A DNA stretch of 64,000 bases from an uncultured virus (IMG/VR IMGVR_UViG_3300033066_000375) (lineage: Duplodnaviria; Heunggongvirae; Uroviricota; Caudoviricetes): the IMG/VR virus record IMGVR_UViG_3300033066_000375, one strand, 5' to 3'. This document shows, one piece after another, positions 1-64,000 of the stretch. Made by a program: the position numbers and the translations under genes. The notes beneath the pieces are model-generated. The model saw only the letters and a list, made by a program, of their open reading frames with translations. It was not told the origin of the DNA and searched no databases. Positions within the stretch are counted from its first letter, which is position 1; the number at the start of each line of letters is the position of its first letter.

Positions 1-192
1 GAAGCTCTTGATTTTGATCCTGATCAGTCAAAATCATGCGCCAAAGGCTTACATTTTAGTACATGTGAGTTTTGGCCGCTTATTAATGATTATGTTATGC
101 TTGCTGCTGACATTCATTTGGATGACATCATTTGTGTTTTAGAAGGAAAGGTTCGCTGCAAGAAGGCTACGATTATCGGTGTTGTGGATTGA
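1..192 (+). CDS. 3' end of a hypothetical phage protein (C-x2-GLHF motif family), truncated by the window edge
   Basis: Frame 1 is open from base 1 to TGA at 190-192: ...SCAKGLHFST...EGKVRCKKATIIGVVD*. Confidence 0.6.
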   Translation, partial: EALDFDPDQSKSCAKGLHFSTCEFWPLINDYVMLAADIHLDDIICVLEGKVRCKKATIIGVVD

Positions 193-195
193 TTT

Positions 196-2457
196 ATGAA
201 AATCTTCTCAAAGTTTAAAGACTATTACGATCACATTCAGCAGTTCGGGCAGGGTGATGATGTTTCTTATATTCGTAATACAGAAACCTATTGTGATCCA
301 TACAGCACATTTGTGTATAATAAATTTAATAAGAAAATTAGATCAGTGACTGAGTATGGTGAAAAGTTTAATAAGTATAATGATGCTGTAGCCAATGCTG
401 ATGCACACTACTTAGCTAAGATCATGCATGGTGTTGACGACAACGCTACTACGTGAATCTTGTTGACACGAGATTCACTGCGTGATATGATTACATCACA
501 AATTCGGAAAGGATAATGTAATGACTGTTCAGCGATATAGGATAGATGAAAATGGTGAATTACGTAAGTATATGTATGGCGATCTTGTAACGTTTGATGA
601 TTATACAAAGCTTGAGCGCCAGCAAGTTAAAACTACTGGAGTTTTTCTATTGCGTTATAGAAATGGCGAAGAATACGTTCATGAGTATTATTCTGATGCT
701 GAGTGTAAAAGTTTAAACTATCGCTTAACTGCATTGTCACAAGACTCACGAGCATCTAGTATCGAAGTGTTTCGTCTAGTCGATGTACCACTGGTAAAGA
801 AAACCATTCTCTCATTGCCCAATGAATAATTAATTATGAAAATCTCTTATAATCGTAACAGCATGTTTGCTGCTGTCAAGTTCCTTCGCGAGCATAATCC
901 TACTGCCTCAATGTATACTGAATTGGAGTTGGTCAATTGCATTGAAAGCTATATGCTTGATGTTGCAAAGAGTAAAGATATTTGGTCATTGGGTACTATG
1001 GGCTTCACCGTCACGTTAGATGATCGGGATGATACTTACTCTTATCATTTCAGCATTGACGTTGATCCTGCAATTGGGCAGGGTTATTTGCATCAGGAGA
1101 TTGAATTCTAATGAAAACTATTGAAGAGCGTATCAGTGCGGTAAGGGCTGCATTGGTTAATGTCTCCAGTCCTAAATCTGTTACATGGGATGAATTTTGG
1201 GATATGTATTCGTCATTTCTTCCTCAGATTGCATCTGGTGAGAATTTTGAATACGATGATGAAACTGATGTAGAAACTACTCCTATTTGGGATGAGGATG
1301 TTATTGATGAACGATTAGGTTGGAGTGAATACGCTTACAAGTTTGATATTGGGCTAAACTCTGAAGACGGATTGTTTGTTTCTGTCAGGAGATTCGATGG
1401 TGACTGTACTTGGGATCAAGTAGGCTATTACTGCGAAAATGATGGCAGTCAGAAAGAATTCGAAAATGCTTATACAGCATATGCGAATCTTGATGATTAC
1501 TTTATTGGTTGGGCTGAATACTATTGTTGGTGTGCTGAGAATGGTTGTGTAGATCCATTAGAATCATTCTATAATAGTGCCAATTGTACTATTGAGAATT
1601 TTGTGAAAGCCGCAGAAGATAATGTTAGATGTTTGAGGATGGGAAAATGAATGCCAAACAAGCTAGAGAAATTGCTGCTCCAATTGCCGCAGAAGTGACT
1701 AAAAATATTTTGAGAGATATCTATCAGCAAATTGAACGTGTAGCAAAAACTGGTAGATTTAAATATGAATATGAGGTTGGTGGTGTTGCTAATATGCCTC
1801 ATATTATATCTGCTCTTCGCGATGATCGATATTTTGTAAATACTCGCGAGAGTAATATATTAGATATTAGATGGTAATAATTTATAATTACCAATTGACT
1901 CCTAAGTTGGTTAGGGTACAATGAACACACTAACCAAAGGAACTTAAGCAATATGTCATATGAAGAAGTAAAGGCTTTAATTGAGAATTGTAATTCTACA
2001 GAAGAGTTGAGTGCTATCGTCGCAGAACTGAGTGCAGCACTTTCGAAGTTGAGTTAAATAAATCCCGATAAGAGGATGACAGTTGTAATATTAGGCCGGG
2101 AGCAATTCCCGGCCTTTTTCTTTTATATTACAACTATCCCCGACCACCATCCCATTTTATACTATTACTTCATACATGTCAAGTGTTGACTTGATGTAAT
2201 TCATTATGCTATGCTTCAATCTCACTAGATCATTGGAGCAAGAAATGGATATCATGCGAATTCAGAATGCTTTTAACGCTTTCCTTTCTACCATTCGTGA
2301 GGAAGTTGAAATTCCATCTGTGGATGCTACGGGTAACAATGACATTGCTTTCCTGATTGCAGACTCTTTGTCTTTGATTACACCGGATGATAGTACAGCG
2401 CAACAGATTGCAACCAATCTGGCATTCATGTTTCATGACATTGCCGAAAGTTATTAA
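196..2457 (+). other. Cluster of small hypothetical phage ORFs (196-456, 521-829, 836-1111, 1111-1650, 1647-1877, 2254-2457)
   Basis: Closely packed co-directional ORFs with overlapping stop/start codons; no recognisable domains. Confidence 0.7.
2094..2124 (+). terminator. Rho-independent terminator
   Basis: GGCCGGG-agcaatt-CCCGGCC followed by a T-run. Confidence 0.8.
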
Positions 2458-2515
2458 GCTCTCGTTCAGGTTCGTGTGATATAATTCAATCTTACTCACT
2501 AGGGCAGACAATCAA

Positions 2516-3256
2516 ATGAGCTTTAAACTCCTGGCTGTTTCGGGTGACGCTAAGACTATCAAGGGAGAAAAGATCGGTATCCTTACAGGTGTGATGTACT
2601 TTGCGCCTGTAGACTTGTCGGGTTATCAGGTGTGCGCAAAGGCTACTGCCGCATGTAGCGCAGCATGCTTGTATACTGCTGGTCGTGGCGTTTATCAGAA
2701 TGTTAAGAATGGTCGCATGCGCAAGACTAAATTGTTCTTTGAGAATCGTGAATTGTTTATGTCCATGTTGTATGAGGATGTACGCAAGTTAGCAGTTCGC
2801 GCTAAGAATAAGAAAATGCGTGCTGTTGTGCGTCCTAATGGAACGTCTGATATCCCGTGGGAAAAGATTGCATTCACTCATAACGGAATCTATTATCGTA
2901 ATATTATGGAAGCGTTCCCGGATGTACAATTTTATGACTATAGCAAAATTGTGAATCGTAAAGCCGCATTGTCTATTCCTAACTATCACTTGACATTCTC
3001 TCTTGCCGATGGTAACGATGCGGATGCATTGAAAGCTATTGCTTTGGGCATGAATGTGGCAGTTGTAATTAATTGTAAACGAAAGGATGTGAAACCCACC
3101 ACGTTTTCAGGTTTCCCTACTGTGGATGGTGACAAGGACGATGCGCGTTTCCTTGATAACAAAGGCAGTATTGTATTGTTGCGTGCCAAGGGTAAGGCTC
3201 GCCATGATACGTCTGGATTTGTCAAGCCGATTGACTATGTAATTAAAGCAGCTTGA
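2516..3256 (+). CDS. GP88 (gene product 88) family protein, Cys-cluster radical-SAM-like
   Basis: C-x6-C-x3-C (VCAKATAACSAACL), RPNGTSDIPW, FYDYSK, NYHLTFS and DGDKDDARFLD motifs. Confidence 0.75.
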   Translation: MSFKLLAVSGDAKTIKGEKIGILTGVMYFAPVDLSGYQVCAKATAACSAACLYTAGRGVYQNVKNGRMRKTKLFFENRELFMSMLYEDVRKLAVRAKNKKMRAVVRPNGTSDIPWEKIAFTHNGIYYRNIMEAFPDVQFYDYSKIVNRKAALSIPNYHLTFSLADGNDADALKAIALGMNVAVVINCKRKDVKPTTFSGFPTVDGDKDDARFLDNKGSIVLLRAKGKARHDTSGFVKPIDYVIKAA

Positions 3257-3419
3257 CAGTCTAAGCTTTACCTTGTAGAGTCTAATCCATCTAGGGCGAA
3301 TGGGTCGCAAATAGAAATTAAATTATAACGAAGCAATAGATACCACTTGACAAGCTAATTGATTCGGTGTAATCTAATAAACGTAACACAAACTTAACCA
3401 TCACTAAAGGATATAAAAA

Positions 3420-3773
3420 ATGAATACTGAAAATGTTGAAACCAATGAAGCCGTTGTCGAATCAGTTACTGAAGCCGTTGTTGAAACGAGTGCAGAAGAC
3501 ACTAGCAATGCTGCTGGTGCGGTTGTCGTGCATGCTGATGTTGCCTCTGTAGTCGAGAGTGTAACGCCAAAGGCTAAGGGTACTCCAGGTCGTAAGCCAA
3601 TTCCGAATTCAGGTCTACAGCGTGCGCTGTCCATTTATACGCGAATGGCTGGTGCAAAGCGTTCTGATGTCGTGTCAGCGATTGTTGCAGATGGTGTTCA
3701 GAAGGCTTCAGCAAATACTTATTACCATTTGATCAAGAATGGTAAGGTAAAGGCTGCGTCTGATCGCGTCTGA
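3420..3773 (+). CDS. Small protein with acidic N-terminus and basic, AT-hook-like C-terminal putative DNA-binding domain
   Basis: RBS AAGGA; TPGRKP motif followed by a helical basic domain. Confidence 0.55.
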   Translation: MNTENVETNEAVVESVTEAVVETSAEDTSNAAGAVVVHADVASVVESVTPKAKGTPGRKPIPNSGLQRALSIYTRMAGAKRSDVVSAIVADGVQKASANTYYHLIKNGKVKAASDRV

Positions 3774-3902
3774 TAACGTAAGTTATTGATTTATAAGAAA
3801 ATCCCTGGCGTTAGCATTCCAGGGATTTTTCATTTAGTGCTTGACAATTGCATTCTATTAGTCTATAGTTCATTCATACTTTCAACAACCAAGGAAAATA
3901 CA

Positions 3903-6251
3903 ATGCGTCTGAATCATACGGAATTTGATGGTGCGATCTCCAACATTGGAGTGCGCAAGGACTTTGGCTTTGCCGCTAATGGCAAGGCATTTCGTACTTT
4001 GTTCGATACGTTGTATCAGGACAAGATTGGTTCAATCGTGCGCGAAGTTTCCTGTAATGCATATGATGCCCATGTCTTTGCTGGTAAGGGTGATTTGCCT
4101 TTTGAAATTCATCTGCCGTCCATGATGGAACCATATTTCTCTGTAAAGGATTATGGTATTGGTATGGATGAAGAGACTATTGGTGCAGTCTTTACCATTA
4201 TGTTTGCGTCTACCAAAGATAATTCTAATATTGGTGTTGGCGGGTTCGGTCTTGGTAGCAAGACTCCATTTGCTTATACTGATAATTTCACTGTCATTTC
4301 TATTAAGGATGGCATTTCCACTACGTACACTATGTTTCTGTCCCCTGATGGGACTCCTGGATATGTGAAACTGTCTGAGAAACATACTACTGAATGTAAT
4401 GGTGTTGAGATCATGCTGCCGGTCAATGAAGTTAGTGATCGTAAGGCATTTTCTAATGCAATTATTAATCAATTGCACTTTTTCCCCGTGCGTCCTGTTA
4501 TTAAGGGTGGTGATTATGGTCTTGTCTGGCAGACTGAGCCAGCCGATTCCGATGCCACTATGATTCACAACAATGTCAAATTCTTTTCTAAGCATTCACT
4601 GAAGTCTACAGATCGTCATGGCAATTTCATTGTCGTCGGTCCTGTTGGCTATGATTTGAATTATAGGCTTTTGACTGAAAAGCTTCCCAAGCATACCAAG
4701 TTAATTAATTGGATGCAGGAACAGAGTGTGCGCGTTTGTTTTAATATCGGTGAAGTCTCCGTTACTCCGTCGCGTGAAACTCTGTCTTATGATGATATGA
4801 CGATTCAGGCTTTTGATAAAAAGCTTGATGGATTGCTGGATATTCTGACCAAGCAATATTGTGATGAGTTTAACGCAATTGGCTCATTACTCGAAAAAGC
4901 TATTTTCATGGCTAATAACAATACTTGGGCGCGTAAACTGGTGGACAAGTCGCTCTATTCTGTTTTCGATAAGAGTATCCTTACTACCAATTATAGTGGT
5001 AATTATAATAATATCAGTGCGACTAAAATCGCTGAAATGGTGAAACAGAATTCGTATGCATTCATTCGTTTTCATCCTTTGAGTTCTTTCGGTCAAAAGC
5101 GTAATTATAATTTCAGTGATATTCTGCAATTCAATAAGCCAGAATTTAATTTCTGTATTATTGATACGAGTCGTTTCCTTGATCGTCGGTTGACTACTGC
5201 TGCAACTGAAATTACTCTGACTGATTATTACGCATTGATAATCAATCGTGATTCGCTTGATGATAATCAATATAAGGATGTTATTAAGGATATCAAAGAC
5301 TTACTGTGTGGATATGGTTTTACTGTTCGTCAATTGAGTGAGTTTGCGCCAGCTAAAGTTGAGCGTGATTATTCGGCTGTTAAGTCTCATGGTTATCGTA
5401 TTAGGGCTGGTATTGATTTCAAGAGGGAAATTGAAACTTCTCTTCCTTCATCATATGCATGGGAGAAATTGCTTAATAAGTCTGAGATTACTCCTGGATT
5501 CTATATCGAATCGCATTATGGTAAAATCGAACAGTCGCGTGTTGCCAATATTCACAAACTGTTACAATTGAAAGCATTTAAGATGCTTCCTGAAGAAATG
5601 AATCTGGATATTTTTGCATTGCCTCTTAAGGCATGTGAGAAACTTTCAGAAGATGATGGTTGGGTGAAATTGGATGATTATATTTCCAAGGTCGCAGACG
5701 TCAATATTAGTGAGTTGTGCCACGATGTATGGGTCGCAGATTCCTTGGATAAGGTTATTAAGGAATTGGATGCAGCTTCCATTTATACCCTCCAGGTATT
5801 AAGTAATATGCTGCCGATCCATAATATGTTTAACTCATTGCGTGCATTATTAATTGATAATCAGATTATGCTTGGTGGTTATGATGCGGAAACGCTTGAA
5901 GTAATGATTTCGTTAAAGCCGATTTCATATATTCATGCCGCTAATAGGATTAAAAATGCTATTAATCGTTTTATCGTAAAGAAATTTAAGGCATTTCCTT
6001 TGCTTCCAACTGATCAGATTTTCTCTTATGCTTATGAAAATTTGAAGCCGGATATGGTAAAGGAATATGTTGAATATGTTGAATTTTTCAGTAATAAATA
6101 CCCTGAGCGATTAAATACTGATGAATTTGATTTATCTTTATTGGAAGCTGAATTTCCAGTAAAGCCGGGATCAGTAGTGGTGCCAGTAGTGGTGCCAGTA
6201 GTGGTGCCAGTAGTGGTGCCAACCGTTGAATCAATCGAAGAAAACGTTTGA
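3903..6251 (+). CDS. rIIA: rIIA lysis inhibitor / membrane integrity protector (GHKL ATPase N-terminus)
   Basis: LYQDKIGSIVREVSCNAYDAH, DYGIGM, GGFGLGSKTPFAYTD and VTPSRETLSYD motifs; directly upstream of rIIB. Confidence 0.92.
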   Translation: MRLNHTEFDGAISNIGVRKDFGFAANGKAFRTLFDTLYQDKIGSIVREVSCNAYDAHVFAGKGDLPFEIHLPSMMEPYFSVKDYGIGMDEETIGAVFTIMFASTKDNSNIGVGGFGLGSKTPFAYTDNFTVISIKDGISTTYTMFLSPDGTPGYVKLSEKHTTECNGVEIMLPVNEVSDRKAFSNAIINQLHFFPVRPVIKGGDYGLVWQTEPADSDATMIHNNVKFFSKHSLKSTDRHGNFIVVGPVGYDLNYRLLTEKLPKHTKLINWMQEQSVRVCFNIGEVSVTPSRETLSYDDMTIQAFDKKLDGLLDILTKQYCDEFNAIGSLLEKAIFMANNNTWARKLVDKSLYSVFDKSILTTNYSGNYNNISATKIAEMVKQNSYAFIRFHPLSSFGQKRNYNFSDILQFNKPEFNFCIIDTSRFLDRRLTTAATEITLTDYYALIINRDSLDDNQYKDVIKDIKDLLCGYGFTVRQLSEFAPAKVERDYSAVKSHGYRIRAGIDFKREIETSLPSSYAWEKLLNKSEITPGFYIESHYGKIEQSRVANIHKLLQLKAFKMLPEEMNLDIFALPLKACEKLSEDDGWVKLDDYISKVADVNISELCHDVWVADSLDKVIKELDAASIYTLQVLSNMLPIHNMFNSLRALLIDNQIMLGGYDAETLEVMISLKPISYIHAANRIKNAINRFIVKKFKAFPLLPTDQIFSYAYENLKPDMVKEYVEYVEFFSNKYPERLNTDEFDLSLLEAEFPVKPGSVVVPVVVPVVVPVVVPTVESIEENV
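6172..6219 (+). repeat. 12-bp tandem repeat (CAGTAGTGGTGC)x4 encoding VVVP repeats in the rIIA C-terminus
   Basis: Seen directly in the sequence. Confidence 0.9.
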
Positions 6252-6309
6252 CAAGTATCGTATAGTGCGGTATGATGTATCACCATAACAAATGACCAGG
6301 AGAAACAAA

Positions 6310-7332
6310 ATGTCAGTTCCTTATATTTTTACCCCAAGTGCTATTACGGTAGTTCTTGATGGGCGTACTCATGTTGTACCTGCTAGCGCACCGAATTTCA
6401 GTGATTTGAAGGCTGGCCTGCGCAAGAATGCTGATGAGGCAGCTATTAAGAAAATCCTCAATATCAAGGCTTACGTTGCTCAGTTGTCTGAAGGTCGTGC
6501 AGAAATTGTAGATGGTAGTCTCTATTTCGATGGCGCTCCGCTGGCTGGTGTACTTGCTGAACGTGTTTCACAGATGTTTGCTGAAGGGTTTGGTGTTCTG
6601 CCATTGCTCCGATTCTTGAATCGTGTTGCACAGAATCCTCGTAAGGATATCGCAGAAGAGTTGTATCCTTTCTTGGAATCTGGTAGTCTTCCTATCACTG
6701 AAGATGGTTGCGTCTTGGCATACAAGATGGTCCGCTATGATTTTAAGGATTTGTATACTGGTGCGATGGATAATTCCCCTGGTAGCGTTCCTTCGCTGAA
6801 GCGCTATGAAGAAGTTGATAGTGATCGTCATAACACCTGTTCTCGTGGTTTGCATTTCGCATCACTTCAATATATCGAATCTGGTGCATATGCAGGAAAC
6901 AATGGTAGTAACAAGTTGATTATGTTGAAGATCGATCCAGCCGATATCGTGTCGATCCCAACTGATTATAATCGTTCCAAGGGTCGTGCATGGAAGTATG
7001 AAGTGGTGCGCGAACTTGAATGGTCTGATCGCATTAAGGCCAATTTCGTAACGAATAGTTACGTTGAAGCTGAAGATGTTGCTGAAGATGTTGCAGAAGA
7101 TGCTGATGATGTTGATTACGATGATAGCGCGGAAGTTGAAACTACATCAGTTGAAAAGCCTGTAGTGACTTCTAAGTTGACAGAAGAAGATGTAGTTGCT
7201 ATCCTTGATTTACTTGATGAGGGTGAAAGCACACTGAGCGCCATTGCTAAGTTGTACGATGTTAGCCCGCGTCAGATTGCCCGCATCCGCGATGGTGAAT
7301 CCTGGTCTTGGGTTCCCCGTCCCTGGGAGTGA
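6310..7332 (+). CDS. rIIB: rIIB protein with C-terminal HTH
   Basis: QNP..ELYPFL..LPITEDGCVLAYK, CSRGLHF and IDPADIVSIPTDYN motifs. Confidence 0.92.
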   Translation: MSVPYIFTPSAITVVLDGRTHVVPASAPNFSDLKAGLRKNADEAAIKKILNIKAYVAQLSEGRAEIVDGSLYFDGAPLAGVLAERVSQMFAEGFGVLPLLRFLNRVAQNPRKDIAEELYPFLESGSLPITEDGCVLAYKMVRYDFKDLYTGAMDNSPGSVPSLKRYEEVDSDRHNTCSRGLHFASLQYIESGAYAGNNGSNKLIMLKIDPADIVSIPTDYNRSKGRAWKYEVVRELEWSDRIKANFVTNSYVEAEDVAEDVAEDADDVDYDDSAEVETTSVEKPVVTSKLTEEDVVAILDLLDEGESTLSAIAKLYDVSPRQIARIRDGESWSWVPRPWE

Positions 7333-7454
7333 TCTAAGGTACTAGATGGGGGAAGGGAAACCTTCCCCCATTCATTTTATGTTCATGATTTGTATAGTAA
7401 AATGGGTGCGTGGTCGGTACAATGATAAATACTTTCATACATCGGAGTTTTATC

Positions 7455-7964
7455 ATGAAAAAATATATGTTAGCATTAGTTTTAGCAGTTGCATCATTAG
7501 GCGCTTTTGCACGTCCTGTAATTACTACACAGCCACCTGTTGTGGTAACATCAGTTGTACCTGAGTCTGCATCTGGTTATTGGTATTCACAGCAAGTATC
7601 TGGGCTACAAGTTGTGTTGGTTACTGGCAAGTATTTTGCTAGTATGACTGGTTCAAGTGCGACTTGTGGGAAAATTTTAAAAACTACTGTTGGTATTCCA
7701 AGAGTTGGACCAATATCAGGTCTATTCTCAGCTACTGGTCAGGCAGTTGACTCCAATGGTGTGGGTATTCCATATGGAACTATTTTAAATTTGATTTCTA
7801 AAAATACTCTAGCTGGAACTATATCTATTACTAATTATGATTCTGCTACTGGTTATCTAGAAGTTTATATCTCTACGCCAGCTGGTGGCCCTAATGGTTC
7901 ATATTTGCTAAACCGTGACCCATTAACACCATCAACAGCATTAATTGTTCCAAATTGTCAATAA
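7455..7964 (+). CDS. Secreted/exported hypothetical protein
   Basis: Signal peptide MKKYMLALVLAVASLGAFA; late-type TAAATA upstream; terminator at 7994-8024. Confidence 0.65.
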   Translation: MKKYMLALVLAVASLGAFARPVITTQPPVVVTSVVPESASGYWYSQQVSGLQVVLVTGKYFASMTGSSATCGKILKTTVGIPRVGPISGLFSATGQAVDSNGVGIPYGTILNLISKNTLAGTISITNYDSATGYLEVYISTPAGGPNGSYLLNRDPLTPSTALIVPNCQ

Positions 7965-8065
7965 GTGTAAATTATAAATAGTTGTAACATTCCGAAGGGA
8001 GGCTTGACGCCTCCCTTCTTTTTTGATATGATCTATCCACCATAACAAAAGGACATGGGCTACAA

Positions 8066-8263
8066 ATGAGCAATCTGACCAACCTCTACACGCGTTTGGC
8101 GCAACTTTCCCATAAGTTGGCTGAAGTTAAAGCGATGGAGGAAACTGATGAAAATATCAAGTTGGCTGAAGAACTTGAAGATAAGATTGACGAACTAGCG
8201 GAAGAGATTGAAGATTATGAGCAAGACGATTATAATGATCGTCACAGCGCCACCTTCCGATAA
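8066..8263 (+). CDS. Acidic coiled-coil hypothetical protein
   Basis: Heptad pattern; upstream promoter and RBS. Confidence 0.6.
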   Translation: MSNLTNLYTRLAQLSHKLAEVKAMEETDENIKLAEELEDKIDELAEEIEDYEQDDYNDRHSATFR

Positions 8264-8270
8264 AAATTTT

Positions 8271-8347
8271 GAGTCGCTAGCTTAGTCAGACTAAAGCTCC
8301 GGATTCTAAATCCGGCATCGTGGGTTTAAATCCCACGCGACTCACCA
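8271..8347 (+). tRNA. tRNA with CUA anticodon (amber suppressor-type)
   Basis: Acceptor GAGTCGC/GCGACTC, anticodon arm CCGGA-TTCTAAA-TCCGG, encoded CCA; atypical T-loop TTTAAAT. Confidence 0.8.
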
Positions 8348-8361
8348 ATCAAAAGAAAGCC

Positions 8362-8985
8362 ATGATCCGCCTAATCACTAAGGTTCCGAATAAAGCAGGG
8401 ATCGCCTTTTCAGGTGGGATCGATTCTCTTGCCGCTGCACATTTCTTGAAGAAAGGTAAAAAGGATATTACTTTATACCACTTCAATCATGGTTGCCAAT
8501 ACTCCGATGAAATTGAACGGCAGTGCCGAGAATCGGCTAAGTCATTGAATTGCAACATTATTGTTGGAAGTTATGACGGTATTCGCCTTAAGGGCCAATC
8601 TTTGGAGGACTCTTGGCGTAGAGCAAGATATCGATTTTTACGATCATTCGATGAAACCATCATCACTTGCCATCATCTTGACGATGCGGTGGAAACGTGG
8701 GTGTGGTCATGCCTTCATGGTGAAGGTAAATTGATCCCCGTAGAATCTGGCAACATCATCCGGCCATTTCTTACAACAGAAAAATCAGTTTTCGAGAATC
8801 ATTGTAAAATCAACAACTTACGAGTTGTTGAAGATGAAATGAACAAAGATTTGCATCTAATGCGCAATTATATGCGAGTAAATATGATGCAACATATTTA
8901 TTGCATAAATCCTGGATTACGGAAAGTAATCAAGAAAAAATACATAAATATGATTAGTATTCCAGAATCAGAAGATGACAACTAA
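8362..8985 (+). CDS. tilS: tRNA(Ile)-lysidine synthetase (PP-loop ATPase domain only)
   Basis: AFSGGIDS PP-loop, HFNHG, RRARYRF, TCHHLDDAVET, IIRPFL and RNYMR motifs. Confidence 0.9.
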   Translation: MIRLITKVPNKAGIAFSGGIDSLAAAHFLKKGKKDITLYHFNHGCQYSDEIERQCRESAKSLNCNIIVGSYDGIRLKGQSLEDSWRRARYRFLRSFDETIITCHHLDDAVETWVWSCLHGEGKLIPVESGNIIRPFLTTEKSVFENHCKINNLRVVEDEMNKDLHLMRNYMRVNMMQHIYCINPGLRKVIKKKYINMISIPESEDDN

Positions 8986-10648
8986 AGAAGAACTACAAGA
9001 GATATTCAAACAAAAAAACTGGCCGGGGTGGTTGGCTAGGAATAGACCATTACTATTGGCTGAGTTAAAACGATTAACTAATTTTGTACCGGAAGATTTT
9101 CCTTTGGTTGTGAGAGCGTGGCACATCACAAACGAGATATTTACAATACCCAAATGTATGCTGTGCGATCAAACTGTTTTTCTTCGAAAAAAGCAAAATA
9201 TATACAGTGACTATTGTAGAGAATGTGCCAGAAAGGTAGAACAACAGAACAGAGAAAAAGCGGTATTAGAAAAATATGGTACAAAATATGTATTATCCGT
9301 AGATAGCGTTCGGAAAAGCATAAAATGTACAAATTTAGAGAAATATGGTGTAGATAATGTTTCACAATCTGATTTGATACGAAAAAAAATAAAAAAAACA
9401 ATTAAAGAGAAATATGGTGTAGATAATGTTTCACAATCACCAGAAATTAAACAAAAAAAAATTGATAAAGCATTGCAGGTATATGGAGTTGAAAGTCATT
9501 TAACGTTGTCGCACATAAAAGACAAAATTAAGAAAACGAATTTAGAGAAATATGGTAAGCAAAATGCAATGCAATCTGACGAGATTAAGAATAAAAATAA
9601 GAAGACATGCTTAGAAAAATATGGCGTAGAATTCCATATACAAAAAAATCTGTCTAAAGAAACATTAGAGATATTAAATTCTAAAGATGCACTGATTGAT
9701 ATGCATCATAACAAAAAGATGACACAAGGGGAGATAGCTAAAATTCTTGGTGTTGTCCAAACTACTGTATCCGAGTATTGTTTTGAACATAATATAGAAA
9801 TTAAACATTATTTCAGGTCTACCGGAGAAAAAGATCTCTTCGATTTTGTGTTATCATCATTTTCAAATGCAATACCTAACTACAGAAAAATAGAAGGTGT
9901 AGAGTTGGATTGCTTCATACCAGAAATATCATTAGCGATAGAATATAATGGAGTGTATTGGCATAGTGAAAAGGCTGGTAAGACACAAAACTTTCATTCT
10001 GACAAATATAATTTATGTAAAGATAATGGAATACGTTTAATAACTATTTTTGAAAATGAGTGGATTGAGAAGAATGATTTAGTGAAAACAAAGCTATTAA
10101 ACATATTCGGAAAATCACAAGAGCGTAAGATATATGCTAGAAAAACTGTAATTTGTGAAGTATCTACAAAAGATAAGAATGATTTTTTTGATTCATATCA
10201 TATTCAAGGATCTGGTCCATCCTCCATAAATTTTGGATTAATGAATGACAATGAATTAGTTGCATGTATGGGTTTTATTAAGTACAGTGATTATTATGTT
10301 TTGAATAGATATGCGTCATCATGTAACGTTGTTGGTGGATTTACAAAATTGTTAACACATTTTGAAAATAAATTTACTAACCCCAAGATAGTGACGTTTG
10401 CAGATCTAAGATGGTCAGAGGGAAATTTATATCGCATTTCGAAATTTAAACTTGATAGTGTACTTGAACCTGACTATAGTTGGGTTAAAGATGGAAAAGT
10501 TTGGCATAAATTTAATTGGAGGCACACTTCCGGTCTTAAAAAATTACAAAATTATGATCCGGCCAAATCAGAGATAGAGAACATGCATGCTCACGGGTTC
10601 TATCGCCTATGGGACTGCGGTAAGTTGCGATTCGTAAAAAACACTTGA
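8975..10648 (+). mobile_element. Free-standing homing endonuclease (Hef-like: Zn finger, KYGVxN repeats, PD-(D/E)xK nuclease, C-terminal acetyltransferase-like fold)
   Basis: KYGVDNVSQ repeats, ELDCFIPEISLAIEYNGVYWHSE, TFADLRWSEG and RLWDCG motifs; AT-richer than its flanks. Confidence 0.8.
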
Positions 10649-10746
10649 TGCGCAACTATATGCGTGCTAACATGATGCAACATATCTACCATATCAACCC
10701 CGGCTTGAAGAAAGTTGTCAGAAAGAAATATCTTGACAAGTCGTAA
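10642..10746 (+). pseudogene. Displaced copy of the tilS 3' end
   Basis: Translates HLMRNYMRANMMQHIYHINPGLKKVVRKKYLDKS*, homologous to the TilS residues encoded at 8854-8946. Confidence 0.85.
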
Positions 10747-10790
10747 TGTGTATTGTACTATAGTTACATCATCTCAATGGAGATATCCAA

Positions 10791-11924
10791 GTGAACCAGT
10801 TCCAGCAGACTCTTTACAATGATCTCATGACGCTTTGTGAGAATGAGGCTTTCTATTATGTAGATCAAAATGTCGATGGAAAGGTGTTCCGCGTGTTCAC
10901 TTATCGTTTGGCATCTTATACTGAATTCTGTCTGCCGAATGCGCTGGAGTGTCGTGGTCATACTTTCTTGATGAAAGGTGACACTGCGGTAGACTTGGTT
11001 TGTCTTCCTCCTGCAAAGTTTTTCAATGCTTATGAAAATCCATTCGTAATGGATTTGGATTTCTCCAAGTCATTGATTTATATGGATAAGAAAGATGGGT
11101 CTTTGATTTCCACCGTGAAAGATATTGATGCGCGTTGCGGATTTCGTTTGAAGTCAAAGACTTCTTTTTCATCGTCTCAGGCGAAAGATGCAGAAGTGCT
11201 CTTGATGCGTGCAGATTACAATGATCTGTTGGATTATATCTATAAACAGACGTTGCGTGATCGCACGGTCAATATGGAATATTGTGCTCCCAATAATCGC
11301 ATCGTGATTGGTTATGCTGAACCACATTTGACGATTCTTAATGTTCGTGATAACAAGACTGGTGAAGTTTTTTACCCTCATGATTTGTATCATAACCGAG
11401 TACTTCATAAGTATCTGGTGCCGTATCTGACCAATCTTGAAGTGCAGTATGGTTATGACGAAATTCTAGGCATGACTGGTATCGAAGGTTTCGTAGTCCT
11501 GTTTGATGATGGTCGCGTGTGTAAGGTGAAGACTGAATCATATTGTGTCCTTCACAAGACCAAGGACTCTATCAACAACCCGAAGGCGCTGTTTCAGGCT
11601 TGCTTGTACGAAACTTCTGATGACTTGCGTTCACTGTTCCATGATGATGAACTTGCAATGAAGCAGATCAACGCTATGGAAACTTTGGTGCGAAAGGAAT
11701 ATAATCATCGTTCAGCACAGTTGCAAAAGTTTTATGATGAAAACAAGTCGCTTGATCGAAAAGATTATGCAATCCTTGGCCAGTCAGTGTTGAAAGATGC
11801 TGGCACGTTCTCACTGGCGATGAATCTGTATGTTGGAAAGGAAATGGGCTTGCGTGATTGGATGATGAAGAACTATCGCGAATTTGGTATTACTGATGTT
11901 CCAGTAGTGGAACAGGAGAACTAA
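10791..11924 (+). CDS. rnlA: RNA ligase 1 (T4 RnlA/gp63-like)
   Basis: FTYRLASY, ALECRG, KFFN, motif I KKDGSLIST, PNNRIV, IEGFV and KVKTESY motifs. Confidence 0.92.
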   Translation: MNQFQQTLYNDLMTLCENEAFYYVDQNVDGKVFRVFTYRLASYTEFCLPNALECRGHTFLMKGDTAVDLVCLPPAKFFNAYENPFVMDLDFSKSLIYMDKKDGSLISTVKDIDARCGFRLKSKTSFSSSQAKDAEVLLMRADYNDLLDYIYKQTLRDRTVNMEYCAPNNRIVIGYAEPHLTILNVRDNKTGEVFYPHDLYHNRVLHKYLVPYLTNLEVQYGYDEILGMTGIEGFVVLFDDGRVCKVKTESYCVLHKTKDSINNPKALFQACLYETSDDLRSLFHDDELAMKQINAMETLVRKEYNHRSAQLQKFYDENKSLDRKDYAILGQSVLKDAGTFSLAMNLYVGKEMGLRDWMMKNYREFGITDVPVVEQEN

Positions 11925-11951
11925 GATGAATCTATCAATAAAGGAAGCACA

Positions 11952-13496
11952 ATGACACCATTATATCTAGAATGCCATATTACATTAGAGCCACTATGCG
12001 AAGATCGTAGAGCATGGGCAGAAGACTTGATTAAGCCATTTGGTTTTAAATTGGCTAAGTTATTGATGCAGAAGAGAAATGTTGACACACCAGAACGATC
12101 CAAGTATGATACATTCTGCACCGGACACGCCCCACCAGAACAATGGGACAAGCTTGTGATGAAAATGACGTGCTGTATCAAATCTTTACAATCTGCTGGT
12201 TTTAAGGTCTGGCGTTACAAGATTGAGTCTGTTATGATGGACTCCAGAGATGAAGACATTGGCGGATTACTGGTATATTAATATGAAAAACTTAGGAATT
12301 GTAGCAATGTGGTTGGCTGTGGTTGCAATAGCTGCTATCTTACAGGACAGTTTTGTGACCCTCTTATCAGTTTTCACGGCTGGTGGAGTTACAGTTACTA
12401 TCAATGAGCAACAGTGAAGAATATTTAAAATCAACTGATTAAACTAACCAATAAAGGAAATTAAAATGGCTGAGAAAGAACGTAACACTGGTATGGATTA
12501 CCCTGAATACAAGACGCCGAAGAGTGTCGCAATGTGCTTGCGCGTTGATGGTATTCGTCGTAAGCTAAGTGCTGAACGCTTTGCGATTCGCAATAAGCTA
12601 TTGAATCGCCATGGGAAGTTACGCAAGTAATGGCAATTTTAACTGCAAATCTAGCGATAATCGCTCCTAAAGAAACTCTAGATTTACTAATTGCTAAATC
12701 TCTTGACGGTAACGAAGTAGACCTTTCGAGATTGATGGAACATCCTGAGTATTATACTAAGCCAGTCCTTGAGGAAGGTTTAGAGTTGGATACTTGGGAT
12801 ATTGGTAATGGTGAAGATGGGGAAGGTCCAATTGCCAGCCTGTCTTTAACCTATGAAATTGATGCCATGGGATGGCAGGAAAACTTAGAAGGTTTCTTTG
12901 AAATCTCAGAAGCATATCCAGATTCTTTGATTGTTATTGAATATGGTGTTGAGTCTGACAAGTTCGTTACAATCTGTCACATTAATGACGGTACATTGAT
13001 GCACGTTCAAGAAGTCGATTGGGATAGTGAAGAAGGTATTGAAATTCGCGAAAGTCTAGGGTATGATGTTGGCTCATGAATGACGAGGAAGAATAATGTT
13101 TTCTATGAATACAGCACCAACAGATCAACGATTGCTTCTGTATGGTGAGAATACATGGTATGAAGGGTATTACTGCCATGGTACTGGAATATGGTATCCA
13201 GTAACACTCAATTATCATGGTTGTGGGTGTTGCGGTAGTTCATCGCCCATTCCAGAAGGATGGCTCCCATTGCCTGCTCCGGTGTTAAGCGAATGAACCT
13301 TCGAATAGTAGTTGACACAATATTTCGTGGTATGTATCATCTGAAAAATGATAAGACCACAATAGCGCTGATTCAAGAAGACATTAATGGCAACAGAGAG
13401 ATTGGCTTCACTGTTGTTAGATTGAAATTCCAAGATTTGTTAGAGATACATGAGTTTGTAACAACATACGATAAGTGGTTGACAAGCGATAAGTGA
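11952..13496 (+). other. Small hypothetical ORFs (11952-12281, 12630-13079, 13096-13296 DUF551-like, 13293-13496)
   Basis: Packed co-directional ORFs; 13096 has MNTAP...GWLPLPAP typical of DUF551. Confidence 0.6.
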
Positions 13497-13514
13497 TGAA
13501 GTAGAATTCTTACA

Positions 13515-13810
13515 TGGTCGCAGGACATATATACAAAGAACAAATGATAACACTGTCTGGCATGCATTGAGGGGCGGTGAGTAAAATAGAGACAACACCA
13601 TAGTCCGTTTTAGCATTAGAGCGATACTTTACTGGCATATGATATACTCTAATGAAAAATTAATGCCACATTATTAGTTTAGATTTGTGAGATGGGCTTT
13701 AACAGAACGTAGAGTTCGACCTGTCGAGTCAGGTATAAATTGGGACTGCCAGCGGCTTAAACATTGCTGGAGGAAGGAAAAACCAGCCATACTCGCATCT
13801 CATAAATATG
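13515..13810 (+). ncRNA. Candidate structured ncRNA
   Basis: TTGACA-N17-TAGAAT promoter at 13479-13507; no long ORF; 12-bp long-range helix ATTTGTGAGATG/CATCTCATAAAT plus internal hairpins. Confidence 0.45.
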
Positions 13811-13819
13811 TTTAAAAAA

Positions 13820-13926
13820 TGTATTAGCCGAATTGTAAAAGATTATCTTTTGGAATAAAGACGAGTGGGTTCGAATCCCTTAATGCACGGCGCTAGTAAA
13901 CTCTTTTACTTCAACTTGTTAATATA
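13820..13926 (+). ncRNA. Y RNA-like (YrlA-type) RNA with tRNA T-arm
   Basis: Terminal helix, CGAA / CAACTT internal loop, second helix followed by TTATC, internal GGGTTCGAATCCC. Confidence 0.6.
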
Positions 13927-13953
13927 TAAAATTTTTTTAGTATGATGAAATAT

Positions 13954-14029
13954 AGCCCGGAAGCTTATTCGGCCAAGCAACAAACTCATAATTTGTAGAA
14001 AATGGGTTCGAATCCCATACGGGCTACCA
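13954..14029 (+). tRNA. tRNA-Ile2(CAU) (or Met), likely TilS substrate
   Basis: Anticodon arm ACAAA-CTCATAA-TTTGT; C4-G69 and C5-G68 pairs; CCA. Confidence 0.8.
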
Positions 14030-14096
14030 ACTAGAACATTTAATTCTGTCTCGTATAAATACTCTTATTGGTGCAAAAACTAAAGGAGTTAATACC

Positions 14097-14669
14097 ATGG
14101 CAGAATTAAAAGAAAGAGATATAAATGGTTACAGAGGCATATATAAACCAGAATGGCCATCAGCATATACATCTAATAATTGGAAAGGATATGTATACGA
14201 ACATCGTTATTTGATGGAACGTGAAATGGGTAGATCGTTAAGAGATGACGAAATTGTCCATCATTTAGATGGTAATAAGTACAATAACAGATTGTCTAAT
14301 CTTATTATATTATCAAATTCTGCATCTCATATGCGTTTACATCATTGGATAGATTCTGGTGCAAAAATGCACGAATCATATCAACCAACAGAAAAAGATG
14401 ATAAATTTTTCGCAGAACATACGGAAAATCTATATTGTAAGATGTGCAATACTACATTACAATTTAAACAAGAGTTTTATTGTTCGGATGAATGTGGTAA
14501 GATAGACAGAAGAACCACAGAAAGACCATCTAAAGATGATTTAGTTAGAATGATTAAAGATATGGGCTATAGTGAAGTTGGTAGATTATACAATGTATCT
14601 GATAATGCTATACGAAAGTGGGTTAAAACCTATGGACTTCACCCGAAAACATTTGAAAATTTAGCTTGA
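14097..14669 (+). CDS. HNH homing endonuclease with C-terminal HTH
   Basis: YVYEHRYLME, IVHHLDGNKYNNRLSNL and VSDNAIRKW motifs; TATAAATA upstream. Confidence 0.88.
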   Translation: MAELKERDINGYRGIYKPEWPSAYTSNNWKGYVYEHRYLMEREMGRSLRDDEIVHHLDGNKYNNRLSNLIILSNSASHMRLHHWIDSGAKMHESYQPTEKDDKFFAEHTENLYCKMCNTTLQFKQEFYCSDECGKIDRRTTERPSKDDLVRMIKDMGYSEVGRLYNVSDNAIRKWVKTYGLHPKTFENLA

Positions 14670-14703
14670 CAAGAAACTCTAAATAAAGTATATTACAAAC
14701 AAT

Positions 14704-14788
14704 GGGGTTGTTAAGCAGCGGATGGCTTCGTCGTCTTCTAAGCGACTATCGAAAGATCTTGCAGGTTCGAATCCTGTCAACCCCGCCA
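14704..14788 (+). tRNA. tRNA-Arg(UCU) with unusually long variable arm
   Basis: GGGGTTG/CAACCCC, GTCGT-CTTCTAA-GCGAC, extra ATC-GAAA-GAT arm, CCA. Confidence 0.8.
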
Positions 14789-14792
14789 TTTA

Positions 14793-14896
14793 CTCCCGTT
14801 AGCTCAGTGGATAGTCAGCACGGACCTTCTTGAAAACTTTTTTGAGAGTCTTCAAGAAGTCCGGGGTCGGGGGTTCGAATCCCTCACGGGAGGCCA
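14793..14896 (+). tRNA. tRNA-Arg with 26-nt hairpin insertion (putative intron) in the anticodon loop
   Basis: Intact acceptor, D and T arms and CCA; CGGAC/GTCCG stem encloses 33 nt (14826-14858) instead of 7. Confidence 0.85.
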
Positions 14897-15426
14897 AATT
14901 CGAACCCCACATATAAATAGAATCCGCCATCGGGAAGCAGGGTGGACAAAAGAACTCCCAATTTGGTACAATGTGGATTACAGACGGTACTTCAAGAAGG
15001 TTGGAAACGTGGCAGATCATGAAAATTTACATCTTAATCGAATTTTACACTTATGATGATGAGGAAGAGATCATCAATGTTTTCACTGATGAAGTCCTAG
15101 CAAACAAATATTTAGATTCCTTTAGAAAGAATCAACCGCTAAATGCATATCAACTCCGAATTATCGACACAACTGAAGAGGATTTAGAAGATGGAAACGA
15201 TTAAGCTTGTATTGTCAGCACTAATCATGTTATGCTTCATTGTACCTTTCTGGTGGGTTGTAGTCATCTAATGGCTATCTTGTCAGATATTCTTAGCATC
15301 TTAGTACCATTGATTTTGCTCTGTGCATTTATTCCAGAGATTCCGATCATGGCTATCGAAAACTTCAAAGAGATTTGGAAGTCAATTAAGAGTCAATGAT
15401 ATATACTCCTAAACAGGAGCAATATC

Positions 15427-15903
15427 ATGCGTAGACTGATTTTACCATTTGTATTTTTATTCATTTCTAGTTGTGCCACAGTTCAGACTGATAATGAGTT
15501 AGCATACCCGACACCAATTACACATACTACCGAACATTCAGTTCCATTATCAAATCCTTCAAAAGAACAAATAAGTTCAGAACTTGGTCTAGCATTCGAT
15601 AAGTCAGAATGGACAGACAAAGAGAGATTAGCATTTGCATTATCATTATTAGCAAATGCGGCTGATCTTTATACATCACTCAATGATGATGGCACATGTG
15701 TAGAATCTACACCACTCTTAGGTAAGAATCCAAGCGATGGATTGTTAATAAGTGTAAAATTAATCGCAATAGGTTTCGAATATTGGTTATATAATAATCC
15801 TAAATTTCATACTGGTACACATTGGTATGGATTTACATCTGCTGTATATCATGGTATAACAGCATACACAAACAGTCAGAATGACTGTTTCAAGAATCGA
15901 TGA
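15427..15903 (+). CDS. Putative lipoprotein / membrane protein
   Basis: Lipobox-like ISSC after a hydrophobic leader; ADLYTS...VESTPLLG. Confidence 0.6.
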   Translation: MRRLILPFVFLFISSCATVQTDNELAYPTPITHTTEHSVPLSNPSKEQISSELGLAFDKSEWTDKERLAFALSLLANAADLYTSLNDDGTCVESTPLLGKNPSDGLLISVKLIAIGFEYWLYNNPKFHTGTHWYGFTSAVYHGITAYTNSQNDCFKNR

Positions 15904-15913
15904 GGATATTACC

Positions 15914-17172
15914 ATGTCATTATTTAAAGTCGTATTAAGTTCTGAAGTCATAGTCGTAGCAAGGGATGAAGAAGACGCAATGACACAAGCTGAAAGTTGT
16001 CAGCATGACATTGCCAGTGCTGGTGAGTTCTATGCAGAATCATCAGAACAAGTCTTTAAAATCAAAGACTTACCTGTTGGGTGGAACAAAGATTGTATCC
16101 CGTGGAATGCAAACGAAAGAATTGAAACCTTGCTAAAGAGTTCTTGACATGGATATCGATGATGAGTATGATGGAACCTTCAAACAAGTGATCATCTTTC
16201 TGTTCATAGCGATGATCGTATTTTAATCAACCTCAAACATAGAGATATACAAATGAATACTTATGCCGTTATCACTAATAAGCTGAATAACAAGTCTACG
16301 CGAGTGCTGGTGCGAAATGGTGCCATCAATTCTCGCCAATGTAATGACGCTATCAATCGTGTTGGTACTAGCGATTATCGAAAGTGCGATCTGATGTCTA
16401 ACATTCCTGTCACTGTGCTTGGTTCAAAGCCTATTATGCGTATTACCAAGTCTGGCACGCATCTTTCGTCAGAGAATGAAATTCGCATCATTCAGAATTC
16501 TACTGAGCGTTATACTGTTGCATATAAGATGGAACAGAACGAAAATGGTGGTCTTACGCGAATTCAATACGCAGTAGCACGCACTGCACCGCGAGATAAT
16601 TATTCTCGCAAGCTTGGTCGCACTATTGCCACTGGTCGTCTTAATAGTGGAAAAGAAAAAAATGTGCATGAACTGATTCTTGATGGCTCATTCCAATTCC
16701 CAGCTACTGGAAAGGATTGGAAGGAACTTGAAGATGGTATTAAGGTCTATGCAGAATCTCTGTAATGCTCCCGCATTTAGAATGTGCTTTTAAAATTGGT
16801 GAAACAGTTAGAGAAATGGGCTTAACAGACTTTATGATTGTTAAGTCCATTGCTCCAAAGCGATCTAACAAGGGATACACATTCTGGGAAATCTATTGCG
16901 AAAACATTGACACTGATGAAGTTAAGATGTATCATGAGTGGCAGATAGTTTCGAATGAAGTAGAAACCTAAAGGATAGATATGAAGAAGTTGATTGCGTT
17001 GGTCATTGTGTGTATGATGTTGGTTGGATGTGGCAAAGTAGGTCGTATAGAGGCCGCACTGACTGGTTGGAGCGAAAGTTGCGTTGATGGTGTTACATAT
17101 CTACAATTCACCTCTGGTGTTACAGTAAAATACAATCGTGATGGTACGGTTGCTACTTGCAAAGATCACTAA
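15914..17172 (+). other. Hypothetical ORFs (15914-16147, 16253-16765, 16765-16971, and lipoprotein 16981-17172)
   Basis: Co-directional ORFs with RBS; 16981 has an LVGC lipobox. Confidence 0.6.
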
Positions 17173-17183
17173 ATAGATGTTAT

Positions 17184-17260
17184 GCGCTAGTAGTCCAGCG
17201 GCAGGAGACAACAGACTTAGAATCTGTACAGGGTGGGTTCGAATCCCTCCTAGCGCACCA
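17184..17260 (+). tRNA. tRNA-Leu(UAG), short variable arm
   Basis: GCGCTAG/CTAGCGC, ACAGA-CTTAGAA-TCTGT, CCA. Confidence 0.88.
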
Positions 17261-17632
17261 TTTATGATCTAACTCTAAAGGAATTTGTTTATCCATCCAA
17301 GTAGTTAAACTACAGCAACTACATTTCCTATCGAAGATTGCATCACGGAAAAGTCTTTCTTTTAGTTTAAATGTTTGATAATGTGGATGTAGTCCTTCTA
17401 GGATTTCAGTAAGTGGTATTACTGGTTTAAAATATTTTTTACCTTTATTGTGTGCTTGACCTGTAAAATGAGTTACATCTAGTTTATTTGTTTTAATGTG
17501 ATGGTGTATAGATTTGTATGCGCCTCCAGATGCATTTAAGTTTAGTTTCTGTAAAACTTGTGCAATAGATGATGATGACTTGACAGCATCTTCCAACTGT
17601 TCTATAGTGTAGCTGTAATTTGATTTTTTCAT
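17261..17632 (-). pseudogene. HNH homing endonuclease truncated at its catalytic motif
   Basis: AVKSSSSIAQVLQKL, THFTGQ and CSCC...WMDKQIPLELDH motifs, then runs into the antisense of tRNA-Leu. Confidence 0.75.
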
Positions 17633-17697
17633 TGTAGTAGACTCTCAATTATATATGTATTTAGTGTCTACCTTAATAATTTTTATAAATATGTGAT

Positions 17698-17839
17698 GGG
17701 GTTGTGGCGGAATGGTAGACGCAGCAGACTCTTGTAGAGTTCTTTCACTAGAAAGAAAGGATTTTCGGATGGATGGAAAATTCATCCGAAAATCTGCCGC
17801 CCTCTGGGCGTGAGGGTTCGAATCCCTCCTACCCCACCA
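17698..17839 (+). tRNA. tRNA-Leu(CAA) with 57-nt structured insertion in the anticodon
   Basis: Leu-type D arm and long variable arm; GCAGA-CTC[57 nt, 17732-17788]AAAA-TCTGC; CCA. Confidence 0.8.
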
Positions 17840-17888
17840 GATTTTTTAGTTGTTGACAAGCACTATATAGTAGTGTATGATTTAAAAA

Positions 17889-17950
17889 TGTGGTCGAATG
17901 TTATGGGTTATCATATCGAAAAAAATATCCCAAACAATTAACTTACCACA
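17889..17950 (+). ncRNA. Minimal Y RNA-like stem (Ro60-binding-type)
   Basis: TGTGGT-CGAA-TGTTATGGG-TTATC...CCCAAACA-ATTAACTT-ACCACA; starts just after a TTGACA-N17-TATGAT promoter. Confidence 0.6.
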
Positions 17951-18024
17951 AGAATTTATATAGCGGTGGTTTAACTGGTTAAAATGCCATTTTTTCAAAT
18001 TGGAAGACCACCAATAAATGTTAT

Positions 18025-18104
18025 GCCCGGTTAGCTCAGAGAAAGAGCAATCCCATCGTCGTCGTTGGGATAGGTCGGTGGTTCAAGTCCATCATCGGGC
18101 GCCA
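18025..18104 (+). tRNA. tRNA-like gene with aberrant 12-nt anticodon loop (possibly Asp-derived)
   Basis: Canonical acceptor, D and T arms, discriminator G, CCA; ATCCC-ATCGTCGTCGTT-GGGAT. Confidence 0.7.
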
Positions 18105-18664
18105 AATTAGGATAGTTATGAATAAAACCATATCATTGGAAGAGTTCCTAGAGAAATTAGAAAATGCTAGTGCGATTGTTTTGAGTGGTTATTTAACATT
18201 TTATTTTGGTCACATAAAAGAATTGCAGTATTTTACAATTGACCGTAATGGTGAAGATATAAAGTTTTTGTACGTTGACAATAAAAATGTGCAGGTCTAT
18301 TCTAAACCAGATGGTTCATATTCATTTGCTAATATCATTTGTTCTCAAGGTAGAGTATATGATATTTCACTGTTAACATATGTAGAACTATAAATAGAAT
18401 AAATTTACAAGACGAAAGAAAATAGGTTACCAATACTGATAGCTAGGACGGCAACAATAGAGCCTAAAAAGTGTACGATACTAACATGCAAATAAGTGTC
18501 ATGGTTAGACAAGAGTCTAAATCGTAACCAGCAGATGTAAAAGTCTGTTTCAATGACGAAACATTGAATCCTATTTTCATTACCTTGCTTGTGATATAAA
18601 TTTTCGAAACAAATTTTTGTACTCGCATAAATAAGAAAGTAACATTAATAAAAGCGAGTTCAAA

Positions 18665-19327
18665 ATGAAAAAATACGATCATCTAAGAGAGAAAGCAAAA
18701 ACATTAAGAGAGCAAGGATATTCTCTTATAGAAATAAGTAATATGCTTGGAAAGGCAAAAACTACGGTTTATCATTGGTTAATAAATTTTGAAGGATATA
18801 AATCCAAAACTCTAGAATCACATAAATCAGAAAAATGTAAGGCAAGTCTTAAAGCAGCAGTTAAAGCAAATACTGAAAAGTATGACAAATTAAGAAAAAC
18901 AGCTTATTTGGATGGTACGAGTATTTTTGTAAATGATTCTAAAAATCTTAGAGATTTTGCTTTACTATATTTAACAGAAGGGCATAGAAAGACGAAATGG
19001 GCACCATCTATTTCTAATTCTAATTGGAAAATAATAGCATTTTCAAAAAAGATATTTGAAAAATATTCTGATAAAAAGATTGGATATAGAATTCAATATC
19101 ATGCTGATCAAGATTTGAATCAAATAAAGAGTTTTTGGGCTGAAAAACTTTGTATACTACCAACTGAAATTAAACTACAACGAAAAAGTAATTCTGGTAA
19201 ATTAAAAGGTAGGAATTGGGCGTCTGTAAATGGTGTGTTGGCAATAACTGTAAATGACACATATTTAAGAGAAAAAATACAAGCTTGGATGGACTTAGTA
19301 GAAAAAGACTGGGAACTTGATTTATAA
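18665..19327 (+). CDS. HTH plus LAGLIDADG-like putative homing endonuclease
   Basis: N-terminal HTH (GYSLIEIS..KTTVYHW); ALLYLTEG..SISNSN motif; located among tRNAs. Confidence 0.6.
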   Translation: MKKYDHLREKAKTLREQGYSLIEISNMLGKAKTTVYHWLINFEGYKSKTLESHKSEKCKASLKAAVKANTEKYDKLRKTAYLDGTSIFVNDSKNLRDFALLYLTEGHRKTKWAPSISNSNWKIIAFSKKIFEKYSDKKIGYRIQYHADQDLNQIKSFWAEKLCILPTEIKLQRKSNSGKLKGRNWASVNGVLAITVNDTYLREKIQAWMDLVEKDWELDL

Positions 19328-19366
19328 GTTGCTACTGGCACTAAATAGATGTATGATATTCATAAT

Positions 19367-19444
19367 CCGAGATTGGCGCAGTTTGGCTAGCGCATCTGCT
19401 TTGGGAGCAGAGGGTCATAGGTTCGAATCCTATATCTCGGACCA
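19367..19444 (+). tRNA. tRNA-Pro(UGG)
   Basis: TCTGC-TTTGGGA-GCAGA; canonical cloverleaf; CCA. Confidence 0.92.
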
Positions 19445-19630
19445 AATTTTGCCAGTAACTCTAAAAAACTGGCCGTTGTCGATTAACGGAAATCGAATAA
19501 TGTTTGCGCGATAACACAAACTATGTTCAAAGGATTGTGAAATAAATCCTATAGCATCGGTCAAGGCTATATCAGGCATTGAAACTGTAGATAGAAGTGA
19601 TTAGACACATGACCAAGAATTTAGTAAAAT

Positions 19631-19706
19631 GGTTCCTTAGCTCAATTGGGAGAGCGTCTGGCTTACATCCAGAAGGCACTCGGATCGAAACCGAGAGGAA
19701 CCACCA
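19631..19706 (+). tRNA. tRNA-Val(UAC)
   Basis: TCTGG-CTTACAT-CCAGA; CCA. Confidence 0.9.
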
Positions 19707-20122
19707 AGTTTATTATAAAGTCTGTCTGTCTATTACCATGTAGCGCTATGGTCAATATCAAAAGGTATAGCTAGCCGATTGATATAATGCGTTAGAAGAT
19801 ACATTGACGATATCTTCGGTAGACTTTATAACTTATTCAGAGACAAAATGAAAGACGATAACTACATACGCCAAAAAATCATTGATTTATATTTCAATAA
19901 ACATCTTCCCATATCAGTGATAAAAGATCAAGTCAATAAATCAGAAACCTTTATTGAGCGTGTTATCATCAAGCATTCAGATTTCATTCGCAAATAATTA
20001 AAACTCTGGCAGGTAACGTACCTTACGCCCAAAGTAAAAAAACGTAACGGGAGTAGAGTCCTCCTTGCACTTTGCGAAATTCTTTGATAGTATTTCATCA
20101 CACTGAACTGATGGGGATAGAA

Positions 20123-20754
20123 ATGCGAGCTTATGTCGGTGAAACTGTAATTGCACAATCCGAATCAAAATTTAGAAATTTTACAGCAAGTGATTGGGCC
20201 ATGTATTTCATTAGTCGTTATGGTCAGACTGATGGCGGTCATCACAAGGCTTGGGTTCTTGACCAAGTTTCCAGAATCCTTAAGGGCACTGGGATTGAAA
20301 TCAAGATAGCGTCATGGTCTGATGGATATATTGAATATCGTGTGTCAACAGTAGAGCCACCCTCTCAAGAATATATTGATTGGGTGCAAGAAATGCTTGG
20401 CACGTATGATGTAGAAAACGAATGTTATGAATATGGCTATGACGAAGGAATTGCACCGTGATTAACGATCCTGTAACTGTAGACCTTGAATCAACTCTTG
20501 ATTCTATCATGCATCGAATTGGTAAAATGTCATATCCAGAAGATGCGCCTATGATTAGGAGTGATGCAAAGCATAAGATTAAGCAAGGATGGCTTCCAAC
20601 TGAGATTGTTAACTATCTTCGTTGTCATGAAGAGGTTGACAAGGAACTTGATGAAGATGTAGCATTGGCACGAATGGCATCTATCAGGGAACGTGTATTG
20701 AAGCGTCTTGGAATTAAAGATTTTCCGTGGATTCCTTCAAGTGATGATGACTAA
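20123..20754 (+). other. Two hypothetical phage ORFs (20123-20461, 20458-20754)
   Basis: First carries YGQTDGGHHKAWVLDQ...YDEGIAP; overlapping stop/start. Confidence 0.65.
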
Positions 20755-20767
20755 ATAAGAGATATGT

Positions 20768-20844
20768 GGCCGGGTAGCCTAGCGGTCTAGGGCGCAATCC
20801 TGATAAGATTGAGATCGAAGGTTCGAATCCTTCCCCAGCCACCA
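20768..20844 (+). tRNA. tRNA-Ile(GAU)
   Basis: CAATC-CTGATAA-GATTG; CCA. Confidence 0.9.
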
Positions 20845-20916
20845 ATTTACGAACCCATACTATTAGTTTGCTCACTTTTATACACTAACTATAAATAGTG
20901 TAAAAGAGAGTTCGAT

Positions 20917-21651
20917 ATGGGAAAATATATAAGCGTAAAAAATTGGAGAATGAAAGCTAGAGCAGCTATAATAGCTTCCATGGGCGGGAAATGTCAGATT
21001 TGTAATTATGATAAATGTAAAAAAGCTTTAGAATGCCATCATATAGATCCATCTGAAAAAGAGGTTTCATTTTCAAATATATCGAAAAGTGATGATATTG
21101 CAAAAGAATTATGTAAATGTATATTATTGTGTGCAAATTGTCACAGAGAAGTTCATGATAAACATTTGACAATTTTATTACCAAATGATTATTTTAGATT
21201 TGATCAAGCCATATTCGATGCCATAATACACTCTAAGATAGAGAAATCTATCAAAAAATATAAAAAAAATGACAAAGATGAAGATATTCAACAAAAGAAA
21301 CAAAGAATATTAGAAAGTAATATAGATTTTTCTAAATCTTGGCAATTAGAAGTTGCAAAAATTTTAGATAGATCACCATGTAGTGTTATGCGGTGGTTGA
21401 AAAAACATTTACCAACTATTTTAGACGATAAAAACACATGGTCATCTGATAAAAATTCTGAATTTGTAAAGAATAGAATTAACATGATTGAGTATAGTGG
21501 TATAGATTATACTAAACGTGGTTGGACGGTTAAATTATCAAAACTATTAAAAATAACTCCACAAAAAACATCTAAATGGATTAAGAAATATATGCCAGAA
21601 TTTTACAAATTGTATTCAAGAAAAATTTCAGTTGACAACTTCACTAAATAG
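20917..21651 (+). CDS. HNH homing endonuclease with C-terminal repeated HTH-like units
   Basis: GGKCQICNY..ALECHHIDP..KCILLCANCHREVH; TATAAATA upstream. Confidence 0.88.
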   Translation: MGKYISVKNWRMKARAAIIASMGGKCQICNYDKCKKALECHHIDPSEKEVSFSNISKSDDIAKELCKCILLCANCHREVHDKHLTILLPNDYFRFDQAIFDAIIHSKIEKSIKKYKKNDKDEDIQQKKQRILESNIDFSKSWQLEVAKILDRSPCSVMRWLKKHLPTILDDKNTWSSDKNSEFVKNRINMIEYSGIDYTKRGWTVKLSKLLKITPQKTSKWIKKYMPEFYKLYSRKISVDNFTK

Positions 21652-21668
21652 ATGTACCATATGATTTT

Positions 21669-21743
21669 GGGGCTATAGTTCAGCGGGAGAACGTTTGCTT
21701 TGCAAGCAAGATGTCGTCGGTTCGATTCCGACTAGCTCCACCA
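21669..21743 (+). tRNA. tRNA-Ala(UGC)
   Basis: GGGGCTA acceptor with G3-U70; TGC anticodon; CCA. Confidence 0.92.
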
Positions 21744-21754
21744 AAAAATTTTGA

Positions 21755-21830
21755 CGCGCTGTACTATCAATGGCAGAGGATCAGGCCCATAACCTGATGG
21801 TTCCACGTTCGACTCGTGGTAGCGCTACCA
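21755..21830 (+). tRNA. tRNA-Met(CAU), initiator-like
   Basis: C1-U72 mismatch; TCAGG-CCCATAA-CCTGA; CCA. Confidence 0.8.
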
Positions 21831-21851
21831 AATTTCTTATAAAGTTTCAGT

Positions 21852-21928
21852 GGTGGCTATAGTGTAATGGTTTCGCACAAGAGGCTGTGAACCTCTGAGA
21901 GAAAGTTCAAATCTTTCTAGTCACACCA
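21852..21928 (+). tRNA. tRNA-His(GUG)
   Basis: G-1; AGAGG-CTGTGAA-CCTCT; CCA. Confidence 0.88.
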
Positions 21929-21935
21929 AAATATC

Positions 21936-22014
21936 GCCGTGTTAGCTCAGTCTGGCCAGAGCGTCTACCTTGTAAGTAGAGGGTTCGGGGGTTCGAATCC
22001 CTCACGCGGCACCA
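21936..22014 (+). tRNA. tRNA-Thr(UGU)
   Basis: TCTAC-CTTGTAA-GTAGA; CCA. Confidence 0.92.
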
Positions 22015-22065
22015 AATTTGCACAATCATTTTCGAATCGTATAAATAGCAGAAAAGGAATCGAAA

Positions 22066-22677
22066 ATGAATAAATCAGAAGCTGGCAAACTTGGCGCTAT
22101 AGCATCAGCAGAAACAATTTCCAAACTAAAACAAGACAGAATCAATTCTTATTACGTAACTCCGAAACAATGCAAGAATTGTGATGAGGTAATAGCTTAC
22201 GAATATAGAGTAAATGCATTCTGTTCTAGTAGCTGCTCTGCGACATTCAATAATCTTAGAAAATCCAAAAAAGATCATGGAACCTGTGATGAGTGTCATA
22301 CACCATTAACTTGTAAGAAACATCCAAAAAATAATAATAATTTTTGTGATAGAAATTGTCAAAGCGCATTTAATAATAAATTGAATTTTGAATTGTTTCA
22401 AAAAGGTGAGTTAGCTAGCGTAGCATCAAAAGCGCAAATGATCAAACTTCACGGCTTCAAATGCATGGATTGTGGTTGGGACAAAGTTAATCCACTATCC
22501 AACAAATGTCCAGTAGAACTTGAACACATTGATGGTAACAGTCAAAACAATCTCCCAGATAATTTAAAACTATTATGTCCTAACTGCCATAGCTTGACAC
22601 CAACATACAAAGCGCTTAATGTTGGTAAAGGTCGCTATTCACGCATGAAGAGATACAACGAAGGAAAGAGTTCCTGA
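22066..22677 (+). CDS. HNH homing endonuclease
   Basis: Zn-finger Cys clusters; VELEHIDGNSQNNLPDNLKLLCPNCHSLT; TATAAATA upstream. Confidence 0.9.
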   Translation: MNKSEAGKLGAIASAETISKLKQDRINSYYVTPKQCKNCDEVIAYEYRVNAFCSSSCSATFNNLRKSKKDHGTCDECHTPLTCKKHPKNNNNFCDRNCQSAFNNKLNFELFQKGELASVASKAQMIKLHGFKCMDCGWDKVNPLSNKCPVELEHIDGNSQNNLPDNLKLLCPNCHSLTPTYKALNVGKGRYSRMKRYNEGKSS

Positions 22678-23560
22678 CATTCATCCTACATTCATTTTCA
22701 GTATGTATAATCTCCACCATACCAAGAGAACTCCAATGCCTACCGAAAATGATATGAACAATCTCGTACAAAATATCAAAAACATTTGCAAGAAATATTC
22801 GCTGAACATTTCTGCAAGAATCTCTCTAGCATTAATTGTTGAATTTTTCATCACAGGTTATGAACTAGATGATATTCAAGATGTGTTCACAGAAAACAAT
22901 ATCATTGATCCACCTAATGTTTGGGATGCTACTATAGAAGTCATAGAATATTTAGATAGTCAAGATTTGAAAGTACTTGTTAAACATTTTGATTATACTA
23001 ATAAGTCGCTTTCATATGTTAAGTTTCAATTGGATGATGAAAAGGCACGAATCGATTTTATTATGACCCCATGGCGTTCAGACTATAAAAATGGCTCATA
23101 CACGTACAATTACGATGGTTCCTTGACATCATAGTAATATAATGCTATGCTGTCTCCACACTAACAGGAGAACAATGTGACGCACATTACGCCTCGTAAC
23201 CATATCACCATTAATGGCAATCTCCCCAAACGTTGGGAGTTTCTGGCTATTCAGCTTGGACTTGAAAAGACATGGAAAAAGTTATTGGAGCGAATTGATA
23301 CAGTTGCAGAACATGCTGATGCTTTGATGAACGCTAATGGAATCACTGCCAATAGTGCAGTCGAACAGGCAATCAACGATTTGGTCAAGAATGACAATTA
23401 CGAATATATCTCAGGATACTACTGGAAATTAACTCCCACACATCGTAAAGCAATTGTAGAGTGGTTACAGTCATAAAAAATCAATATAAATAATTACAAG
23501 TGCTTGACAGCATAGTAATGTAATGCTATGATGGCTTCACACTAACAACAGGAGAGTGTA

Positions 23561-24184
23561 ATGTATACGAAGCTCCTACTTCGTACCATCCTTGTAATGC
23601 TGTTCGTCACTGAGGTTGGTTTCCTTGTGATGCTTTCAGGATGCAATCCATACAATATTAAAGCTGAAGAAGCTGCAACATTGCCTGTGCCTGTTTTCTA
23701 CACCGCAGATCAAGTAGAAGAACGTCTAAAAGTCACAGAAGCAGCAACGGAAATCGTTGTTGAAAATCATATTACTTATATCAACGAAAAAGAATACAAA
23801 TGCCTTGTAAAGAATATTTACTTTGAGGCTCGCAATCAATCAGTCAAGGGTAAGCAAGCCATTGCCGCTGTTACCTTGACTCGTGCTAGAAATAAGAAGT
23901 TTCCTAATACCATTTGTGGAGTTGTTACACAGCAGCGCAAGGGTGTATGTCAATTCTCTTGGCGTTGCGATGGTAAGTCTGACAATCCTAATCTAAAATC
24001 AAAAGAAGAATTGGCAGCATGGCAACGTGCTGAATCCATTGCTGAAGATGCATTGCTTGGAAAGTTGGATAAAATGCTTGACGGTGTTACCCATTTCCAT
24101 GCATCATATGTTCATCCGTCATGGGCAAAGCATATGCAATTCATTGGCAAAATTGACGACCACTTGTTTTATAAGGATGTTTGA
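23561..24184 (+). CDS. Cell wall hydrolase, SleB/Hydrolase_2 family
   Basis: CLVKNIYFEARNQ, FPNTICGVV, CQFSW and THFHASYVHPSW motifs; N-terminal TM segment. Confidence 0.9.
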   Translation: MYTKLLLRTILVMLFVTEVGFLVMLSGCNPYNIKAEEAATLPVPVFYTADQVEERLKVTEAATEIVVENHITYINEKEYKCLVKNIYFEARNQSVKGKQAIAAVTLTRARNKKFPNTICGVVTQQRKGVCQFSWRCDGKSDNPNLKSKEELAAWQRAESIAEDALLGKLDKMLDGVTHFHASYVHPSWAKHMQFIGKIDDHLFYKDV

Positions 24185-24486
24185 AATGCAATTCAGTGTG
24201 TCAAAACATGCAGTCGCCAGACTAAAAGAGCGATTCTTTTTCTTCTTTCCAATTAGTTGTTTTTATACCACTGCTGACACTGTAGCCCTTATTCAAGGAA
24301 AACTAAAGTCAGCTAGAAAATTACGTGAGTGGAAAATGTGTCCATTCTATGCTAATATGATTGGATGGAAGCATGGAGCAAACACGGAAGTGTATTACAG
24401 AAATCCAGTCTATTATATTGTGGATGAAAGTCCTGGTAAGCGGCTAGTGGTCACAGTTGTTAAACAATTCAAATGTGGGAACTAAA

Positions 24487-25584
24487 ATGCAAGTCATTAT
24501 TGGAACGAGCGCACTAAACCATTTTAACGTGAGTCCTCGTACTCCGAAGGATTTGGATGTGTTTGTATCGTCATCCATTGAATCTAAGGATGATTGGCAC
24601 ATTATTCCAGAAGAACTATTGGTAATGATTCCCCAACAGGATGGCTATGCTACTCCTGATGCAGTGTACACACTGAAAATGTCCCATGCAGCATGGGACA
24701 TTCATTGGGAGAAGACTGCCAAGGATATCTGTTTCCTTAGTAATTTTTGTACGCTAATTCCAGACCTGTATTGGGCTTTCCATAACTATTGGAAGACTGT
24801 GCATGGTGGTAAGGATTTTCTATCTTTGAAAAAGAACAAGGATGAATTCTTTACTGATAATGTTACATATTATTACGATCATGATTGGCTGCATGAAGTA
24901 GTTGCTCGCCCATTGGTGCCAGCATATAAGTCTGCATTGGCCGATAGCGAAGATGTAATGATTGATAAGGTAAAGTTTTTTAACTTGCCAAAAAATGAAC
25001 AATTGCGGATGTTTCGTGAAGAGATTAAGGTTATTGCACTTGAACGATGGTGCATTCCTTCTGGATTCAAGATTCATCCATATACTGCATATTATTACTC
25101 GGTTAAGAAGACTATTACCAATTTGACCAAGAATTGGGCAACGTTGTTCATTCTCGAAAACTTGAAAGAAATCTTCAAGTTGAAAGATAATGATTGGTTC
25201 TTGAATTTTCAAGAGACTAGTACGGAAGAACGTCGTCAGAATTGGGCTAAAGATAATTTAAGTGATCCGCCAGTAATTCCAGCCATAGATCAGGATGCAG
25301 CTACTTTGATATCAGCTATCTTGTTTTATTACAAGTTTGATGATATCACTCATGACACCATTAGGTATGATGTGAAAATGCAACAAACCATTGGTATCAA
25401 AATTAAGGATGTAGTCGAAACAGAAAGAGCGTACTTCAAGACTGGTCAATTGATTATCGAAGATCGTCAAGGAACACTTTATTCACTTCCTTTCTTGACA
25501 GTGTTTGAATTGTATAGTATGATCGATATTGTCAACTTCAGACAAGTTGCTGTAAAAACTGTTACAAAAATAACCTACCAATAA
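24487..25584 (+). CDS. Phage nucleotidyltransferase-like protein
   Basis: IIGTSAL..PKDLD (GS..DxD), YTLKMSH, YDHDWLHE and EEIKVIALER motifs. Confidence 0.6.
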   Translation: MQVIIGTSALNHFNVSPRTPKDLDVFVSSSIESKDDWHIIPEELLVMIPQQDGYATPDAVYTLKMSHAAWDIHWEKTAKDICFLSNFCTLIPDLYWAFHNYWKTVHGGKDFLSLKKNKDEFFTDNVTYYYDHDWLHEVVARPLVPAYKSALADSEDVMIDKVKFFNLPKNEQLRMFREEIKVIALERWCIPSGFKIHPYTAYYYSVKKTITNLTKNWATLFILENLKEIFKLKDNDWFLNFQETSTEERRQNWAKDNLSDPPVIPAIDQDAATLISAILFYYKFDDITHDTIRYDVKMQQTIGIKIKDVVETERAYFKTGQLIIEDRQGTLYSLPFLTVFELYSMIDIVNFRQVAVKTVTKITYQ

Positions 25585-25590
25585 GGAACG

Positions 25591-27424
25591 ATGATGGACA
25601 AGAACGAAGCAATTAGCTATTTGCGCGAATTTAAGGATGTTAACGATATCAGTGGTAGTGATATTGGTTATTTTCTAGCTGGTGATCCCTATTGTGTTGA
25701 CACTTGCTTATCTGATCAATTGAAAGAAGCACTCCAGTTCAAGCACATTGAGCAGGATGGTGGTGGTAAAGGTGGCACGGAATGGTGTTATACTGTGTTT
25801 GAAGTTCATGGTAAGTTGTATAAGATGAATTATTCCTATTATTCCTATAATGGTTATGACTTCGATAATTGGGATGAGTGGACCGAAGTCAAGCCAGTTG
25901 AAGTGACTGTCATTAAGTACGAAAGGATTTAATTATGAAAATTGCAAAAGATGCACAGACTAAAGAATATCAGGCCATTCTAAAAGAGCATACGCATGAT
26001 TACGATTTTTGCTATAATTTGCAAGAAGGCGAGCTAACCGAAACAGGTTTAGATATTCGATTGCTTGGTCATCAGTATCACGATGATTCAAAAGCTGAAG
26101 TAATCTTTAGCATCAATGAACGAATCTATTTGGCGAAGTATTCTACTAATTCATATGATGAAGAATATCAGTATGAAGGGATATTATCCCAGTGGTATGA
26201 TGTAACTCCTGTGGTTAAAACCATTACTGTCTACGAGTAATTCCATGCAAACTAATGCACAACGTAAAGAAATCGTGTTGGCACAAATGAAGGCAGCTGA
26301 AATGTATGCCAATTATTGGATGCATTCAGCTACTAATGGGCATGCTGCTACCCGTAAGATTTATGATGGGTTTGGAAGCATGTGCAATGCTGATGAACTG
26401 CGTAATGATGCGATGGAAACATCATTGCGACATATTCAACGCTTCAATGATCTAATAGAAACTTTACATGAAATTCACGAGAACGAAAATGACTGATTAT
26501 ATTCGTCGCGTGGTCTGTGCCGCTAATCTCTTCGATAATGGTGAATTGGTTGTAGGACCACGGTATTTTGATTCTATCATGCATGATCAAATTGCTGTAA
26601 GAGGATTGCGTAAAACTAGTATTGGACATACTCAAGGATTTATTGATCAACATGGAGTGTTCATGAAACGCGATGAGGCGTATATTGTAGCAGTTGCTGC
26701 CAATCAATTGATCCGTCCAGCATTTCAACCAGGAATTTTATTTTCGGAGAATTTGTACTAATATGAAAGTCATTATCGCAAGTCAACATCCAACCATCAG
26801 ACAATTCTTTACTGATGGTTCAGATGATTTACTAAAGACTACTCCTGTACCATTTCATACCGTGCATTTCACGCCAGATAATGAAGTAGATGCATTTGTA
26901 GCAAAGAAATTGCAGTCTGGTTTTTCTTGTGTTATTCTACGTGCAGATCAGTTCGCATTTAATGAATTGGTCGCAAAAACAATCACTATCTAAAAACAAT
27001 AATAAGGGTATAAAATGACAAATACACGAAAGGTAATCGGATTACGTAAGGTCTATTGGAACTTCTTTAATAATGGTCGTAGGTTTCAATTCGATCCCAA
27101 TAAGCGAACAGTAGATTTGAAAAACAATCCGACGACAATGGGTGATGTTCATCGCGAACTTGTTCGTAGTGCTAACTCACCATCAGTTTATCTGTTAAAT
27201 GAACTTGGCGAATCAATCAGCTAATCAGGACACGTGTTATGGAGCTTTATGACGTAGTACACGAGTTTTCTGAAAAAATCAATGATATTGCATTCAATAT
27301 GCTGATTGAATCAACTACACCTGGAATGCCTTCTTATATAAAGACTATATCGAATGAGCTATTTGACATAGCTAAACACTATAAAAAATTAGCTAACCGA
27401 ATTGAAAAAGGTGAAGATTTGTAA
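25591..27424 (+). other. Small hypothetical ORFs (25591-25932, 25935-26240, 26245-26496, 26489-26761, 26763-26993, 27015-27224, 27239-27424)
   Basis: Packed co-directional ORFs; 26489 has the conserved phage motif QGFIDQ..R.EA..LFSENLY. Confidence 0.65.
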
Positions 27425-27621
27425 TGGCTCAGGCACCTAAACCACATTTATGGTATGCAACGGGCATGAAGGGCATACCATGGGCTGTTTGTGGTCTTAT
27501 TCGTTTAAACAATGAACGAACTAAGAGGAAGGCAAGGCAAGCTTGCCCAGGCTCAGAAGAAGACAAATAGTAGTTGACACATCCCCGTTGATTTGATATA
27601 TTATAGCCAAGTCATCGGGGT

Positions 27622-27957
27622 ACGCAAGATGAAGAGCTAATGTCGATTGTGGTTCAGCATGATGCGGTGGAAGATGGTGATATAACGTTCCAGGACTTGA
27701 TTAACGACGGTTTTAGTGATCGTGTTGTCACTGCTCTTCGATTGTTGACACATCAAAAAGGTGTATCATATGAAGACTACATCGATGCAATGCGATATAA
27801 CATCGATGCATTGAAGGTTAAGCGTGAAGACTTGCGCGATAACTCCGATATTACTCGTTTGAAAGGTGTTACAGCTAAAGATATTGCACGTATGGAAAAA
27901 TACCAGCGCGCATTCCTCAAGGTCGAACAATATATTAAAGATTTGGAAAACAAATAA
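27622..27957 (+). pseudogene. N-terminally truncated HD-domain (SpoT/Mesh1-like) phosphohydrolase
   Basis: DEELMSIVVQHDAVED..LLTH..YEDYI..VKREDLRDN; the first His-containing helices are absent and a promoter sits in their place. Confidence 0.65.
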
Positions 27958-28357
27958 ATATCTAACTAATAGGAGATTTACCATGGGCGAACATATTGAT
28001 ATCCTTTCACTGTTTGATGTTTCACGAAATGACATTTTTTCAAGTCCGTCCAATTCTATCTTGTTGATTCAACAGGGAAAACGTCAACCTTGTGGCGAAA
28101 TTTATTACAAGAATGATCGATTTGGTGTACGATTTGGTGATTATAATCCTTCAATCATTAGAAAGGTGATAACGTGAGAAATCCAGTTGCTAAAAATATG
28201 AATAAGTTTAACAAACCTGCGGTACATCGTGATCGCAAGAAGACTTATTCACGCAAGGATAAGCACAAAAACAAACAGTTAGGTTGAACACTCTAACGCA
28301 TTCTGAAGATTGCGGTCATAGGATGGATAGAGATTGGAATGCTGCCAAAAACATTTA

Positions 28358-28490
28358 TGTCTCAGGAATGAGACAACTAGGGATGGCTTGTCCCGAAGTT
28401 ACGCCTTTGGACATCTGACCGCTTTATACAAAACATCGTGTGAACGTTGGATGGTTGAATTAGGAAAAGTAAAAAGCAATAAATATGGAC
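28358..28490 (+). ncRNA. Unknown structured RNA, copy A (homologous to 49524-49659)
   Basis: Shared collinear motifs TAGGGATGGCT..CCCGAA..ACGCCTTTGGACA..AACATCG..TGGT.GAATTAGGAA..GCARTAA. Confidence 0.6.
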
Positions 28491-28701
28491 TCAACAACTT
28501 AAGGAGATTCAAAATGCGTAATCTAATCAATCACTGGCAATGCTGGCTTGTTCCTGCCATTGCGATTGGCTTGGGTACGTTCATCATGGTAGTCATGGTG
28601 GATGCAGTCAACAAGTTCTAAAAACAAAAAGTAATTAAACCCTATTGACCTGTAGACATATTAATGGTATGCTACAGGTCAATTCATTTATGGGATCAAC
28701 A

Positions 28702-29658
28702 ATGTCTTTCCTAAACTCTTTGAAGTCCTTTTTCACCCTTAAGACTAGCGATCAATTGCGTGATGAGGCATTTGATAAAAAGCAAGAAAAGGTCAATAAT
28801 CAAGATTGGATGATTCGTAGACATGACCTTGATTATGTATATAATTCTTTGGGCACAATCTACAATGTTCAAAATTCTTGTATCACAAAATGTAAAGATA
28901 TTATTGTCAATTTACTTGGTGATAAGTATGCTGGACTGCTAAATCCGCCAATCATTCAACAGTGTATGGTAGATATGAACATTGGTGAGCGCAAGGGCGC
29001 CATTCACTTGCAGTGGGCTACTGGAAATTTCCAAGATGAAATGACTGTATTGTCTGTTGGTTTTTCGATTGCTGGATATAGGCTGACGTGTGCAAGTAAA
29101 TGTATTAGTCCTACTGGCGTTATTCGTGGTAGTTTTGTATCAGAATGGCTACCAGATATTGTAAGTCTACCTGGATGGTTTGAGGATGTTTTAGAGTTAC
29201 TTAAAAACACTCATCATGAACATATTACAGAACCTAACATGTTTGCAGATTTACACATTGAAAATGTTGTTGGTAAAACATTAATAGAAAACAACAATAA
29301 ATTAGATATCGTTCGTGGTATCAGGGATATCATTACATATTTACTTCACGATGAATACCAAGATTTAGCATATCATCCAATCATTAGTAAAAATCTTGCC
29401 AGTAATGATGATTATGTTATCAGCATGGGATTACAATGGAAACTTAAAAATGATACGGTTAGATTAGATGTAGCGCGTTATTTGACTAGAGACGACCAAT
29501 ATACAATTGAGTTTACTATTGGTGAAGGTGGTAATAAAGTTACACAACGATTTAATCACTTAGATGAAGAACAGGCTAAACAATTAGCTTTACCATTATG
29601 GTTTCTCGTTGCATTACAAAAGATTAAAAACAACGCAAATGAACGATCAGACACCTGA
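28702..29658 (+). CDS. Hypothetical protein with an internal duplication
   Basis: Two similar units (DII..LL.D.Y..L...PII...LQW...LP.WF). Confidence 0.65.
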   Translation: MSFLNSLKSFFTLKTSDQLRDEAFDKKQEKVNNQDWMIRRHDLDYVYNSLGTIYNVQNSCITKCKDIIVNLLGDKYAGLLNPPIIQQCMVDMNIGERKGAIHLQWATGNFQDEMTVLSVGFSIAGYRLTCASKCISPTGVIRGSFVSEWLPDIVSLPGWFEDVLELLKNTHHEHITEPNMFADLHIENVVGKTLIENNNKLDIVRGIRDIITYLLHDEYQDLAYHPIISKNLASNDDYVISMGLQWKLKNDTVRLDVARYLTRDDQYTIEFTIGEGGNKVTQRFNHLDEEQAKQLALPLWFLVALQKIKNNANERSDT

Positions 29659-29827
29659 GCAAAAACTGATAGCAGGATTAGAGCAAATAGTCAAGGATTG
29701 GTACGATCATTGTCCCAAATCCTTGACGTTTGTTTCTAAAGTAATACAACTATTCAGAGAGTACAAAAGAGAGGTTGACAAGTAATTAATTACAGCGTAT
29801 GCTTCACACATCAACAACGGATGTGTC

Positions 29828-30157
29828 ATGTGTACGCCGATCAACTACAAAGTCAAGAATCTTCCCTGGACTGCACCACCAATTAATCTTTTGTATGCTT
29901 ACCAGAATGCTAAGTGCTTCTATTGTGGTAAGTACATGGAATTTTTCGCGCATCGTGGTGGACACATCCTACAAAAAGGGTATACTATTGATCATCTGTT
30001 TCCAAGGTCTAAAGGTTTCCGTAAAGCAGGTAACAGTGTGCTAGCATGCCGTCGATGTAATGAAATCAAAGGTAACAGGATGCCTACTGTAAATGAAATC
30101 AATAAAGCTCTTCAGTTGTATCAAATCATGGGTCGTACTTTTATTTTGGAGGCTTAA
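29828..30157 (+). CDS. HNH endonuclease (McrA-like)
   Basis: CFYCG..TIDHLFPRSKG..NSVLACRRCNEIKG. Confidence 0.88.
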   Translation: MCTPINYKVKNLPWTAPPINLLYAYQNAKCFYCGKYMEFFAHRGGHILQKGYTIDHLFPRSKGFRKAGNSVLACRRCNEIKGNRMPTVNEINKALQLYQIMGRTFILEA

Positions 30158-30161
30158 GAAA

Positions 30162-30668
30162 ATGCTGAAAGTGTCACACTATGGCGCATCAATGAAGCCT
30201 GTCGAACTTCTCCAGCAGGCTGAACAAATTTGCAAGCTAATGGCAATTAAACTTAAGGAAAATCAAGTAGTTGTATTGTTTTACTCTGGAATGTCTGGAG
30301 TTGCTAGTGCTACTGCATTAGCACTAACTATGCAGCGATTTAATATGAAACTTGGTGGAATGGTATACATCCGTAAACAAAATGAAGTATCACATGGTAG
30401 TGATATTGAAACTAGTCTTATGAATGTGAAAAAAACCGATGATTTGGTTCCCATCTTTGTGGACGATTTTGTATGTAATGGCACAACATTTAAATATGTA
30501 CTCACTCGTGTGGTAAACAGAATTTCATACCGTGGAATGTTCTTTAACAAAACAAGTAGAAATGTGCTTAACATTTTTGATAAGTTATTGATTAATAAAG
30601 ATAATTGGTGGATTGCTCAATTAAACACCAAAGAACTAAAGAAAGCCAACAAAGTTCAAATGGAGTAA
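30162..30668 (+). CDS. Phosphoribosyltransferase-like protein
   Basis: YSGMSG; PRPP-binding loop IFVDDFVCNGTT. Confidence 0.7.
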   Translation: MLKVSHYGASMKPVELLQQAEQICKLMAIKLKENQVVVLFYSGMSGVASATALALTMQRFNMKLGGMVYIRKQNEVSHGSDIETSLMNVKKTDDLVPIFVDDFVCNGTTFKYVLTRVVNRISYRGMFFNKTSRNVLNIFDKLLINKDNWWIAQLNTKELKKANKVQME

Positions 30669-31008
30669 TTGAAAGTGCTTGACAGGGCCGAAGAAAAGGG
30701 TTATATTGTATACATGAAATGCAACTTCCTCACTGAAGAGGAAGTTGCAGAATCTAAGAAGTATCTCCGTGAATATCTTGAAAAGGATGAGGAAGAATGA
30801 CTTTCGGTGATGTTGTCAATGATATCAAGAATTTTGTAGGTGCGTATGTTTTCACTGGTCTGCAAATGATCTTCGCTGGTTGTGGCATTATCATTATGCA
30901 AGTGCTAGCATTCTTGCTGATGATTCCACTGATTGCTGTTGCGATCTACTGTGTTGCATATTTTCTTATGGGTATTATGAAAGTCTTTGAATTCATTTCT
31001 TACGGGCA

Positions 31009-31425
31009 TTGGTGATGCATCTTATAACTCCAACCACCAGACAAATGCGTTATTTTATGCGTGCTTGTCTGGCGATGAGTAAATCTACTCATGGCATTCC
31101 TACTGGCTGTGTTATTGTCTCTGGGAACTATGTAGTATCTGAAGGATTCAATCAAGAGAAATCCCATACAATTCAACATAGGAATGATCGAAGGGTTTCG
31201 TATTATGCCCCATATGCAAAAATTCACGCAGAAGTTAATGCATTAATTAAGTCGAAACATTTCGATCTTACTGATTGTGAAATCTTTCTGTTTCGTCAAG
31301 ATAAGCATGGTATGATTGCTAATAGTAGGCCGTGTATTTCGTGTATGCCAGCACTAATTGATGCTGGTATTAAGCATGTGTATTATACATCTACTGCTGG
31401 ATATTGTTATGAGCGTGTGTGTTAA
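31009..31425 (+). CDS. Cytidine/deoxycytidylate deaminase family protein
   Basis: HAEVNAL and SRPCISC zinc motifs. Confidence 0.88.
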   Translation: MVMHLITPTTRQMRYFMRACLAMSKSTHGIPTGCVIVSGNYVVSEGFNQEKSHTIQHRNDRRVSYYAPYAKIHAEVNALIKSKHFDLTDCEIFLFRQDKHGMIANSRPCISCMPALIDAGIKHVYYTSTAGYCYERVC

Positions 31426-31681
31426 TGAATTTTTATTTCAAATGGAAACTTCCTAAAACTAATAGAGCTATATTTGTATCAGAGAATGGCGATATCAAAG
31501 AAATGCGATTGGATGTACTATATCAAATTATACCATTCATTCAACTAGGAGATTGTGGAACAATCATAGACAACGGTGGAAGACCTAAATTTATCCTCTT
31601 AGCAGAAGAACAAGAAGAAGTGCCTTTACAATTAACCCATGATGTGGTATAGTACCACTACCTAATAAGAGAGGTTACACA

Positions 31682-33484
31682 ATGACATTACAAGTTTATA
31701 TTACTGAACACAATGATAAGTTCCTTTGTACTAAGGAACAGGCAGACGTATTAGATACGCTGCGCGAAGTTAATAAGGGTGGCATTGGTGCCGTCCATGG
31801 TTATGTTCCAACGTCTGGCTATGATATTTCCCCTGAATTGGATATCCAGTTCATTACTCGTATTTCAACTAATGCATTATACGAGCGAAAGATCGCTGCA
31901 TTAGAATCAATTAAGTTTGAAGATATTGTGAGCGAATTGGGACAGAATCCCAAACTTGCCGCATTGACGTTTAACGAAGCGAAGGATTTGTTTGAATTGC
32001 GTAAGCAGTCAAGCATTGATTCCATGAAGAAGACACTTTCCGGTGACCGTTCAGGTTCAGCCCGTGAAGGTCATGATCGTAATAATATTTCTGTCTGCCA
32101 GGGACTAAAGGTTAATCTTGAAGGTACAAAGGTTAATGGGCAGAAGATTCCAACATTGTACCCATTCAAGGGCGAAAAGCTCCCTAAGTGTGAAAGCATT
32201 CTGTTAAGCTATCTGGAAATTTCACGCACTGTTGTCAAGCCTGGACAGTATAAGGTGGTCAATTCTGGTGCGCCAGTGCTGATGAGCGATTTGATCGAAT
32301 CCAAGCTTAATAAGAAGAGTGTTGGTCTTAAGACTCTATCACTTGATCCATCCAAGTTCCGCAGCATTTCTCTTGCTAAGAAGCAGATTCTTCGCGAAGA
32401 CTTAGTTAATGCTACAAAGGATTTGACAATTGTTGAAATGATCATGCACCTGTTGAGTGAATATGATAACGAACAGACAGCCACGTCAAAGATTATCAAT
32501 CATATTATCTACGTGTTGGATTGTTCATCTTCAATGAGCCTTCATTTAGCTACTGCGCGTAAGGTATTAACTGATTCATTGGCAGCGATCAAAGCTACGT
32601 CTGAAAGTATGGGACAAGAGACTTATGTTTCTCTATACACATTCGCAGATAATGTTAATCGTTTGTTCGTGGATAAACCAATTAATCAGGTGAATCTGAA
32701 CAACATTAGATTTGACGCATATGGCTGGACTGCATTGATTGATGCAACTCTATTGCCAATTCTTGATGGATGTGAAACTCAGGTTGCTCGCGCTAAGAAA
32801 GAAAATCACGCTTATCTGTTGAATGTTATTACAGATGGTCAAGAGAATAAGTCGAAGGCTAAGGTCGCTGAATTGACCAATGTTATCAATAAGCTTAATG
32901 ATGAATGGACATTGGCTATTCAGGTTCCTGATATGAATGGTGTGTATTATGCAAAAAATTGTGGCTTCCCTGCTGGCAACATTCAGATTTGGAATCCTAA
33001 TTCACGTACTGGTTTAGAAGAAAGTACATCATCATTCGTGGACTCATATGCAAACTATGCTGCTGCGCGTAGTGCTGGCGCAACACAAAGCAAGGGCTTT
33101 TACACTGTAAATGCTGCTGATCTTTCACGATCAAATGTGAAGGCTGAACTTAATGAAGTCAAGGGTAAGATTTATCATGCTCAGTCTGGCCCATATCAGA
33201 TTAGGGATTTCATTGAGCAGTATGCCAAGGTTGTTTATAATAAGGGTAAGGCATATTATGAATTAGTCAAGCCTGAATTGATTCAATCTTCTAAGAAGAT
33301 TGTGATTGTTGATAAGGTTAGTGAAAAGAAGTTTGGTGGTGATGGCGCCCGTCAAATGCTTGGGATTCCTGCAAAGAATGTCAAGGTTGCCCCAGGTGAT
33401 TATGGTAACTATCGTATCTTCGTTCAGTCAACATCAGTCAACCGTAAGGTAGCCAAGGGAACTTCTGTCTTTCTTGAAGAATGA
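31682..33484 (+). CDS. Fusion protein: unknown N-terminal domain plus von Willebrand factor A domain
   Basis: MIDAS LDCSSSM, GWTALIDA and VITDGQEN motifs; N-terminal half paralogous to 57387-58151. Confidence 0.8.
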   Translation: MTLQVYITEHNDKFLCTKEQADVLDTLREVNKGGIGAVHGYVPTSGYDISPELDIQFITRISTNALYERKIAALESIKFEDIVSELGQNPKLAALTFNEAKDLFELRKQSSIDSMKKTLSGDRSGSAREGHDRNNISVCQGLKVNLEGTKVNGQKIPTLYPFKGEKLPKCESILLSYLEISRTVVKPGQYKVVNSGAPVLMSDLIESKLNKKSVGLKTLSLDPSKFRSISLAKKQILREDLVNATKDLTIVEMIMHLLSEYDNEQTATSKIINHIIYVLDCSSSMSLHLATARKVLTDSLAAIKATSESMGQETYVSLYTFADNVNRLFVDKPINQVNLNNIRFDAYGWTALIDATLLPILDGCETQVARAKKENHAYLLNVITDGQENKSKAKVAELTNVINKLNDEWTLAIQVPDMNGVYYAKNCGFPAGNIQIWNPNSRTGLEESTSSFVDSYANYAAARSAGATQSKGFYTVNAADLSRSNVKAELNEVKGKIYHAQSGPYQIRDFIEQYAKVVYNKGKAYYELVKPELIQSSKKIVIVDKVSEKKFGGDGARQMLGIPAKNVKVAPGDYGNYRIFVQSTSVNRKVAKGTSVFLEE

Positions 33485-33736
33485 TCTTGACAAGTAATTG
33501 ATTGTATAATATAATCCCCGTCTAGATAAATAACACTCTAGACGGGGATTTTTATGTTTACAACTTTTGTAATTCTGATGATCATTGCGTGGACTGTTGT
33601 TGGTATCATGTTCAAGTGTGCGATTGATTCTATGCAGAGTGAATCGTTCCATAAAATGTTTACTCATGCTCGTATTGGTGCTATACTCCTAACTGGAATA
33701 ACAATTATAACATTTATTAGTTAAGGGGCAATACAA

Positions 33737-34309
33737 GTGGGACAAACATGGTTTTCGAGCGATCAACATTATTCACATAAAAATATAATCAAATATTCAA
33801 ATCGTCCTTTCGCAGATGTTGAAGAGATGAATTATGAACTGATTAAACGATGGAACAAATGTGTGAAACCAGACGATACAATATATCATCTTGGTGATTT
33901 TGCATTTTGTAATATTGAAAAGATAGAATCGATTCTATCACAATTAAATGGCACTAAACATCTGATCAATGGTAATCATGATAAACAGATCAAACAAAAT
34001 CGTAGTAGATTGATTGATGGAGGATTTGTCAAATCAGTTAAAGATTATGACGAAATTTATATCAATGGCCAATTTATTGTGTTGTTTCATTATGGTTGTA
34101 GGGTTTGGTCGCGGAGCCATCATGGCGCATTTATGCTATACGGTCATTCACATTCATCTTTACCACCATTTGGTAAATCTGTAGATGTTGGTGTTGATTC
34201 TACCTGGGTCACTGGTAAAGCAGAATACCGCCCATTTTCATTTTATGAAATCAAACAATTTATGGACAGGCAAGTTTCAGAAGTTGTTGACCATCACGGT
34301 GCTGATTGA
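33737..34309 (+). CDS. Calcineurin-like metallophosphoesterase
   Basis: SDQH, LGDF, GNHD and YGHSH motifs. Confidence 0.9.
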   Translation: MGQTWFSSDQHYSHKNIIKYSNRPFADVEEMNYELIKRWNKCVKPDDTIYHLGDFAFCNIEKIESILSQLNGTKHLINGNHDKQIKQNRSRLIDGGFVKSVKDYDEIYINGQFIVLFHYGCRVWSRSHHGAFMLYGHSHSSLPPFGKSVDVGVDSTWVTGKAEYRPFSFYEIKQFMDRQVSEVVDHHGAD

Positions 34310-34366
34310 TTCAGCCACCGTTCATAAACATTTGCTATACTTCGATCATCGAATAGGAAGTCACCA

Positions 34367-34846
34367 ATGATTAAGATTATCAAGAAAGATATCACTACAG
34401 TCACCAAAGGTATTGTAGGTCAAGGGGTAAATTGCTTGGCTGTGATGGGTGCGGGAGTCGCTCTAGCTATTGCAAAGAAATGGCCAAAAGCATTAGCAGA
34501 ATATAAACAATATCTAGGAAAATTTGGCCAAACTCCATACCTAGCATTAGGCATGGTTCAATTGTCAGCCATTGATGATAAGGGTGAATTGATTATTGCC
34601 AATTGTTTTACTCAAGTAAGTGTTGGATATGACAAGGATGGTAACCCACCAGCTAGTCTCAGTGCTATTGAAGATTCACTGCGATCACTGGTGAAGACAT
34701 GTAATATCCGCCATCAAGACCTTTATACACCCCAGATTGGTTGTGGTCTTGGTGGACTGGACTGGGAAACTCAAGTGAAGCCTATCTATGAAAAGCTTTC
34801 TGAAGAGTTGGATGATGATTTGAATTGGTATGTATGTACAATCTAA
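34367..34846 (+). CDS. Macrodomain (Appr-1-p / ADP-ribose hydrolase, T4 Tk.4-like)
   Basis: GVNCLAVMGAGVA, IANCFTQ and PQIGCGLGGLDW motifs. Confidence 0.88.
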   Translation: MIKIIKKDITTVTKGIVGQGVNCLAVMGAGVALAIAKKWPKALAEYKQYLGKFGQTPYLALGMVQLSAIDDKGELIIANCFTQVSVGYDKDGNPPASLSAIEDSLRSLVKTCNIRHQDLYTPQIGCGLGGLDWETQVKPIYEKLSEELDDDLNWYVCTI

Positions 34847-36083
34847 GGAATGATTATGAACGAAAATATTAAAGATGCAACTTACAATGAAGGTAATGAA
34901 CGTCAGCGAATGCTAAATCAATTGGCAAAGAATGGCTTACGCGGTGATGATGTACATGGTAAGCTTGCTTGGAACATTGTCACACAGACTCATGAACTAG
35001 CATACAAGCAAGACGAACTCTTCGCTGAATTATGCAATCTAATCAATAAGATACGTAATAGTAGACGTTGATTTAGCTTTTAGAAACGTAATTTTATTCT
35101 GAGTGGATGGCTGTGGTATAGCTAGCAATGACTGTTGTTTTTATACCACACCAACATATCACACAGTGTATATGTACATTGTACATACGTATGCGTTAGC
35201 ATTTAATTTATTACTGGACTACATCATGTATAACACAGAAGATGAAGCTATTGCACGAATCGAATTCTGTCTACGTAGATCAACATTACTGTATAAGATT
35301 TATTTACTAGTAAGACGATTCAGCAATGTTTATTATGGTGACACTCCACCATTAAGCATTCATAATAGAATGCGCTCATTACATAATAATATGGACTACT
35401 ATTTAGATCAAGCTAGAAACGTTCGCTGTGATGGACATTCTGTTGATACAATTTTGAAGTATGTTTCTTCGAGAAAAACTGTGTTATCAGATATTACATA
35501 TAGAAAAGTTTACAGAAAGAAATTCTATTACAGTAAAGCTAATAGAATGTTGAGTAAATATCTTGAAGTTAGATATCCTCCAGCATTAAAAAATGCTAGT
35601 TACGTATGGAATCCATTACAAAATGAAAAAGTAGATGATGATATTGGTATAACTAAATTAGATGAACCGTATAACTATGATAACGGGTTCATCTATGACA
35701 CAGAGTTTTACCATCCAGAGATGGCCTGTGGATAACTTTTCCAGAGGGCATAGTCTCGCCAACCCTTGATAATAGCAGACCATTTCTGAACAGACACTGA
35801 ATATTTACATTTTCCTTAAAAAATATTTTTGAATCTGTTCAGCGTCAATTCAGTTATAAAAGAAGTCATTTCAGCTTCAACATACCTTAACACGTCAGAG
35901 ATCACATCACAAGTTACAATCTTTTATAAAAAAGTGCTTGACAAATATAAAGTAATAGTATAAAATGGGTGCGTGGTCGGAGAGAAGTGACGAGCAAACT
36001 AGTGTGGTGAAAATACAACAAAAATAAACCTTGACATGATTCCTTTATATGGTATGATGATCACAACAAACGGGAGACAACAC

Positions 36084-36461
36084 ATGCAATTCGATACCAC
36101 TGGTGGTCTGTCCTTCGAAAGTGCTTGTGATCTGGTCGTGATGCATTGTAATCCTGAAATGGCTGATATGGATAATCCGCGTGGTGAAGTTTATGGATAT
36201 CGCCCATTCATATTCGCTACTGATAGCATGGGTAATCGTAAAGTCATGTATACTGGTCCTGCTACTCGCGATGAAGGCGCTGCCATCAAAGATGCAGACA
36301 ATGTTGCAAAGTGCTTGCAGGCTCGCTGGAACAATTATCATAAGCTCCCCGTAGCATTCGATGCGTGGCAGGATACTCGCCCAGCATATGGTTCAGAAGC
36401 TTATCAGGCATATGGCGCAGCTGATGATCTGGCATGGGAACGTGAGCAAGAGTTTTATTGA
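36084..36461 (+). CDS. Hypothetical early protein
   Basis: TTGACA promoter and RBS GGGAG; RPAYGSEAY motif. Confidence 0.65.
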   Translation: MQFDTTGGLSFESACDLVVMHCNPEMADMDNPRGEVYGYRPFIFATDSMGNRKVMYTGPATRDEGAAIKDADNVAKCLQARWNNYHKLPVAFDAWQDTRPAYGSEAYQAYGAADDLAWEREQEFY

Positions 36462-36520
36462 TTCAGTCACCGTTCAGCTAAGTTCTGTATAATACAATCC
36501 ATACCAACGGAGACAAGCAA

Positions 36521-37039
36521 ATGACCATCGAATCTGATCTGCGCGATGCCTTCAACCGTCACATGGACAAAGCATGCAGTCTTTATCCGAATCTGGCAAT
36601 CATTCGCAATCGTCTGCAATTCATCATTGAACCGAACATGGGTCAACGTGCGGGCACTGCCCGTGGTGCTTCTGAAATCCGTGTGAATCTGGCAATGGCG
36701 AAACAGAATTTTGATCACATCGCGAACGATACCATCCCGCATGAGATTGCGCATATCATCTGCAATCATTTCAATTGGGACAATGGCCATGGGCGCATGT
36801 GGAAACGTGTAGCAGCATCGCTTGGAATCGTTCCAAATCGTTGCTTTTCCACTGTTGACACAGGCATCAAGCCTGTTATGATGCGTCAACGGCTCAAGTA
36901 TCTGCACAAGGCAACGTGTGGGACTGAAATCTGGCTCAGTGATGTGATGCATGGTAAGATCATGCGGGGTGGCATCCGCGTCATTTCCCGTACTGGTGGT
37001 AAGTTGAAGGCTAGCACATACATGGATCAAGTGAAATGA
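36521..37039 (+). CDS. SprT-like zinc metalloprotease
   Basis: RAGTA, TIPHEIAH and GHGRMWK motifs. Confidence 0.85.
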   Translation: MTIESDLRDAFNRHMDKACSLYPNLAIIRNRLQFIIEPNMGQRAGTARGASEIRVNLAMAKQNFDHIANDTIPHEIAHIICNHFNWDNGHGRMWKRVAASLGIVPNRCFSTVDTGIKPVMMRQRLKYLHKATCGTEIWLSDVMHGKIMRGGIRVISRTGGKLKASTYMDQVK

Positions 37040-37314
37040 TAACCCCATCGGCATGGATGTTTGAGCAGTTTTGTATAACTTGTCCTGAATATCAGTATGA
37101 AAATGAATGGGCTGTACAATACGCTGATACCCATCCATCACATTTTTTCATATATGATGAGAAACAATTTCGCAACATAAAGCCCTTGTACTCTGTAGGG
37201 AATGTGTTAGACTTGCTGACTGATGACAAAGCACGCGAAGAGTTTCTAGCTGAGTTTCTGAATAAATAGTTCTTGCATACTGCAATAGTATGATGTATAG
37301 TAGCAAAACAGTCT

Positions 37315-37415
37315 GGGAGCGTGGCCAAGTGGTAAGGCAGCAGACTTTTTTAGTACTTTTTCGAGAGTATTAAAAAATCTGTTCATCGTGGGTTCGAATC
37401 CCACCGCTCCCACCA
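37315..37415 (+). tRNA. tRNA-Lys(UUU) with 26-nt hairpin insertion (putative intron)
   Basis: GGGAGCG/CGCTCCC acceptor, intact D and T arms, CCA; GCAGA/TCTGT stem encloses 33 nt (37345-37377). Confidence 0.85.
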
Positions 37416-38074
37416 AATTTTCTAGGAAAATCAAATGCTTAATCGAACACTTGAAGAGTACGAGCAGATGATCGGCCAGCGCGTCACAAAGAAACGTGGT
37501 GGACGTATGCCCAAACCGTTCAAATCCAAGTTGACAATCAACACTGTCAAGGGTATTATCAATCATCCGCACCTGAACATTCCAGCGTTCACGTTCGAAG
37601 AGGATGATTCGTTTGTTGAATGTCGTCGCTGCCATACGGTGAATGAAAATGAGTAAGGGCAAAAGCGTCAAAGATGAATTTGTGACATTGGAACGAACAG
37701 CGCAATTGATCGCGCTTTTTTGCTACTCTCCCCGACCACGCACCCATTTTACCATATCATTACTGAACTAAAACTGAACGGGAGATTGCTCCCCCGTTGT
37801 ATTACGTGAACCATCCGATGATGCAACCGATAGGCCACAAGAAGATTGCAATGATGCGGATGATTGTTTCACCATCCAATGCGGTTGCATTCCACACTGC
37901 TTTGACATTCATCACCCAACCAGCAGCCATTGCTGCGATGAACAGCCCGACCACCATAACAGTAAACCAGCCAGTGATACTATCGGTGACACGAGTGTAA
38001 GTTTTCCAAGACATTCTATTGCTCCTAAGTGTAATGTAACTATAAACTAATTACCAACCATTGTCAATAGCTTT

Positions 38075-38338
38075 TTACTTGTGTTTGAAGCTATCGTAAG
38101 AGCGAATCGGGGATGCTTTCGGAGTATACTTATGAATGCATTGCGCATCCGTACCATTCTTGAGCAGGTATGCTTTCAGGAATCGCGAAGCATCACAATC
38201 CTCTTCAAGATACACCGTATCGCCACGCTGGTACGAATATCCAGAAATATCATTCAAGATACCAAGCGCGATCAATTCCTTGCGCTTGACAGCAATCCAA
38301 CCATGACCTGGATCATTGTAATACTTGTAGAATTTCAT
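38075..38338 (-). CDS. Conserved hypothetical phage protein
   Basis: DPGHGWIAV..YLEEDCD motif; RBS GGAGG. Confidence 0.7.
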   Translation of the reverse strand: MKFYKYYNDPGHGWIAVKRKELIALGILNDISGYSYQRGDTVYLEEDCDASRFLKAYLLKNGTDAQCIHKYTPKASPIRSYDSFKHK

Positions 38339-38523
38339 CGTGTGCCTCCGTTTCAGTGTGAGATAACTATAAAGCAATGCCCTGCCATTGTCAACATCTT
38401 TTTTCATTCATTTCATCTTAACGTCATTGTTACAAAAAAGATGAAGAAAGTTGTTGCAATGATGTTCGACTTGTTTTATAGTTACCTCACTGAGACACAA
38501 CCCACCCACTAAGGAGCTACACA

Positions 38524-39276
38524 ATGAACGTCAATGATCTGGTCCAGTTTGGTCTGAAGGGCAATAGTGCTGCGTCTGATGTCAATTTCATCAAGAGTCA
38601 GCCCGCTATCGCCAGCGCGCTCTGTCAGTTTTTCAATCTCAACGTAGAAGATGGCGCTCCCACCATCCAGGCTGCGCAGTATGCGGTCAATGAGTCCTAT
38701 CGCAACAATGGTGACGATGCCGTGACTGTGGAAACCATTGCCGCAGCAGTCAATACCAAGATGGAAGCATATCGCAACAAGCTGCGCAAGTTTGCTGAAG
38801 TCAAGGAAACTGCTACCGCAGCAACGCCAGTCGCTGAAGTTGTCGAGACTGTTGCACCTGTCGAGACTGTTGCGGTCGAAGTCCAGGAAAGCACTGAAGC
38901 GCCAGCGGTCGAAGCATCCGAAACGGTTGCTGAAGAAACCAATGCAACGGAAGTTGTTGGTTTGACTGAAGTTCCCAGCACCGAAACGGTCGTCAAGCGT
39001 GGTCGTGGTCGTCCGCGCAAGGTTGTCCATCCGAATGCGCCGGTTGTGGTCAAGACTGTCAAGAATCCTGGTGCTGGTAAGGGTCGCCCAAAGCTCGCTG
39101 CTGGTCTGTCTCAGTATGACCGAGTGGTGACCTGGGTCAATAGCTCCAAGTTTGTTGGGATCGTTGACAATAACCGCAATGCTGCCGCAATCGCTTGCAG
39201 TCTGGAAACTGCCATCCCGGTTGGTTCCGTCTTGGTTTACTTCTGCAAGGGCATCAAGGCCAAGGCTTTCAGCTAA
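38524..39276 (+). CDS. AT-hook-containing protein with acidic linker
   Basis: KRGRGRPRK and GKGRPK motifs; RBS AAGGAG. Confidence 0.7.
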   Translation: MNVNDLVQFGLKGNSAASDVNFIKSQPAIASALCQFFNLNVEDGAPTIQAAQYAVNESYRNNGDDAVTVETIAAAVNTKMEAYRNKLRKFAEVKETATAATPVAEVVETVAPVETVAVEVQESTEAPAVEASETVAEETNATEVVGLTEVPSTETVVKRGRGRPRKVVHPNAPVVVKTVKNPGAGKGRPKLAAGLSQYDRVVTWVNSSKFVGIVDNNRNAAAIACSLETAIPVGSVLVYFCKGIKAKAFS

Positions 39277-40642
39277 AAAGTAGTTGACAAGTGTCGATGG
39301 TTGGACTATTCTAACCATCGACACAACAACAAATCTAACCAAATCAAGAGGATACGAATATGGCAGTCAAAGCAGTCACAGTCTATGAAGCCAGCGATGG
39401 CAAGAAATTCGATACACAGGAAAAGGCGCACGCCTACGAATTCGCGAGTACCCGAATTAACAATTTCCGAAAGGTTCTAGCCAATCCCACCATCATGCGC
39501 GCCCCTGAAGGTCTGGCAGTCGATCTGTTCAACAATCCAGCTATTCTGGAAGAGTTGCGCGAAGCATGCAACAAGGCTCTTGACTACCATCGCCGTTATG
39601 GTAAGCTGAAGAACGTCAAGTCTGCCAAGTAACATATCTGAACGAATCCTGAATGACCTAAAAATCATTCAGGATTTTTCTTGACTTATAATCAATTACA
39701 TGCTAAAATGGGCGCGTGGTCGGAAGCATAACCCATTGATTTCATTGCACTTTTTTGTTCAGCGTATGTTCATGTGACTATGATATAAATAATTATATCT
39801 GAAGAGGGTATGGTTATGAAAATCTGGATCGGATTATGGATAGTTCTTTTAGTTGTTTTCCTCCTGGTCCGTAGTCCGATCCAGATCATACGTCGCAAAT
39901 TGTTCAGGTTCAGTTCATCAATTCTTTGGTAGAATGCACATAACAACTGGAGAACATCATGTCTCGCAAAGTCACGGTAAATGTCACATTCAAGCTCACT
40001 TTGAATGTGGAAGATGGTGTAGAAATCAGCGATGCACTAAATGAACTGGACTATACCTTCACCCCACCGGATTACTACGAAATCGTGGATGAAGAAATGA
40101 TTGACTTTGATGTGACCAATAGCCGATAAAGGAATTCAAATGAGCCGCCTAACCTATCGCGATGTAATGGACCTGCCGCCAGATCATCCCAAGTCCATTC
40201 AGTTTATGAAGGAATTGAAGGAAATGGATGCAGCATATGATGAGGCTGGTGATCTTGGCACAGTCTATGACGATGAAGAATCCGAAGATTATTTCAATCG
40301 TTTCATTGCTGGTGATCGCTGATTCAGCAGCCATTCATGTAATTATGTTATAGTATGCATCATCATCAGCATCATTGAATTGGATGATGCACCGATCATT
40401 GAATTGGAGTAATATATGACAATCTTCATGCTCATCGCTTCATCTGGTGCGATTATCAGGGTGTTTGATGACCAAATCCTAGCTCTGAAGCATTTGGAAG
40501 CGTATAAGAAAAATACTGGCGCTTATGCTTGGTTGGACGAACATGACGTGACGACTGATCTACCGCAAGAAGTCTGATTCAGTAACTGTTCAGGTTAGTA
40601 ACGATAGAATGGTTTCAACAGATGAGAAACGAATACCGTAAT

Positions 40643-40719
40643 CTTACATTGGCATAACTCAGTCGGTAGAGCGGGCAAACGTCCTTATGCGCAGGTTCGA
40701 CCCCTGCTGTCAATGTAAG
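40643..40719 (+). ncRNA. tRNA-like RNA lacking an anticodon loop, extended acceptor stem, no CCA
   Basis: 12-bp CTTACATTGGCA/TGTCAATGTAAG; D arm CTCAGTCGGTAGAG; GGGC-AAAC-GTCC; T arm GCAGG-TTCGACC-CCTGC. Confidence 0.7.
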
Positions 40720-40765
40720 CGCCCACGGGTAAGCGTCTAAAGAGGCTCGGACGCAAATTTTTAGA

Positions 40766-40849
40766 GTCGATTGGTGAGTCATCTAATTTGGGAAGATACT
40801 GCCGAAGCGTCGGTGAAAATGTAAGTTCGATTCTTACCCGCCAGTCGAT
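40766..40849 (+). ncRNA. Second tRNA-like RNA with 4-nt anticodon-position loop and extended acceptor
   Basis: GTCGATTGGTG/CGCCAGTCGAT; ATCT/AGAT D arm; GCCGA-AGCG-TCGGT; GTAAG-TTCGATT-CTTAC. Confidence 0.65.
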
Positions 40850-41523
40850 AAAGTACACCGTGAACTAATTCAATGTTAAACAAACGGAGAGTGTATATCA
40901 CGACATCGTTTAGCACCGTCACCAAAATTCGCTCATTGGAGAATTGATTCAGCGCCCGTTCAGCACCACTGATATATAATATCAACATCAACCTGGAGAG
41001 AAAATCATGAAAAATTATCGCGTGACTTTCCAGGGTAAAGTGATTGTGTTGAATGAAAAATCCACCGCTGAAATGATCTTGAACCTTCACGGGGGCGGAT
41101 TGAGTGAAACGCAAACGATCAAGGCGATGAACGCTCAACGTCGATTGGATGAAAATGGTAGTATTACGTTAAAGACTTTCAAAGGTCTGCCCGTGTTGTT
41201 TGAAACCATCAAGGAATGATTATGAACGAAATCCGCAGAATCAGTGGAAACCTTTGGCGCGAATACCACCGAACCGAAACCATGGTTCGGGCACATTCGT
41301 TCCCATGGCATGAACTGACGCAATTTAATATTGGCACAGTGTATCCCATTGAAGTGTGGAATGCTGGCGAACGTCGAGAAGATTTGGAAGCAAAAAGTTA
41401 GGATGTTCCCGAAAATTGTTTCGGGAACATCCACTGAGGATAAAACAATGGCATACACATACATCAAAATAACCTTCTCCGACCACGCACCCATTTTATC
41501 ATATCATTGCTGAACCTAAGCTG

Positions 41524-41752
41524 AATGGCGGGGAGCGACCCCGCCATTCATTTGTTACAAACCGACCTTGGTGTCGGCGGACCATCCCAGAGTGGTAGGA
41601 GACTTCACCTTTTTCGACCGCACTTTATCTCTTGGGTGACGGTTACCCAGAACACGTATCGTGTGTTCCATCCCTACGGGCTATGGCCATCAACTACAAT
41701 ATCGCACTTTCGACTCCTTGCCCTTTATGGCTGCTGCGCTTTAGTGTGGGAG
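41524..41752 (-). ncRNA. Candidate structured ncRNA
   Basis: Own promoter (41754-41787) and terminal hairpin (41524-41548); several hairpins; no convincing ORF. Confidence 0.45.
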
Positions 41753-41790
41753 AACTATATCATTATGTTGCTGAACAGTTCCTGAATGAT

Positions 41791-41946
41791 TTACTTCTTT
41801 TTGTCGAAAAAATCGTCAGGGAGTGCTGGACAGTCTGAATAATCAATCGGCATTGCATCCAGCCGTGCCAACTCTTCGGCAGTCATTGTCGGAAGGTTGT
41901 TTGGATCAATCGTGAATTGTACGTATTTGATTTCTTTTTCTGGCAT
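41791..41946 (-). CDS. 51-aa BrnA-antitoxin-like peptide (not in the ORF track)
   Basis: MPEKEIKYVQFTIDPNNLPTMTAEELARLDAMPIDYSDCPALPDDFFDKKK*; own promoter at 41975-42008. Confidence 0.65.
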   Translation of the reverse strand: MPEKEIKYVQFTIDPNNLPTMTAEELARLDAMPIDYSDCPALPDDFFDKKK

Positions 41947-42370
41947 TGTTTGATCACCGTTTCAATGTGTGAGAACTATAGCACTATCTATATGAATCAT
42001 TCCTGAACAAATTGTACCAGCATTCGTTACATTCTGTTCAGCAACAATTCAGCACAATTTGATATATTACACATAAATAAGAATGTTATCATGGGTTTAT
42101 TGTAGTATCATCATTATATCTACTCGTTGGAAGAAAATGATATATTGAATCAATAGTTAGAATGATAATAGTAAATGAAATCTCGACGCAATTAAGAATT
42201 TCTTTTGGTCATGTGATCTTTGTTTTAGGTTGAAATCTCTACGGATGTTTCAAATAATTGAGAGGCTATTATGACATTGAGTGAACAGATAACACAACCC
42301 ACCTGTTCAGGCTTTGTTCATTTTCATTACGTTATAATTCATCCACACTAAAGCACTGGAGCAAAACGCC

Positions 42371-43246
42371 ATGAGCAAGGTTCATCAGATTCTGACTGAC
42401 AAAGTGTTGGAAATGATCAAGAATGGTGTTGCTCCCTGGAAGCGTCCGTGGCGCTCTACTGGTCGCCCGCGTAACATTCGCGGAACCAATTACAATGGTA
42501 TCAATTATTTCATCCTGGCCATGACTGCCGAAATGAATGGCTGGTCGAATGTCTGGATGACGTATAATCAGATCAAAGAGCGTGGTGGCACGATCAAGGA
42601 AGATCAGCGCAAGAATGGCACCTGTGCATATTTCTACAAGATGTTGCAGCGCGAAAATCAGGTGACTGGTGATATTGAAAACAGTCATCCGATGTTCCGT
42701 TTCTTTCTGGTCTACAATCTGTCCCAGGTTGATGGAATCGTGGTCAAAGGTGTCAACGATGGAAGTGATCCAGTCCATGCTGAATTGCCTGCACCGCAGA
42801 GCATCGTGGATGGCTACCAAAACGCTCCTGAAATTCGTTTCGGTAGTGGGAGTGCGTACTATACTCCTGTGACTGATAAGATCAGCATGCCGCTGCTGAG
42901 TGCGTTTGATACGCCAGAACACTACTATGCCACCATGTTCCATGAAATGGCGCATAGCACTGGTCATCTGACTCGTTTGAATCGCAAGGAAGTCATGGAC
43001 CCCATCGTGTTTGGCTCCCACGATTATTCGCTGGAAGAATTGGTTGCAGAGCTTACCAGTGTCTACCTTTGTGATGAATGCGGAATCGCCAATGAGCGAG
43101 TGATGCAGAATTCCGCAGCATATCTGAAAAGCTGGTATGATACTCTCAAGAATGATCCGAACATGTTTGCCACTGCCGCCAGTCGTGCGCAAAAGGCTGC
43201 AACGCACATTCTTGGGAAGGTTGAAGAGACTGTCGAAGAGGATTGA
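42371..43246 (+). CDS. ardC: ArdC-family antirestriction protein (ssDNA-binding plus zincin-like domain)
   Basis: APWKRPW, YNGIN, WMTYNQ, VYNLSQ, AYY.P..D.I.MP, HEMAHSTG and EELVAEL motifs. Confidence 0.9.
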   Translation: MSKVHQILTDKVLEMIKNGVAPWKRPWRSTGRPRNIRGTNYNGINYFILAMTAEMNGWSNVWMTYNQIKERGGTIKEDQRKNGTCAYFYKMLQRENQVTGDIENSHPMFRFFLVYNLSQVDGIVVKGVNDGSDPVHAELPAPQSIVDGYQNAPEIRFGSGSAYYTPVTDKISMPLLSAFDTPEHYYATMFHEMAHSTGHLTRLNRKEVMDPIVFGSHDYSLEELVAELTSVYLCDECGIANERVMQNSAAYLKSWYDTLKNDPNMFATAASRAQKAATHILGKVEETVEED

Positions 43247-43308
43247 TTCAGTAACCATTCAGCATGGATAGTGGATAATACTATCCATGCTGAACACAAC
43301 GGAGAATA

Positions 43309-43674
43309 ATGATGGATCGTCAAACAGCTAAGAACATTGTGGCAAATATCGGAGTCATCCAGGCTTATGCCGAAGGCAAAACTATTGAGTTTTTTTCTTT
43401 TGGTAAATGGAACGAAATATTTCAACCAAATTTTGATTCGCCTGCAACACATTATCGCGTCAAACCCGCGAAGTTCATCGTGTGTCCTGAGTGTGAGGGC
43501 CATGGCACCATCATGAATATCAGCATGGGCGGGCACGCCTACACCTGAACCGATTGAAATTGATTTCTGGCATAAACCAGAAAGTCAAATCTACCAATGT
43601 GATCGAATCAACGGTTCAGATGCGTATATGATTGGGCAAGGTTATCGCAAGGTTAAATTGAGAGAAGTAATCTG
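43309..43674 (+). pseudogene. Phage hypothetical gene disrupted by a 79-nt insertion copied from the 56152 gene
   Basis: Removing 43467-43545 restores ...YRVKPEPIEIDFW...RKVKLREVI*. Confidence 0.7.
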
Positions 43675-44708
43675 ATTCAGCAACCATTCATCTAGTGTGT
43701 AGTATGATAGCTTCACACTAGATCAAACGGAGAATGAAATGTCGGATGAAATGGCACTGGAAGCACTGGCGCGGATGGCGGAAGATGCTGGCGATTTCAT
43801 GGAAGCTGAGCGCCTCCGCGAACCCTCCTACAATCAATCGAAGGAAGTTTGATTATGAATATAATTGGTTTGTTGCGAATTCTATTTACACCTGCGTGTT
43901 GGATTCGTAATTATCCGACATCCAAAAAGTTGACAAAATTTATCAATGATTCTCTGGATGCTGGGCATATTCCAGTGGTAGAATCACGCTACACACACAA
44001 ATTGAATGGAAAAATCATATGGACAGGAAATTACCCATATGCATATGGACTTAGTGAAAAGAGAAATTGTGCGCCAGATAGAATCACAGTTTTTCGATTG
44101 TTTGATGTTATTAATGATAAGGACCAACCATTCAATGAATGATAATAATGAATGTATAATCGAATATCGTGTTGCGGAATGTGTTGCAATTCTCGCTGCG
44201 TTTGCTACAATACTCTTGCTGACCATCTAGGAGCATAACACCCATGCCGCAGATTCTTGATGAAAAGATTGTGAAGATGTTGGATGATGCTTTTGTGATC
44301 GTGTTGAAATACGATCAAGAGTATGACCAAGGGTATCGCGATGGTTTGGAATCATTCGCGTTGGCATTGGGTAACACGATTCCAGAAGGTCTGCTGATTG
44401 ATGCACTACAATCCGCGCTTGATGCCTTTGCAAATAACACATAATAGAGGGTAAATATATGCCGCCATATAATGCCAGAGCTTCGCCGTGAATATCTAAA
44501 TGATTTCATGTTATCATAATAAGTTACCTCCTTGGAAAGTAGGGCCAGCAATGACCCTACTTTTTTATTTTGGCCACCATTCTTCCCGACCACGCATCCA
44601 TTTTAGCACATCGCCCCTGAACGGATACTGAACGTAAGTCATTGATTTCGTTCAGGTTCTATTCATCATGCTACTGTAGAATACATTACATCAACCAAGG
44701 AGAGCGCC

Positions 44709-46102
44709 ATGCAGAACTTTAACATTGAACTCACCTTTGGCAAGGCTCAAGGTTCTTGTGGTGGCACCTATCGTACTAGCACCATCGAAGAGGCATTGGA
44801 ACGCGCCAAGCGCGATGCAGTGTCCTATAAGGGTGAACCGAAGATCAAGGTCCAGGGTCCAGACGGTTATTGGTACACCTTCAAACGTGCCAAACAATTG
44901 TGGTACAAGTTTGAATTTAATGCTTGACTTTCAACATCACCATCTGTAGAATACATTACATCAACCAGGGAGAATCATCATGGAACGTCAAATTCATGGT
45001 TTCAGCGAACAATTCCTGAACGAACTTGCAGATCGGTTCGATCTGAATCTGGATACTGTCATCAATTATGCTCGCATCTGTCGCGAGAATGATGAGCCGG
45101 GTGAATTGGAATCCATTCTGGTCGAAGTCTCGCAAGAATTGCATGATGAAGATTGGTTCGATGAGCCGGATGATGGTCAGCCCAGTGAAATGCAAGAATG
45201 GCATGATTTTGACCCTGACTGTTAAGTTGGGGTTCATGTAAGTAGTGTAGAATACATTACACCAACTAAGGAACAATAAATGAATATTTTCTGCGTGCTT
45301 GAAGATGGTGAAACTTTCAGTGGTGTGAATAATAGCACCATCGCCATTTACCCTGATGATGACACCATGTGCGCAGAAGATTTGGATTTGCTTAATAGTG
45401 GAACCTTGCCAGAAAATCCACAATTCGTCTTGTCATTGGATGTGCTGTTGCAGCAAGCGATAGAACATAAACTACCATGTGTAAGCAATATTCAGCATTT
45501 GTTCAGCTAAGTCTTGTATAATACATTACATCAACCAAGGGGAATATCATGTTGGAAGCTGACAATCTCTGGGAAGCTGAATGGAATCAATGGGTTGCAT
45601 CGTTGGAAGAGCATGAATTGGGAGCAGAAAATGAAATCCAAAGCTGAGATTGCTGAATTCATTCGCGAGCATGGCGCGAATCCTGTATTCTGGTTGGATG
45701 CTTTGGGAACCAGCATCTATCTCACTCAGTGCGAAGCAAAGGAACGAGTACAGCAGCGCGCCCATGACAAGTTGAAAGCGTTTATCGAATTCATTATGGA
45801 GGATGCAAATGAAATTTAAGACTGGTGTAGCAGATGTAGATGGAACACATCTTCAAGGTTACGTCAAGACCACTTACGCACATCTTGTGCATATTCTTGG
45901 CAAGCCGAACTGTACCGATGGTGACAAAACGACTGCTGAATGGGACATTCGTTTTGATGATGGCACTGTCGCCACCATTTACGATTGGAAGACTGATCAA
46001 ACACCCAAGGGGTTGTATGATTGGCATGTTGGTGGAAATGAACCGCGTGCAGTGTTGCTGGTTGGCATGATTCTGAATTCTGCCGTAAGTTACGGTTGGT
46101 AA
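44709..46102 (+). other. Tandem small early ORFs, most with their own promoter/leader (44709-44927, 44980-45225, 45280-45510, 45631-45819, 45809-46102)
   Basis: Repeated leader TGTAGAATACATTACAYCAACYARGG at about 44676, 44946, 45247 and 45515. Confidence 0.7.
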
Positions 46103-46234
46103 GGTAAACGAAACCTGAACATCTATCACGGATGTTCAGGTTTTTCTTGACTTATAATTAATTACATGGTAAAATGGGTGCGTGGTCGGGGAAAACTCCT
46201 TTGCGATAAATAGAAATAAAAGGAGTTTTACAAA

Positions 46235-46795
46235 ATGGCAAATACAAAGATTAGTGCGTTGACTACTGCTGGCGCGCTTACTGGATCAGAAGTTTTACCT
46301 ATAGTACAATCAAGTGAAACCAAGAAAATCACTGTTGATACTTTGGTAGATCATACAATAGATAGCATTTCAAATGCTAGCACAACTGTTATAGGTGTAG
46401 TAGAATTGGCTACTGCTGCTAAAGTTTCTGCTGGCGCATCAGATACAGTTGCTATGACCCCACAGTCGTATAAAGACAGCATACCATATTATGTTGATCG
46501 TACTACAAACTGGACATTAGCATTAACTGATAGGAACAAAGATCAATGGTTCAATAGCGCTGGTCTTGTTTGTTCTATACCAACTAATGCTACCGTTCCA
46601 TTTGAGATAGGTGCTACTATACCATGCTTACGCCTAACATCTGGCAGTGCTACCATTGATGCTGTCGGCGGTGTGACTTTGAATGGTGTTCTTAGTGGTA
46701 CATGTACTATTAGAACTCAATACCAAGGTGCATTACTTAAGAAGGTTGGAACTGATTCGTGGGTTATCAGCGGTGAAGTGAGTGCAGTAGCATGA
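46235..46795 (+). CDS. Tail-fibre-like structural protein
   Basis: MANTKISALT..LTGSEVLPIVQ, GVVELAT repeat, IPTNATVPFEIG..DSWVISG; late-type TAAATA upstream. Confidence 0.65.
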   Translation: MANTKISALTTAGALTGSEVLPIVQSSETKKITVDTLVDHTIDSISNASTTVIGVVELATAAKVSAGASDTVAMTPQSYKDSIPYYVDRTTNWTLALTDRNKDQWFNSAGLVCSIPTNATVPFEIGATIPCLRLTSGSATIDAVGGVTLNGVLSGTCTIRTQYQGALLKKVGTDSWVISGEVSAVA

Positions 46796-47535
46796 TGATA
46801 CCACAATATAGAACCCAGCGTAATAGCCAGGGCATCTTTATGATGGAGGAAAGATTCACATCATCATATGTGACTGCTGGCAATTATCAAAATCATTCAC
46901 TATCATTTACGGCAGCACCTGTTGCTGGTCAGTTGATTATTATGACTGGTCATGTTAGAATTTTGAATAAAGCATGTTCAATGACTCCACCTACAATTAA
47001 TGGTAGTCCATTCTTATTGGCTGCTGTTGGTGGAACATTCGGGTTAGATAGTCCAGGTGCTAGAGGATATTTAACTTACATTTGGTATAGAACTGCCACA
47101 AGCGATGATACAACCAACGCCTACACCGCTGCATTCAATATTGCAGATGGTGTGGCTACCAGTATGATTTCATTGACAAAATTCTCTGGAGGCTCGTATT
47201 GGGGCACTCCTATTGATCCATACACAACACCTAATTCCACATATGCCAATAGCATTGCTAACAGTGTGGCGTTTATACAGGCTGGTGCGACTGGTGTCAA
47301 CGTATCATTAGGTGGATTTGTTATTGCAGCAGCAACTAAGTTTGGCTCTGCATCAACACCTACTTTGACAAATTCATTCAGTTTAACTTCACAAACAATG
47401 AGTTATACTCCAAACGGTATATTTCATGTTGCGCGTAAAGACAACTATGATTCTGCTCAAACTAATCAAAACACTACATTTACATATGGCGCAAATGATT
47501 ATTTTGCTGGCGCTGTAGCAGCATTTAATCCATAA
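46792..47535 (+). CDS. Ser/Thr/Gly-rich beta protein, putative receptor-binding or tail adhesin
   Basis: Composition; translational coupling to the fibre-like gene; bidirectional terminator at 47537-47562. Confidence 0.5.
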   Translation: MMIPQYRTQRNSQGIFMMEERFTSSYVTAGNYQNHSLSFTAAPVAGQLIIMTGHVRILNKACSMTPPTINGSPFLLAAVGGTFGLDSPGARGYLTYIWYRTATSDDTTNAYTAAFNIADGVATSMISLTKFSGGSYWGTPIDPYTTPNSTYANSIANSVAFIQAGATGVNVSLGGFVIAAATKFGSASTPTLTNSFSLTSQTMSYTPNGIFHVARKDNYDSAQTNQNTTFTYGANDYFAGAVAAFNP

Positions 47536-47759
47536 CAAAAAATGCCCCGAAAGGGGCATTTTAATATTGGCGGTTTGTCTGCCAAGCTGCTTCTTCAATC
47601 TTAGCAGCATTTATTGCCTCTTCCTCTGTATACCATTCAGACACGGGACGAATTGGTATATGAAATGCGCTGAATACGCCCCACATTTCCTGGTCATCCA
47701 GGTACGCGACATAATAATTTGTCAACATGAATGTTGCTTCTGACATACATCCTCCAAAT

Positions 47760-48058
47760 AAATCGCCCCACTCGGTTGACTAGAACGAGTGGGGCAGCCC
47801 TGTAGCAAATCTTTAATAGGGACTTTTTGTCAAAGGATCGTCCCAGTCTTTCTACCTTACAGCTACTGTAGGGAAGCTGCAACCTTCCAGCTATGCTGTT
47901 ACATTATGGGAATGCCAAGTCATGATTAAGTATTCCTTAAGGCGTCCGTAGACTATTCAGAAAGCTTTGGGCAACTTGGCCGATACTATCTGGCGATGTC
48001 GTGAATCCCTACACTTTCCACCGTTTCGACCCGGTTGTCATTACCGCTGCCGATGAGT
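47760..48058 (-). ncRNA. Candidate structured ncRNA or leader of about 290 nt
   Basis: TTGCAA-N17-TATAGT promoter at 48061-48089; multiple hairpins; GC-rich hairpin at 47765-47795 before the small ORF 47561-47746. Confidence 0.45.
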
Positions 48059-48794
48059 GAACTATACGCTCGCCTAGCTACCATTGCAACAACTATTTTG
48101 TAACAAGTTTAGTTACATTTCATTCATATTACATTCAGACTATTGTGTTATACTGTTTCAAATTAACTAATGGGCATTACCAATGCACAAGAAAATTATC
48201 ACCAATAAGATTGATCTAGGTTTTCCGAGTGAGAGTATATCACTTGCGCATCTGATTTCACTGGTTGGCAGTCATGTAAATAGTGCGAATATAACATTCG
48301 AATGGTATCGCGATTCTGTAGATATGTTCTTGTGTTTTGATCGTGAAGAAACGGACGAAGAGTTTGAAATTCGATTGGCTAAAGAAAGAATTCAAGATGT
48401 CAAAAAGCGTGAACGATTGATCTCTGAAGCCGAAAAGCTGAAGCGTAAGATTGCGGGGGAACACTCGACGCATTGAACAGATCAATAAGTTGTTGACATC
48501 AAGTTGATGATGTAATATAATACTTACATCAAGACAGGGGGATGGTCATGAAAGTTGAACTCAAGAAAGTGTTCATGACCATCACCGATGCTGCTGGCAA
48601 TGTCAAGATGAAAAAGAAAGTTGCTGCGCATTGTAAATGGGATGCTACACCAATCATTGCAAACAATTTCATCAACAGGCTTGCAAAGGATCGGGTGAAG
48701 GTGTATTATGATTTCAATGAAGGATGCGATCTGTATGCGAACTTCACAGTAGGCAAGCATACGTTGCTGCAACAGAGCTTCAAGATTATTCAAA

Positions 48795-48950
48795 GGTGAC
48801 GATGATCCTGCATGGGGTAGGGACATAGAGTGCTACTATCCATGAATGAAGGTACATATAGACTGTTAGCGCAGATTATAGTATGATTTACGGAAACGGG
48901 TAAGGTGCGCTAACACCTAAGCCTAGCGGGTTCGATTCCTGCCGTCACCA
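48795..48950 (+). ncRNA. tRNA-like RNA with an insertion of about 80 nt
   Basis: GGTGACG/CGTCACC acceptor, T arm GCGGG-TTCGATT-CCTGC, internal perfect 10-bp helix TGTTAGCGCA/TGCGCTAACA. Confidence 0.55.
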
Positions 48951-49523
48951 CTCATCTCTATCTAGGATAAAATCATGGCAAACACAACCAAGTATGTTGT
49001 AGTTGAAGACACGTTCAACGATATGGAATTGGCATTTACGTTTCCAGTATTGATTAACCACGATCACTTTTTCAATGCGCTCAATGCAAGCCATTTCAAC
49101 AACAAATTGAAGGTGGTTGGCGCTGGTTTTTACGATTTTAAGACGAATGAAGCATATGGTGAGTCAATTTCATTGAATGTAAAATCACGGGAACGTGACA
49201 CACTCGTTATTCAGAAAGCATTCATGTTTACATGATCAAGCGCCCTTCGGGGCGCTTTCTTTTTGTCCACTATCTCTCCGACCACGCACCCATTTTAGCA
49301 TAATATAACTGAATACAAGATGAATGGGACTGCTTTCACCAGTCCCATTCATTTACAGATGTTCGCGGTGTGATGTTCCCAACATCTCTCTAGGGCTGTT
49401 CCACTAGAGCAACACTATGTATAAACTCATTATCATTCATATGATTTATAGTATTCATCCAGTCATCGACTGTTACTCTAGTCAGGTCCAAGTCATTTTT
49501 AGTTTCCTTTGTCAGATCGTTAG

Positions 49524-49659
49524 AAGACACTTACTGCTCTGTGATTATCACACTTCCTAATTCCACCACGTAACTTGTTTCGATGTTCTGAGTACAGAGG
49601 TTTTCGTGTCCAAAGGCGTTGATTCGGGTTGAGCCATCCCTATTGCGTTTCAGTGACGC
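49524..49659 (-). ncRNA. Unknown structured RNA, copy B
   Basis: Homologous to 28358-28490; promoter at 49661-49694; terminator-like hairpin at 49323-49349. Confidence 0.6.
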
Positions 49660-50860
49660 TAGATTAACACCGTTTGACTGAATCGTAACTGAACAGACTG
49701 TAACGAAATTTGTTACAACAATCCTCTTGACATTTCATTTATATGATATATAATATTATCCATGGTCAAAGGAGATATGGAAATGCGAAATCTTATTGCT
49801 ATCCTAGCTCTGTGTATCTGTTCAGTGGCAAGTGCCACAGATATAACAATTGTAGATTTTTCAAAGAGTTACGAGCATCACTATCAGAATTGTGATGTGT
49901 ATTTTCACAATCCTGATGGGTACATATATGCCAACTGTGGAAGCTACGCAGCACCGTTTATAACATATCAACAGTCTGATTGGTCATCGCCATTGTATGA
50001 TGAAATAGGTATCAATGGAGTGCTGTGGAACAATTGCAATATGGTAGCTTCAGCTACCATCGAAGTTCGATTTGAATGTAACACTACACGAAGATCGTTC
50101 ACATTCAATGACGATTGGTTGAACCGTTTGATTAAGCCTCCGTTCATGTTCTATGAGGTAGTATATAACCCTTACCCATAAGGAGTAAACATCATGTTGA
50201 CCGAAGTGAATTGTAAGGTGATGGTGAATCCTGACACTGGTGCGCTCTATCTTGTGTTTCGTGATGAAGAACAGGCCGAAGATCATGAACATCTGTTCAG
50301 TAAGCGTTCAGCACCTGTCCCGTATGCTTGTTGTGATGGTTTTATGAATGCTCTGGAGATTCTGTGATGCAAAAGCTGATTGGATTTGCAACTCAATTGT
50401 CAGCAGGTAGAGAAGTAGGAGTTTATCGGTGTCCTGATGATGCCAGCGTTTCTATCAGAACGTCAATTGACGGTAAAAGCACTGCCAGGGTTCGATTGTC
50501 TGATGAGGCGATGTGGGCGATTTTCAACATGTTCATTAGGATCAGAGAAGGTCTAATGGACGATGATAAGCAATATGATGTTCGATATCAATTTCGAGAA
50601 CGCATTGAAGAATAGTCTAAACGGGAATGGTTAGGTCTGTAAACCTAACACAAAGTCTAACCCTGTAAAGGTTAGGTGAGCCGGGTATAAACCGGATTTC
50701 CTCACCATCCCTCCCGACCTCCAACCCATTTTATCATACCATACCTGAATGGATACTGAATGAATTGTAACGTGTAAGTGCTTGATTTTGTTACAAAATA
50801 GTAGTTGACAATGAATGTATTATATGGGATGATATCATCATACCAACTAGGGGAACAGTC

Positions 50861-51721
50861 ATGCGAACTGACATTCATCGTAAGGGTGCCATCATCCCCG
50901 CTGACTATCGCTATGTGATGAGCTATAGCTTGTCCACTACTCAGGACGGCTGGCCGATTCCGTCTTTCAATGTCAATTGTGTGTTGGACACAAATCATGC
51001 CAAGTCAACGCATGATGGCAATTGCTGTTTGATTGGAATGTTCAATGATCCGACCAAGAAATTTGCCAAGCATGGCACCACTGGTAAATGCACCATCTGC
51101 GGCGCATCATACATCTATGGTGACGTTTGGCAGCATATCCCGTCTGGTGAATACATCCATGTTGGTCACGATTGTGCTGACAAGATGGAACATTATATCA
51201 GTCGCAATGGTTTCAACACCAATCGTGAACGATTCGTTAATATGTCGATTCGCAAGATTCGGCTCGAAAAGTTCATTGAACAATTCCCTGATATGGCAGC
51301 AGTCTTTGCCGTTGCTGATAAGAATAGCATCATCGCTGATATGCGGTCCAAAGTGATGGAATGGGGTAGCTTGTCTGATAAGCAGATTGCATTCGCCATG
51401 AAATTGGCTAATGAGATCATCAATCCAGCACCTGTTGAAGACGAACCAGAACCGCTTCTGTTGAAGGATGGTCGTGGCACCTACACTGGTAAGTTTGTAG
51501 CATTCAAGTCCACTGAGAGCGCGTATGGGTGGGTCACCAAGGGTCTGTTTATCGTGTTGCAGGATGACAAGCAAGCGAAAATTTGGACCACCGTTCCCAA
51601 CGGGTATGGCAATGAAAAGAACGTTGAGGCAATGGTAACTGTTACACTTGCCAAGGGCGACAAGCCTGGATTCTACTTTGGCAGTCGCCCAATTCTGCAA
51701 AAAGTGTTTGACACGGTATAA
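50861..51721 (+). CDS. Hypothetical Zn-finger-containing early protein
   Basis: CTICG..HVGHDC and WGSLSDKQIAFA motifs; TTGACA promoter. Confidence 0.7.
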   Translation: MRTDIHRKGAIIPADYRYVMSYSLSTTQDGWPIPSFNVNCVLDTNHAKSTHDGNCCLIGMFNDPTKKFAKHGTTGKCTICGASYIYGDVWQHIPSGEYIHVGHDCADKMEHYISRNGFNTNRERFVNMSIRKIRLEKFIEQFPDMAAVFAVADKNSIIADMRSKVMEWGSLSDKQIAFAMKLANEIINPAPVEDEPEPLLLKDGRGTYTGKFVAFKSTESAYGWVTKGLFIVLQDDKQAKIWTTVPNGYGNEKNVEAMVTVTLAKGDKPGFYFGSRPILQKVFDTV

Positions 51722-51743
51722 AATAATTGGTATGATAGCTTCA

Positions 51744-54700
51744 CACTGAATGAGGGAAAACGAAATGGCTCTGAAACTCTGGCGACTGGACATGATTGAT
51801 CATGAATTCAATGATGCATATCTGGATCATTGCCATAATTATGCAGATGGTCATATTGTCATTGCCGAAAATGAATCTCAAGCGCGGGCGATGATTGATG
51901 ATAAGCGTATGCCTGGAGTGTGGGAGAATCCAGAACATTCTACTTGCAAAGAAATTGATATGACTACTCCAACCTATCTTACCTGTGATTATCAGGTTCA
52001 CTGAACTGAACAAACCCTGAACACCTATCATGGATGTTCAGGGTTTTTCTTGACATCTATAAAGTAATAGTATAAAATGGGTGCGTGGTCGGAGAAGATG
52101 GCGGGAGTTGTGGCTAAAATACAACACAAACTATTCAGTAGGCGTTCAGGTTACTAGTGTAGAATACCCTATAACAAAACGGAGAACGCACCATGTCCCT
52201 GCAAAAATACGCCACCCCGAACGAACGTGCAATCGCCCAGCGCATCGTGGATTTTGTCCTGGCGCAAGAATGCACGATGTCTGTCTATGATGGTGAAGAA
52301 ATGGTCGTGAAAAAGTCTTCGGATCGTCAGGCAATCCTGGACGCACTTGCAACCACGGAATCCGATATTATCCATTTTCACAATGCTGCGGGCAGTCGTT
52401 TGGGCTGGGTTCATCTTGTCTGGGGTAATGATTGCGATCTTATCAGCGATTCTGCGGACAATGCTGACACCACTTGGCTACTGTACGATGCGGAATTGTT
52501 CGCTGATAGTCTTTTGCCCTAATCCATTCAGTAATGATTCATCTAGTGTGGAGTATACTAGCTTCACACTAGATGAAACGGAGAATTCAGCATGAAATTC
52601 AACGTCAAGTATAACGTGACCCTGACCGATGACCAGGGCGAATACGAAGAATTGCGCAGCACCATCGCCGTGCTGGATTATGCCAGCGCTCCAACCCCCG
52701 CATCCTGGGATGATCCTGGCGACCCTGGTGATTTTGAGTGGCATTTTGAGAATGAAGATGGAACATCTGATAAGTTTGCAGAAGAGAATTGCAGCAAGCG
52801 TGACCGGGAAGCAATCGAAGAGTATATGACGCTGGAAGACGGTTGGCTTGCGCGACGTAACTTCCGCAAGCGCCACGGTTGGGATGATTGATAGAGCGCC
52901 CTTCGGGGCGCTTTCTTTTTTGCCTGCCATCTTCTCCGACCACGCACCCATTTTATCATAATATATCTGAACAGTTCCTGAACAGACTGTAACCGATCTT
53001 GTTACAAAATTCTTGTTGACGTCATATCGGATTAGAGTATAATCAAACCCATACCAACGGAGACTAGACCATGACCCCCAGCGAACTCAAGCGTAACATC
53101 GAACGGAATCGTCCTGAGAGCATGTTTTTCTCTCGCAATAACATGAAGTATGCTGGGGATACCATGCGTAACTATGGGGTGCGTTCCGCGAAAATCTTGA
53201 CCAAAGAGGGTGTAACGGAAGTGTGGGAGCTGTATCGTCGTCAGCCAACCCGCCATGGTTTCACTCGTTCGGTGTATTGGGATAAGGTCACGTTCAACGT
53301 GATTTACGCACTATCTCGTTAAGTTAGAGTTCAGCTTCATAGCGTATAATCTAATCCAACAACCAAGGAAAGCAGCCATGATCCTGAATCGCGAAGAGGC
53401 AACCATCGCATGTAATATATACGCTGCCGCGATTGCCAGCGAATTTCCTCATTTCATGGTCAGCATTCACGTCACAAAAATTCTGGGCGACGTGGTGCAA
53501 TTCTGCATCGCTAACGTCCCCACTGCCAATGATGCACCTTATGGCATCATTCACAATGCGTCATTCTTAGTCAAGGGCTTGATTCAGACTGACCACAAGG
53601 GCGCATACATGGAAAATCCGATTCTGTCTGGTCGTCACTTCAAGTTTCGCAAGATCAGCGGAGCCAATGAGGCTGAAGTGCTGAAAAAGTTTGACATGTG
53701 GATGCTCAAGAATAAAGAGGAAATTCTCGCCATCGTTCCGCGCCTTCGCGGGTATGAGGTTCAGTAACTGTTCAGGTTGATAGTGTAGAATACAATCCAT
53801 ACCAACGGAGACAAGCAAATGCACTGTCAGCCACTGAATACGCCAACCAAAGCTACCCCGTTCTCTGTCGGAGAGTATGTCGTGAACATCTATCAGCATG
53901 GGGTGTTCGTCATCGCCTACCGTTACACGCAATGTAGTGGCGATTCCATGATGGAAGAGATCAAAGAATTGCGCCGCAGAGCCTACCCCGCAGACCAAGG
54001 GTACACCATCGAATGGTAGCTACAAGCGCCCTTTCGGGCGCTTTTGGTATTTCAACCTCCCCGACCGCCATCCCATTTTATACTATCTATCCTGAACGAC
54101 CACTGAATGAAAAAACCTGTTGACAACGTATAAAAGAATAGGTATAGTTCACTCATCGTCAGCGGAGATAGCCAAATGACCACCGAACGTGTTGCCACTC
54201 TGGAAGACATGCAAGGCGCTTATTCCGATCTGTATAAGGATGTGTATGGTTTTCGCCCGCGTAATTTTGCTGGTTGGGACGATTATGATGCTTTGGGTAA
54301 AGAGATCGAATATCTGTATGGCGAGCTTGAACATGTAATGCAGCGTGAAAAGGAAGAGCAGGAGATCGCTGTAGCGGATTTTGAGAAGCGGATAGCCGAC
54401 ACCATCGCTATTGGTGCTGGGACGCGCCAGGATGCGATTCGTTGGATTGCACAGGGTGCTGGCTGGGCCGATCCTGATTTCATCTGTCACGAATTCGGGT
54501 TGCCTTATGGTTACCTTGGTCAGAAGTATCTGTTTGAAGAAATCGCTTGACCATCGCTGCAATTCTGTTATAATACCCTACATCAACCAAGGGGACACGA
54601 TCATGGCCAAGTCGAAAAAGCCCGTCATCCTGACCAACAAGACCAAGCAAGTGGTCGATAAGCCGTTCATTGTCAAGATGATGAACGAGAATGATGCTTG

Positions 54701-54956
54701 GCTGTATCGTGGCATTCTGCGCATCTATGATCGTCAGACGCAAGATGAACAAAATACCGAAGTCACTGCACATGACAACGGCATCGGGTTTAACTCAGTT
54801 GACGCTACGATTTTATCAAGTTTTGCAAAGCAGATTGCTTCGCGTAACTTTCTAACCCCCAAACAGAAAGAGATTGCCCGTAAGAAGATGAAAAAATACG
54901 CTGGCCAGCTATTGACAATAGCTACCAATAAGGTTATGACACATGCTGCCATATAA
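51744..54956 (+). other. Early-region hypothetical ORFs (51765-52004, 52193-52522, 52592-52891, 53071-53322, 53378-53767, 53819-54019, 54176-54550, 54603-54956)
   Basis: Each preceded by a promoter and GGAG/GGGA RBS; 54176 has the T4-like SDLYKDVYGFRPR motif. Confidence 0.7.
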
Positions 54957-55470
54957 TCCTGTTTACTATATCACCCACAGTTGTAGGATTTAGACCGTAA
55001 TCTCTTGCGATTGCGGTCACTCCATTTTGTAGATCACCCTTAACGCAGCGCGCTCTGATTTCAATAACGTCCTGCTCTGTAATTTTTGAACGTTTATGAT
55101 TACTACCTCTAGGGCGCATTTCATTAGTGATTAATTTGGTTAATATCGCATGTTCAGCATTTTGCGCATTTGAGCACCATTCTAGATTATCAACATGATT
55201 GTTCAACTTATTTCCATCCTTGTGATTAATTTGCTCATAATTATTAGGATTATCTAAAAATGTTATAGCAACCATCCTGTGGACTGTTATTGTTTTCTTT
55301 TCTGGATATAACTTAACTTTCACATAGCCTTTTTTATCTATGGTTTGTTTAAGAAAAAGACCATTAATAGAATGATTCATTTTGTTTGGTTTACTAAAAA
55401 TTCGCCCGTCACTATACACTATATAACGATTATTGTGTGGATATTCTTTGAATTGTATCATAATTTGCAT
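54934..55470 (-). CDS. NUMOD4-type HNH homing endonuclease
   Basis: YIVYSDGRIFS, VHRMVAITF and INHKDGNKLNNHVDNLEW motifs; TATAAATA on the minus strand; AT-rich insert. Confidence 0.9.
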   Translation of the reverse strand: MQIMIQFKEYPHNNRYIVYSDGRIFSKPNKMNHSINGLFLKQTIDKKGYVKVKLYPEKKTITVHRMVAITFLDNPNNYEQINHKDGNKLNNHVDNLEWCSNAQNAEHAILTKLITNEMRPRGSNHKRSKITEQDVIEIRARCVKGDLQNGVTAIARDYGLNPTTVGDIVNRIIWQHVS

Positions 55471-55580
55471 CTCCTGTTTATTGTATTTATACCCGATGGT
55501 TTAATTTGAAAGACCCGAATCATTAAGTCACAGTTCAGGTTTGATCTGTATACTACTTACCAACCAACAAGGACTTAAAA

Positions 55581-55946
55581 ATGAAAAGCATTCGCGATGC
55601 GGCACTGCTGTCTCAGATTCTGAATCTGATCGAAACGCGGGCTTACGATATCCTGTGTGATATCGTGGACGCAATCCTGTTCAACACTGGCTCCGTCCAA
55701 AGCGTTCTGCACAATTGGGGCATCAAGATCAATGTCGAGGCCCCCGCAATTGCGCCTGACACCGTGGCAGTTTACTGCAACGGAATCATATTCAACTTCA
55801 CCATCAAGCAATACAATGAGGTGGTGAATCACTTGTGTTATGGTCGCGTCATTGAAGCTATCAAGGCCACTCGCACAGCTACCAACTATGGCTTGAAGGA
55901 ATCCAAGGAATTCTGTGAAGTGCTGCGCGATAGCCTCCCGCGCTGA
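55581..55946 (+). CDS. Protein with C-terminal ribosomal L7/L12-like domain
   Basis: RVIEAIKATRTATNYGLKESKEFCE resembles L7/L12 KV.VIKAVR.ATGLGLKEAKDLVE. Confidence 0.7.
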   Translation: MKSIRDAALLSQILNLIETRAYDILCDIVDAILFNTGSVQSVLHNWGIKINVEAPAIAPDTVAVYCNGIIFNFTIKQYNEVVNHLCYGRVIEAIKATRTATNYGLKESKEFCEVLRDSLPR

Positions 55947-56151
55947 CCTGGACTAGCTTTTAGAAACGTAATTTTATTCTGAACAACCCTGGATCAGCAA
56001 TGGTCTAGGGTTGTTGTTTTTATGCCACACCAGATTTTTTCACCATCATACGCGCTGTGATGATCTAAAATAGTGTTGAAATAGCTTCCAATAATCTTTC
56101 CAATAATCTTTCCAATGGTGTATCATTCGATCATTCCAAGGGAGAACAGCC

Positions 56152-56544
56152 ATGGGCCAGACAATCGAAGTCGCAATCGGATATGATGACAACGGTGAAA
56201 GTATCATGGAAACGCTGCCCGCGAAGTTCATCGTGTGTCCTGAGTGTGAGGGCCATGGCACCATCATGAATATCAGCATGGGCGGGCACGCCTACACGCA
56301 GGAAGAATTCAATAAACAATTCGATGACGAGGATAGCGCGGAATATTTCAAGCGTGGTGGCAAGTATGACGTACAGTGTCCCCACTGCAAGGGTAAGAAC
56401 GTGGTGTTGGACATTGACGCGGAAGCATGCGTGACCAATGAACAAAAGGACATTGTGAAAGCTTACGTCATTTGGCAGCATGAATTGTGGAAGGGTGAGA
56501 TGGAAGACAGGATGACGATGCGCGGAGAATCCGGGCAGTGGTAG
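56152..56544 (+). CDS. Zn-finger (CxxCxGxG) hypothetical protein
   Basis: VCPECEGHG and CPHCKGKN motifs. Confidence 0.75.
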   Translation: MGQTIEVAIGYDDNGESIMETLPAKFIVCPECEGHGTIMNISMGGHAYTQEEFNKQFDDEDSAEYFKRGGKYDVQCPHCKGKNVVLDIDAEACVTNEQKDIVKAYVIWQHELWKGEMEDRMTMRGESGQW

Positions 56545-57386
56545 GAATTGAGCGGTGCGATCAGTGGCAATGGACTGTAGGGTCGCACCGTCCTATCAGG
56601 GAATGCTACATTAGCAAACCCTAATTTGCATTTTTCAGGTTTACAATGCGCAACTTACAAGTGTACCAAAGCCAACCTGAACACAGGCTGAACAAATCAG
56701 GGTCGCTGGGAAATGCGATGCACTGATTCACTAAACGTACCATAACCCCCATGAAGCATGCAATAGTGATTTTCGTTCAGGGTCCATTCAGTTATATTAT
56801 GGTAAAATGGGTGCGTGGTCGGGAGAATTGGCGAGCTTCAGAATGTTGCGAAAAACAACAGCCACTACGTGGAGCACTGTCCCGACCTCCAGCCCATTTT
56901 GAACTAACTCGAAAGACATGGGAAGTACCGTTCGTCGGAAAGTCTAGGCGAAGATCGCTAGCACAATCCTGGAAAGCGTGCAAGTGCCATATGGCATATG
57001 GTGTAATTATCCAGAAGGTCTATAGTCCTATCCATGCCGCAGCGGTCCAGCGGTCCAGCAGCTTCAGGAGCATATCAGTATGTCGTCTTTCAATGCTTTG
57101 GTCGATGATCTCAAGACTGCGTATCAGGCCGGTTTGGATTGTTGGGATGATGGTCGTTCGCCGTTGGAATGGGGCGGTGAATTGCTCTGTGGTGACCTTG
57201 AGGTTCACATGCCGTTGGTCGATGCGCTCAAGGATCGCGTCCAGCGCGAGGATCTCGAAACGGCGGTGGGCGCAAAGTTTAGCCTCCGCTGGAACGGCGA
57301 ATCCTACGATCTTCTGGCACGTTGGCACGTTGCACCTGTCGCAAACTAGTTGTATACTAACCTCTCTCAACAACGGAGCACCGAAC

Positions 57387-58151
57387 ATGAACACGATCAC
57401 GCTGCAAGGCCCGATGACCCTTTCCCGCTTTGGCTTTCTCGCGAGTCTGGCGCTGCTGAGTGTGCTTGACACGTTGGCACAATGCACCGCTGGCCGTTTC
57501 GCCGCCATCATCGGCTATGTTCCGGTGGGCAAAGACTGGCTCACGCTGCCCAAGTATGACGCGACCTTCACCAGTCGCTTTGACACTCTCAAGCTCTACC
57601 AGCGTAAGCGTATGGCGCTGGAGGCGATCACCTTTGAGATGCTGGCCGATGCCATCGCCAAGGAACCAAAGCTTGCCACGCTTGAGCATGATGCGCTTGT
57701 GACGCTGTTCACCCTGCGCAAGTCGCTGATGCTGCAATCGCTGGATGGTACGCGAGAGGATACGGCAGCACACCGCGAAGGTCAGGCGCGCTGTCATGCA
57801 ACGGTCGAGGATGGTCTGCCCGCTGGCGTCCGCGTCCATTACGTGACCGCAAAGGGTGATGATGGTCTGATGTATCCTGTGTTGCACGATGGTGCGCCTG
57901 TGGCCGAGTCTGTGCGCCTCCACGCTATCGTGCAATCTCGCCGCTACATCGTCAAGGGTGAGCGCAAGAAAGTGAACAGCGGTGCTCCTGTGTTGATGAG
58001 CAACGCGATTAAGAGCCTGTTGAATAGTCGCAGCGTGAGCATCACGTCGTTTACGTTGCGTGACAATTTCGATGCGGTGCGCGTCGATGGTCACACGATC
58101 AGCAATGATGACGAACTGTATACGCCAACGGGTGAGGGCGATGATGACTGA
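57387..58151 (+). CDS. Hypothetical protein, paralog of the N-terminal domain of 31682-33484
   Basis: RBS GGAG before ATG 57387; shared KVNSGAPVLMS motif. Confidence 0.75.
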   Translation: MNTITLQGPMTLSRFGFLASLALLSVLDTLAQCTAGRFAAIIGYVPVGKDWLTLPKYDATFTSRFDTLKLYQRKRMALEAITFEMLADAIAKEPKLATLEHDALVTLFTLRKSLMLQSLDGTREDTAAHREGQARCHATVEDGLPAGVRVHYVTAKGDDGLMYPVLHDGAPVAESVRLHAIVQSRRYIVKGERKKVNSGAPVLMSNAIKSLLNSRSVSITSFTLRDNFDAVRVDGHTISNDDELYTPTGEGDDD

Positions 58152-58612
58152 TAGTAACAAGTAGTAACACCATACTAGGGCCAGCATAATGCTGGCCCTT
58201 TTCTTTGGGCATTATCAGATAGTAACTTGATAGTAACTTGATAATGATCAGGGCATTATCAACTGGCATTATGTGATCGTCAAAAAACAGTTTGGGGTTA
58301 CGATGAGTTACTTTATTTACTCATTATATATAATCACTTCGCCGGGGGATCAAGTCTATTTTTCCGTATAGACCTTTTTATCATTCTATCCAAAATTATA
58401 TTTTATAATGCCTTATGATCATCCAAGTCTATTTTTCTCTCCCACCTTTTTTCTCATTCTACCCAAAATCATCAATCATAATTTACTAGATCAGTTTGCC
58501 ATTCTCTTCTACGCACTTTTCGATCATTCTATCAAGACCCGCATCTAAAAAATTTTTACCAAGATATTTTTAATTATTGTATATAAATATCTGGTAGAAT
58601 ATTGGACATTGT

Positions 58613-59449
58613 ATGAAACTGACTGACATCTTGACCGAAGCAATTAATCTTAGTAGGTATCATAATGAATTCTCTGAGCTAATTCATAAGACACTTCAAA
58701 AAATGATCGATGACGACCAATATCAGGTTTATACTAGTGATGATTATTATAAGAATGGAAAGAAACGACAGACTAAGCGAAGTAAATTCTCTTTAGACCC
58801 AAATAAAGTAGCCCAATCACTTGCACAGTCATTGCAATATAAATGTATGGAAATTATTAGAACTATGTCTAAAAGTAGATCAGTCAATGATTTCCGTTTA
58901 AGGTTTGATCACATATCCACTTCTGGCACATGTGAGGGGATTAAAATTACTATTGACATTGAAGAAATACTTACACCCATTATAGACAGCCTTAATATTT
59001 CTAAGGATGCTTGGAGTGTCGATGTTAGTCCACTTATTTCGATTTTATCGCATGAACTAACTCATGCGATACAGAACATTAAGGCATGGGACAATCTATT
59101 TTTCAATGGAAGTTCTACGACACTCGGAACTAGATCAAAGGAAGATCGCATGGTATATTATTCTCACCCTAGAGAGATGCCCGCATTTGCCCATAATTTT
59201 GCAGCAACGATTATCAGTAATCATCTTAAAACTTCTACACCACCAGACTTGACAGACATTCCTATGATTGTTAAGAATCATCTTAAAAATGTTTTTTCTG
59301 ATGAAGATTGGCGTGATCCAAAAAATTTCAAGATTCTTAAAAAATACTATACACTAATCTATAAGGAAGTTGTGGATTATATGGAGTATAAAGAAAAAAA
59401 GAAATCCATTCCGAATAAATTGGTTCCAACTCCAAATTCTCTTCCATAA
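58613..59449 (+). CDS. Late protein with HExxH metalloprotease motif and MKLxDILxE leader
   Basis: SHELTHAIQ..YYSHPREMPAFA; TATAAATA at 58581. Confidence 0.7.
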   Translation: MKLTDILTEAINLSRYHNEFSELIHKTLQKMIDDDQYQVYTSDDYYKNGKKRQTKRSKFSLDPNKVAQSLAQSLQYKCMEIIRTMSKSRSVNDFRLRFDHISTSGTCEGIKITIDIEEILTPIIDSLNISKDAWSVDVSPLISILSHELTHAIQNIKAWDNLFFNGSSTTLGTRSKEDRMVYYSHPREMPAFAHNFAATIISNHLKTSTPPDLTDIPMIVKNHLKNVFSDEDWRDPKNFKILKKYYTLIYKEVVDYMEYKEKKKSIPNKLVPTPNSLP

Positions 59450-59559
59450 TTCTCCCCCTACGATTTGTTCCGCGTATTCATCTCATGGCTATCTCTTAAA
59501 AATTTCCAGAAAAATTTTAACACTTACGATCATAAATATCATATAAAAGAATCCCTCAT

Positions 59560-60213
59560 ATGTTACTAAATGAAATATTAGATAGACTCGCCGCCCCAGA
59601 AAATGCACGCAAGCATGACACTGCAAGCCCAAACCTGTTTGAATATCACTGGAAAACCAAGTCAGGTAATAGCGTTACATTATCTTTCTTACTTTATAAG
59701 CCCAATGCCGTTGAAATTATGTTTGAAGTTAACTACGACACTTTAGAGACTGGGCGCGATCTTGATAAAGATATATTGAGTTCTGTCTTTTACAAGATTG
59801 GCGAGTTTATAAAAACGCATGGTATCACTGAGGTTAAATTTGAACCTGTGGATGATATTAGTGACTACAAAGGATATGCGCCTCATATAGAAATTATTAA
59901 AGATTTCGTAAAAAACAATGCAGAAATCCGTCATCAAAAAGGTTTAATAAGAGATCTATCGATGGTTATTTCTGACAAGAAGATAAATCATGCTTATATG
60001 AGTTATATTAAGAGTAGAGCATCTAACGCTTTTGATGATGCACATCGGCTAAAGTTTGAGGCACTGCTAGACCAATTAGAAAATATTAATCATAGTTCGA
60101 TGGGTGGGGAGAATAGACGAAAAAGATTATATCTATATGCTATTAAGAAGTACCTACCAGATTGGACTGTAAAACAGCAGAGTTCGTATATCTACGCTTA
60201 TAAAGAATACTAA
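59560..60213 (+). CDS. Late hypothetical protein (MLLNEIL leader)
   Basis: CATAAATA upstream; conserved-type leader. Confidence 0.65.
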   Translation: MLLNEILDRLAAPENARKHDTASPNLFEYHWKTKSGNSVTLSFLLYKPNAVEIMFEVNYDTLETGRDLDKDILSSVFYKIGEFIKTHGITEVKFEPVDDISDYKGYAPHIEIIKDFVKNNAEIRHQKGLIRDLSMVISDKKINHAYMSYIKSRASNAFDDAHRLKFEALLDQLENINHSSMGGENRRKRLYLYAIKKYLPDWTVKQQSSYIYAYKEY

Positions 60214-60246
60214 CCCACTACTATAATTTATCATTTGGAAACCCCT

Positions 60247-60675
60247 ATGAAACTAATTGATATACTACATGAAACTCATTCCAGTACTGTGACTTGGGTC
60301 TATCCTGATATTGATGATGAAATGAATGAAATTGAAAGAACATCACAAGAACTTAATATTGATTTACAGCAATTGATTGATTCTTTTGAAAATGCTCATC
60401 TAATTACATTAAAAGATAATATATGGTCTAGATTGGATAATACCGATTCTTATGATATTGAGCAAGGTGATATGGAGACTGTCACTCGTTTGTCTTCGCA
60501 GTATGGAAAAGATTTACAGAGTATATTAAAGGTCTTCGATCATGGTGGTAGTCTTCCTGCCCCAATCGTGATGAACAGTAATGGTAGGTATTACTTAATT
60601 GCTGGTAATACTAGACTTATGGCAGCGAGAGTTCATGGTGTTATTCCTAATGTGTTATTAGTCGTAGTACGATAA
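60247..60675 (+). CDS. ParB/Srx-like domain protein
   Basis: PAPIVM..YYLIAGNTRLMAAR. Confidence 0.7.
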   Translation: MKLIDILHETHSSTVTWVYPDIDDEMNEIERTSQELNIDLQQLIDSFENAHLITLKDNIWSRLDNTDSYDIEQGDMETVTRLSSQYGKDLQSILKVFDHGGSLPAPIVMNSNGRYYLIAGNTRLMAARVHGVIPNVLLVVVR

Positions 60676-60761
60676 ATATTATCATTTGGAAACCTTATGA
60701 AATACTTACGATACTTATTAGAAACTCAATTACTTGAAGGTAGTATTGGAGAGAATACAGG

Positions 60762-61487
60762 ATGAAACTGTTTACGCAATATCTAATAGAACAATTAAAT
60801 GAGTCCAGAACTGTTCGTGGCGGTCGCATTCGTAGAACTATAGATGAATTGGTTGCTGCTGCTGAATCTATGAAGTCTTGGAAAGATTGGTATGACCGAC
60901 ATGAGTCAACATTAAAAGATGTGTTTGGTGATGATGCTAAACTATTTCAGAAACTACTTTCAGCTACAAGTCAAGCATCCAGTGTACCAACGAATGTCGT
61001 GCTTGCATTGAAAGCATATACACAATTACGTAATGGTACGCCATTCACTGGATATTTACCAGCAGTCATTAAAAATCTTGACAGAATAGCCGCAAATGTT
61101 TCTACACAAGGACAAAAAATTGGACCATATGGAGACGCTAACGAAGGTGATAATGATGCTAGTGCTGTTGATCGTCATATTGCAATGTTATTATTCAATA
61201 CCAAGATTACCAATCGTAAGCAAATAGAGTCAGCAAAAAGACGCATACGGATCATCGCTGATCGACTTGGATGGGCACCACGTCAAGTACAAGCATCTTT
61301 ATGGGCATACAATCAGACATTGTTAGGAACAAACCCAGAGAACATTAAAAGTTATGATACAATAATTAATGCAAAGCGTACAAAAATAGATGCTTTGCGA
61401 TCTGCCTTGCGCGCTGAAATCAATACTGAAACAACTCCTAGTCAAAGTGATGAAATACTACAAACAGTATTGGATAAAATAACATGA
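60762..61487 (+). CDS. Helix-hairpin-helix glycosylase-fold-like phage protein
   Basis: WY..LLSATS..AVDRHIAM..PRQVQASLW. Confidence 0.55.
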   Translation: MKLFTQYLIEQLNESRTVRGGRIRRTIDELVAAAESMKSWKDWYDRHESTLKDVFGDDAKLFQKLLSATSQASSVPTNVVLALKAYTQLRNGTPFTGYLPAVIKNLDRIAANVSTQGQKIGPYGDANEGDNDASAVDRHIAMLLFNTKITNRKQIESAKRRIRIIADRLGWAPRQVQASLWAYNQTLLGTNPENIKSYDTIINAKRTKIDALRSALRAEINTETTPSQSDEILQTVLDKIT

Positions 61488-62371
61488 AACTCAATGACAT
61501 ACTAAATGAGTCTTTTAAACTATTTAAAGATGAATCGATTAAAAAGAATCCATTTTTAAAGAACGATGAATTTAACGCAACTATTAACGCATTTAAAACA
61601 GCAGTGTCTAAGGGATTCTTGAAAGATCAGGAAAAAGATATTAATTATTGGCGCAAAAATGGCGGTTTTAATAAATTACACGATAGGCTATTAAATGCGT
61701 CCAATAACATGTCCAAAAGAGAAGGGAAAGCGCTCGCTCGTAAAGCCGATGTTATACAATTAACAGAAACTCCCAACTATACTGTAATAATACCATTAAC
61801 GCCTGAAGCATCCAGAATGCACGGCGCTGGTACTAAATGGTGTGTCTCATCTAGAAACGTAGATTATTTTAATGATTACTTTGCCACATATAATACACTT
61901 GGTAGATTAGTTATTATATTCTTACCCAAGCATGGTCATTTACCAAAACTTGCAGCAGCAATCACATCCGATAGCGATTTTCAATTATATGACGACAGAG
62001 ATGGTTCAATAAACTCAGTAGACTTTAATGGCATGATAGACGGTGATATATTGAAAATAATATCAATGGCACGTTCACGCATGCCAGAAAAAGATGCGGC
62101 TGTTATAAAGCAAGCAAAAACTAATAAATATATTGCATCTAAATTATTAGAAAAGGGGCAAATAGATCCAGAAGTTGTTAAAGATATATTATTAACAAAT
62201 ATTCTTTATGCAATAGTTTATGTAGAATTTGGTGGCAAAGACTATGATGCAATCAAAGAACGAATACCATTAAAGGCTGATTGGAACTTAGGGCGCTTAC
62301 TCAGACATATGCCTAAAGGTACATGGCCAGAAGCTGAACGATTATTCTCCGATTTTAGACAAAAAGCGTAA
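61484..62371 (+). CDS. Late hypothetical protein of a jumbo-phage-type family (GAGTKWC motif)
   Basis: PLTPEASRMHGAGTKWCVS..YFNDY; MKLNDILNE leader. Confidence 0.65.
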   Translation: MKLNDILNESFKLFKDESIKKNPFLKNDEFNATINAFKTAVSKGFLKDQEKDINYWRKNGGFNKLHDRLLNASNNMSKREGKALARKADVIQLTETPNYTVIIPLTPEASRMHGAGTKWCVSSRNVDYFNDYFATYNTLGRLVIIFLPKHGHLPKLAAAITSDSDFQLYDDRDGSINSVDFNGMIDGDILKIISMARSRMPEKDAAVIKQAKTNKYIASKLLEKGQIDPEVVKDILLTNILYAIVYVEFGGKDYDAIKERIPLKADWNLGRLLRHMPKGTWPEAERLFSDFRQKA

Positions 62372-62378
62372 AACGTAT

Positions 62379-63626
62379 TTACTGTTTAATAAATTGTTGC
62401 TCAAGTTGTATCAAAGTATGGACATAACTATTCATTAGTTCATTATATAATAGTAATGTAGCCTTGGCTTTTTCTAATCTCATTGTATTAGCATAAACTA
62501 TACTAGGCGGTGCCTCTGGATTATCTAATGTTTTCTCTAGATATTTTATAAACCTGTCCTGTATTGCTAACTCACTGGCACGATAGTCCAATACCTCTTT
62601 AGACTGATGTAAATCTATTCTGGTTTCGGTGCTCATTTCATTTACCCTTTTTAGATAATTCGTCCATCATTGTTTTTTGATTTCTTTGTATTAATTCAAT
62701 ATACTCTTGAATTCTACTATTGATTTTTGATACGTCATATTTAATATCGTCTGGCATATCTTCATTGACTGTAATACTTAAAGATCTTGCAAATTGCAAT
62801 CTCTCATTATCAAAGTCTATCAGTTGCTGGCATAAGTCTGATTTCTTTTCTGTACTATTCATTACTTATTCTCTTTAAATTTGACTTTAACACTATCCAC
62901 TAAGGAAAAGCTAGTGTCATCATAGTTATTTTTGAATTCTATAAACTTGTTAGTTAATTCTAATCTGGCATCCATTTCTTTTGTAAAATTGTGCAAATAA
63001 TATATCCATTCTTTTCTGGGTGGATATTCTGCTAAAGATTTTAACCTTCTGGAGACATCTTCCCACACATCTCTATTTCTATTGATTGAGAAATGCCTAT
63101 AAGTGACAAGACCATCTGATTCTTTAACTTCAATAGAAAGAATTGGAATATACACGTTACTTTCTTCTATTCCATAGAAATTAGTTTTAGTGAATTTATA
63201 AATTCTTATGATTCCATCAATACTACCACTTAGTCCATTGTCCATTTTATTTTCTTTATCCTTCTCTTCAAGCCTTCGTTTTTTATTTTCAGCTATTCTT
63301 GTTTTCATTCGTTCTACATATACTGCAAATTGTTCTTCATTTACAATCATATCTTCTGGTATGTGCTCTAAGGTATCTAATTTACCTATTGTTATAAATT
63401 GATCTGTGAGTGGGTTGCTCAACATCACCCAATAATAAGTTACACCGGGTGTTCCAGATTCTATTTGAATATTTTTTATTTTTATTGATTCATTGTCTTT
63501 ATCAATACGCATATGCTCTGTTAGCCATTTTGTGTTCAATAACTCTTCCAGAGAATTGAATTCCTCTGGTGGTGGTAATGGTCCAAGATCTATATAACCG
63601 GGTCTGTATGGTGATAATCTATTCAT
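62379..63626 (-). other. Three minus-strand hypothetical ORFs (62379-62636, 62638-62862, 62862-63626)
   Basis: Coupled ORFs converging on the late cluster. Confidence 0.65.
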
Positions 63627-63635
63627 TTATATTCC

Positions 63636-64000
63636 TTAAATATGTTCTAGTTCAAGATAGTGTATCTCACCACCTACTGTGTTGCTATGCTCTATAGCAC
63701 ATTCAATGGCTAATTGCAATCTATCCTTGGTTGGTAAGTGTGGATACATTCTTTGTGATGTATATAAAGATGCGTGTGCGTAATCACTACCTGAACCACA
63801 TGAAATATAATTTGCTAGTGGTTGTCCCACTTGAAAGTCGCTTTCAATAATAAATAACTTATCACTTATTGCAACTATAAAAGTTCCACCAGACGATTCA
63901 TCACCTTCTTTTATTTCTCCAAATCCATTTAATTTAAATACGTCCATTAATTGCTTAACAAATATTGACACCATGTAATTATGTAATGATTCATCACTGG
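63636..64000 (-). CDS. HslV/proteasome-type Ntn protease-like protein, 5' end outside the window
   Basis: LFIIESDFQV..ISCGSGSDYAHASL..AIECA..VGG. Confidence 0.65.
   Translation of the reverse strand, partial: SDESLHNYMVSIFVKQLMDVFKLNGFGEIKEGDESSGGTFIVAISDKLFIIESDFQVGQPLANYISCGSGSDYAHASLYTSQRMYPHLPTKDRLQLAIECAIEHSNTVGGEIHYLELEHI

What the first reader, a model, noticed from the sequence alone, without database searches (positions are those of the whole stretch)
14793..37415. Two tRNAs share an identical-geometry 26-nt hairpin intron, consistent with an RNase III plus RNA ligase 1 splicing route
Seen: tRNA-Arg (14793-14896) and tRNA-Lys (37315-37415), 22 kb apart, each have 33 nt inside the anticodon stem. 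Both fold as bulged C32, a 14-bp helix and a UUYG tetraloop. The apex ACTTT-TTYG-AGAGT is shared. The helix base covaries with each anticodon (TTCTTGAA/TTCAAGAA versus TTTTTTAG/TTAAAAAA), so the anticodon is sequestered. No bulge-helix-bulge or group I core is present. The only excision giving CU-UUU-AA for Lys keeps 4 nt of the 5' strand and 2 nt of the 3' strand; the same cut gives CU-UCU-AA for Arg. That is a staggered cut with 2-nt 3' overhangs, 10 bp from the loop. Established: RNase III makes such cuts with 5'-P/3'-OH ends, the substrate of T4-type Rnl1 (encoded at 10791-11924), and tRNA-Lys(UUU) is a classic anticodon-nuclease target (PrrC). Inference: the phage stores nuclease-proof pre-tRNAs and matures them with host RNase III and its own ligase.
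Basis: partly seen in the sequence, partly recalled or inferred. Interest (0 to 1): 0.9.

Follow-up and report, generated by a model that had tools for sequence, protein, structure and literature searches.

The report
Short hairpin introns in phage tRNAs
Two tRNA genes of a giant T4-like phage are each interrupted in the anticodon loop by a conserved 26-base hairpin that looks like a new kind of enzyme-removed tRNA intron, but whether and how it is cut out has not been shown.

Summary
Window 14793-14896 and 37315-37415 are tRNA genes with 33 nt between the anticodon-stem strands. Each folds into bulged C32, a 14-bp helix and a UUUG or UUCG tetraloop, and both share the apex ACTTT-TTYG-AGAGT. 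It is not chance, an assembly error or a dispersed repeat.

Related ~310-kb T4-like jumbo phages supply intron-less counterparts. These place the 26-nt insert between nt 36 and 37, giving CU-UCU-AA; a twin pair gives CU-CUU-AA. Exons are almost invariant, 74 of 75 between window and G002. The insert diverges (19 of 33) but keeps pairing through compensatory changes.

In 7 of 7 hairpin-class inserts, the splice sites lie opposite each other in one duplex with a 2-nt 3' stagger. Rnl1 is confirmed.

The RNase III plus Rnl1 route remains inference:
- No RNA data were available.
- No phage RNase III was found.
- The conserved apex hints at a specific factor.
- The relatives carry full end-healing kits.
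- Rnl1 is common in phages without such inserts.
- Other inserts in the same phages (57 nt, ~50 nt) do not fit one staggered cut.

Unexplained tRNA introns were reported in Lak megaphages in 2019. This is a new, better-defined variant.

The parts
14793..14896 (+). tRNA-Arg(UCU) gene with hairpin insert (W1). The 5' exon is 14793-14830 and the 3' exon is 14857-14896, with CCA encoded.
   Evidence: ARAGORN -i. Cloverleaf fold. Aligned with the intron-less G002 ortholog. Not detected by Rfam's tRNA model.
14831..14856 (+). 26-nt insert of W1, between nt 36 and 37. It has a 10-position stem, a UUUG loop and a 2-nt 3' extension (AG) that pairs with C35 and U36.
   Evidence: The 26-column gap in the alignment with G002 83854-83930. 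Fold. Stagger check.
37315..37415 (+). tRNA gene with hairpin insert (W2). The anticodon is UUU (Lys) if it is spliced like W1. The 5' exon is 37315-37349 and the 3' exon is 37376-37415.
   Evidence: Rfam tRNA 60.1 bits. ARAGORN -i. Orthologs in G001, G002 and metagenome contigs.
37350..37375 (+). 26-nt insert of W2. It has a 10-bp stem, a UUCG loop and a 2-nt 3' extension (AA) that pairs with U35 and U36.
   Evidence: Fold. Covariation across 5 sequences. Stagger check.
10791..11924 (+). T4-type RNA ligase 1 (Rnl1), the candidate sealing enzyme.
   Evidence: Pfam T4_Rnl1_C 1.4e-23 and RNA_lig_T4_1 2.5e-10. K100, D102 and G103 are invariant in 3 homologs.
14666..14694 (+). Promoter-like site (TTGACA-17-TATATT, 11 of 12 matches) upstream of the tRNA pair 14704-14788 and W1.
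   Evidence: Consensus scan. This is a consensus match only.
14704..14788 (+). A second tRNA(UCU), 85 nt with a long variable region, 4 nt upstream of W1. It is likely co-transcribed with W1.
   Evidence: ARAGORN. Rfam 41.9 bits.
17698..17839 (+). tRNA-Leu(CAA) with a 57-nt insert (17732-17788) between nt 34 and 35. This is a different insert class in the same phage.
   Evidence: ARAGORN -i. Rfam 44.4 bits. The intron-less G002 ortholog has near-identical exons.

Best explanation
Both loci are tRNA genes of a ~310-kb T4-like jumbo phage. They are interrupted between anticodon nt 36 and nt 37 by a short, protein-dependent 'hairpin intron'.

The intron's 3' end pairs with the anticodon, so the whole anticodon loop is buried in a 14-bp helix stacked on the anticodon stem (shown). 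The two splice sites face each other across this helix with a 2-nt 3' stagger (shown, given the junctions inferred from intron-less homologs).

The most likely route is inferred. A double-strand-specific RNase III-family enzyme, probably the host's, cuts both strands at once. This releases a hairpin with a 2-nt 3' overhang and leaves a tRNA nicked in the anticodon loop with 3'-OH and 5'-P ends. The phage's Rnl1, or one of its other ATP-dependent RNA ligases, then seals the nick.

Why the phage keeps such introns is open. Possibilities are delaying or gating maturation, or hiding the anticodon from modification enzymes or anticodon nucleases.
For: 1. Real tRNA genes with the stated fold.

2. 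Intron-less counterparts fix the junction. G002 83854-83930 has CTTCTAA where W1 has CTTCT+26 nt+AA. G002 34337 and 35367 have identical bodies and differ by CT(T/C)TT+26 nt+AA.

3. The signature of an intron. Window versus G002, exons match at 74 of 75 positions, against intron 19 of 33, flanks 185 of 333 and 175 of 330, and the Rnl1 gene 905 of 1147. There are also compensatory acceptor-stem changes between two insert-bearing orthologs (GCG/CGC versus GAG/CTC).

4. Helix covariation. 95.8% of cells are paired, against 82.0 +/- 2.3 in shuffles. 9 of 19 pairs change on both sides, 4 of them inside the insert helix. Slid registers reach 55.6% at most.

5. In 7 of 7 hairpin-class inserts, the last 5'-exon nt pairs with the intron nt two positions before the 3' splice site. 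These cover 4 anticodons, 3 lengths and 3 apex types.

6. For G001 141158, that stagger rule plus a 7-nt loop predicts CCA. This matches the TCTCCAAAAC loop of the G002 and G003 Trp tRNAs and its position next to the 50-nt-insert tRNA.

7. The composite helix of 5 + 14 bp is cut near its middle, with 9 bp on the body side and 10-12 bp on the loop side.

8. Rnl1 lies 2.9 kb upstream of W1, at the edge of the tRNA cluster.

9. RNase III excision of hairpin 'intervening sequences' from 23S rRNA is established (PMC8708148, passage seen).
Against: - No RNA evidence. No RNA run was listed, so splicing itself is unproven.
- No RNase III gene in the two complete relatives or the partial one: 0 of 3 for PF14622 and for PF00636. 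The host is unknown.
- The apex (5 bp, including a U.G pair, plus the loop) is invariant or nearly so across three non-orthologous tRNAs, while the lower stem has diverged fully. That suggests sequence-specific recognition, which generic RNase III does not need.
- The distance from loop to cut is not fixed.
- Other inserts in the same phages do not fit a single staggered cut. These are the 57-nt insert at 34/35 and the 50-51-nt inserts with a T-arm-like hairpin.
- The relative G002 encodes an AAA_33 kinase, several metallophosphoesterases, cREC, an Acb1-type 2H enzyme, Macro and several PF09414 ligases. A cut that leaves 2',3'-cyclic-P/5'-OH ends could therefore be repaired equally well.
- Rnl1 is widespread in phages without such inserts.
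- W1 has an irregular D stem and is missed by Rfam, so it could be decaying.
- The 7-of-7 count is partly not independent. The 26-nt inserts share ancestry, and the W2-type junction is set by analogy.
Confidence: 0.38

Rival explanations
1. True introns, but removed by a dedicated, still unrecognised phage endonuclease. It would read the conserved apex (ACUUU-UNCG-AGAGU) or the bulged-C helix. The ends are then healed by the phage kinase and phosphoesterases and sealed by Rnl1 or an Rnl2-type ligase.
For: The apex sequence, including the U.G pair, is invariant in 5 of 5 aligned inserts from three different tRNA genes, while the lower stem is rewritten. G002 carries a full healing and sealing kit. 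Most ORFs near the tRNAs have no Pfam match. Other insert classes in the same genomes need some non-RNase-III route anyway.
Against: No candidate nuclease was identified. No EndA or RtcB was found, 0 of 3 records each. B1 (33 nt) and A2 (28 nt) lack the apex yet keep the same 2-nt stagger, which points to a shape-reading enzyme rather than a sequence-reading one.
Confidence: 0.22
2. Not spliced. The RNA works as made, as a tRNA body with a rod in place of the anticodon loop. It could be a decoy or inhibitor for anticodon nucleases, or a partner of another tRNA-binding factor such as the phage Ro60/TROVE protein.
For: The anticodon is fully sequestered and the helix is under selection. G001 and G002 also have intron-less tRNA(UUU) genes, so decoding need not depend on these copies. 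G002 encodes Ro60/TROVE, which works with tRNA-like RNAs in cells (PMC7824862, passage seen).
Against: The exonic loop letters CUUUU..AA stay fixed, even where the intron partner changes to a wobble (B1, B2). That is as expected for a used anticodon and not for a mere helix. W1's ortholog in G002 and B2's twin are ordinary tRNAs with the predicted anticodon loop. No Rfam Y-RNA-type match was reported at E<=1.
Confidence: 0.2
3. Neutral or selfish DNA. A small palindromic element inserted into anticodon loops and the genes are dead or dying.
For: Presence and absence of the insert varies between close relatives. Homing-endonuclease genes sit in the tRNA cluster, for example HNH at 14097-14669. 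W1 has an irregular D stem and is missed by Rfam.
Against: The exons are far more conserved than the flanks. There are compensatory changes in the acceptor stem and in the insert helix. The 2-nt 3' extension of the insert is matched to each anticodon. The motif is absent outside anticodon loops.
Confidence: 0.1
4. Spliced, but at another junction. The 37315 tRNA would then be an ochre suppressor (UUA, keeping 3 nt of the 5' strand) and G002 35367 an amber suppressor (CUA).
For: The junction of the W2 family is not fixed by any intron-less ortholog. UUA is compatible with all four orthologs. These phages already carry a tRNA(CUA).
Against: W1 and B2, which have the same geometry, are fixed at 36/37 by intron-less homologs. 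ORF lengths give no sign of TAA recoding in the window.
Confidence: 0.05

Closest known systems
'Enigmatic' introns in tRNAs of Lak megaphages (Devoto et al. 2019, PMC6784885; passages and Supplementary Table S6 seen)
   Same: Non-group-I inserts in the anticodon loops of huge-phage tRNAs. They vary in presence between related genomes, and their excision points were refined by aligning genes with and without the insert. No mechanism is known. One Lak intron contains a T-arm-like element, as do the 50-nt inserts seen here in G001 and G002.
   Different: Lak introns are listed at 23-141 nt and mostly at 76-141 nt. No hairpin or stagger geometry, covariation or candidate enzymes were described in the passages I saw. 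The phage lineage is different: Lak phages infect Prevotella and use code 15, whereas this is a T4-like jumbo phage.
Intervening sequences (IVS) of bacterial 23S rRNA excised by RNase III (PMC8708148, passage seen)
   Same: An extra stem-loop inserted into a stable RNA and removed by a double-strand cut in its stem. This is the best functional analogy for the cutting step.
   Different: IVS are 100-200 nt and the rRNA pieces are not religated. A tRNA nicked in the anticodon loop would need ligation. RNase III action is not shown here.
T4 Pnkp/Rnl1 repair of tRNA-Lys cut by the anticodon nuclease PrrC (recalled; general context in PMC7824862)
   Same: An Rnl1-family ligase sealing a nick in a tRNA anticodon loop. 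The tRNA(UUU) species is the same.
   Different: That pathway repairs damage made by a host nuclease and needs end healing. Here the break would be a programmed maturation step that directly leaves 3'-OH and 5'-P ends.
Archaeal/eukaryal tRNA splicing (bulge-helix-bulge, EndA/Sen, RtcB or Trl1)
   Same: Protein-catalysed removal of a short anticodon-loop intron that pairs with the anticodon, followed by ligation.
   Different: There is no BHB motif, because the helix is continuous. The overhang has the opposite polarity. The site is 36/37 (35/36 in one case) rather than 37/38. No EndA or RtcB homolog was found in the relatives.
Group I introns in bacterial and phage tRNA genes
   Same: They also sit in the anticodon loop.
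   Different: Those are self-splicing ribozymes of a few hundred nt. A 26-nt hairpin has no catalytic core, and no Rfam intron family was reported.

Membership tests
tRNA (Rfam RF00005) | Cloverleaf that scores above the gathering threshold of 29 bits | tested here: met
   37315-37412 scores 60.1 bits, with the insert treated as a 29-nt loop insertion.
tRNA (Rfam RF00005) | The same feature, for 14793-14896 | tested here: not met
   Not reported at the gathering threshold or at E<=1. ARAGORN does call it, and RNAfold gives a cloverleaf with a weak D stem.
Group I intron | Conserved P1-P9 catalytic core of about 200 nt or more | tested here: not met
   The insert is 26 nt and forms a single hairpin. 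No Rfam intron family was reported.
Archaeal-type BHB intron | Two 3-nt bulges separated by a 4-bp helix, with the splice sites in the bulges | tested here: not met
   The MFE and centroid structures are a continuous helix with only the 1-nt C32 bulge. Both splice sites lie inside base pairs.
Archaeal-type BHB intron | A splicing endonuclease (EndA, PF01974) is available | tested here: not met
   0 of 3 related phage records match. The control search rings in 4 archaea. The host was not examined.
RNase III substrate | About two turns of coaxial double-stranded RNA | tested here: met
   A 5-bp anticodon stem, a 1-nt bulge and a 14-position helix.
RNase III substrate | Cuts on both strands offset to leave 2-nt 3' overhangs | tested here: met
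   7 of 7 hairpin-class inserts, using junctions inferred from intron-less homologs or by analogy. This tests geometry only, not cleavage.
RNase III substrate | Actually cleaved by RNase III; the enzyme is present | not testable with these tools
   No phage RNase III: 0 of 3 records for PF14622 and for PF00636. The host is unknown and no RNA data were available.
T4-type RNA ligase 1 | Rnl1 nucleotidyltransferase domain plus the Rnl1-specific C-terminal domain | tested here: met
   PF09511 2.5e-10 and PF20819 1.4e-23.
T4-type RNA ligase 1 | Motif I lysine (KxDG) | tested here: met
   K100, D102 and G103 are invariant in the 3 homologs. The peptide is IYMDKKDG. Its equivalence to the T4 catalytic lysine is recalled, not aligned here.
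Lak-type phage tRNA introns | A non-group-I insert in the anticodon loop of a huge-phage tRNA, present or absent among relatives | tested here: met
   compared with PMC6784885.

The most novel reading that the evidence does not exclude
A third kind of protein-catalysed tRNA splicing, native to bacterial viruses. An RNase III-family enzyme makes one staggered double-strand cut in a hairpin that buries the anticodon. A T4-type RNA ligase then reseals the anticodon loop directly, without end healing. The intron's 2-nt 3' extension is tailored to each anticodon.
Probability: 0.3. Interest if true: 0.9.

Novelty: new variant of a known kind. Interest (0 to 1): 0.72.

Why it matters
Bacteria and their phages are thought to have only self-splicing introns in their tRNA genes. 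Enzymatic tRNA splicing is treated as a trait of archaea and eukaryotes. The 'enigmatic' tRNA introns of huge phages have had no mechanistic handle since 2019.

This clade offers a small, well-defined case with several useful properties:
- The junctions are fixed by intron-less homologs.
- The helix is covariation-supported.
- The 2-nt stagger is conserved.
- A ligase is co-encoded.

Together these turn the question into a simple test: pre-tRNA plus RNase III, with and without Rnl1. If the route is confirmed, it would give Rnl1 a maturation role beyond damage repair. It would also show how phages can gate or shield the tRNAs (Lys, Arg, Trp) that host nucleases attack.

Tried and rejected
- **No whole genome** is held for the window.
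- **RNA evidence.** No RNA holder was listed for window 13900-22100, so expression and splicing could not be examined. Laying the contigs of 4 DNA runs showed only that the insert is present and unchanged. No intron-less DNA form appeared at W1.
- **GenBank phages.** Nothing matches at the DNA level beyond single tRNAs.
- **Cultured relatives by Rnl1 (47% identity): Xoo-sp13 and RAS14.** They have a few over-long tRNAs of other kinds but not this hairpin class.
- **T4 stable RNAs rnaC and rnaD** were checked as possible analogues. They are not alike.
- **Y-RNA or other Rfam families** for the insert-bearing genes: none at E<=1 apart from chance-level hits.
- **Stop-codon recoding** as a reason for odd tRNAs: ORF statistics were inconclusive.
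- **Promoter upstream of 37315:** none by the consensus scan.
- **Body similarity** did not settle the identity of G001 141158. The best scores were 53, 52 and 52 of 72, to Ser, Trp and Gly. The Trp reading rests on loop sequence, synteny and the A1-U72/G73 ends; the role of those ends in Trp identity is recalled.
- **MAFFT misplaced the 57-nt gap** in the Leu pair. I used the printed sequences instead.
- **Literature.** Six searches found no paper that describes RNase III- or Rnl1-dependent removal of phage tRNA inserts. The library lacks most subscription journals.

Full report
**1. What is in the window**

ARAGORN without the intron option finds 11 tRNA genes and misses both loci. With introns allowed it finds 15. 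The four extra genes are:
- 14793-14896, called Arg tct with a 26-nt intron.
- 37315-37415, with a 26-nt intron, though ARAGORN chooses the 'Phe aaa' junction.
- 17698-17839, called Leu caa with a 57-nt intron.
- 18025-18104, which has a 12-nt anticodon loop.

Rfam's tRNA model reports 14 matches. These include 37315-37412 (60.1 bits), 17698-17836 (44.4 bits) and 18025-18101 (46 bits). They do not include 14793-14896, even at E<=1. That gene has an irregular D stem.

RNAfold gives both genes a cloverleaf. The anticodon stem continues, after a bulged C32, into a 14-position helix closed by UUUG (Arg) or UUCG (Lys). The arm z-scores are -4.83 and -5.02, and 0 of 200 shuffles fold as well.

The exact 14-mer apex occurs only at these two loops in the window. 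In two related genomes, the looser motif occurs in hairpin context only inside tRNA anticodon inserts. It is therefore not a dispersed repeat.

Contigs from 4 of 4 DNA runs, from four studies, carry the Arg insert unchanged. Rnl1 at 10791-11924 is confirmed by Pfam.

**2. Relatives**

Nothing in GenBank phages is close at the DNA level. Pattern scans and an Rnl1 protein scan of IMG/VR gave three relatives:
- G001, a complete genome with terminal repeats (306,759 bp, Rnl1 67% identical).
- G002, also complete (314,956 bp, Rnl1 80% identical).
- G003, a 78-kb fragment (Rnl1 54% identical).

A metagenome scan returned 12 loci. Three of them carry the Lys-type gene, in two sequence variants.

Pfam annotation of 347 G002 ORFs of at least 100 aa shows a T4-like jumbo myovirus, with gp23, gp20 and gp15 matches. 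It has a large RNA-repair kit:
- Rnl1 and several PF09414 ligases.
- An AAA_33 kinase and several metallophosphoesterases.
- cREC, Ro60/TROVE, RlaP and a CCA-adding enzyme.
- Thg1, PTH2, Macro, NADAR and Acb1.

The nearest cultured phages by Rnl1 are Stenotrophomonas phages CM1 and RAS14 (47.6% identity) and Xanthomonas phage Xoo-sp13 (47.2%).

**3. Where the insert sits**

G002 has an ordinary tRNA-Arg at 83854-83930, in the position that corresponds to the window's Arg gene: Met, then Arg, then Arg, downstream of Rnl1. Its loop is CTTCTAA. The pairwise alignment places one 26-column gap between CTTCT and AA.

G002 also has two tRNA genes 1 kb apart whose bodies are identical. One has the loop CTTTTAA. 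The other has CTCTT + 26 nt + AA, with the apex ACTTT-TACG-AGAGT.

These two cases fix the junction at 36/37. No other cut reproduces the intron-less loop. For the 37315 gene it holds by analogy, because no intron-less ortholog exists. UUA would fit all four orthologs equally well.

**4. Is the interrupted gene under selection?**

I compared four orthologs of the 37315 gene: window, G001, metagenome L119 and G002.

| Comparison | Exons | Insert |
|---|---|---|
| Window vs L119 | 75 of 75 | 22 of 26 |
| Window vs G001 | 72 of 75 | 24 of 26 |
| Window vs G002 | 74 of 75 | 19 of 33 |

In G002 the insert is 33 nt with a different apex. For scale, the 300-nt flanks match at 185 of 333 and 175 of 330, and the Rnl1 gene at 905 of 1147.

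G001 differs from the others by a compensatory pair in the acceptor stem (GCG/CGC versus GAG/CTC). Helix position 9 of the insert runs T-A (window), C.A (G001) and C-G (L119).

I aligned five 43-nt arms, from three non-orthologous tRNA genes:
- 95.8% of cells pair, against 82.0 +/- 2.3 in shuffles (0 of 500 reach the observed value).
- 9 of 19 pairs change on both sides. Four of these lie within the 14 insert-helix pairs.
- Slid registers give at most 55.6% paired.
- The apical 5 bp, including a U.G pair, never vary.

With five related sequences these numbers are indicative, not proof. Conserved exons, a fast-evolving but always paired insert, and fixed exonic loop letters are what an intron looks like. 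They argue against a dead gene.

**5. Geometry**

I took seven hairpin-class inserts and the junctions inferred above. These were window Arg, window Lys, G001 Lys, L119 Lys, G002 CUU, G002 Lys with 33 nt, and G001 141158 with 28 nt and a GUAA loop.

In 7 of 7, the last 5'-exon nucleotide pairs with the intron nucleotide two positions before the 3' splice site. The excised piece would then be a hairpin with a 2-nt 3' overhang. The tRNA would carry a nick whose 3' end protrudes by 2 nt.

The 2-nt extension matches each anticodon: AG for UCU, AA for UUU, GA for CUU and for the 33-nt UUU version, and GG for CCA.

For G001 141158, requiring a 2-nt stagger and a 7-nt loop predicts CU-CCA-AA (Trp) and not CCU. 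Three lines of evidence agree with this:
- The resulting TCTCCAAAAC is the loop of the Trp tRNAs of G002 and G003.
- The gene sits beside a 50-nt-insert tRNA, as the G002 Trp gene does.
- It has A1-U72 and G73. Their role in bacterial Trp identity is recalled, not tested.

Body similarity did not decide the matter.

The distance from the 5' cut to the loop is 10 bp in five cases, 11 in one and 12 in one. The stagger is.

Limits on this count: the 26-nt inserts share ancestry, and three junctions are set by analogy.

**6. Mechanism**

Both sites lie inside a continuous duplex of 5 + 14 bp, near its middle, with a 2-nt 3' offset. That is the signature of RNase III-family cleavage. Such a cut leaves 5'-P and 3'-OH ends, which are the direct substrate of an ATP-dependent ligase such as Rnl1.

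RNase III excision of hairpin intervening sequences from 23S rRNA, without religation, is the nearest established analogy (PMC8708148, passage seen). The reasons for caution are:
- There are no RNA data.
- RNase III is absent from G001-G003, 0 of 3 for each of two Pfam models. It would have to be the host's, and the host is unknown.
- The invariant apex suggests a sequence-reading factor.
- G002's healing enzymes mean other end chemistries could be handled (context in PMC7824862).
- Rnl1 homologs occur in 1656 phage records. G003 has Rnl1 but 0 of 19 predicted tRNAs carry a hairpin insert.
- The 57-nt insert in the window's tRNA-Leu lies between nt 34 and 35. Its G002 ortholog is intron-less with near-identical exons. 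Its two splice sites lie in separate short helices.
- The 50-51-nt inserts of G001 and G002 carry a T-arm-like hairpin. Neither of these classes fits a single staggered cut.

EndA and RtcB are also absent, 0 of 3 each.

**7. Rivals**

The rivals are:
- A dedicated phage endonuclease with healing and sealing.
- An unspliced tRNA-like decoy or partner RNA.
- Selfish or neutral palindromic insertions.
- An alternative junction that would make suppressor tRNAs.

They are scored in their own sections.

**8. Novelty**

Devoto et al. 2019 reported 'enigmatic' introns of 23-141 nt in Lak megaphage tRNAs. They stated that phage tRNA introns had not been reported before (PMC6784885; passages and Table S6 seen). 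Six literature searches found no mechanism for such introns and no link to RNase III or Rnl1.

The present class is a new, sharply defined variant of that open phenomenon, and it comes with a testable mechanism.

Noticed in passing
window 17698-17839 (insert 17732-17788): tRNA-Leu(CAA) with a 57-nt insert between nt 34 and 35. The G002 ortholog (86236-86321) is intron-less with near-identical exons. The insert folds into three small hairpins, and the last one pairs with the 3' exon AAAA. This is a different insert class from the 26-nt hairpin.
   Followed up: partly
window 18025-18104: tRNA-like gene with a 12-nt anticodon loop (ATCGTCGTCGTT) and a D loop without GG. Its G002 counterpart (87001-87076) has a 6-nt loop, and the acceptor stems differ by compensatory changes. 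Function unknown.
   Followed up: partly
window 8271-8347 and 8320-8985: A tRNA with anticodon CUA (amber suppressor type) is directly followed by a PP-loop (TilS-like) ATPase gene. The same pair occurs in G002, and a tRNA(CUA) also occurs in G001. ORF statistics did not show clear TAG recoding in the window.
   Followed up: partly
window 14704-14788: A second tRNA(UCU), 85 nt with a long variable region, sits 4 nt upstream of the interrupted Arg gene. It is preceded by a near-consensus sigma-70-like site at 14666-14694 and an HNH homing-endonuclease-like ORF at 14097-14669.
   Followed up: no
G002 34337-34423 and 35367-35479 (loci L083:2337-2423, L083:3367-3479): Twin tRNAs with identical bodies and a long variable arm (class II-like). 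They carry Lys-type anticodons: UUU, and CUU after removal of the insert. Which amino acid they carry is unclear.
   Followed up: no
G002 48532-48654 and 48668-48806; G001 141017-141142: tRNAs with 50-51-nt anticodon-loop inserts that contain a T-arm-like hairpin (GATCAGTTCGAATCTGA). This recalls the Lak phage intron that 'may itself encode a tRNA'. All begin CTGT, so the anticodon is of the GUN type.
   Followed up: partly
G002 (loci L087-L099): An unusually rich RNA-repair and tRNA toolkit: Ro60/TROVE, RlaP, cREC, at least four PF09414 RNA ligases, an AAA_33 kinase, a CCA-adding enzyme, Thg1, PTH2, Macro, NADAR, NAMPT and Acb1.
   Followed up: partly
window 33737-34846: Adjacent metallophosphoesterase (33737-34309) and Macro-domain (34367-34846) genes lie 2.5 kb upstream of the interrupted Lys gene. 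They could be RNA-end or ADP-ribose processing enzymes.
   Followed up: no
Xanthomonas phage Xoo-sp13 33820-33912 (L136) and 47563-47661 (L135); Stenotrophomonas phage RAS14 296018-296151 (L137): Cultured jumbo relatives also have over-long tRNA genes. One has a ~20-nt palindromic insert (AAACCGGCCGGTTT) in the anticodon loop. These could be experimentally tractable cases of phage tRNA inserts.
   Followed up: partly
L103 (IMGVR_UViG_3300050510_000109, 72-kb contig): A D-arm-less tRNA-like sequence whose anticodon stem encloses a short hairpin with a similar apex (GACTTTCGCGAGAGTC). ARAGORN did not call it.
   Followed up: no

Follow-up and report, generated by a model that had tools for sequence, protein, structure and literature searches.

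The two structured RNAs encoded in the window, the 64,000-nucleotide stretch of DNA from an uncultured Caudoviricetes virus analysed here, are very probably guide-RNA (omegaRNA/reRNA) scaffolds of TnpB, an RNA-guided nuclease (probability about 0.85), in a subfamily with the kink-turn core common to Rfam RAGATH-18. Homology, covariation, the adjacency of tnpB in relatives, a sharp 3' boundary and a tnpB remnant at copy A were demonstrated. The RNA type is already known, and since both RNAs are members of the TnpB guide-RNA scaffolds, they are neither a new ribozyme nor a new riboswitch.

A conserved RNA family linked to tnpB

As the initial annotation had proposed, the two RNAs are diverged copies of one structured RNA, with a mean column identity of 79% in the pairwise alignment. 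The collinear blocks reported earlier were recovered at their claimed positions in copies A and B (0 of 100 shuffles matched), and lie within 28378-28466 (+) and 49554-49642 (-). The string TAGGGATGGCT-n3-CCCGAA-n3-ACGCCTTTGGACA was exact at 28378-28413 (+) and 49607-49642 (-), and TGGTnGAATTAGGAA was found at 28452-28466 (+) and 49554-49568 (-). The small 5' hairpin described ahead of each copy was also present (A, 28359-28374; B, 49645-49659).

Of the checks that had been advised, the Rfam comparison and the covariance model were carried out. With Rfam, no family matched either copy at the gathering threshold or at E <= 10; the entire window yielded 14 tRNAs and nothing else at the gathering threshold, and the two regions at E <= 10 gave chance matches elsewhere only (Glutamine-II, preQ1-II and others). 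When both copies were compared by blastn with 50,697 GenBank phages, no match was found, and short-form blastn queries recovered only a 21-nt core match in Staphylococcus phages, one match in a Klebsiella phage and a few weak matches. With the covariance model, strong covariation was seen in hairpins P1 and P2, and the family core UA-P1-RAAUUN-ACGCCUUUGGA-P2-nnnGAAUUAGGAA was located at 57 places in viral and MAG contigs. The 21 short-form viral sequences used to build this model, R1, did not include the window, on which it returned exactly two matches, copy A (28375-28469, +, 49.9 bits, E 4.7e-10) and copy B (49551-49645, -, 54.7 bits, E 3.1e-11).

Among the 21 sequences, 89.3% of the cells were paired and two-sided changes occurred in 12 of 12 pairs, a level reached by 0 of 500 shuffles. 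Among 52 distinct sequences, 93.0% were paired, compared with 31.6-45.4% with slid partners (0/500), and the CCU/AGG blocks were invariant in all 52. The conserved RNA reaches 5' beyond the Rfam model and includes hairpin P1 and the linker RAAUUNACG. At the other end, all seven family members align through ...AGCA(G) and then diverge into unrelated sequence; the family therefore has a sharp 3' boundary followed by a locus-specific guide.

The similarity might be ascribed to coding conservation of the C-terminal tail of TnpB and not to RNA structure, given that P1 to the first P2 bases are inside the tnpB frame in the linked copies and in copy A, where the stop codon is at 28416-28418. We regard this as scarcely credible. 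P1 switches among GGG...CCC, CCC...GGG and other complementary pairs, and its outermost pair was changed on both sides in 21 of 51 cells. Moreover, the invariant GAAUUAGGAA block and the 3' strand of P2 are beyond the stop codon, and a frame of this kind is absent from copy B and the other solo copies. Of the two pairings suggested earlier for a pseudoknot, the GGG/CCC pairing turned out to be the ordinary stem of P1, and the GGC/GCC pairing found no support because the P1 loop is variable and ACGCC is constant.

The linkage to tnpB was assessed by tblastn at the 36 loci that had 800 nt or more of upstream sequence: 21 had a full or near-full TnpB, 3 had remnants (including copy A) and 12 had none (including copy B), shares that are biased because the loci were gathered by patterns demanding invariant blocks. 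In the upstream frame, the Pfam domains HTH_OrfB_IS605, OrfB_IS605 and Cas12f1-like TNB were found at 10 of the 18 loci tested, and the TNB domain alone at one. The linked TnpB aligns to ISDra2 TnpB with three RuvC motifs kept, and the linked tnpB frames continue into the scaffold and have their stop codon within P2. The linked element also has, at its left end, a 52-aa ORF, which gave no Pfam match and may resemble a recombinase HTH. Solo copies beside one tnpB-linked copy were seen in 4 of 4 near-complete genomes of relatives (G001, G005, G006 and G008, 79-100% complete, each with one linked R1 copy and one or two solo copies), and the fragment G002 shows the same combination.

These data bear on whether the RNA could be a TnpB-independent new class, such as a riboswitch, a ribozyme or another regulator. 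Its lack of an Rfam match, its conserved single-stranded blocks, its diverse downstream genes and the 12 loci without tnpB would fit such a class. However, at 21 of the 36 loci an intact tnpB has the scaffold at its 3' end, the core of the RNA is common to an experimentally established TnpB reRNA motif, no ribozyme family matches, and no gene recurs consistently downstream, as a riboswitch would require. A new class is thus very improbable, and the earlier ribozyme and riboswitch suggestions are unsupported. The other suggestion, a protein-binding RNA in which covarying helices are joined by conserved single-stranded blocks, is the most likely one. Two narrower candidates were dropped: a promoter-proximal leader or antiterminator, considered from -10-like boxes before P1, since these boxes fall within the tnpB coding sequence in linked copies, and a gene-specific riboswitch, since the downstream ORFs are diverse.

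Likeness to RAGATH-18 and other TnpB systems

According to published work, TnpB binds its scaffold and cuts guide-matching DNA beside a TAM; the usual target is the element's own empty site, and cutting aids persistence or homing. In the intact relatives, the RNA would begin within the last tnpB codons, continue with P1, a hairpin fixed at 15 nt, and the conserved linker, and then form a kink-turn between a CCU-UU-G-GA strand and an nnn-GA-A-UU-AGG strand. The kink-turn would close the variable hairpin P2; after P3, the 3' hairpin, and a short tail, the next 16-20 nt, transcribed from flanking DNA, would serve as the guide.

According to Ren et al. (2024, PMC11061315), the reRNA of IS607 TnpB (ISFba1, PDB 8IAZ) has RAGATH-18 as its core and carries a guide as well as conserved flanks on its 5' and 3' sides, and the kink-turn structure of RAGATH-18 has been presented with a rule set (PMC8191799). 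The RNAs studied here share with RAGATH-18 the closing helix CCU/AGG, the kink-turn GGA / nnnGAA on the two sides of a variable hairpin, the ...AGGAA 3' end and, at the linked loci, the adjacency of tnpB. In copy A the kink-turn reads CCUUU-GGA-C... / ...G-GUU-GA-A-UU-AGG, and in copy B it is the same with the loop GUG. Judged by their sequences, both copies would obey the kink-turn rules (C-helix, 3-nt loop, tandem G.A/A.G, A:G at 3b:3n, and CCU.../...AGG). They differ from RAGATH-18 in that the window copies and the short-form members lack the inner AGUAG...CAAAA module of the Rfam consensus, and in that kink-turn position 4b:4n is U:U in this family but G:U in RAGATH-18.

The RAGATH-18 model (RF03064, gathering threshold 44.9 bits) reported neither copy at E <= 10, its threshold was not reached anywhere in the window, and at E <= 1 it missed 27 of 27 other R1 loci. 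The sequence L233 of a Staphylococcus phage, in which the inner AGUAG...CAAAA module is present, was matched by RF03064 with 67.8 bits (positions 1513-1603) and by R1 with 53.2 bits (1484-1606), and the core is the same in both matches. Since RF03064 misses the window copies and the 27 other loci, the link to RAGATH-18 is indirect and depends on a single bridging sequence and on the core common to both. The earlier statement that no family could be assigned was accordingly right in that no Rfam model reports the copies, but they are homologous to tnpB-linked scaffolds and carry the RAGATH-18 core.

Here the scaffold and the end of the tnpB frame overlap, but the IS607 reRNA is described as independent of the coding sequence (PMC11061315). 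Inspection of three linked elements revealed no serine recombinase gene. The RNA resembles that of ISDra2 (IS200/IS605; PDB 8BF8, 8EXA, 8H1J) in overlapping the tnpB 3' end and in ending at the right boundary of the element, followed by the guide. The linked phage TnpBs gave E values of 1.4e-47 to 3.4e-74 with ISDra2 TnpB and 1.5e-44 to 5.1e-48 with ISFba1 TnpB, and by this sequence comparison they are at least as close to the former as to the latter. Next to the linked copies that were inspected, there was no gene for an HUH transposase.

Copy A and copy B in the window

The features of copy A are as follows.

28284..28418, + strand: tnpB 3'-end remnant ending ...CGHRMDRDWNAAKNIYVSGMRQLGMACPEVTPLDI* (44-codon open frame, ORF list)
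28359..28374, + strand: 5' hairpin GUCUCAGGAAUGAGAC, within the tnpB remnant (conserved in tnpB-linked relatives)
28378..28466, + strand: scaffold core (pattern match and model R1)
28378-79, + strand: UA, part of the core
28380-28394, + strand: P1, part of the core
28395-28411, + strand: J1/2 GAAGUUACGCCUUUGGA, part of the core
28412-28453, + strand: P2 with a long insert, part of the core
28454-28466, + strand: J2/3 GUUGAAUUAGGAA, part of the core
28467..28478, + strand: degenerate 3' end (family alignment)
28479..28498, + strand: would-be guide position, ATAAATATGGACTCAACAAC (after family similarity ends)

The tnpB remnant overlaps the 5' half of the RNA and retains the last RuvC motif only. 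When the TnpBs of relatives were used in tblastn, the match ran from 28278 or 28308 to 28412, corresponding to TnpB residues ~335 or ~364 to 405 only. By blastn, 28305-28466 had 91-93% identity to the tnpB-linked L234, L236 and L238, including the last ~70 nt of tnpB, and this homology ended at GGAA. The P3 hairpin of the relatives is absent, and an AAAGCA tail-like stretch is left. The guide position is probably out of use; it had no second site in the window with up to 3 mismatches. Since only the last ~35-45 tnpB codons are left and the 3' hairpin is gone, copy A appears to be a relic of a ~1.4-kb tnpB-RNA element stripped of P3 and nearly all of tnpB.

The features of copy B, listed in its direction of transcription, are as follows.

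49755..49783, - strand: weak sigma-70-like promoter match TTTCCA-17-GATAAT, upstream of copy B (9/12, consensus scan only)
49645..49659, - strand: 5' hairpin GCGUCACUGAAACGC, directly ahead of copy B
49554..49642, - strand: scaffold core (model R1)
49641-42, - strand: UA, part of the core
49626-49640, - strand: P1, part of the core
49609-49625, - strand: J1/2, part of the core
49567-49608, - strand: P2 with insert, part of the core
49595..49599, - strand: CUCUG within the insert of P2, which may form a pseudoknot with CAGAG 49537-49541 (complementarity)
49554-49566, - strand: J2/3 GUGGAAUUAGGAA, part of the core
49540..49553, - strand: P3 hairpin GUGUGAUAAUCACA (5 bp and a 3-nt loop)
49534..49539, - strand: scaffold tail GAGCAG, marking the family's conserved 3' boundary
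49514..49533, - strand: putative 20-nt guide UAAGUGUCUUCUAACGAUCU, directly after the scaffold boundary
49320..49352, - strand: terminator-like 13-bp hairpin, downstream of copy B (consensus scan)

Copy B had 81% identity by blastn to the solo copy L235, confined to the scaffold, and about 71-72% identity across the scaffold to the linked L234, L236 and L238. Its P3 is a shortened form of the 10-12 bp hairpin of relatives, whose tail is GGAAGCAG or CGGAGCAG, and the inner helices of its P2 insert are predicted to be weaker than theirs. The covarying helix noted earlier consists of segments that are indeed complementary in both copies (GCTTT 28421-28425 with AAAGC 28473-28477 in A; CTCTG 49595-49599 with CAGAG 49537-49541 in B), and in L235 a CUCU in a hairpin loop faces the GGAG tail. 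The long-range pairing is no more than plausible, because in the tnpB-linked relatives of copy A part of the 5' segment is predicted to pair within P2. As to the promoter and terminator attributed to copy B, candidate sites exist, as matches in consensus scans only.

The putative guide of copy B had no second match within the window. Its first 16 nt matched 7 IMG/VR loci. These represent 2 independent sites, the match extends to no more than 17 nt, and by our own rough estimate, not a computed control, they are chance matches. No traces of tnpB were detected by tblastn on either side of copy B, and no tnpB gene was found across the 64-kb window. The contigs of four DNA runs over 47800-51200 showed no joints and no insertion polymorphism, and copy B was identical in the contigs of 3 of these runs. 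A search for the empty site via neighbouring proteins gave 0 loci for a 139-aa protein and no pattern match for a 337-aa protein. Copy B thus seems to be a stand-alone scaffold-plus-guide unit on the minus strand, and since the 64 kb hold no tnpB, it could act only with TnpB supplied in trans.

Possible roles of the copies without tnpB

Both copies may be inert remains of decayed tnpB elements, their conservation reflecting recent decay; we rate this at a little under even odds. Copy A, with tnpB down to ~40 codons and P3 gone, is clearly the product of a deletion, and the window without tnpB, the short P3 and weak P2-insert helices of copy B, and two guides with no match elsewhere in the window all agree with decay. 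Nevertheless, copy B outscores the linked L234, L236 and L238 by R1 (54.7 versus 48.0-48.5 bits). The solo copies of three phages (B, L235 and L237) are alike from UA-P1 to the scaffold tail and their flanks are unrelated; such boundaries are unlike the off-boundary breakpoint of copy A. The recurrence of solo copies beside one linked copy in all four near-complete genomes also speaks against decay.

It is possible, though on balance unlikely, that copy B is a working stand-alone guide-RNA gene which directs a cognate TnpB, encoded elsewhere in the phage or by a co-infecting relative, to a second target. It would then serve as a selfish mini homing unit or as a weapon against competitors. Its core, P3 and tail are intact, it is in a small minus-strand unit from the promoter-like site to the terminator-like hairpin, and linked plus solo copies occur together in the four genomes and the fragment described above. 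A conceptual precedent is offered by the VIPR-null phages, in which, according to a preprint (10.64898/2026.10.15.759431), the effector gene is deleted and one or two solo vrRNAs are kept. The likeness is in the concept only, namely an effector lost and stand-alone guide RNAs retained, for as the preprint presents them both the vrRNA (GGYNN repeats and a pseudoknot tail) and the effector are unrelated to those considered here. Against a working gene stand the missing tnpB, and a guide whose target was not found in the window and whose IMG/VR matches were judged to be chance. Full-text searches of the literature outside subscription journals brought up no account of solo TnpB guide RNAs from T4-like or jumbo phages.

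A decidedly speculative extension, which we consider improbable, is that large phages have a split, multi-guide TnpB system, in which a single nuclease gene is combined with several unlinked scaffold-plus-guide genes, and that this phage, having lost tnpB, uses copy B with the TnpB of co-infecting relatives. Copy B would then redirect the relatives' TnpB or ride on it as a nuclease-free homing element. If true, this would be the TnpB counterpart of the VIPR-null solo guide RNAs and a possible step to array-type guide storage.

For the window itself the outcome is modest: a known system is represented by one relic and one orphan. With the reading as TnpB guide-RNA scaffolds, an unknown structured RNA becomes annotatable, as a group of such scaffolds that escape the current Rfam RAGATH-18 model. 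The copies without tnpB pose a testable question, whether they are junk, trans-acting extra guides or hijackers of the nucleases of other phages, and it is worth testing because a linked copy and one or two solo copies occur together in four near-complete large phage genomes.

Conserved blocks and covariation of the scaffold

Two diverged copies of a structured RNA had been proposed in the initial annotation, and the collinear blocks common to copies A and B were confirmed by reading both regions and by pairwise alignment, in which the mean column identity was 79%. The 36-nt pattern TAGGGATGGCT-n3-CCCGAA-n3-ACGCCTTTGGACA occurred at exactly two sites in the window and was matched in none of 100 shuffles. 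The shared features were as follows.

28378-28413 (+), 36-nt pattern of copy A
28452-28466 (+), 3' block TGGTnGAATTAGGAA of copy A
49607-49642 (-), 36-nt pattern of copy B
49554-49568 (-), 3' block TGGTnGAATTAGGAA of copy B

The Rfam check proposed in that annotation was carried out. At gathering thresholds, 14 tRNAs and nothing else were obtained across the whole window, and permissive scans (E <= 10) of both regions gave no relevant family.

An exact-pattern scan of IMG/VR with CCCGAAnnnACGCCTTTGG yielded 29 loci, of which 21 had the full motif on reading and 8 matched coding DNA by chance; with a second pattern, 83 viral loci and at least 120 genome or MAG loci were obtained. The architecture common to the family was UA, hairpin P1, RAAUUN-ACGCCUUUGGA, hairpin P2 and nnn-GAAUUAGGAA, and a variable hairpin P3 and then a short lineage-specific tail lay 3' of this core. 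P1 had a constant length of 15 nt across the family, with the alternatives GGG...CCC, CCC...GGG, CCGCA...UGCGG and CGGUG...CACCG. Among the 21 short-form sequences, 89.3% of the cells were paired, compared to a shuffled mean of 59.0% and to 33.5-46.0% in slid controls, and both-side changes were found in 12 of 12 pairs. An invariant CCU/AGG closing helix was added by RNAalifold.

The covariance model R1 was trained on the same 21 sequences, with the window excluded. In the window, R1 matched copy B (54.7 bits), copy A (49.9 bits) and no others. In 98 sources, to which the second-scan viral loci L110-L112 did not belong, there were 57 matches with E <= 0.001; of the 80 second-scan viral loci and the 9 MAG loci supplied, 39 and 8 were matched, respectively. 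The 52 distinct rows from these matches had 93.0% of cells paired, a value reached in 0 of 500 shuffles; this alignment was fitted to R1 and therefore leans towards structure. The covariance-model search suggested at the outset recovered a family whose helices covary.

In linked copies, where the scaffold lies at the 3' end of tnpB, the tnpB frame spanned P1 and continued to the beginning of P2, so the alternative named in the initial annotation, similarity due to a shared small ORF, was considered. The constraint was found to be on the RNA, because the P1 covariation changes codons, because the invariant 3' block lies past the stop codon, and because the solo copies, which are scaffolds without tnpB, have no corresponding frame.

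Relation to RAGATH-18 and TnpB

A blastn search with a short-form query returned a 21-nt match in Staphylococcus Herelleviridae phages, in some of which a 'RAGATH-18' misc_RNA is annotated at the match. The Staphylococcus phage locus scored 67.8 bits with RF03064, the Rfam model of RAGATH-18, over CCUUUGGAG...GAAAAAGGAA, and 53.2 bits with R1, which covered the RF03064 core and the upstream P1 hairpin. According to Ren et al. 2024 (PMC11061315), IS607-family TnpB nucleases are guided by a reRNA with RAGATH-18 at its core. In their account, this reRNA contains pseudoknots and a 20-nt guide and is conserved in its 5' and 3' flanks, and 64% of RAGATH-18 hits adjoin a TnpB of this family.

Among 18 upstream frames of family loci searched with Pfam, 10 carried all three TnpB domains and 1 carried only TNB; the remaining 7 corresponded to RecA, RecJ, topoisomerase, succinyl-CoA ligase or similar genes, or had no Pfam match. 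Of 46 distinct loci searched for TnpB by tblastn, 36 had at least 800 nt upstream, and these showed a full or near-full TnpB in 21 cases, short remnants in 3 and nothing in 12; the share of solo copies (12/36) is biased by the exact-pattern collection. The linked TnpBs retained three RuvC motifs and resembled ISDra2 TnpB and ISFba1 TnpB (8IAZ) about equally. The family's GGA and nnnGAA blocks are consistent with the RAGATH-18 kink-turn, whose structure has been solved (PMC8191799). P2 would fit the C-helix of the kink-turn, with the NC-helix closed by CCU/AGG.

The window RNA is a divergent, RAGATH-18-like TnpB guide-RNA scaffold that is invisible to Rfam; the novel RNA class originally suspected was not borne out. 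The covarying helix GCTTT/AAAGC versus CTCTG/CAGAG was convincing in copy B and in the solo copy L235 of phage G001, whereas in the A-type copies the U-run was predicted to be paired within P2. This long-range helix would pair the P2 insert with the tail immediately 5' of the guide, and in the predicted fold of L235 a hairpin-loop CUCU lies opposite GGAG. It is a candidate pseudoknot; Ren et al. 2024 (PMC11061315) describe pseudoknots in the ISFba1 reRNA.

Copies A and B and their surroundings

No tnpB was found across the whole 64 kb. The segment 28305-28466 was 91-93% identical to the ~1.4-kb tnpB-RNA elements of three related large phages (L234, L236, and L238). The tnpB beside copy A was reduced to the last ~70 nt (ORF 28284-28418), ending in the RuvC motif DRDWNAAKNI. 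The homology of copy A ended at GGAA, so this copy lacks the P3 hairpin seen in the relatives. Since tnpB was cut to this remnant and P3 was lost, copy A is a deletion relic; its breakpoint lies inside tnpB, unlike the ends of the solo copies in three phages. The ORF directly upstream (27640-27957) matched only positions 203-301 of a phosphohydrolase PHROG of 374 positions and was followed by short overlapping frames. The region 27640-28287 may be a broken gene adjoining the tnpB deletion.

Copy B had no TnpB similarity on either flank. It was 81% identical to L235 over the scaffold only, the flanks being unrelated, and its R1 core score was 54.7 bits, compared to 48.0-48.5 bits for the intact linked relatives. 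As the sequences of all family members diverge 3' of the tail, the putative guide of copy B was placed directly after it.

49783-49755 (-), weak promoter-like site (consensus scan)
49553-49540 (-), short P3
49539-49534 (-), tail GAGCAG
49533-49514 (-), putative guide
49352-49320 (-), terminator-like hairpin (consensus scan)

Copy B was unchanged in contigs of three other metagenome runs. It is regarded as an orphan, a candidate guide RNA of uncertain activity. A perfect TTGACA-16-TATAAT promoter (49727-49754, +) was directed away from copy B to a gene at 49762.

The label T4-like is inferred for the window from rIIA, rIIB, RNA ligase and its many tRNA genes. Fourteen tRNA genes lay within 13954-22011 and 37315-37412, and two were unusually long (17698-17836, 139 nt; 37315-37412, 98 nt), which could reflect insertions or introns. 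An ArdC-like anti-restriction and metallopeptidase gene was located at 42371-43246 (+). A ~24-nt repeat, TAAAATGGGTGCGTGGTCGGAG, recurred ten times over 35959-56824 with at most 3 mismatches (0 expected by chance).

35959, 39702, 46168, 52071, 56801 (+), repeat TAAAATGGGTGCGTGGTCGGAG
37730, 41477, 44584, 49276, 52934 (-), repeat TAAAATGGGTGCGTGGTCGGAG

The repeat resembles a -10 box with a conserved transcript start downstream and suggests alternating transcription units; it was also present several times in L235.

Linked elements and solo copies in related phages

The tnpB-linked element was ~1405 bp long, and its gene neighbourhoods were unrelated in the three phages.

L234 3118-4520, RNA on + (coordinates after reverse complementation of the locus)
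L236 2023-3427, RNA on +, TnpB at 2151-3338
L238 1721-3125, RNA on +

Its left end comprised TATAAATAG, which we take to resemble a T4 late promoter, and a 52-aa ORF with no Pfam match. No transposase gene was seen in these three elements. Among the IMG/VR contigs behind L003, L007, L027 and L028 (also L037, L054, L102 and L103), three of one metagenome started or stopped within the scaffold. The sequences of these three were identical up to ...TTTATTTAACTAT and then divergent, which indicates a multi-copy element at which the assembly breaks.

Whole genome records of the relatives were searched with R1 and the TnpB Pfam families.

Linked and solo copies in genome records of relatives
G001, 100% complete: linked 1, solo 1
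G002, fragment: linked 1, solo 1
G004, 100% complete: linked copy only
G005, 79% complete: linked 1, solo 2
G006, 95% complete: linked 1, solo 1
G008, 100% complete: linked 1, solo 2

A linked copy was also present in all four near-complete genomes with a solo copy, and the solo copies of three phages started at UA-P1 and stopped at the tail. The co-occurrence fits the use of solo copies in trans, but duplication with later decay would account for it equally well. Against a function, the P2-insert helices of copy B were weak in the predicted fold, a search for targets of the copy A or copy B guide found none, and no metagenome contig skipped copy B. Solo guide RNAs kept by effector-null phages are described in the VIPR preprint (10.64898/2026.10.15.759431), an unrelated system that gives a precedent for the logic of solo guide RNAs and not evidence for the window copies.

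The guide of the G001 solo copy had a second site with 3 mismatches at G001:C1:77559-77578 (-), on the same strand and 1.1 kb downstream (backward-pattern control, 0); a paralogous gene probably starts there. On another viral contig (L051), a solo scaffold copy was followed after ~70 nt by a tmRNA-like gene at 1057-1429 (-), whose score of 46.4 bits was just below the gathering score of 47.
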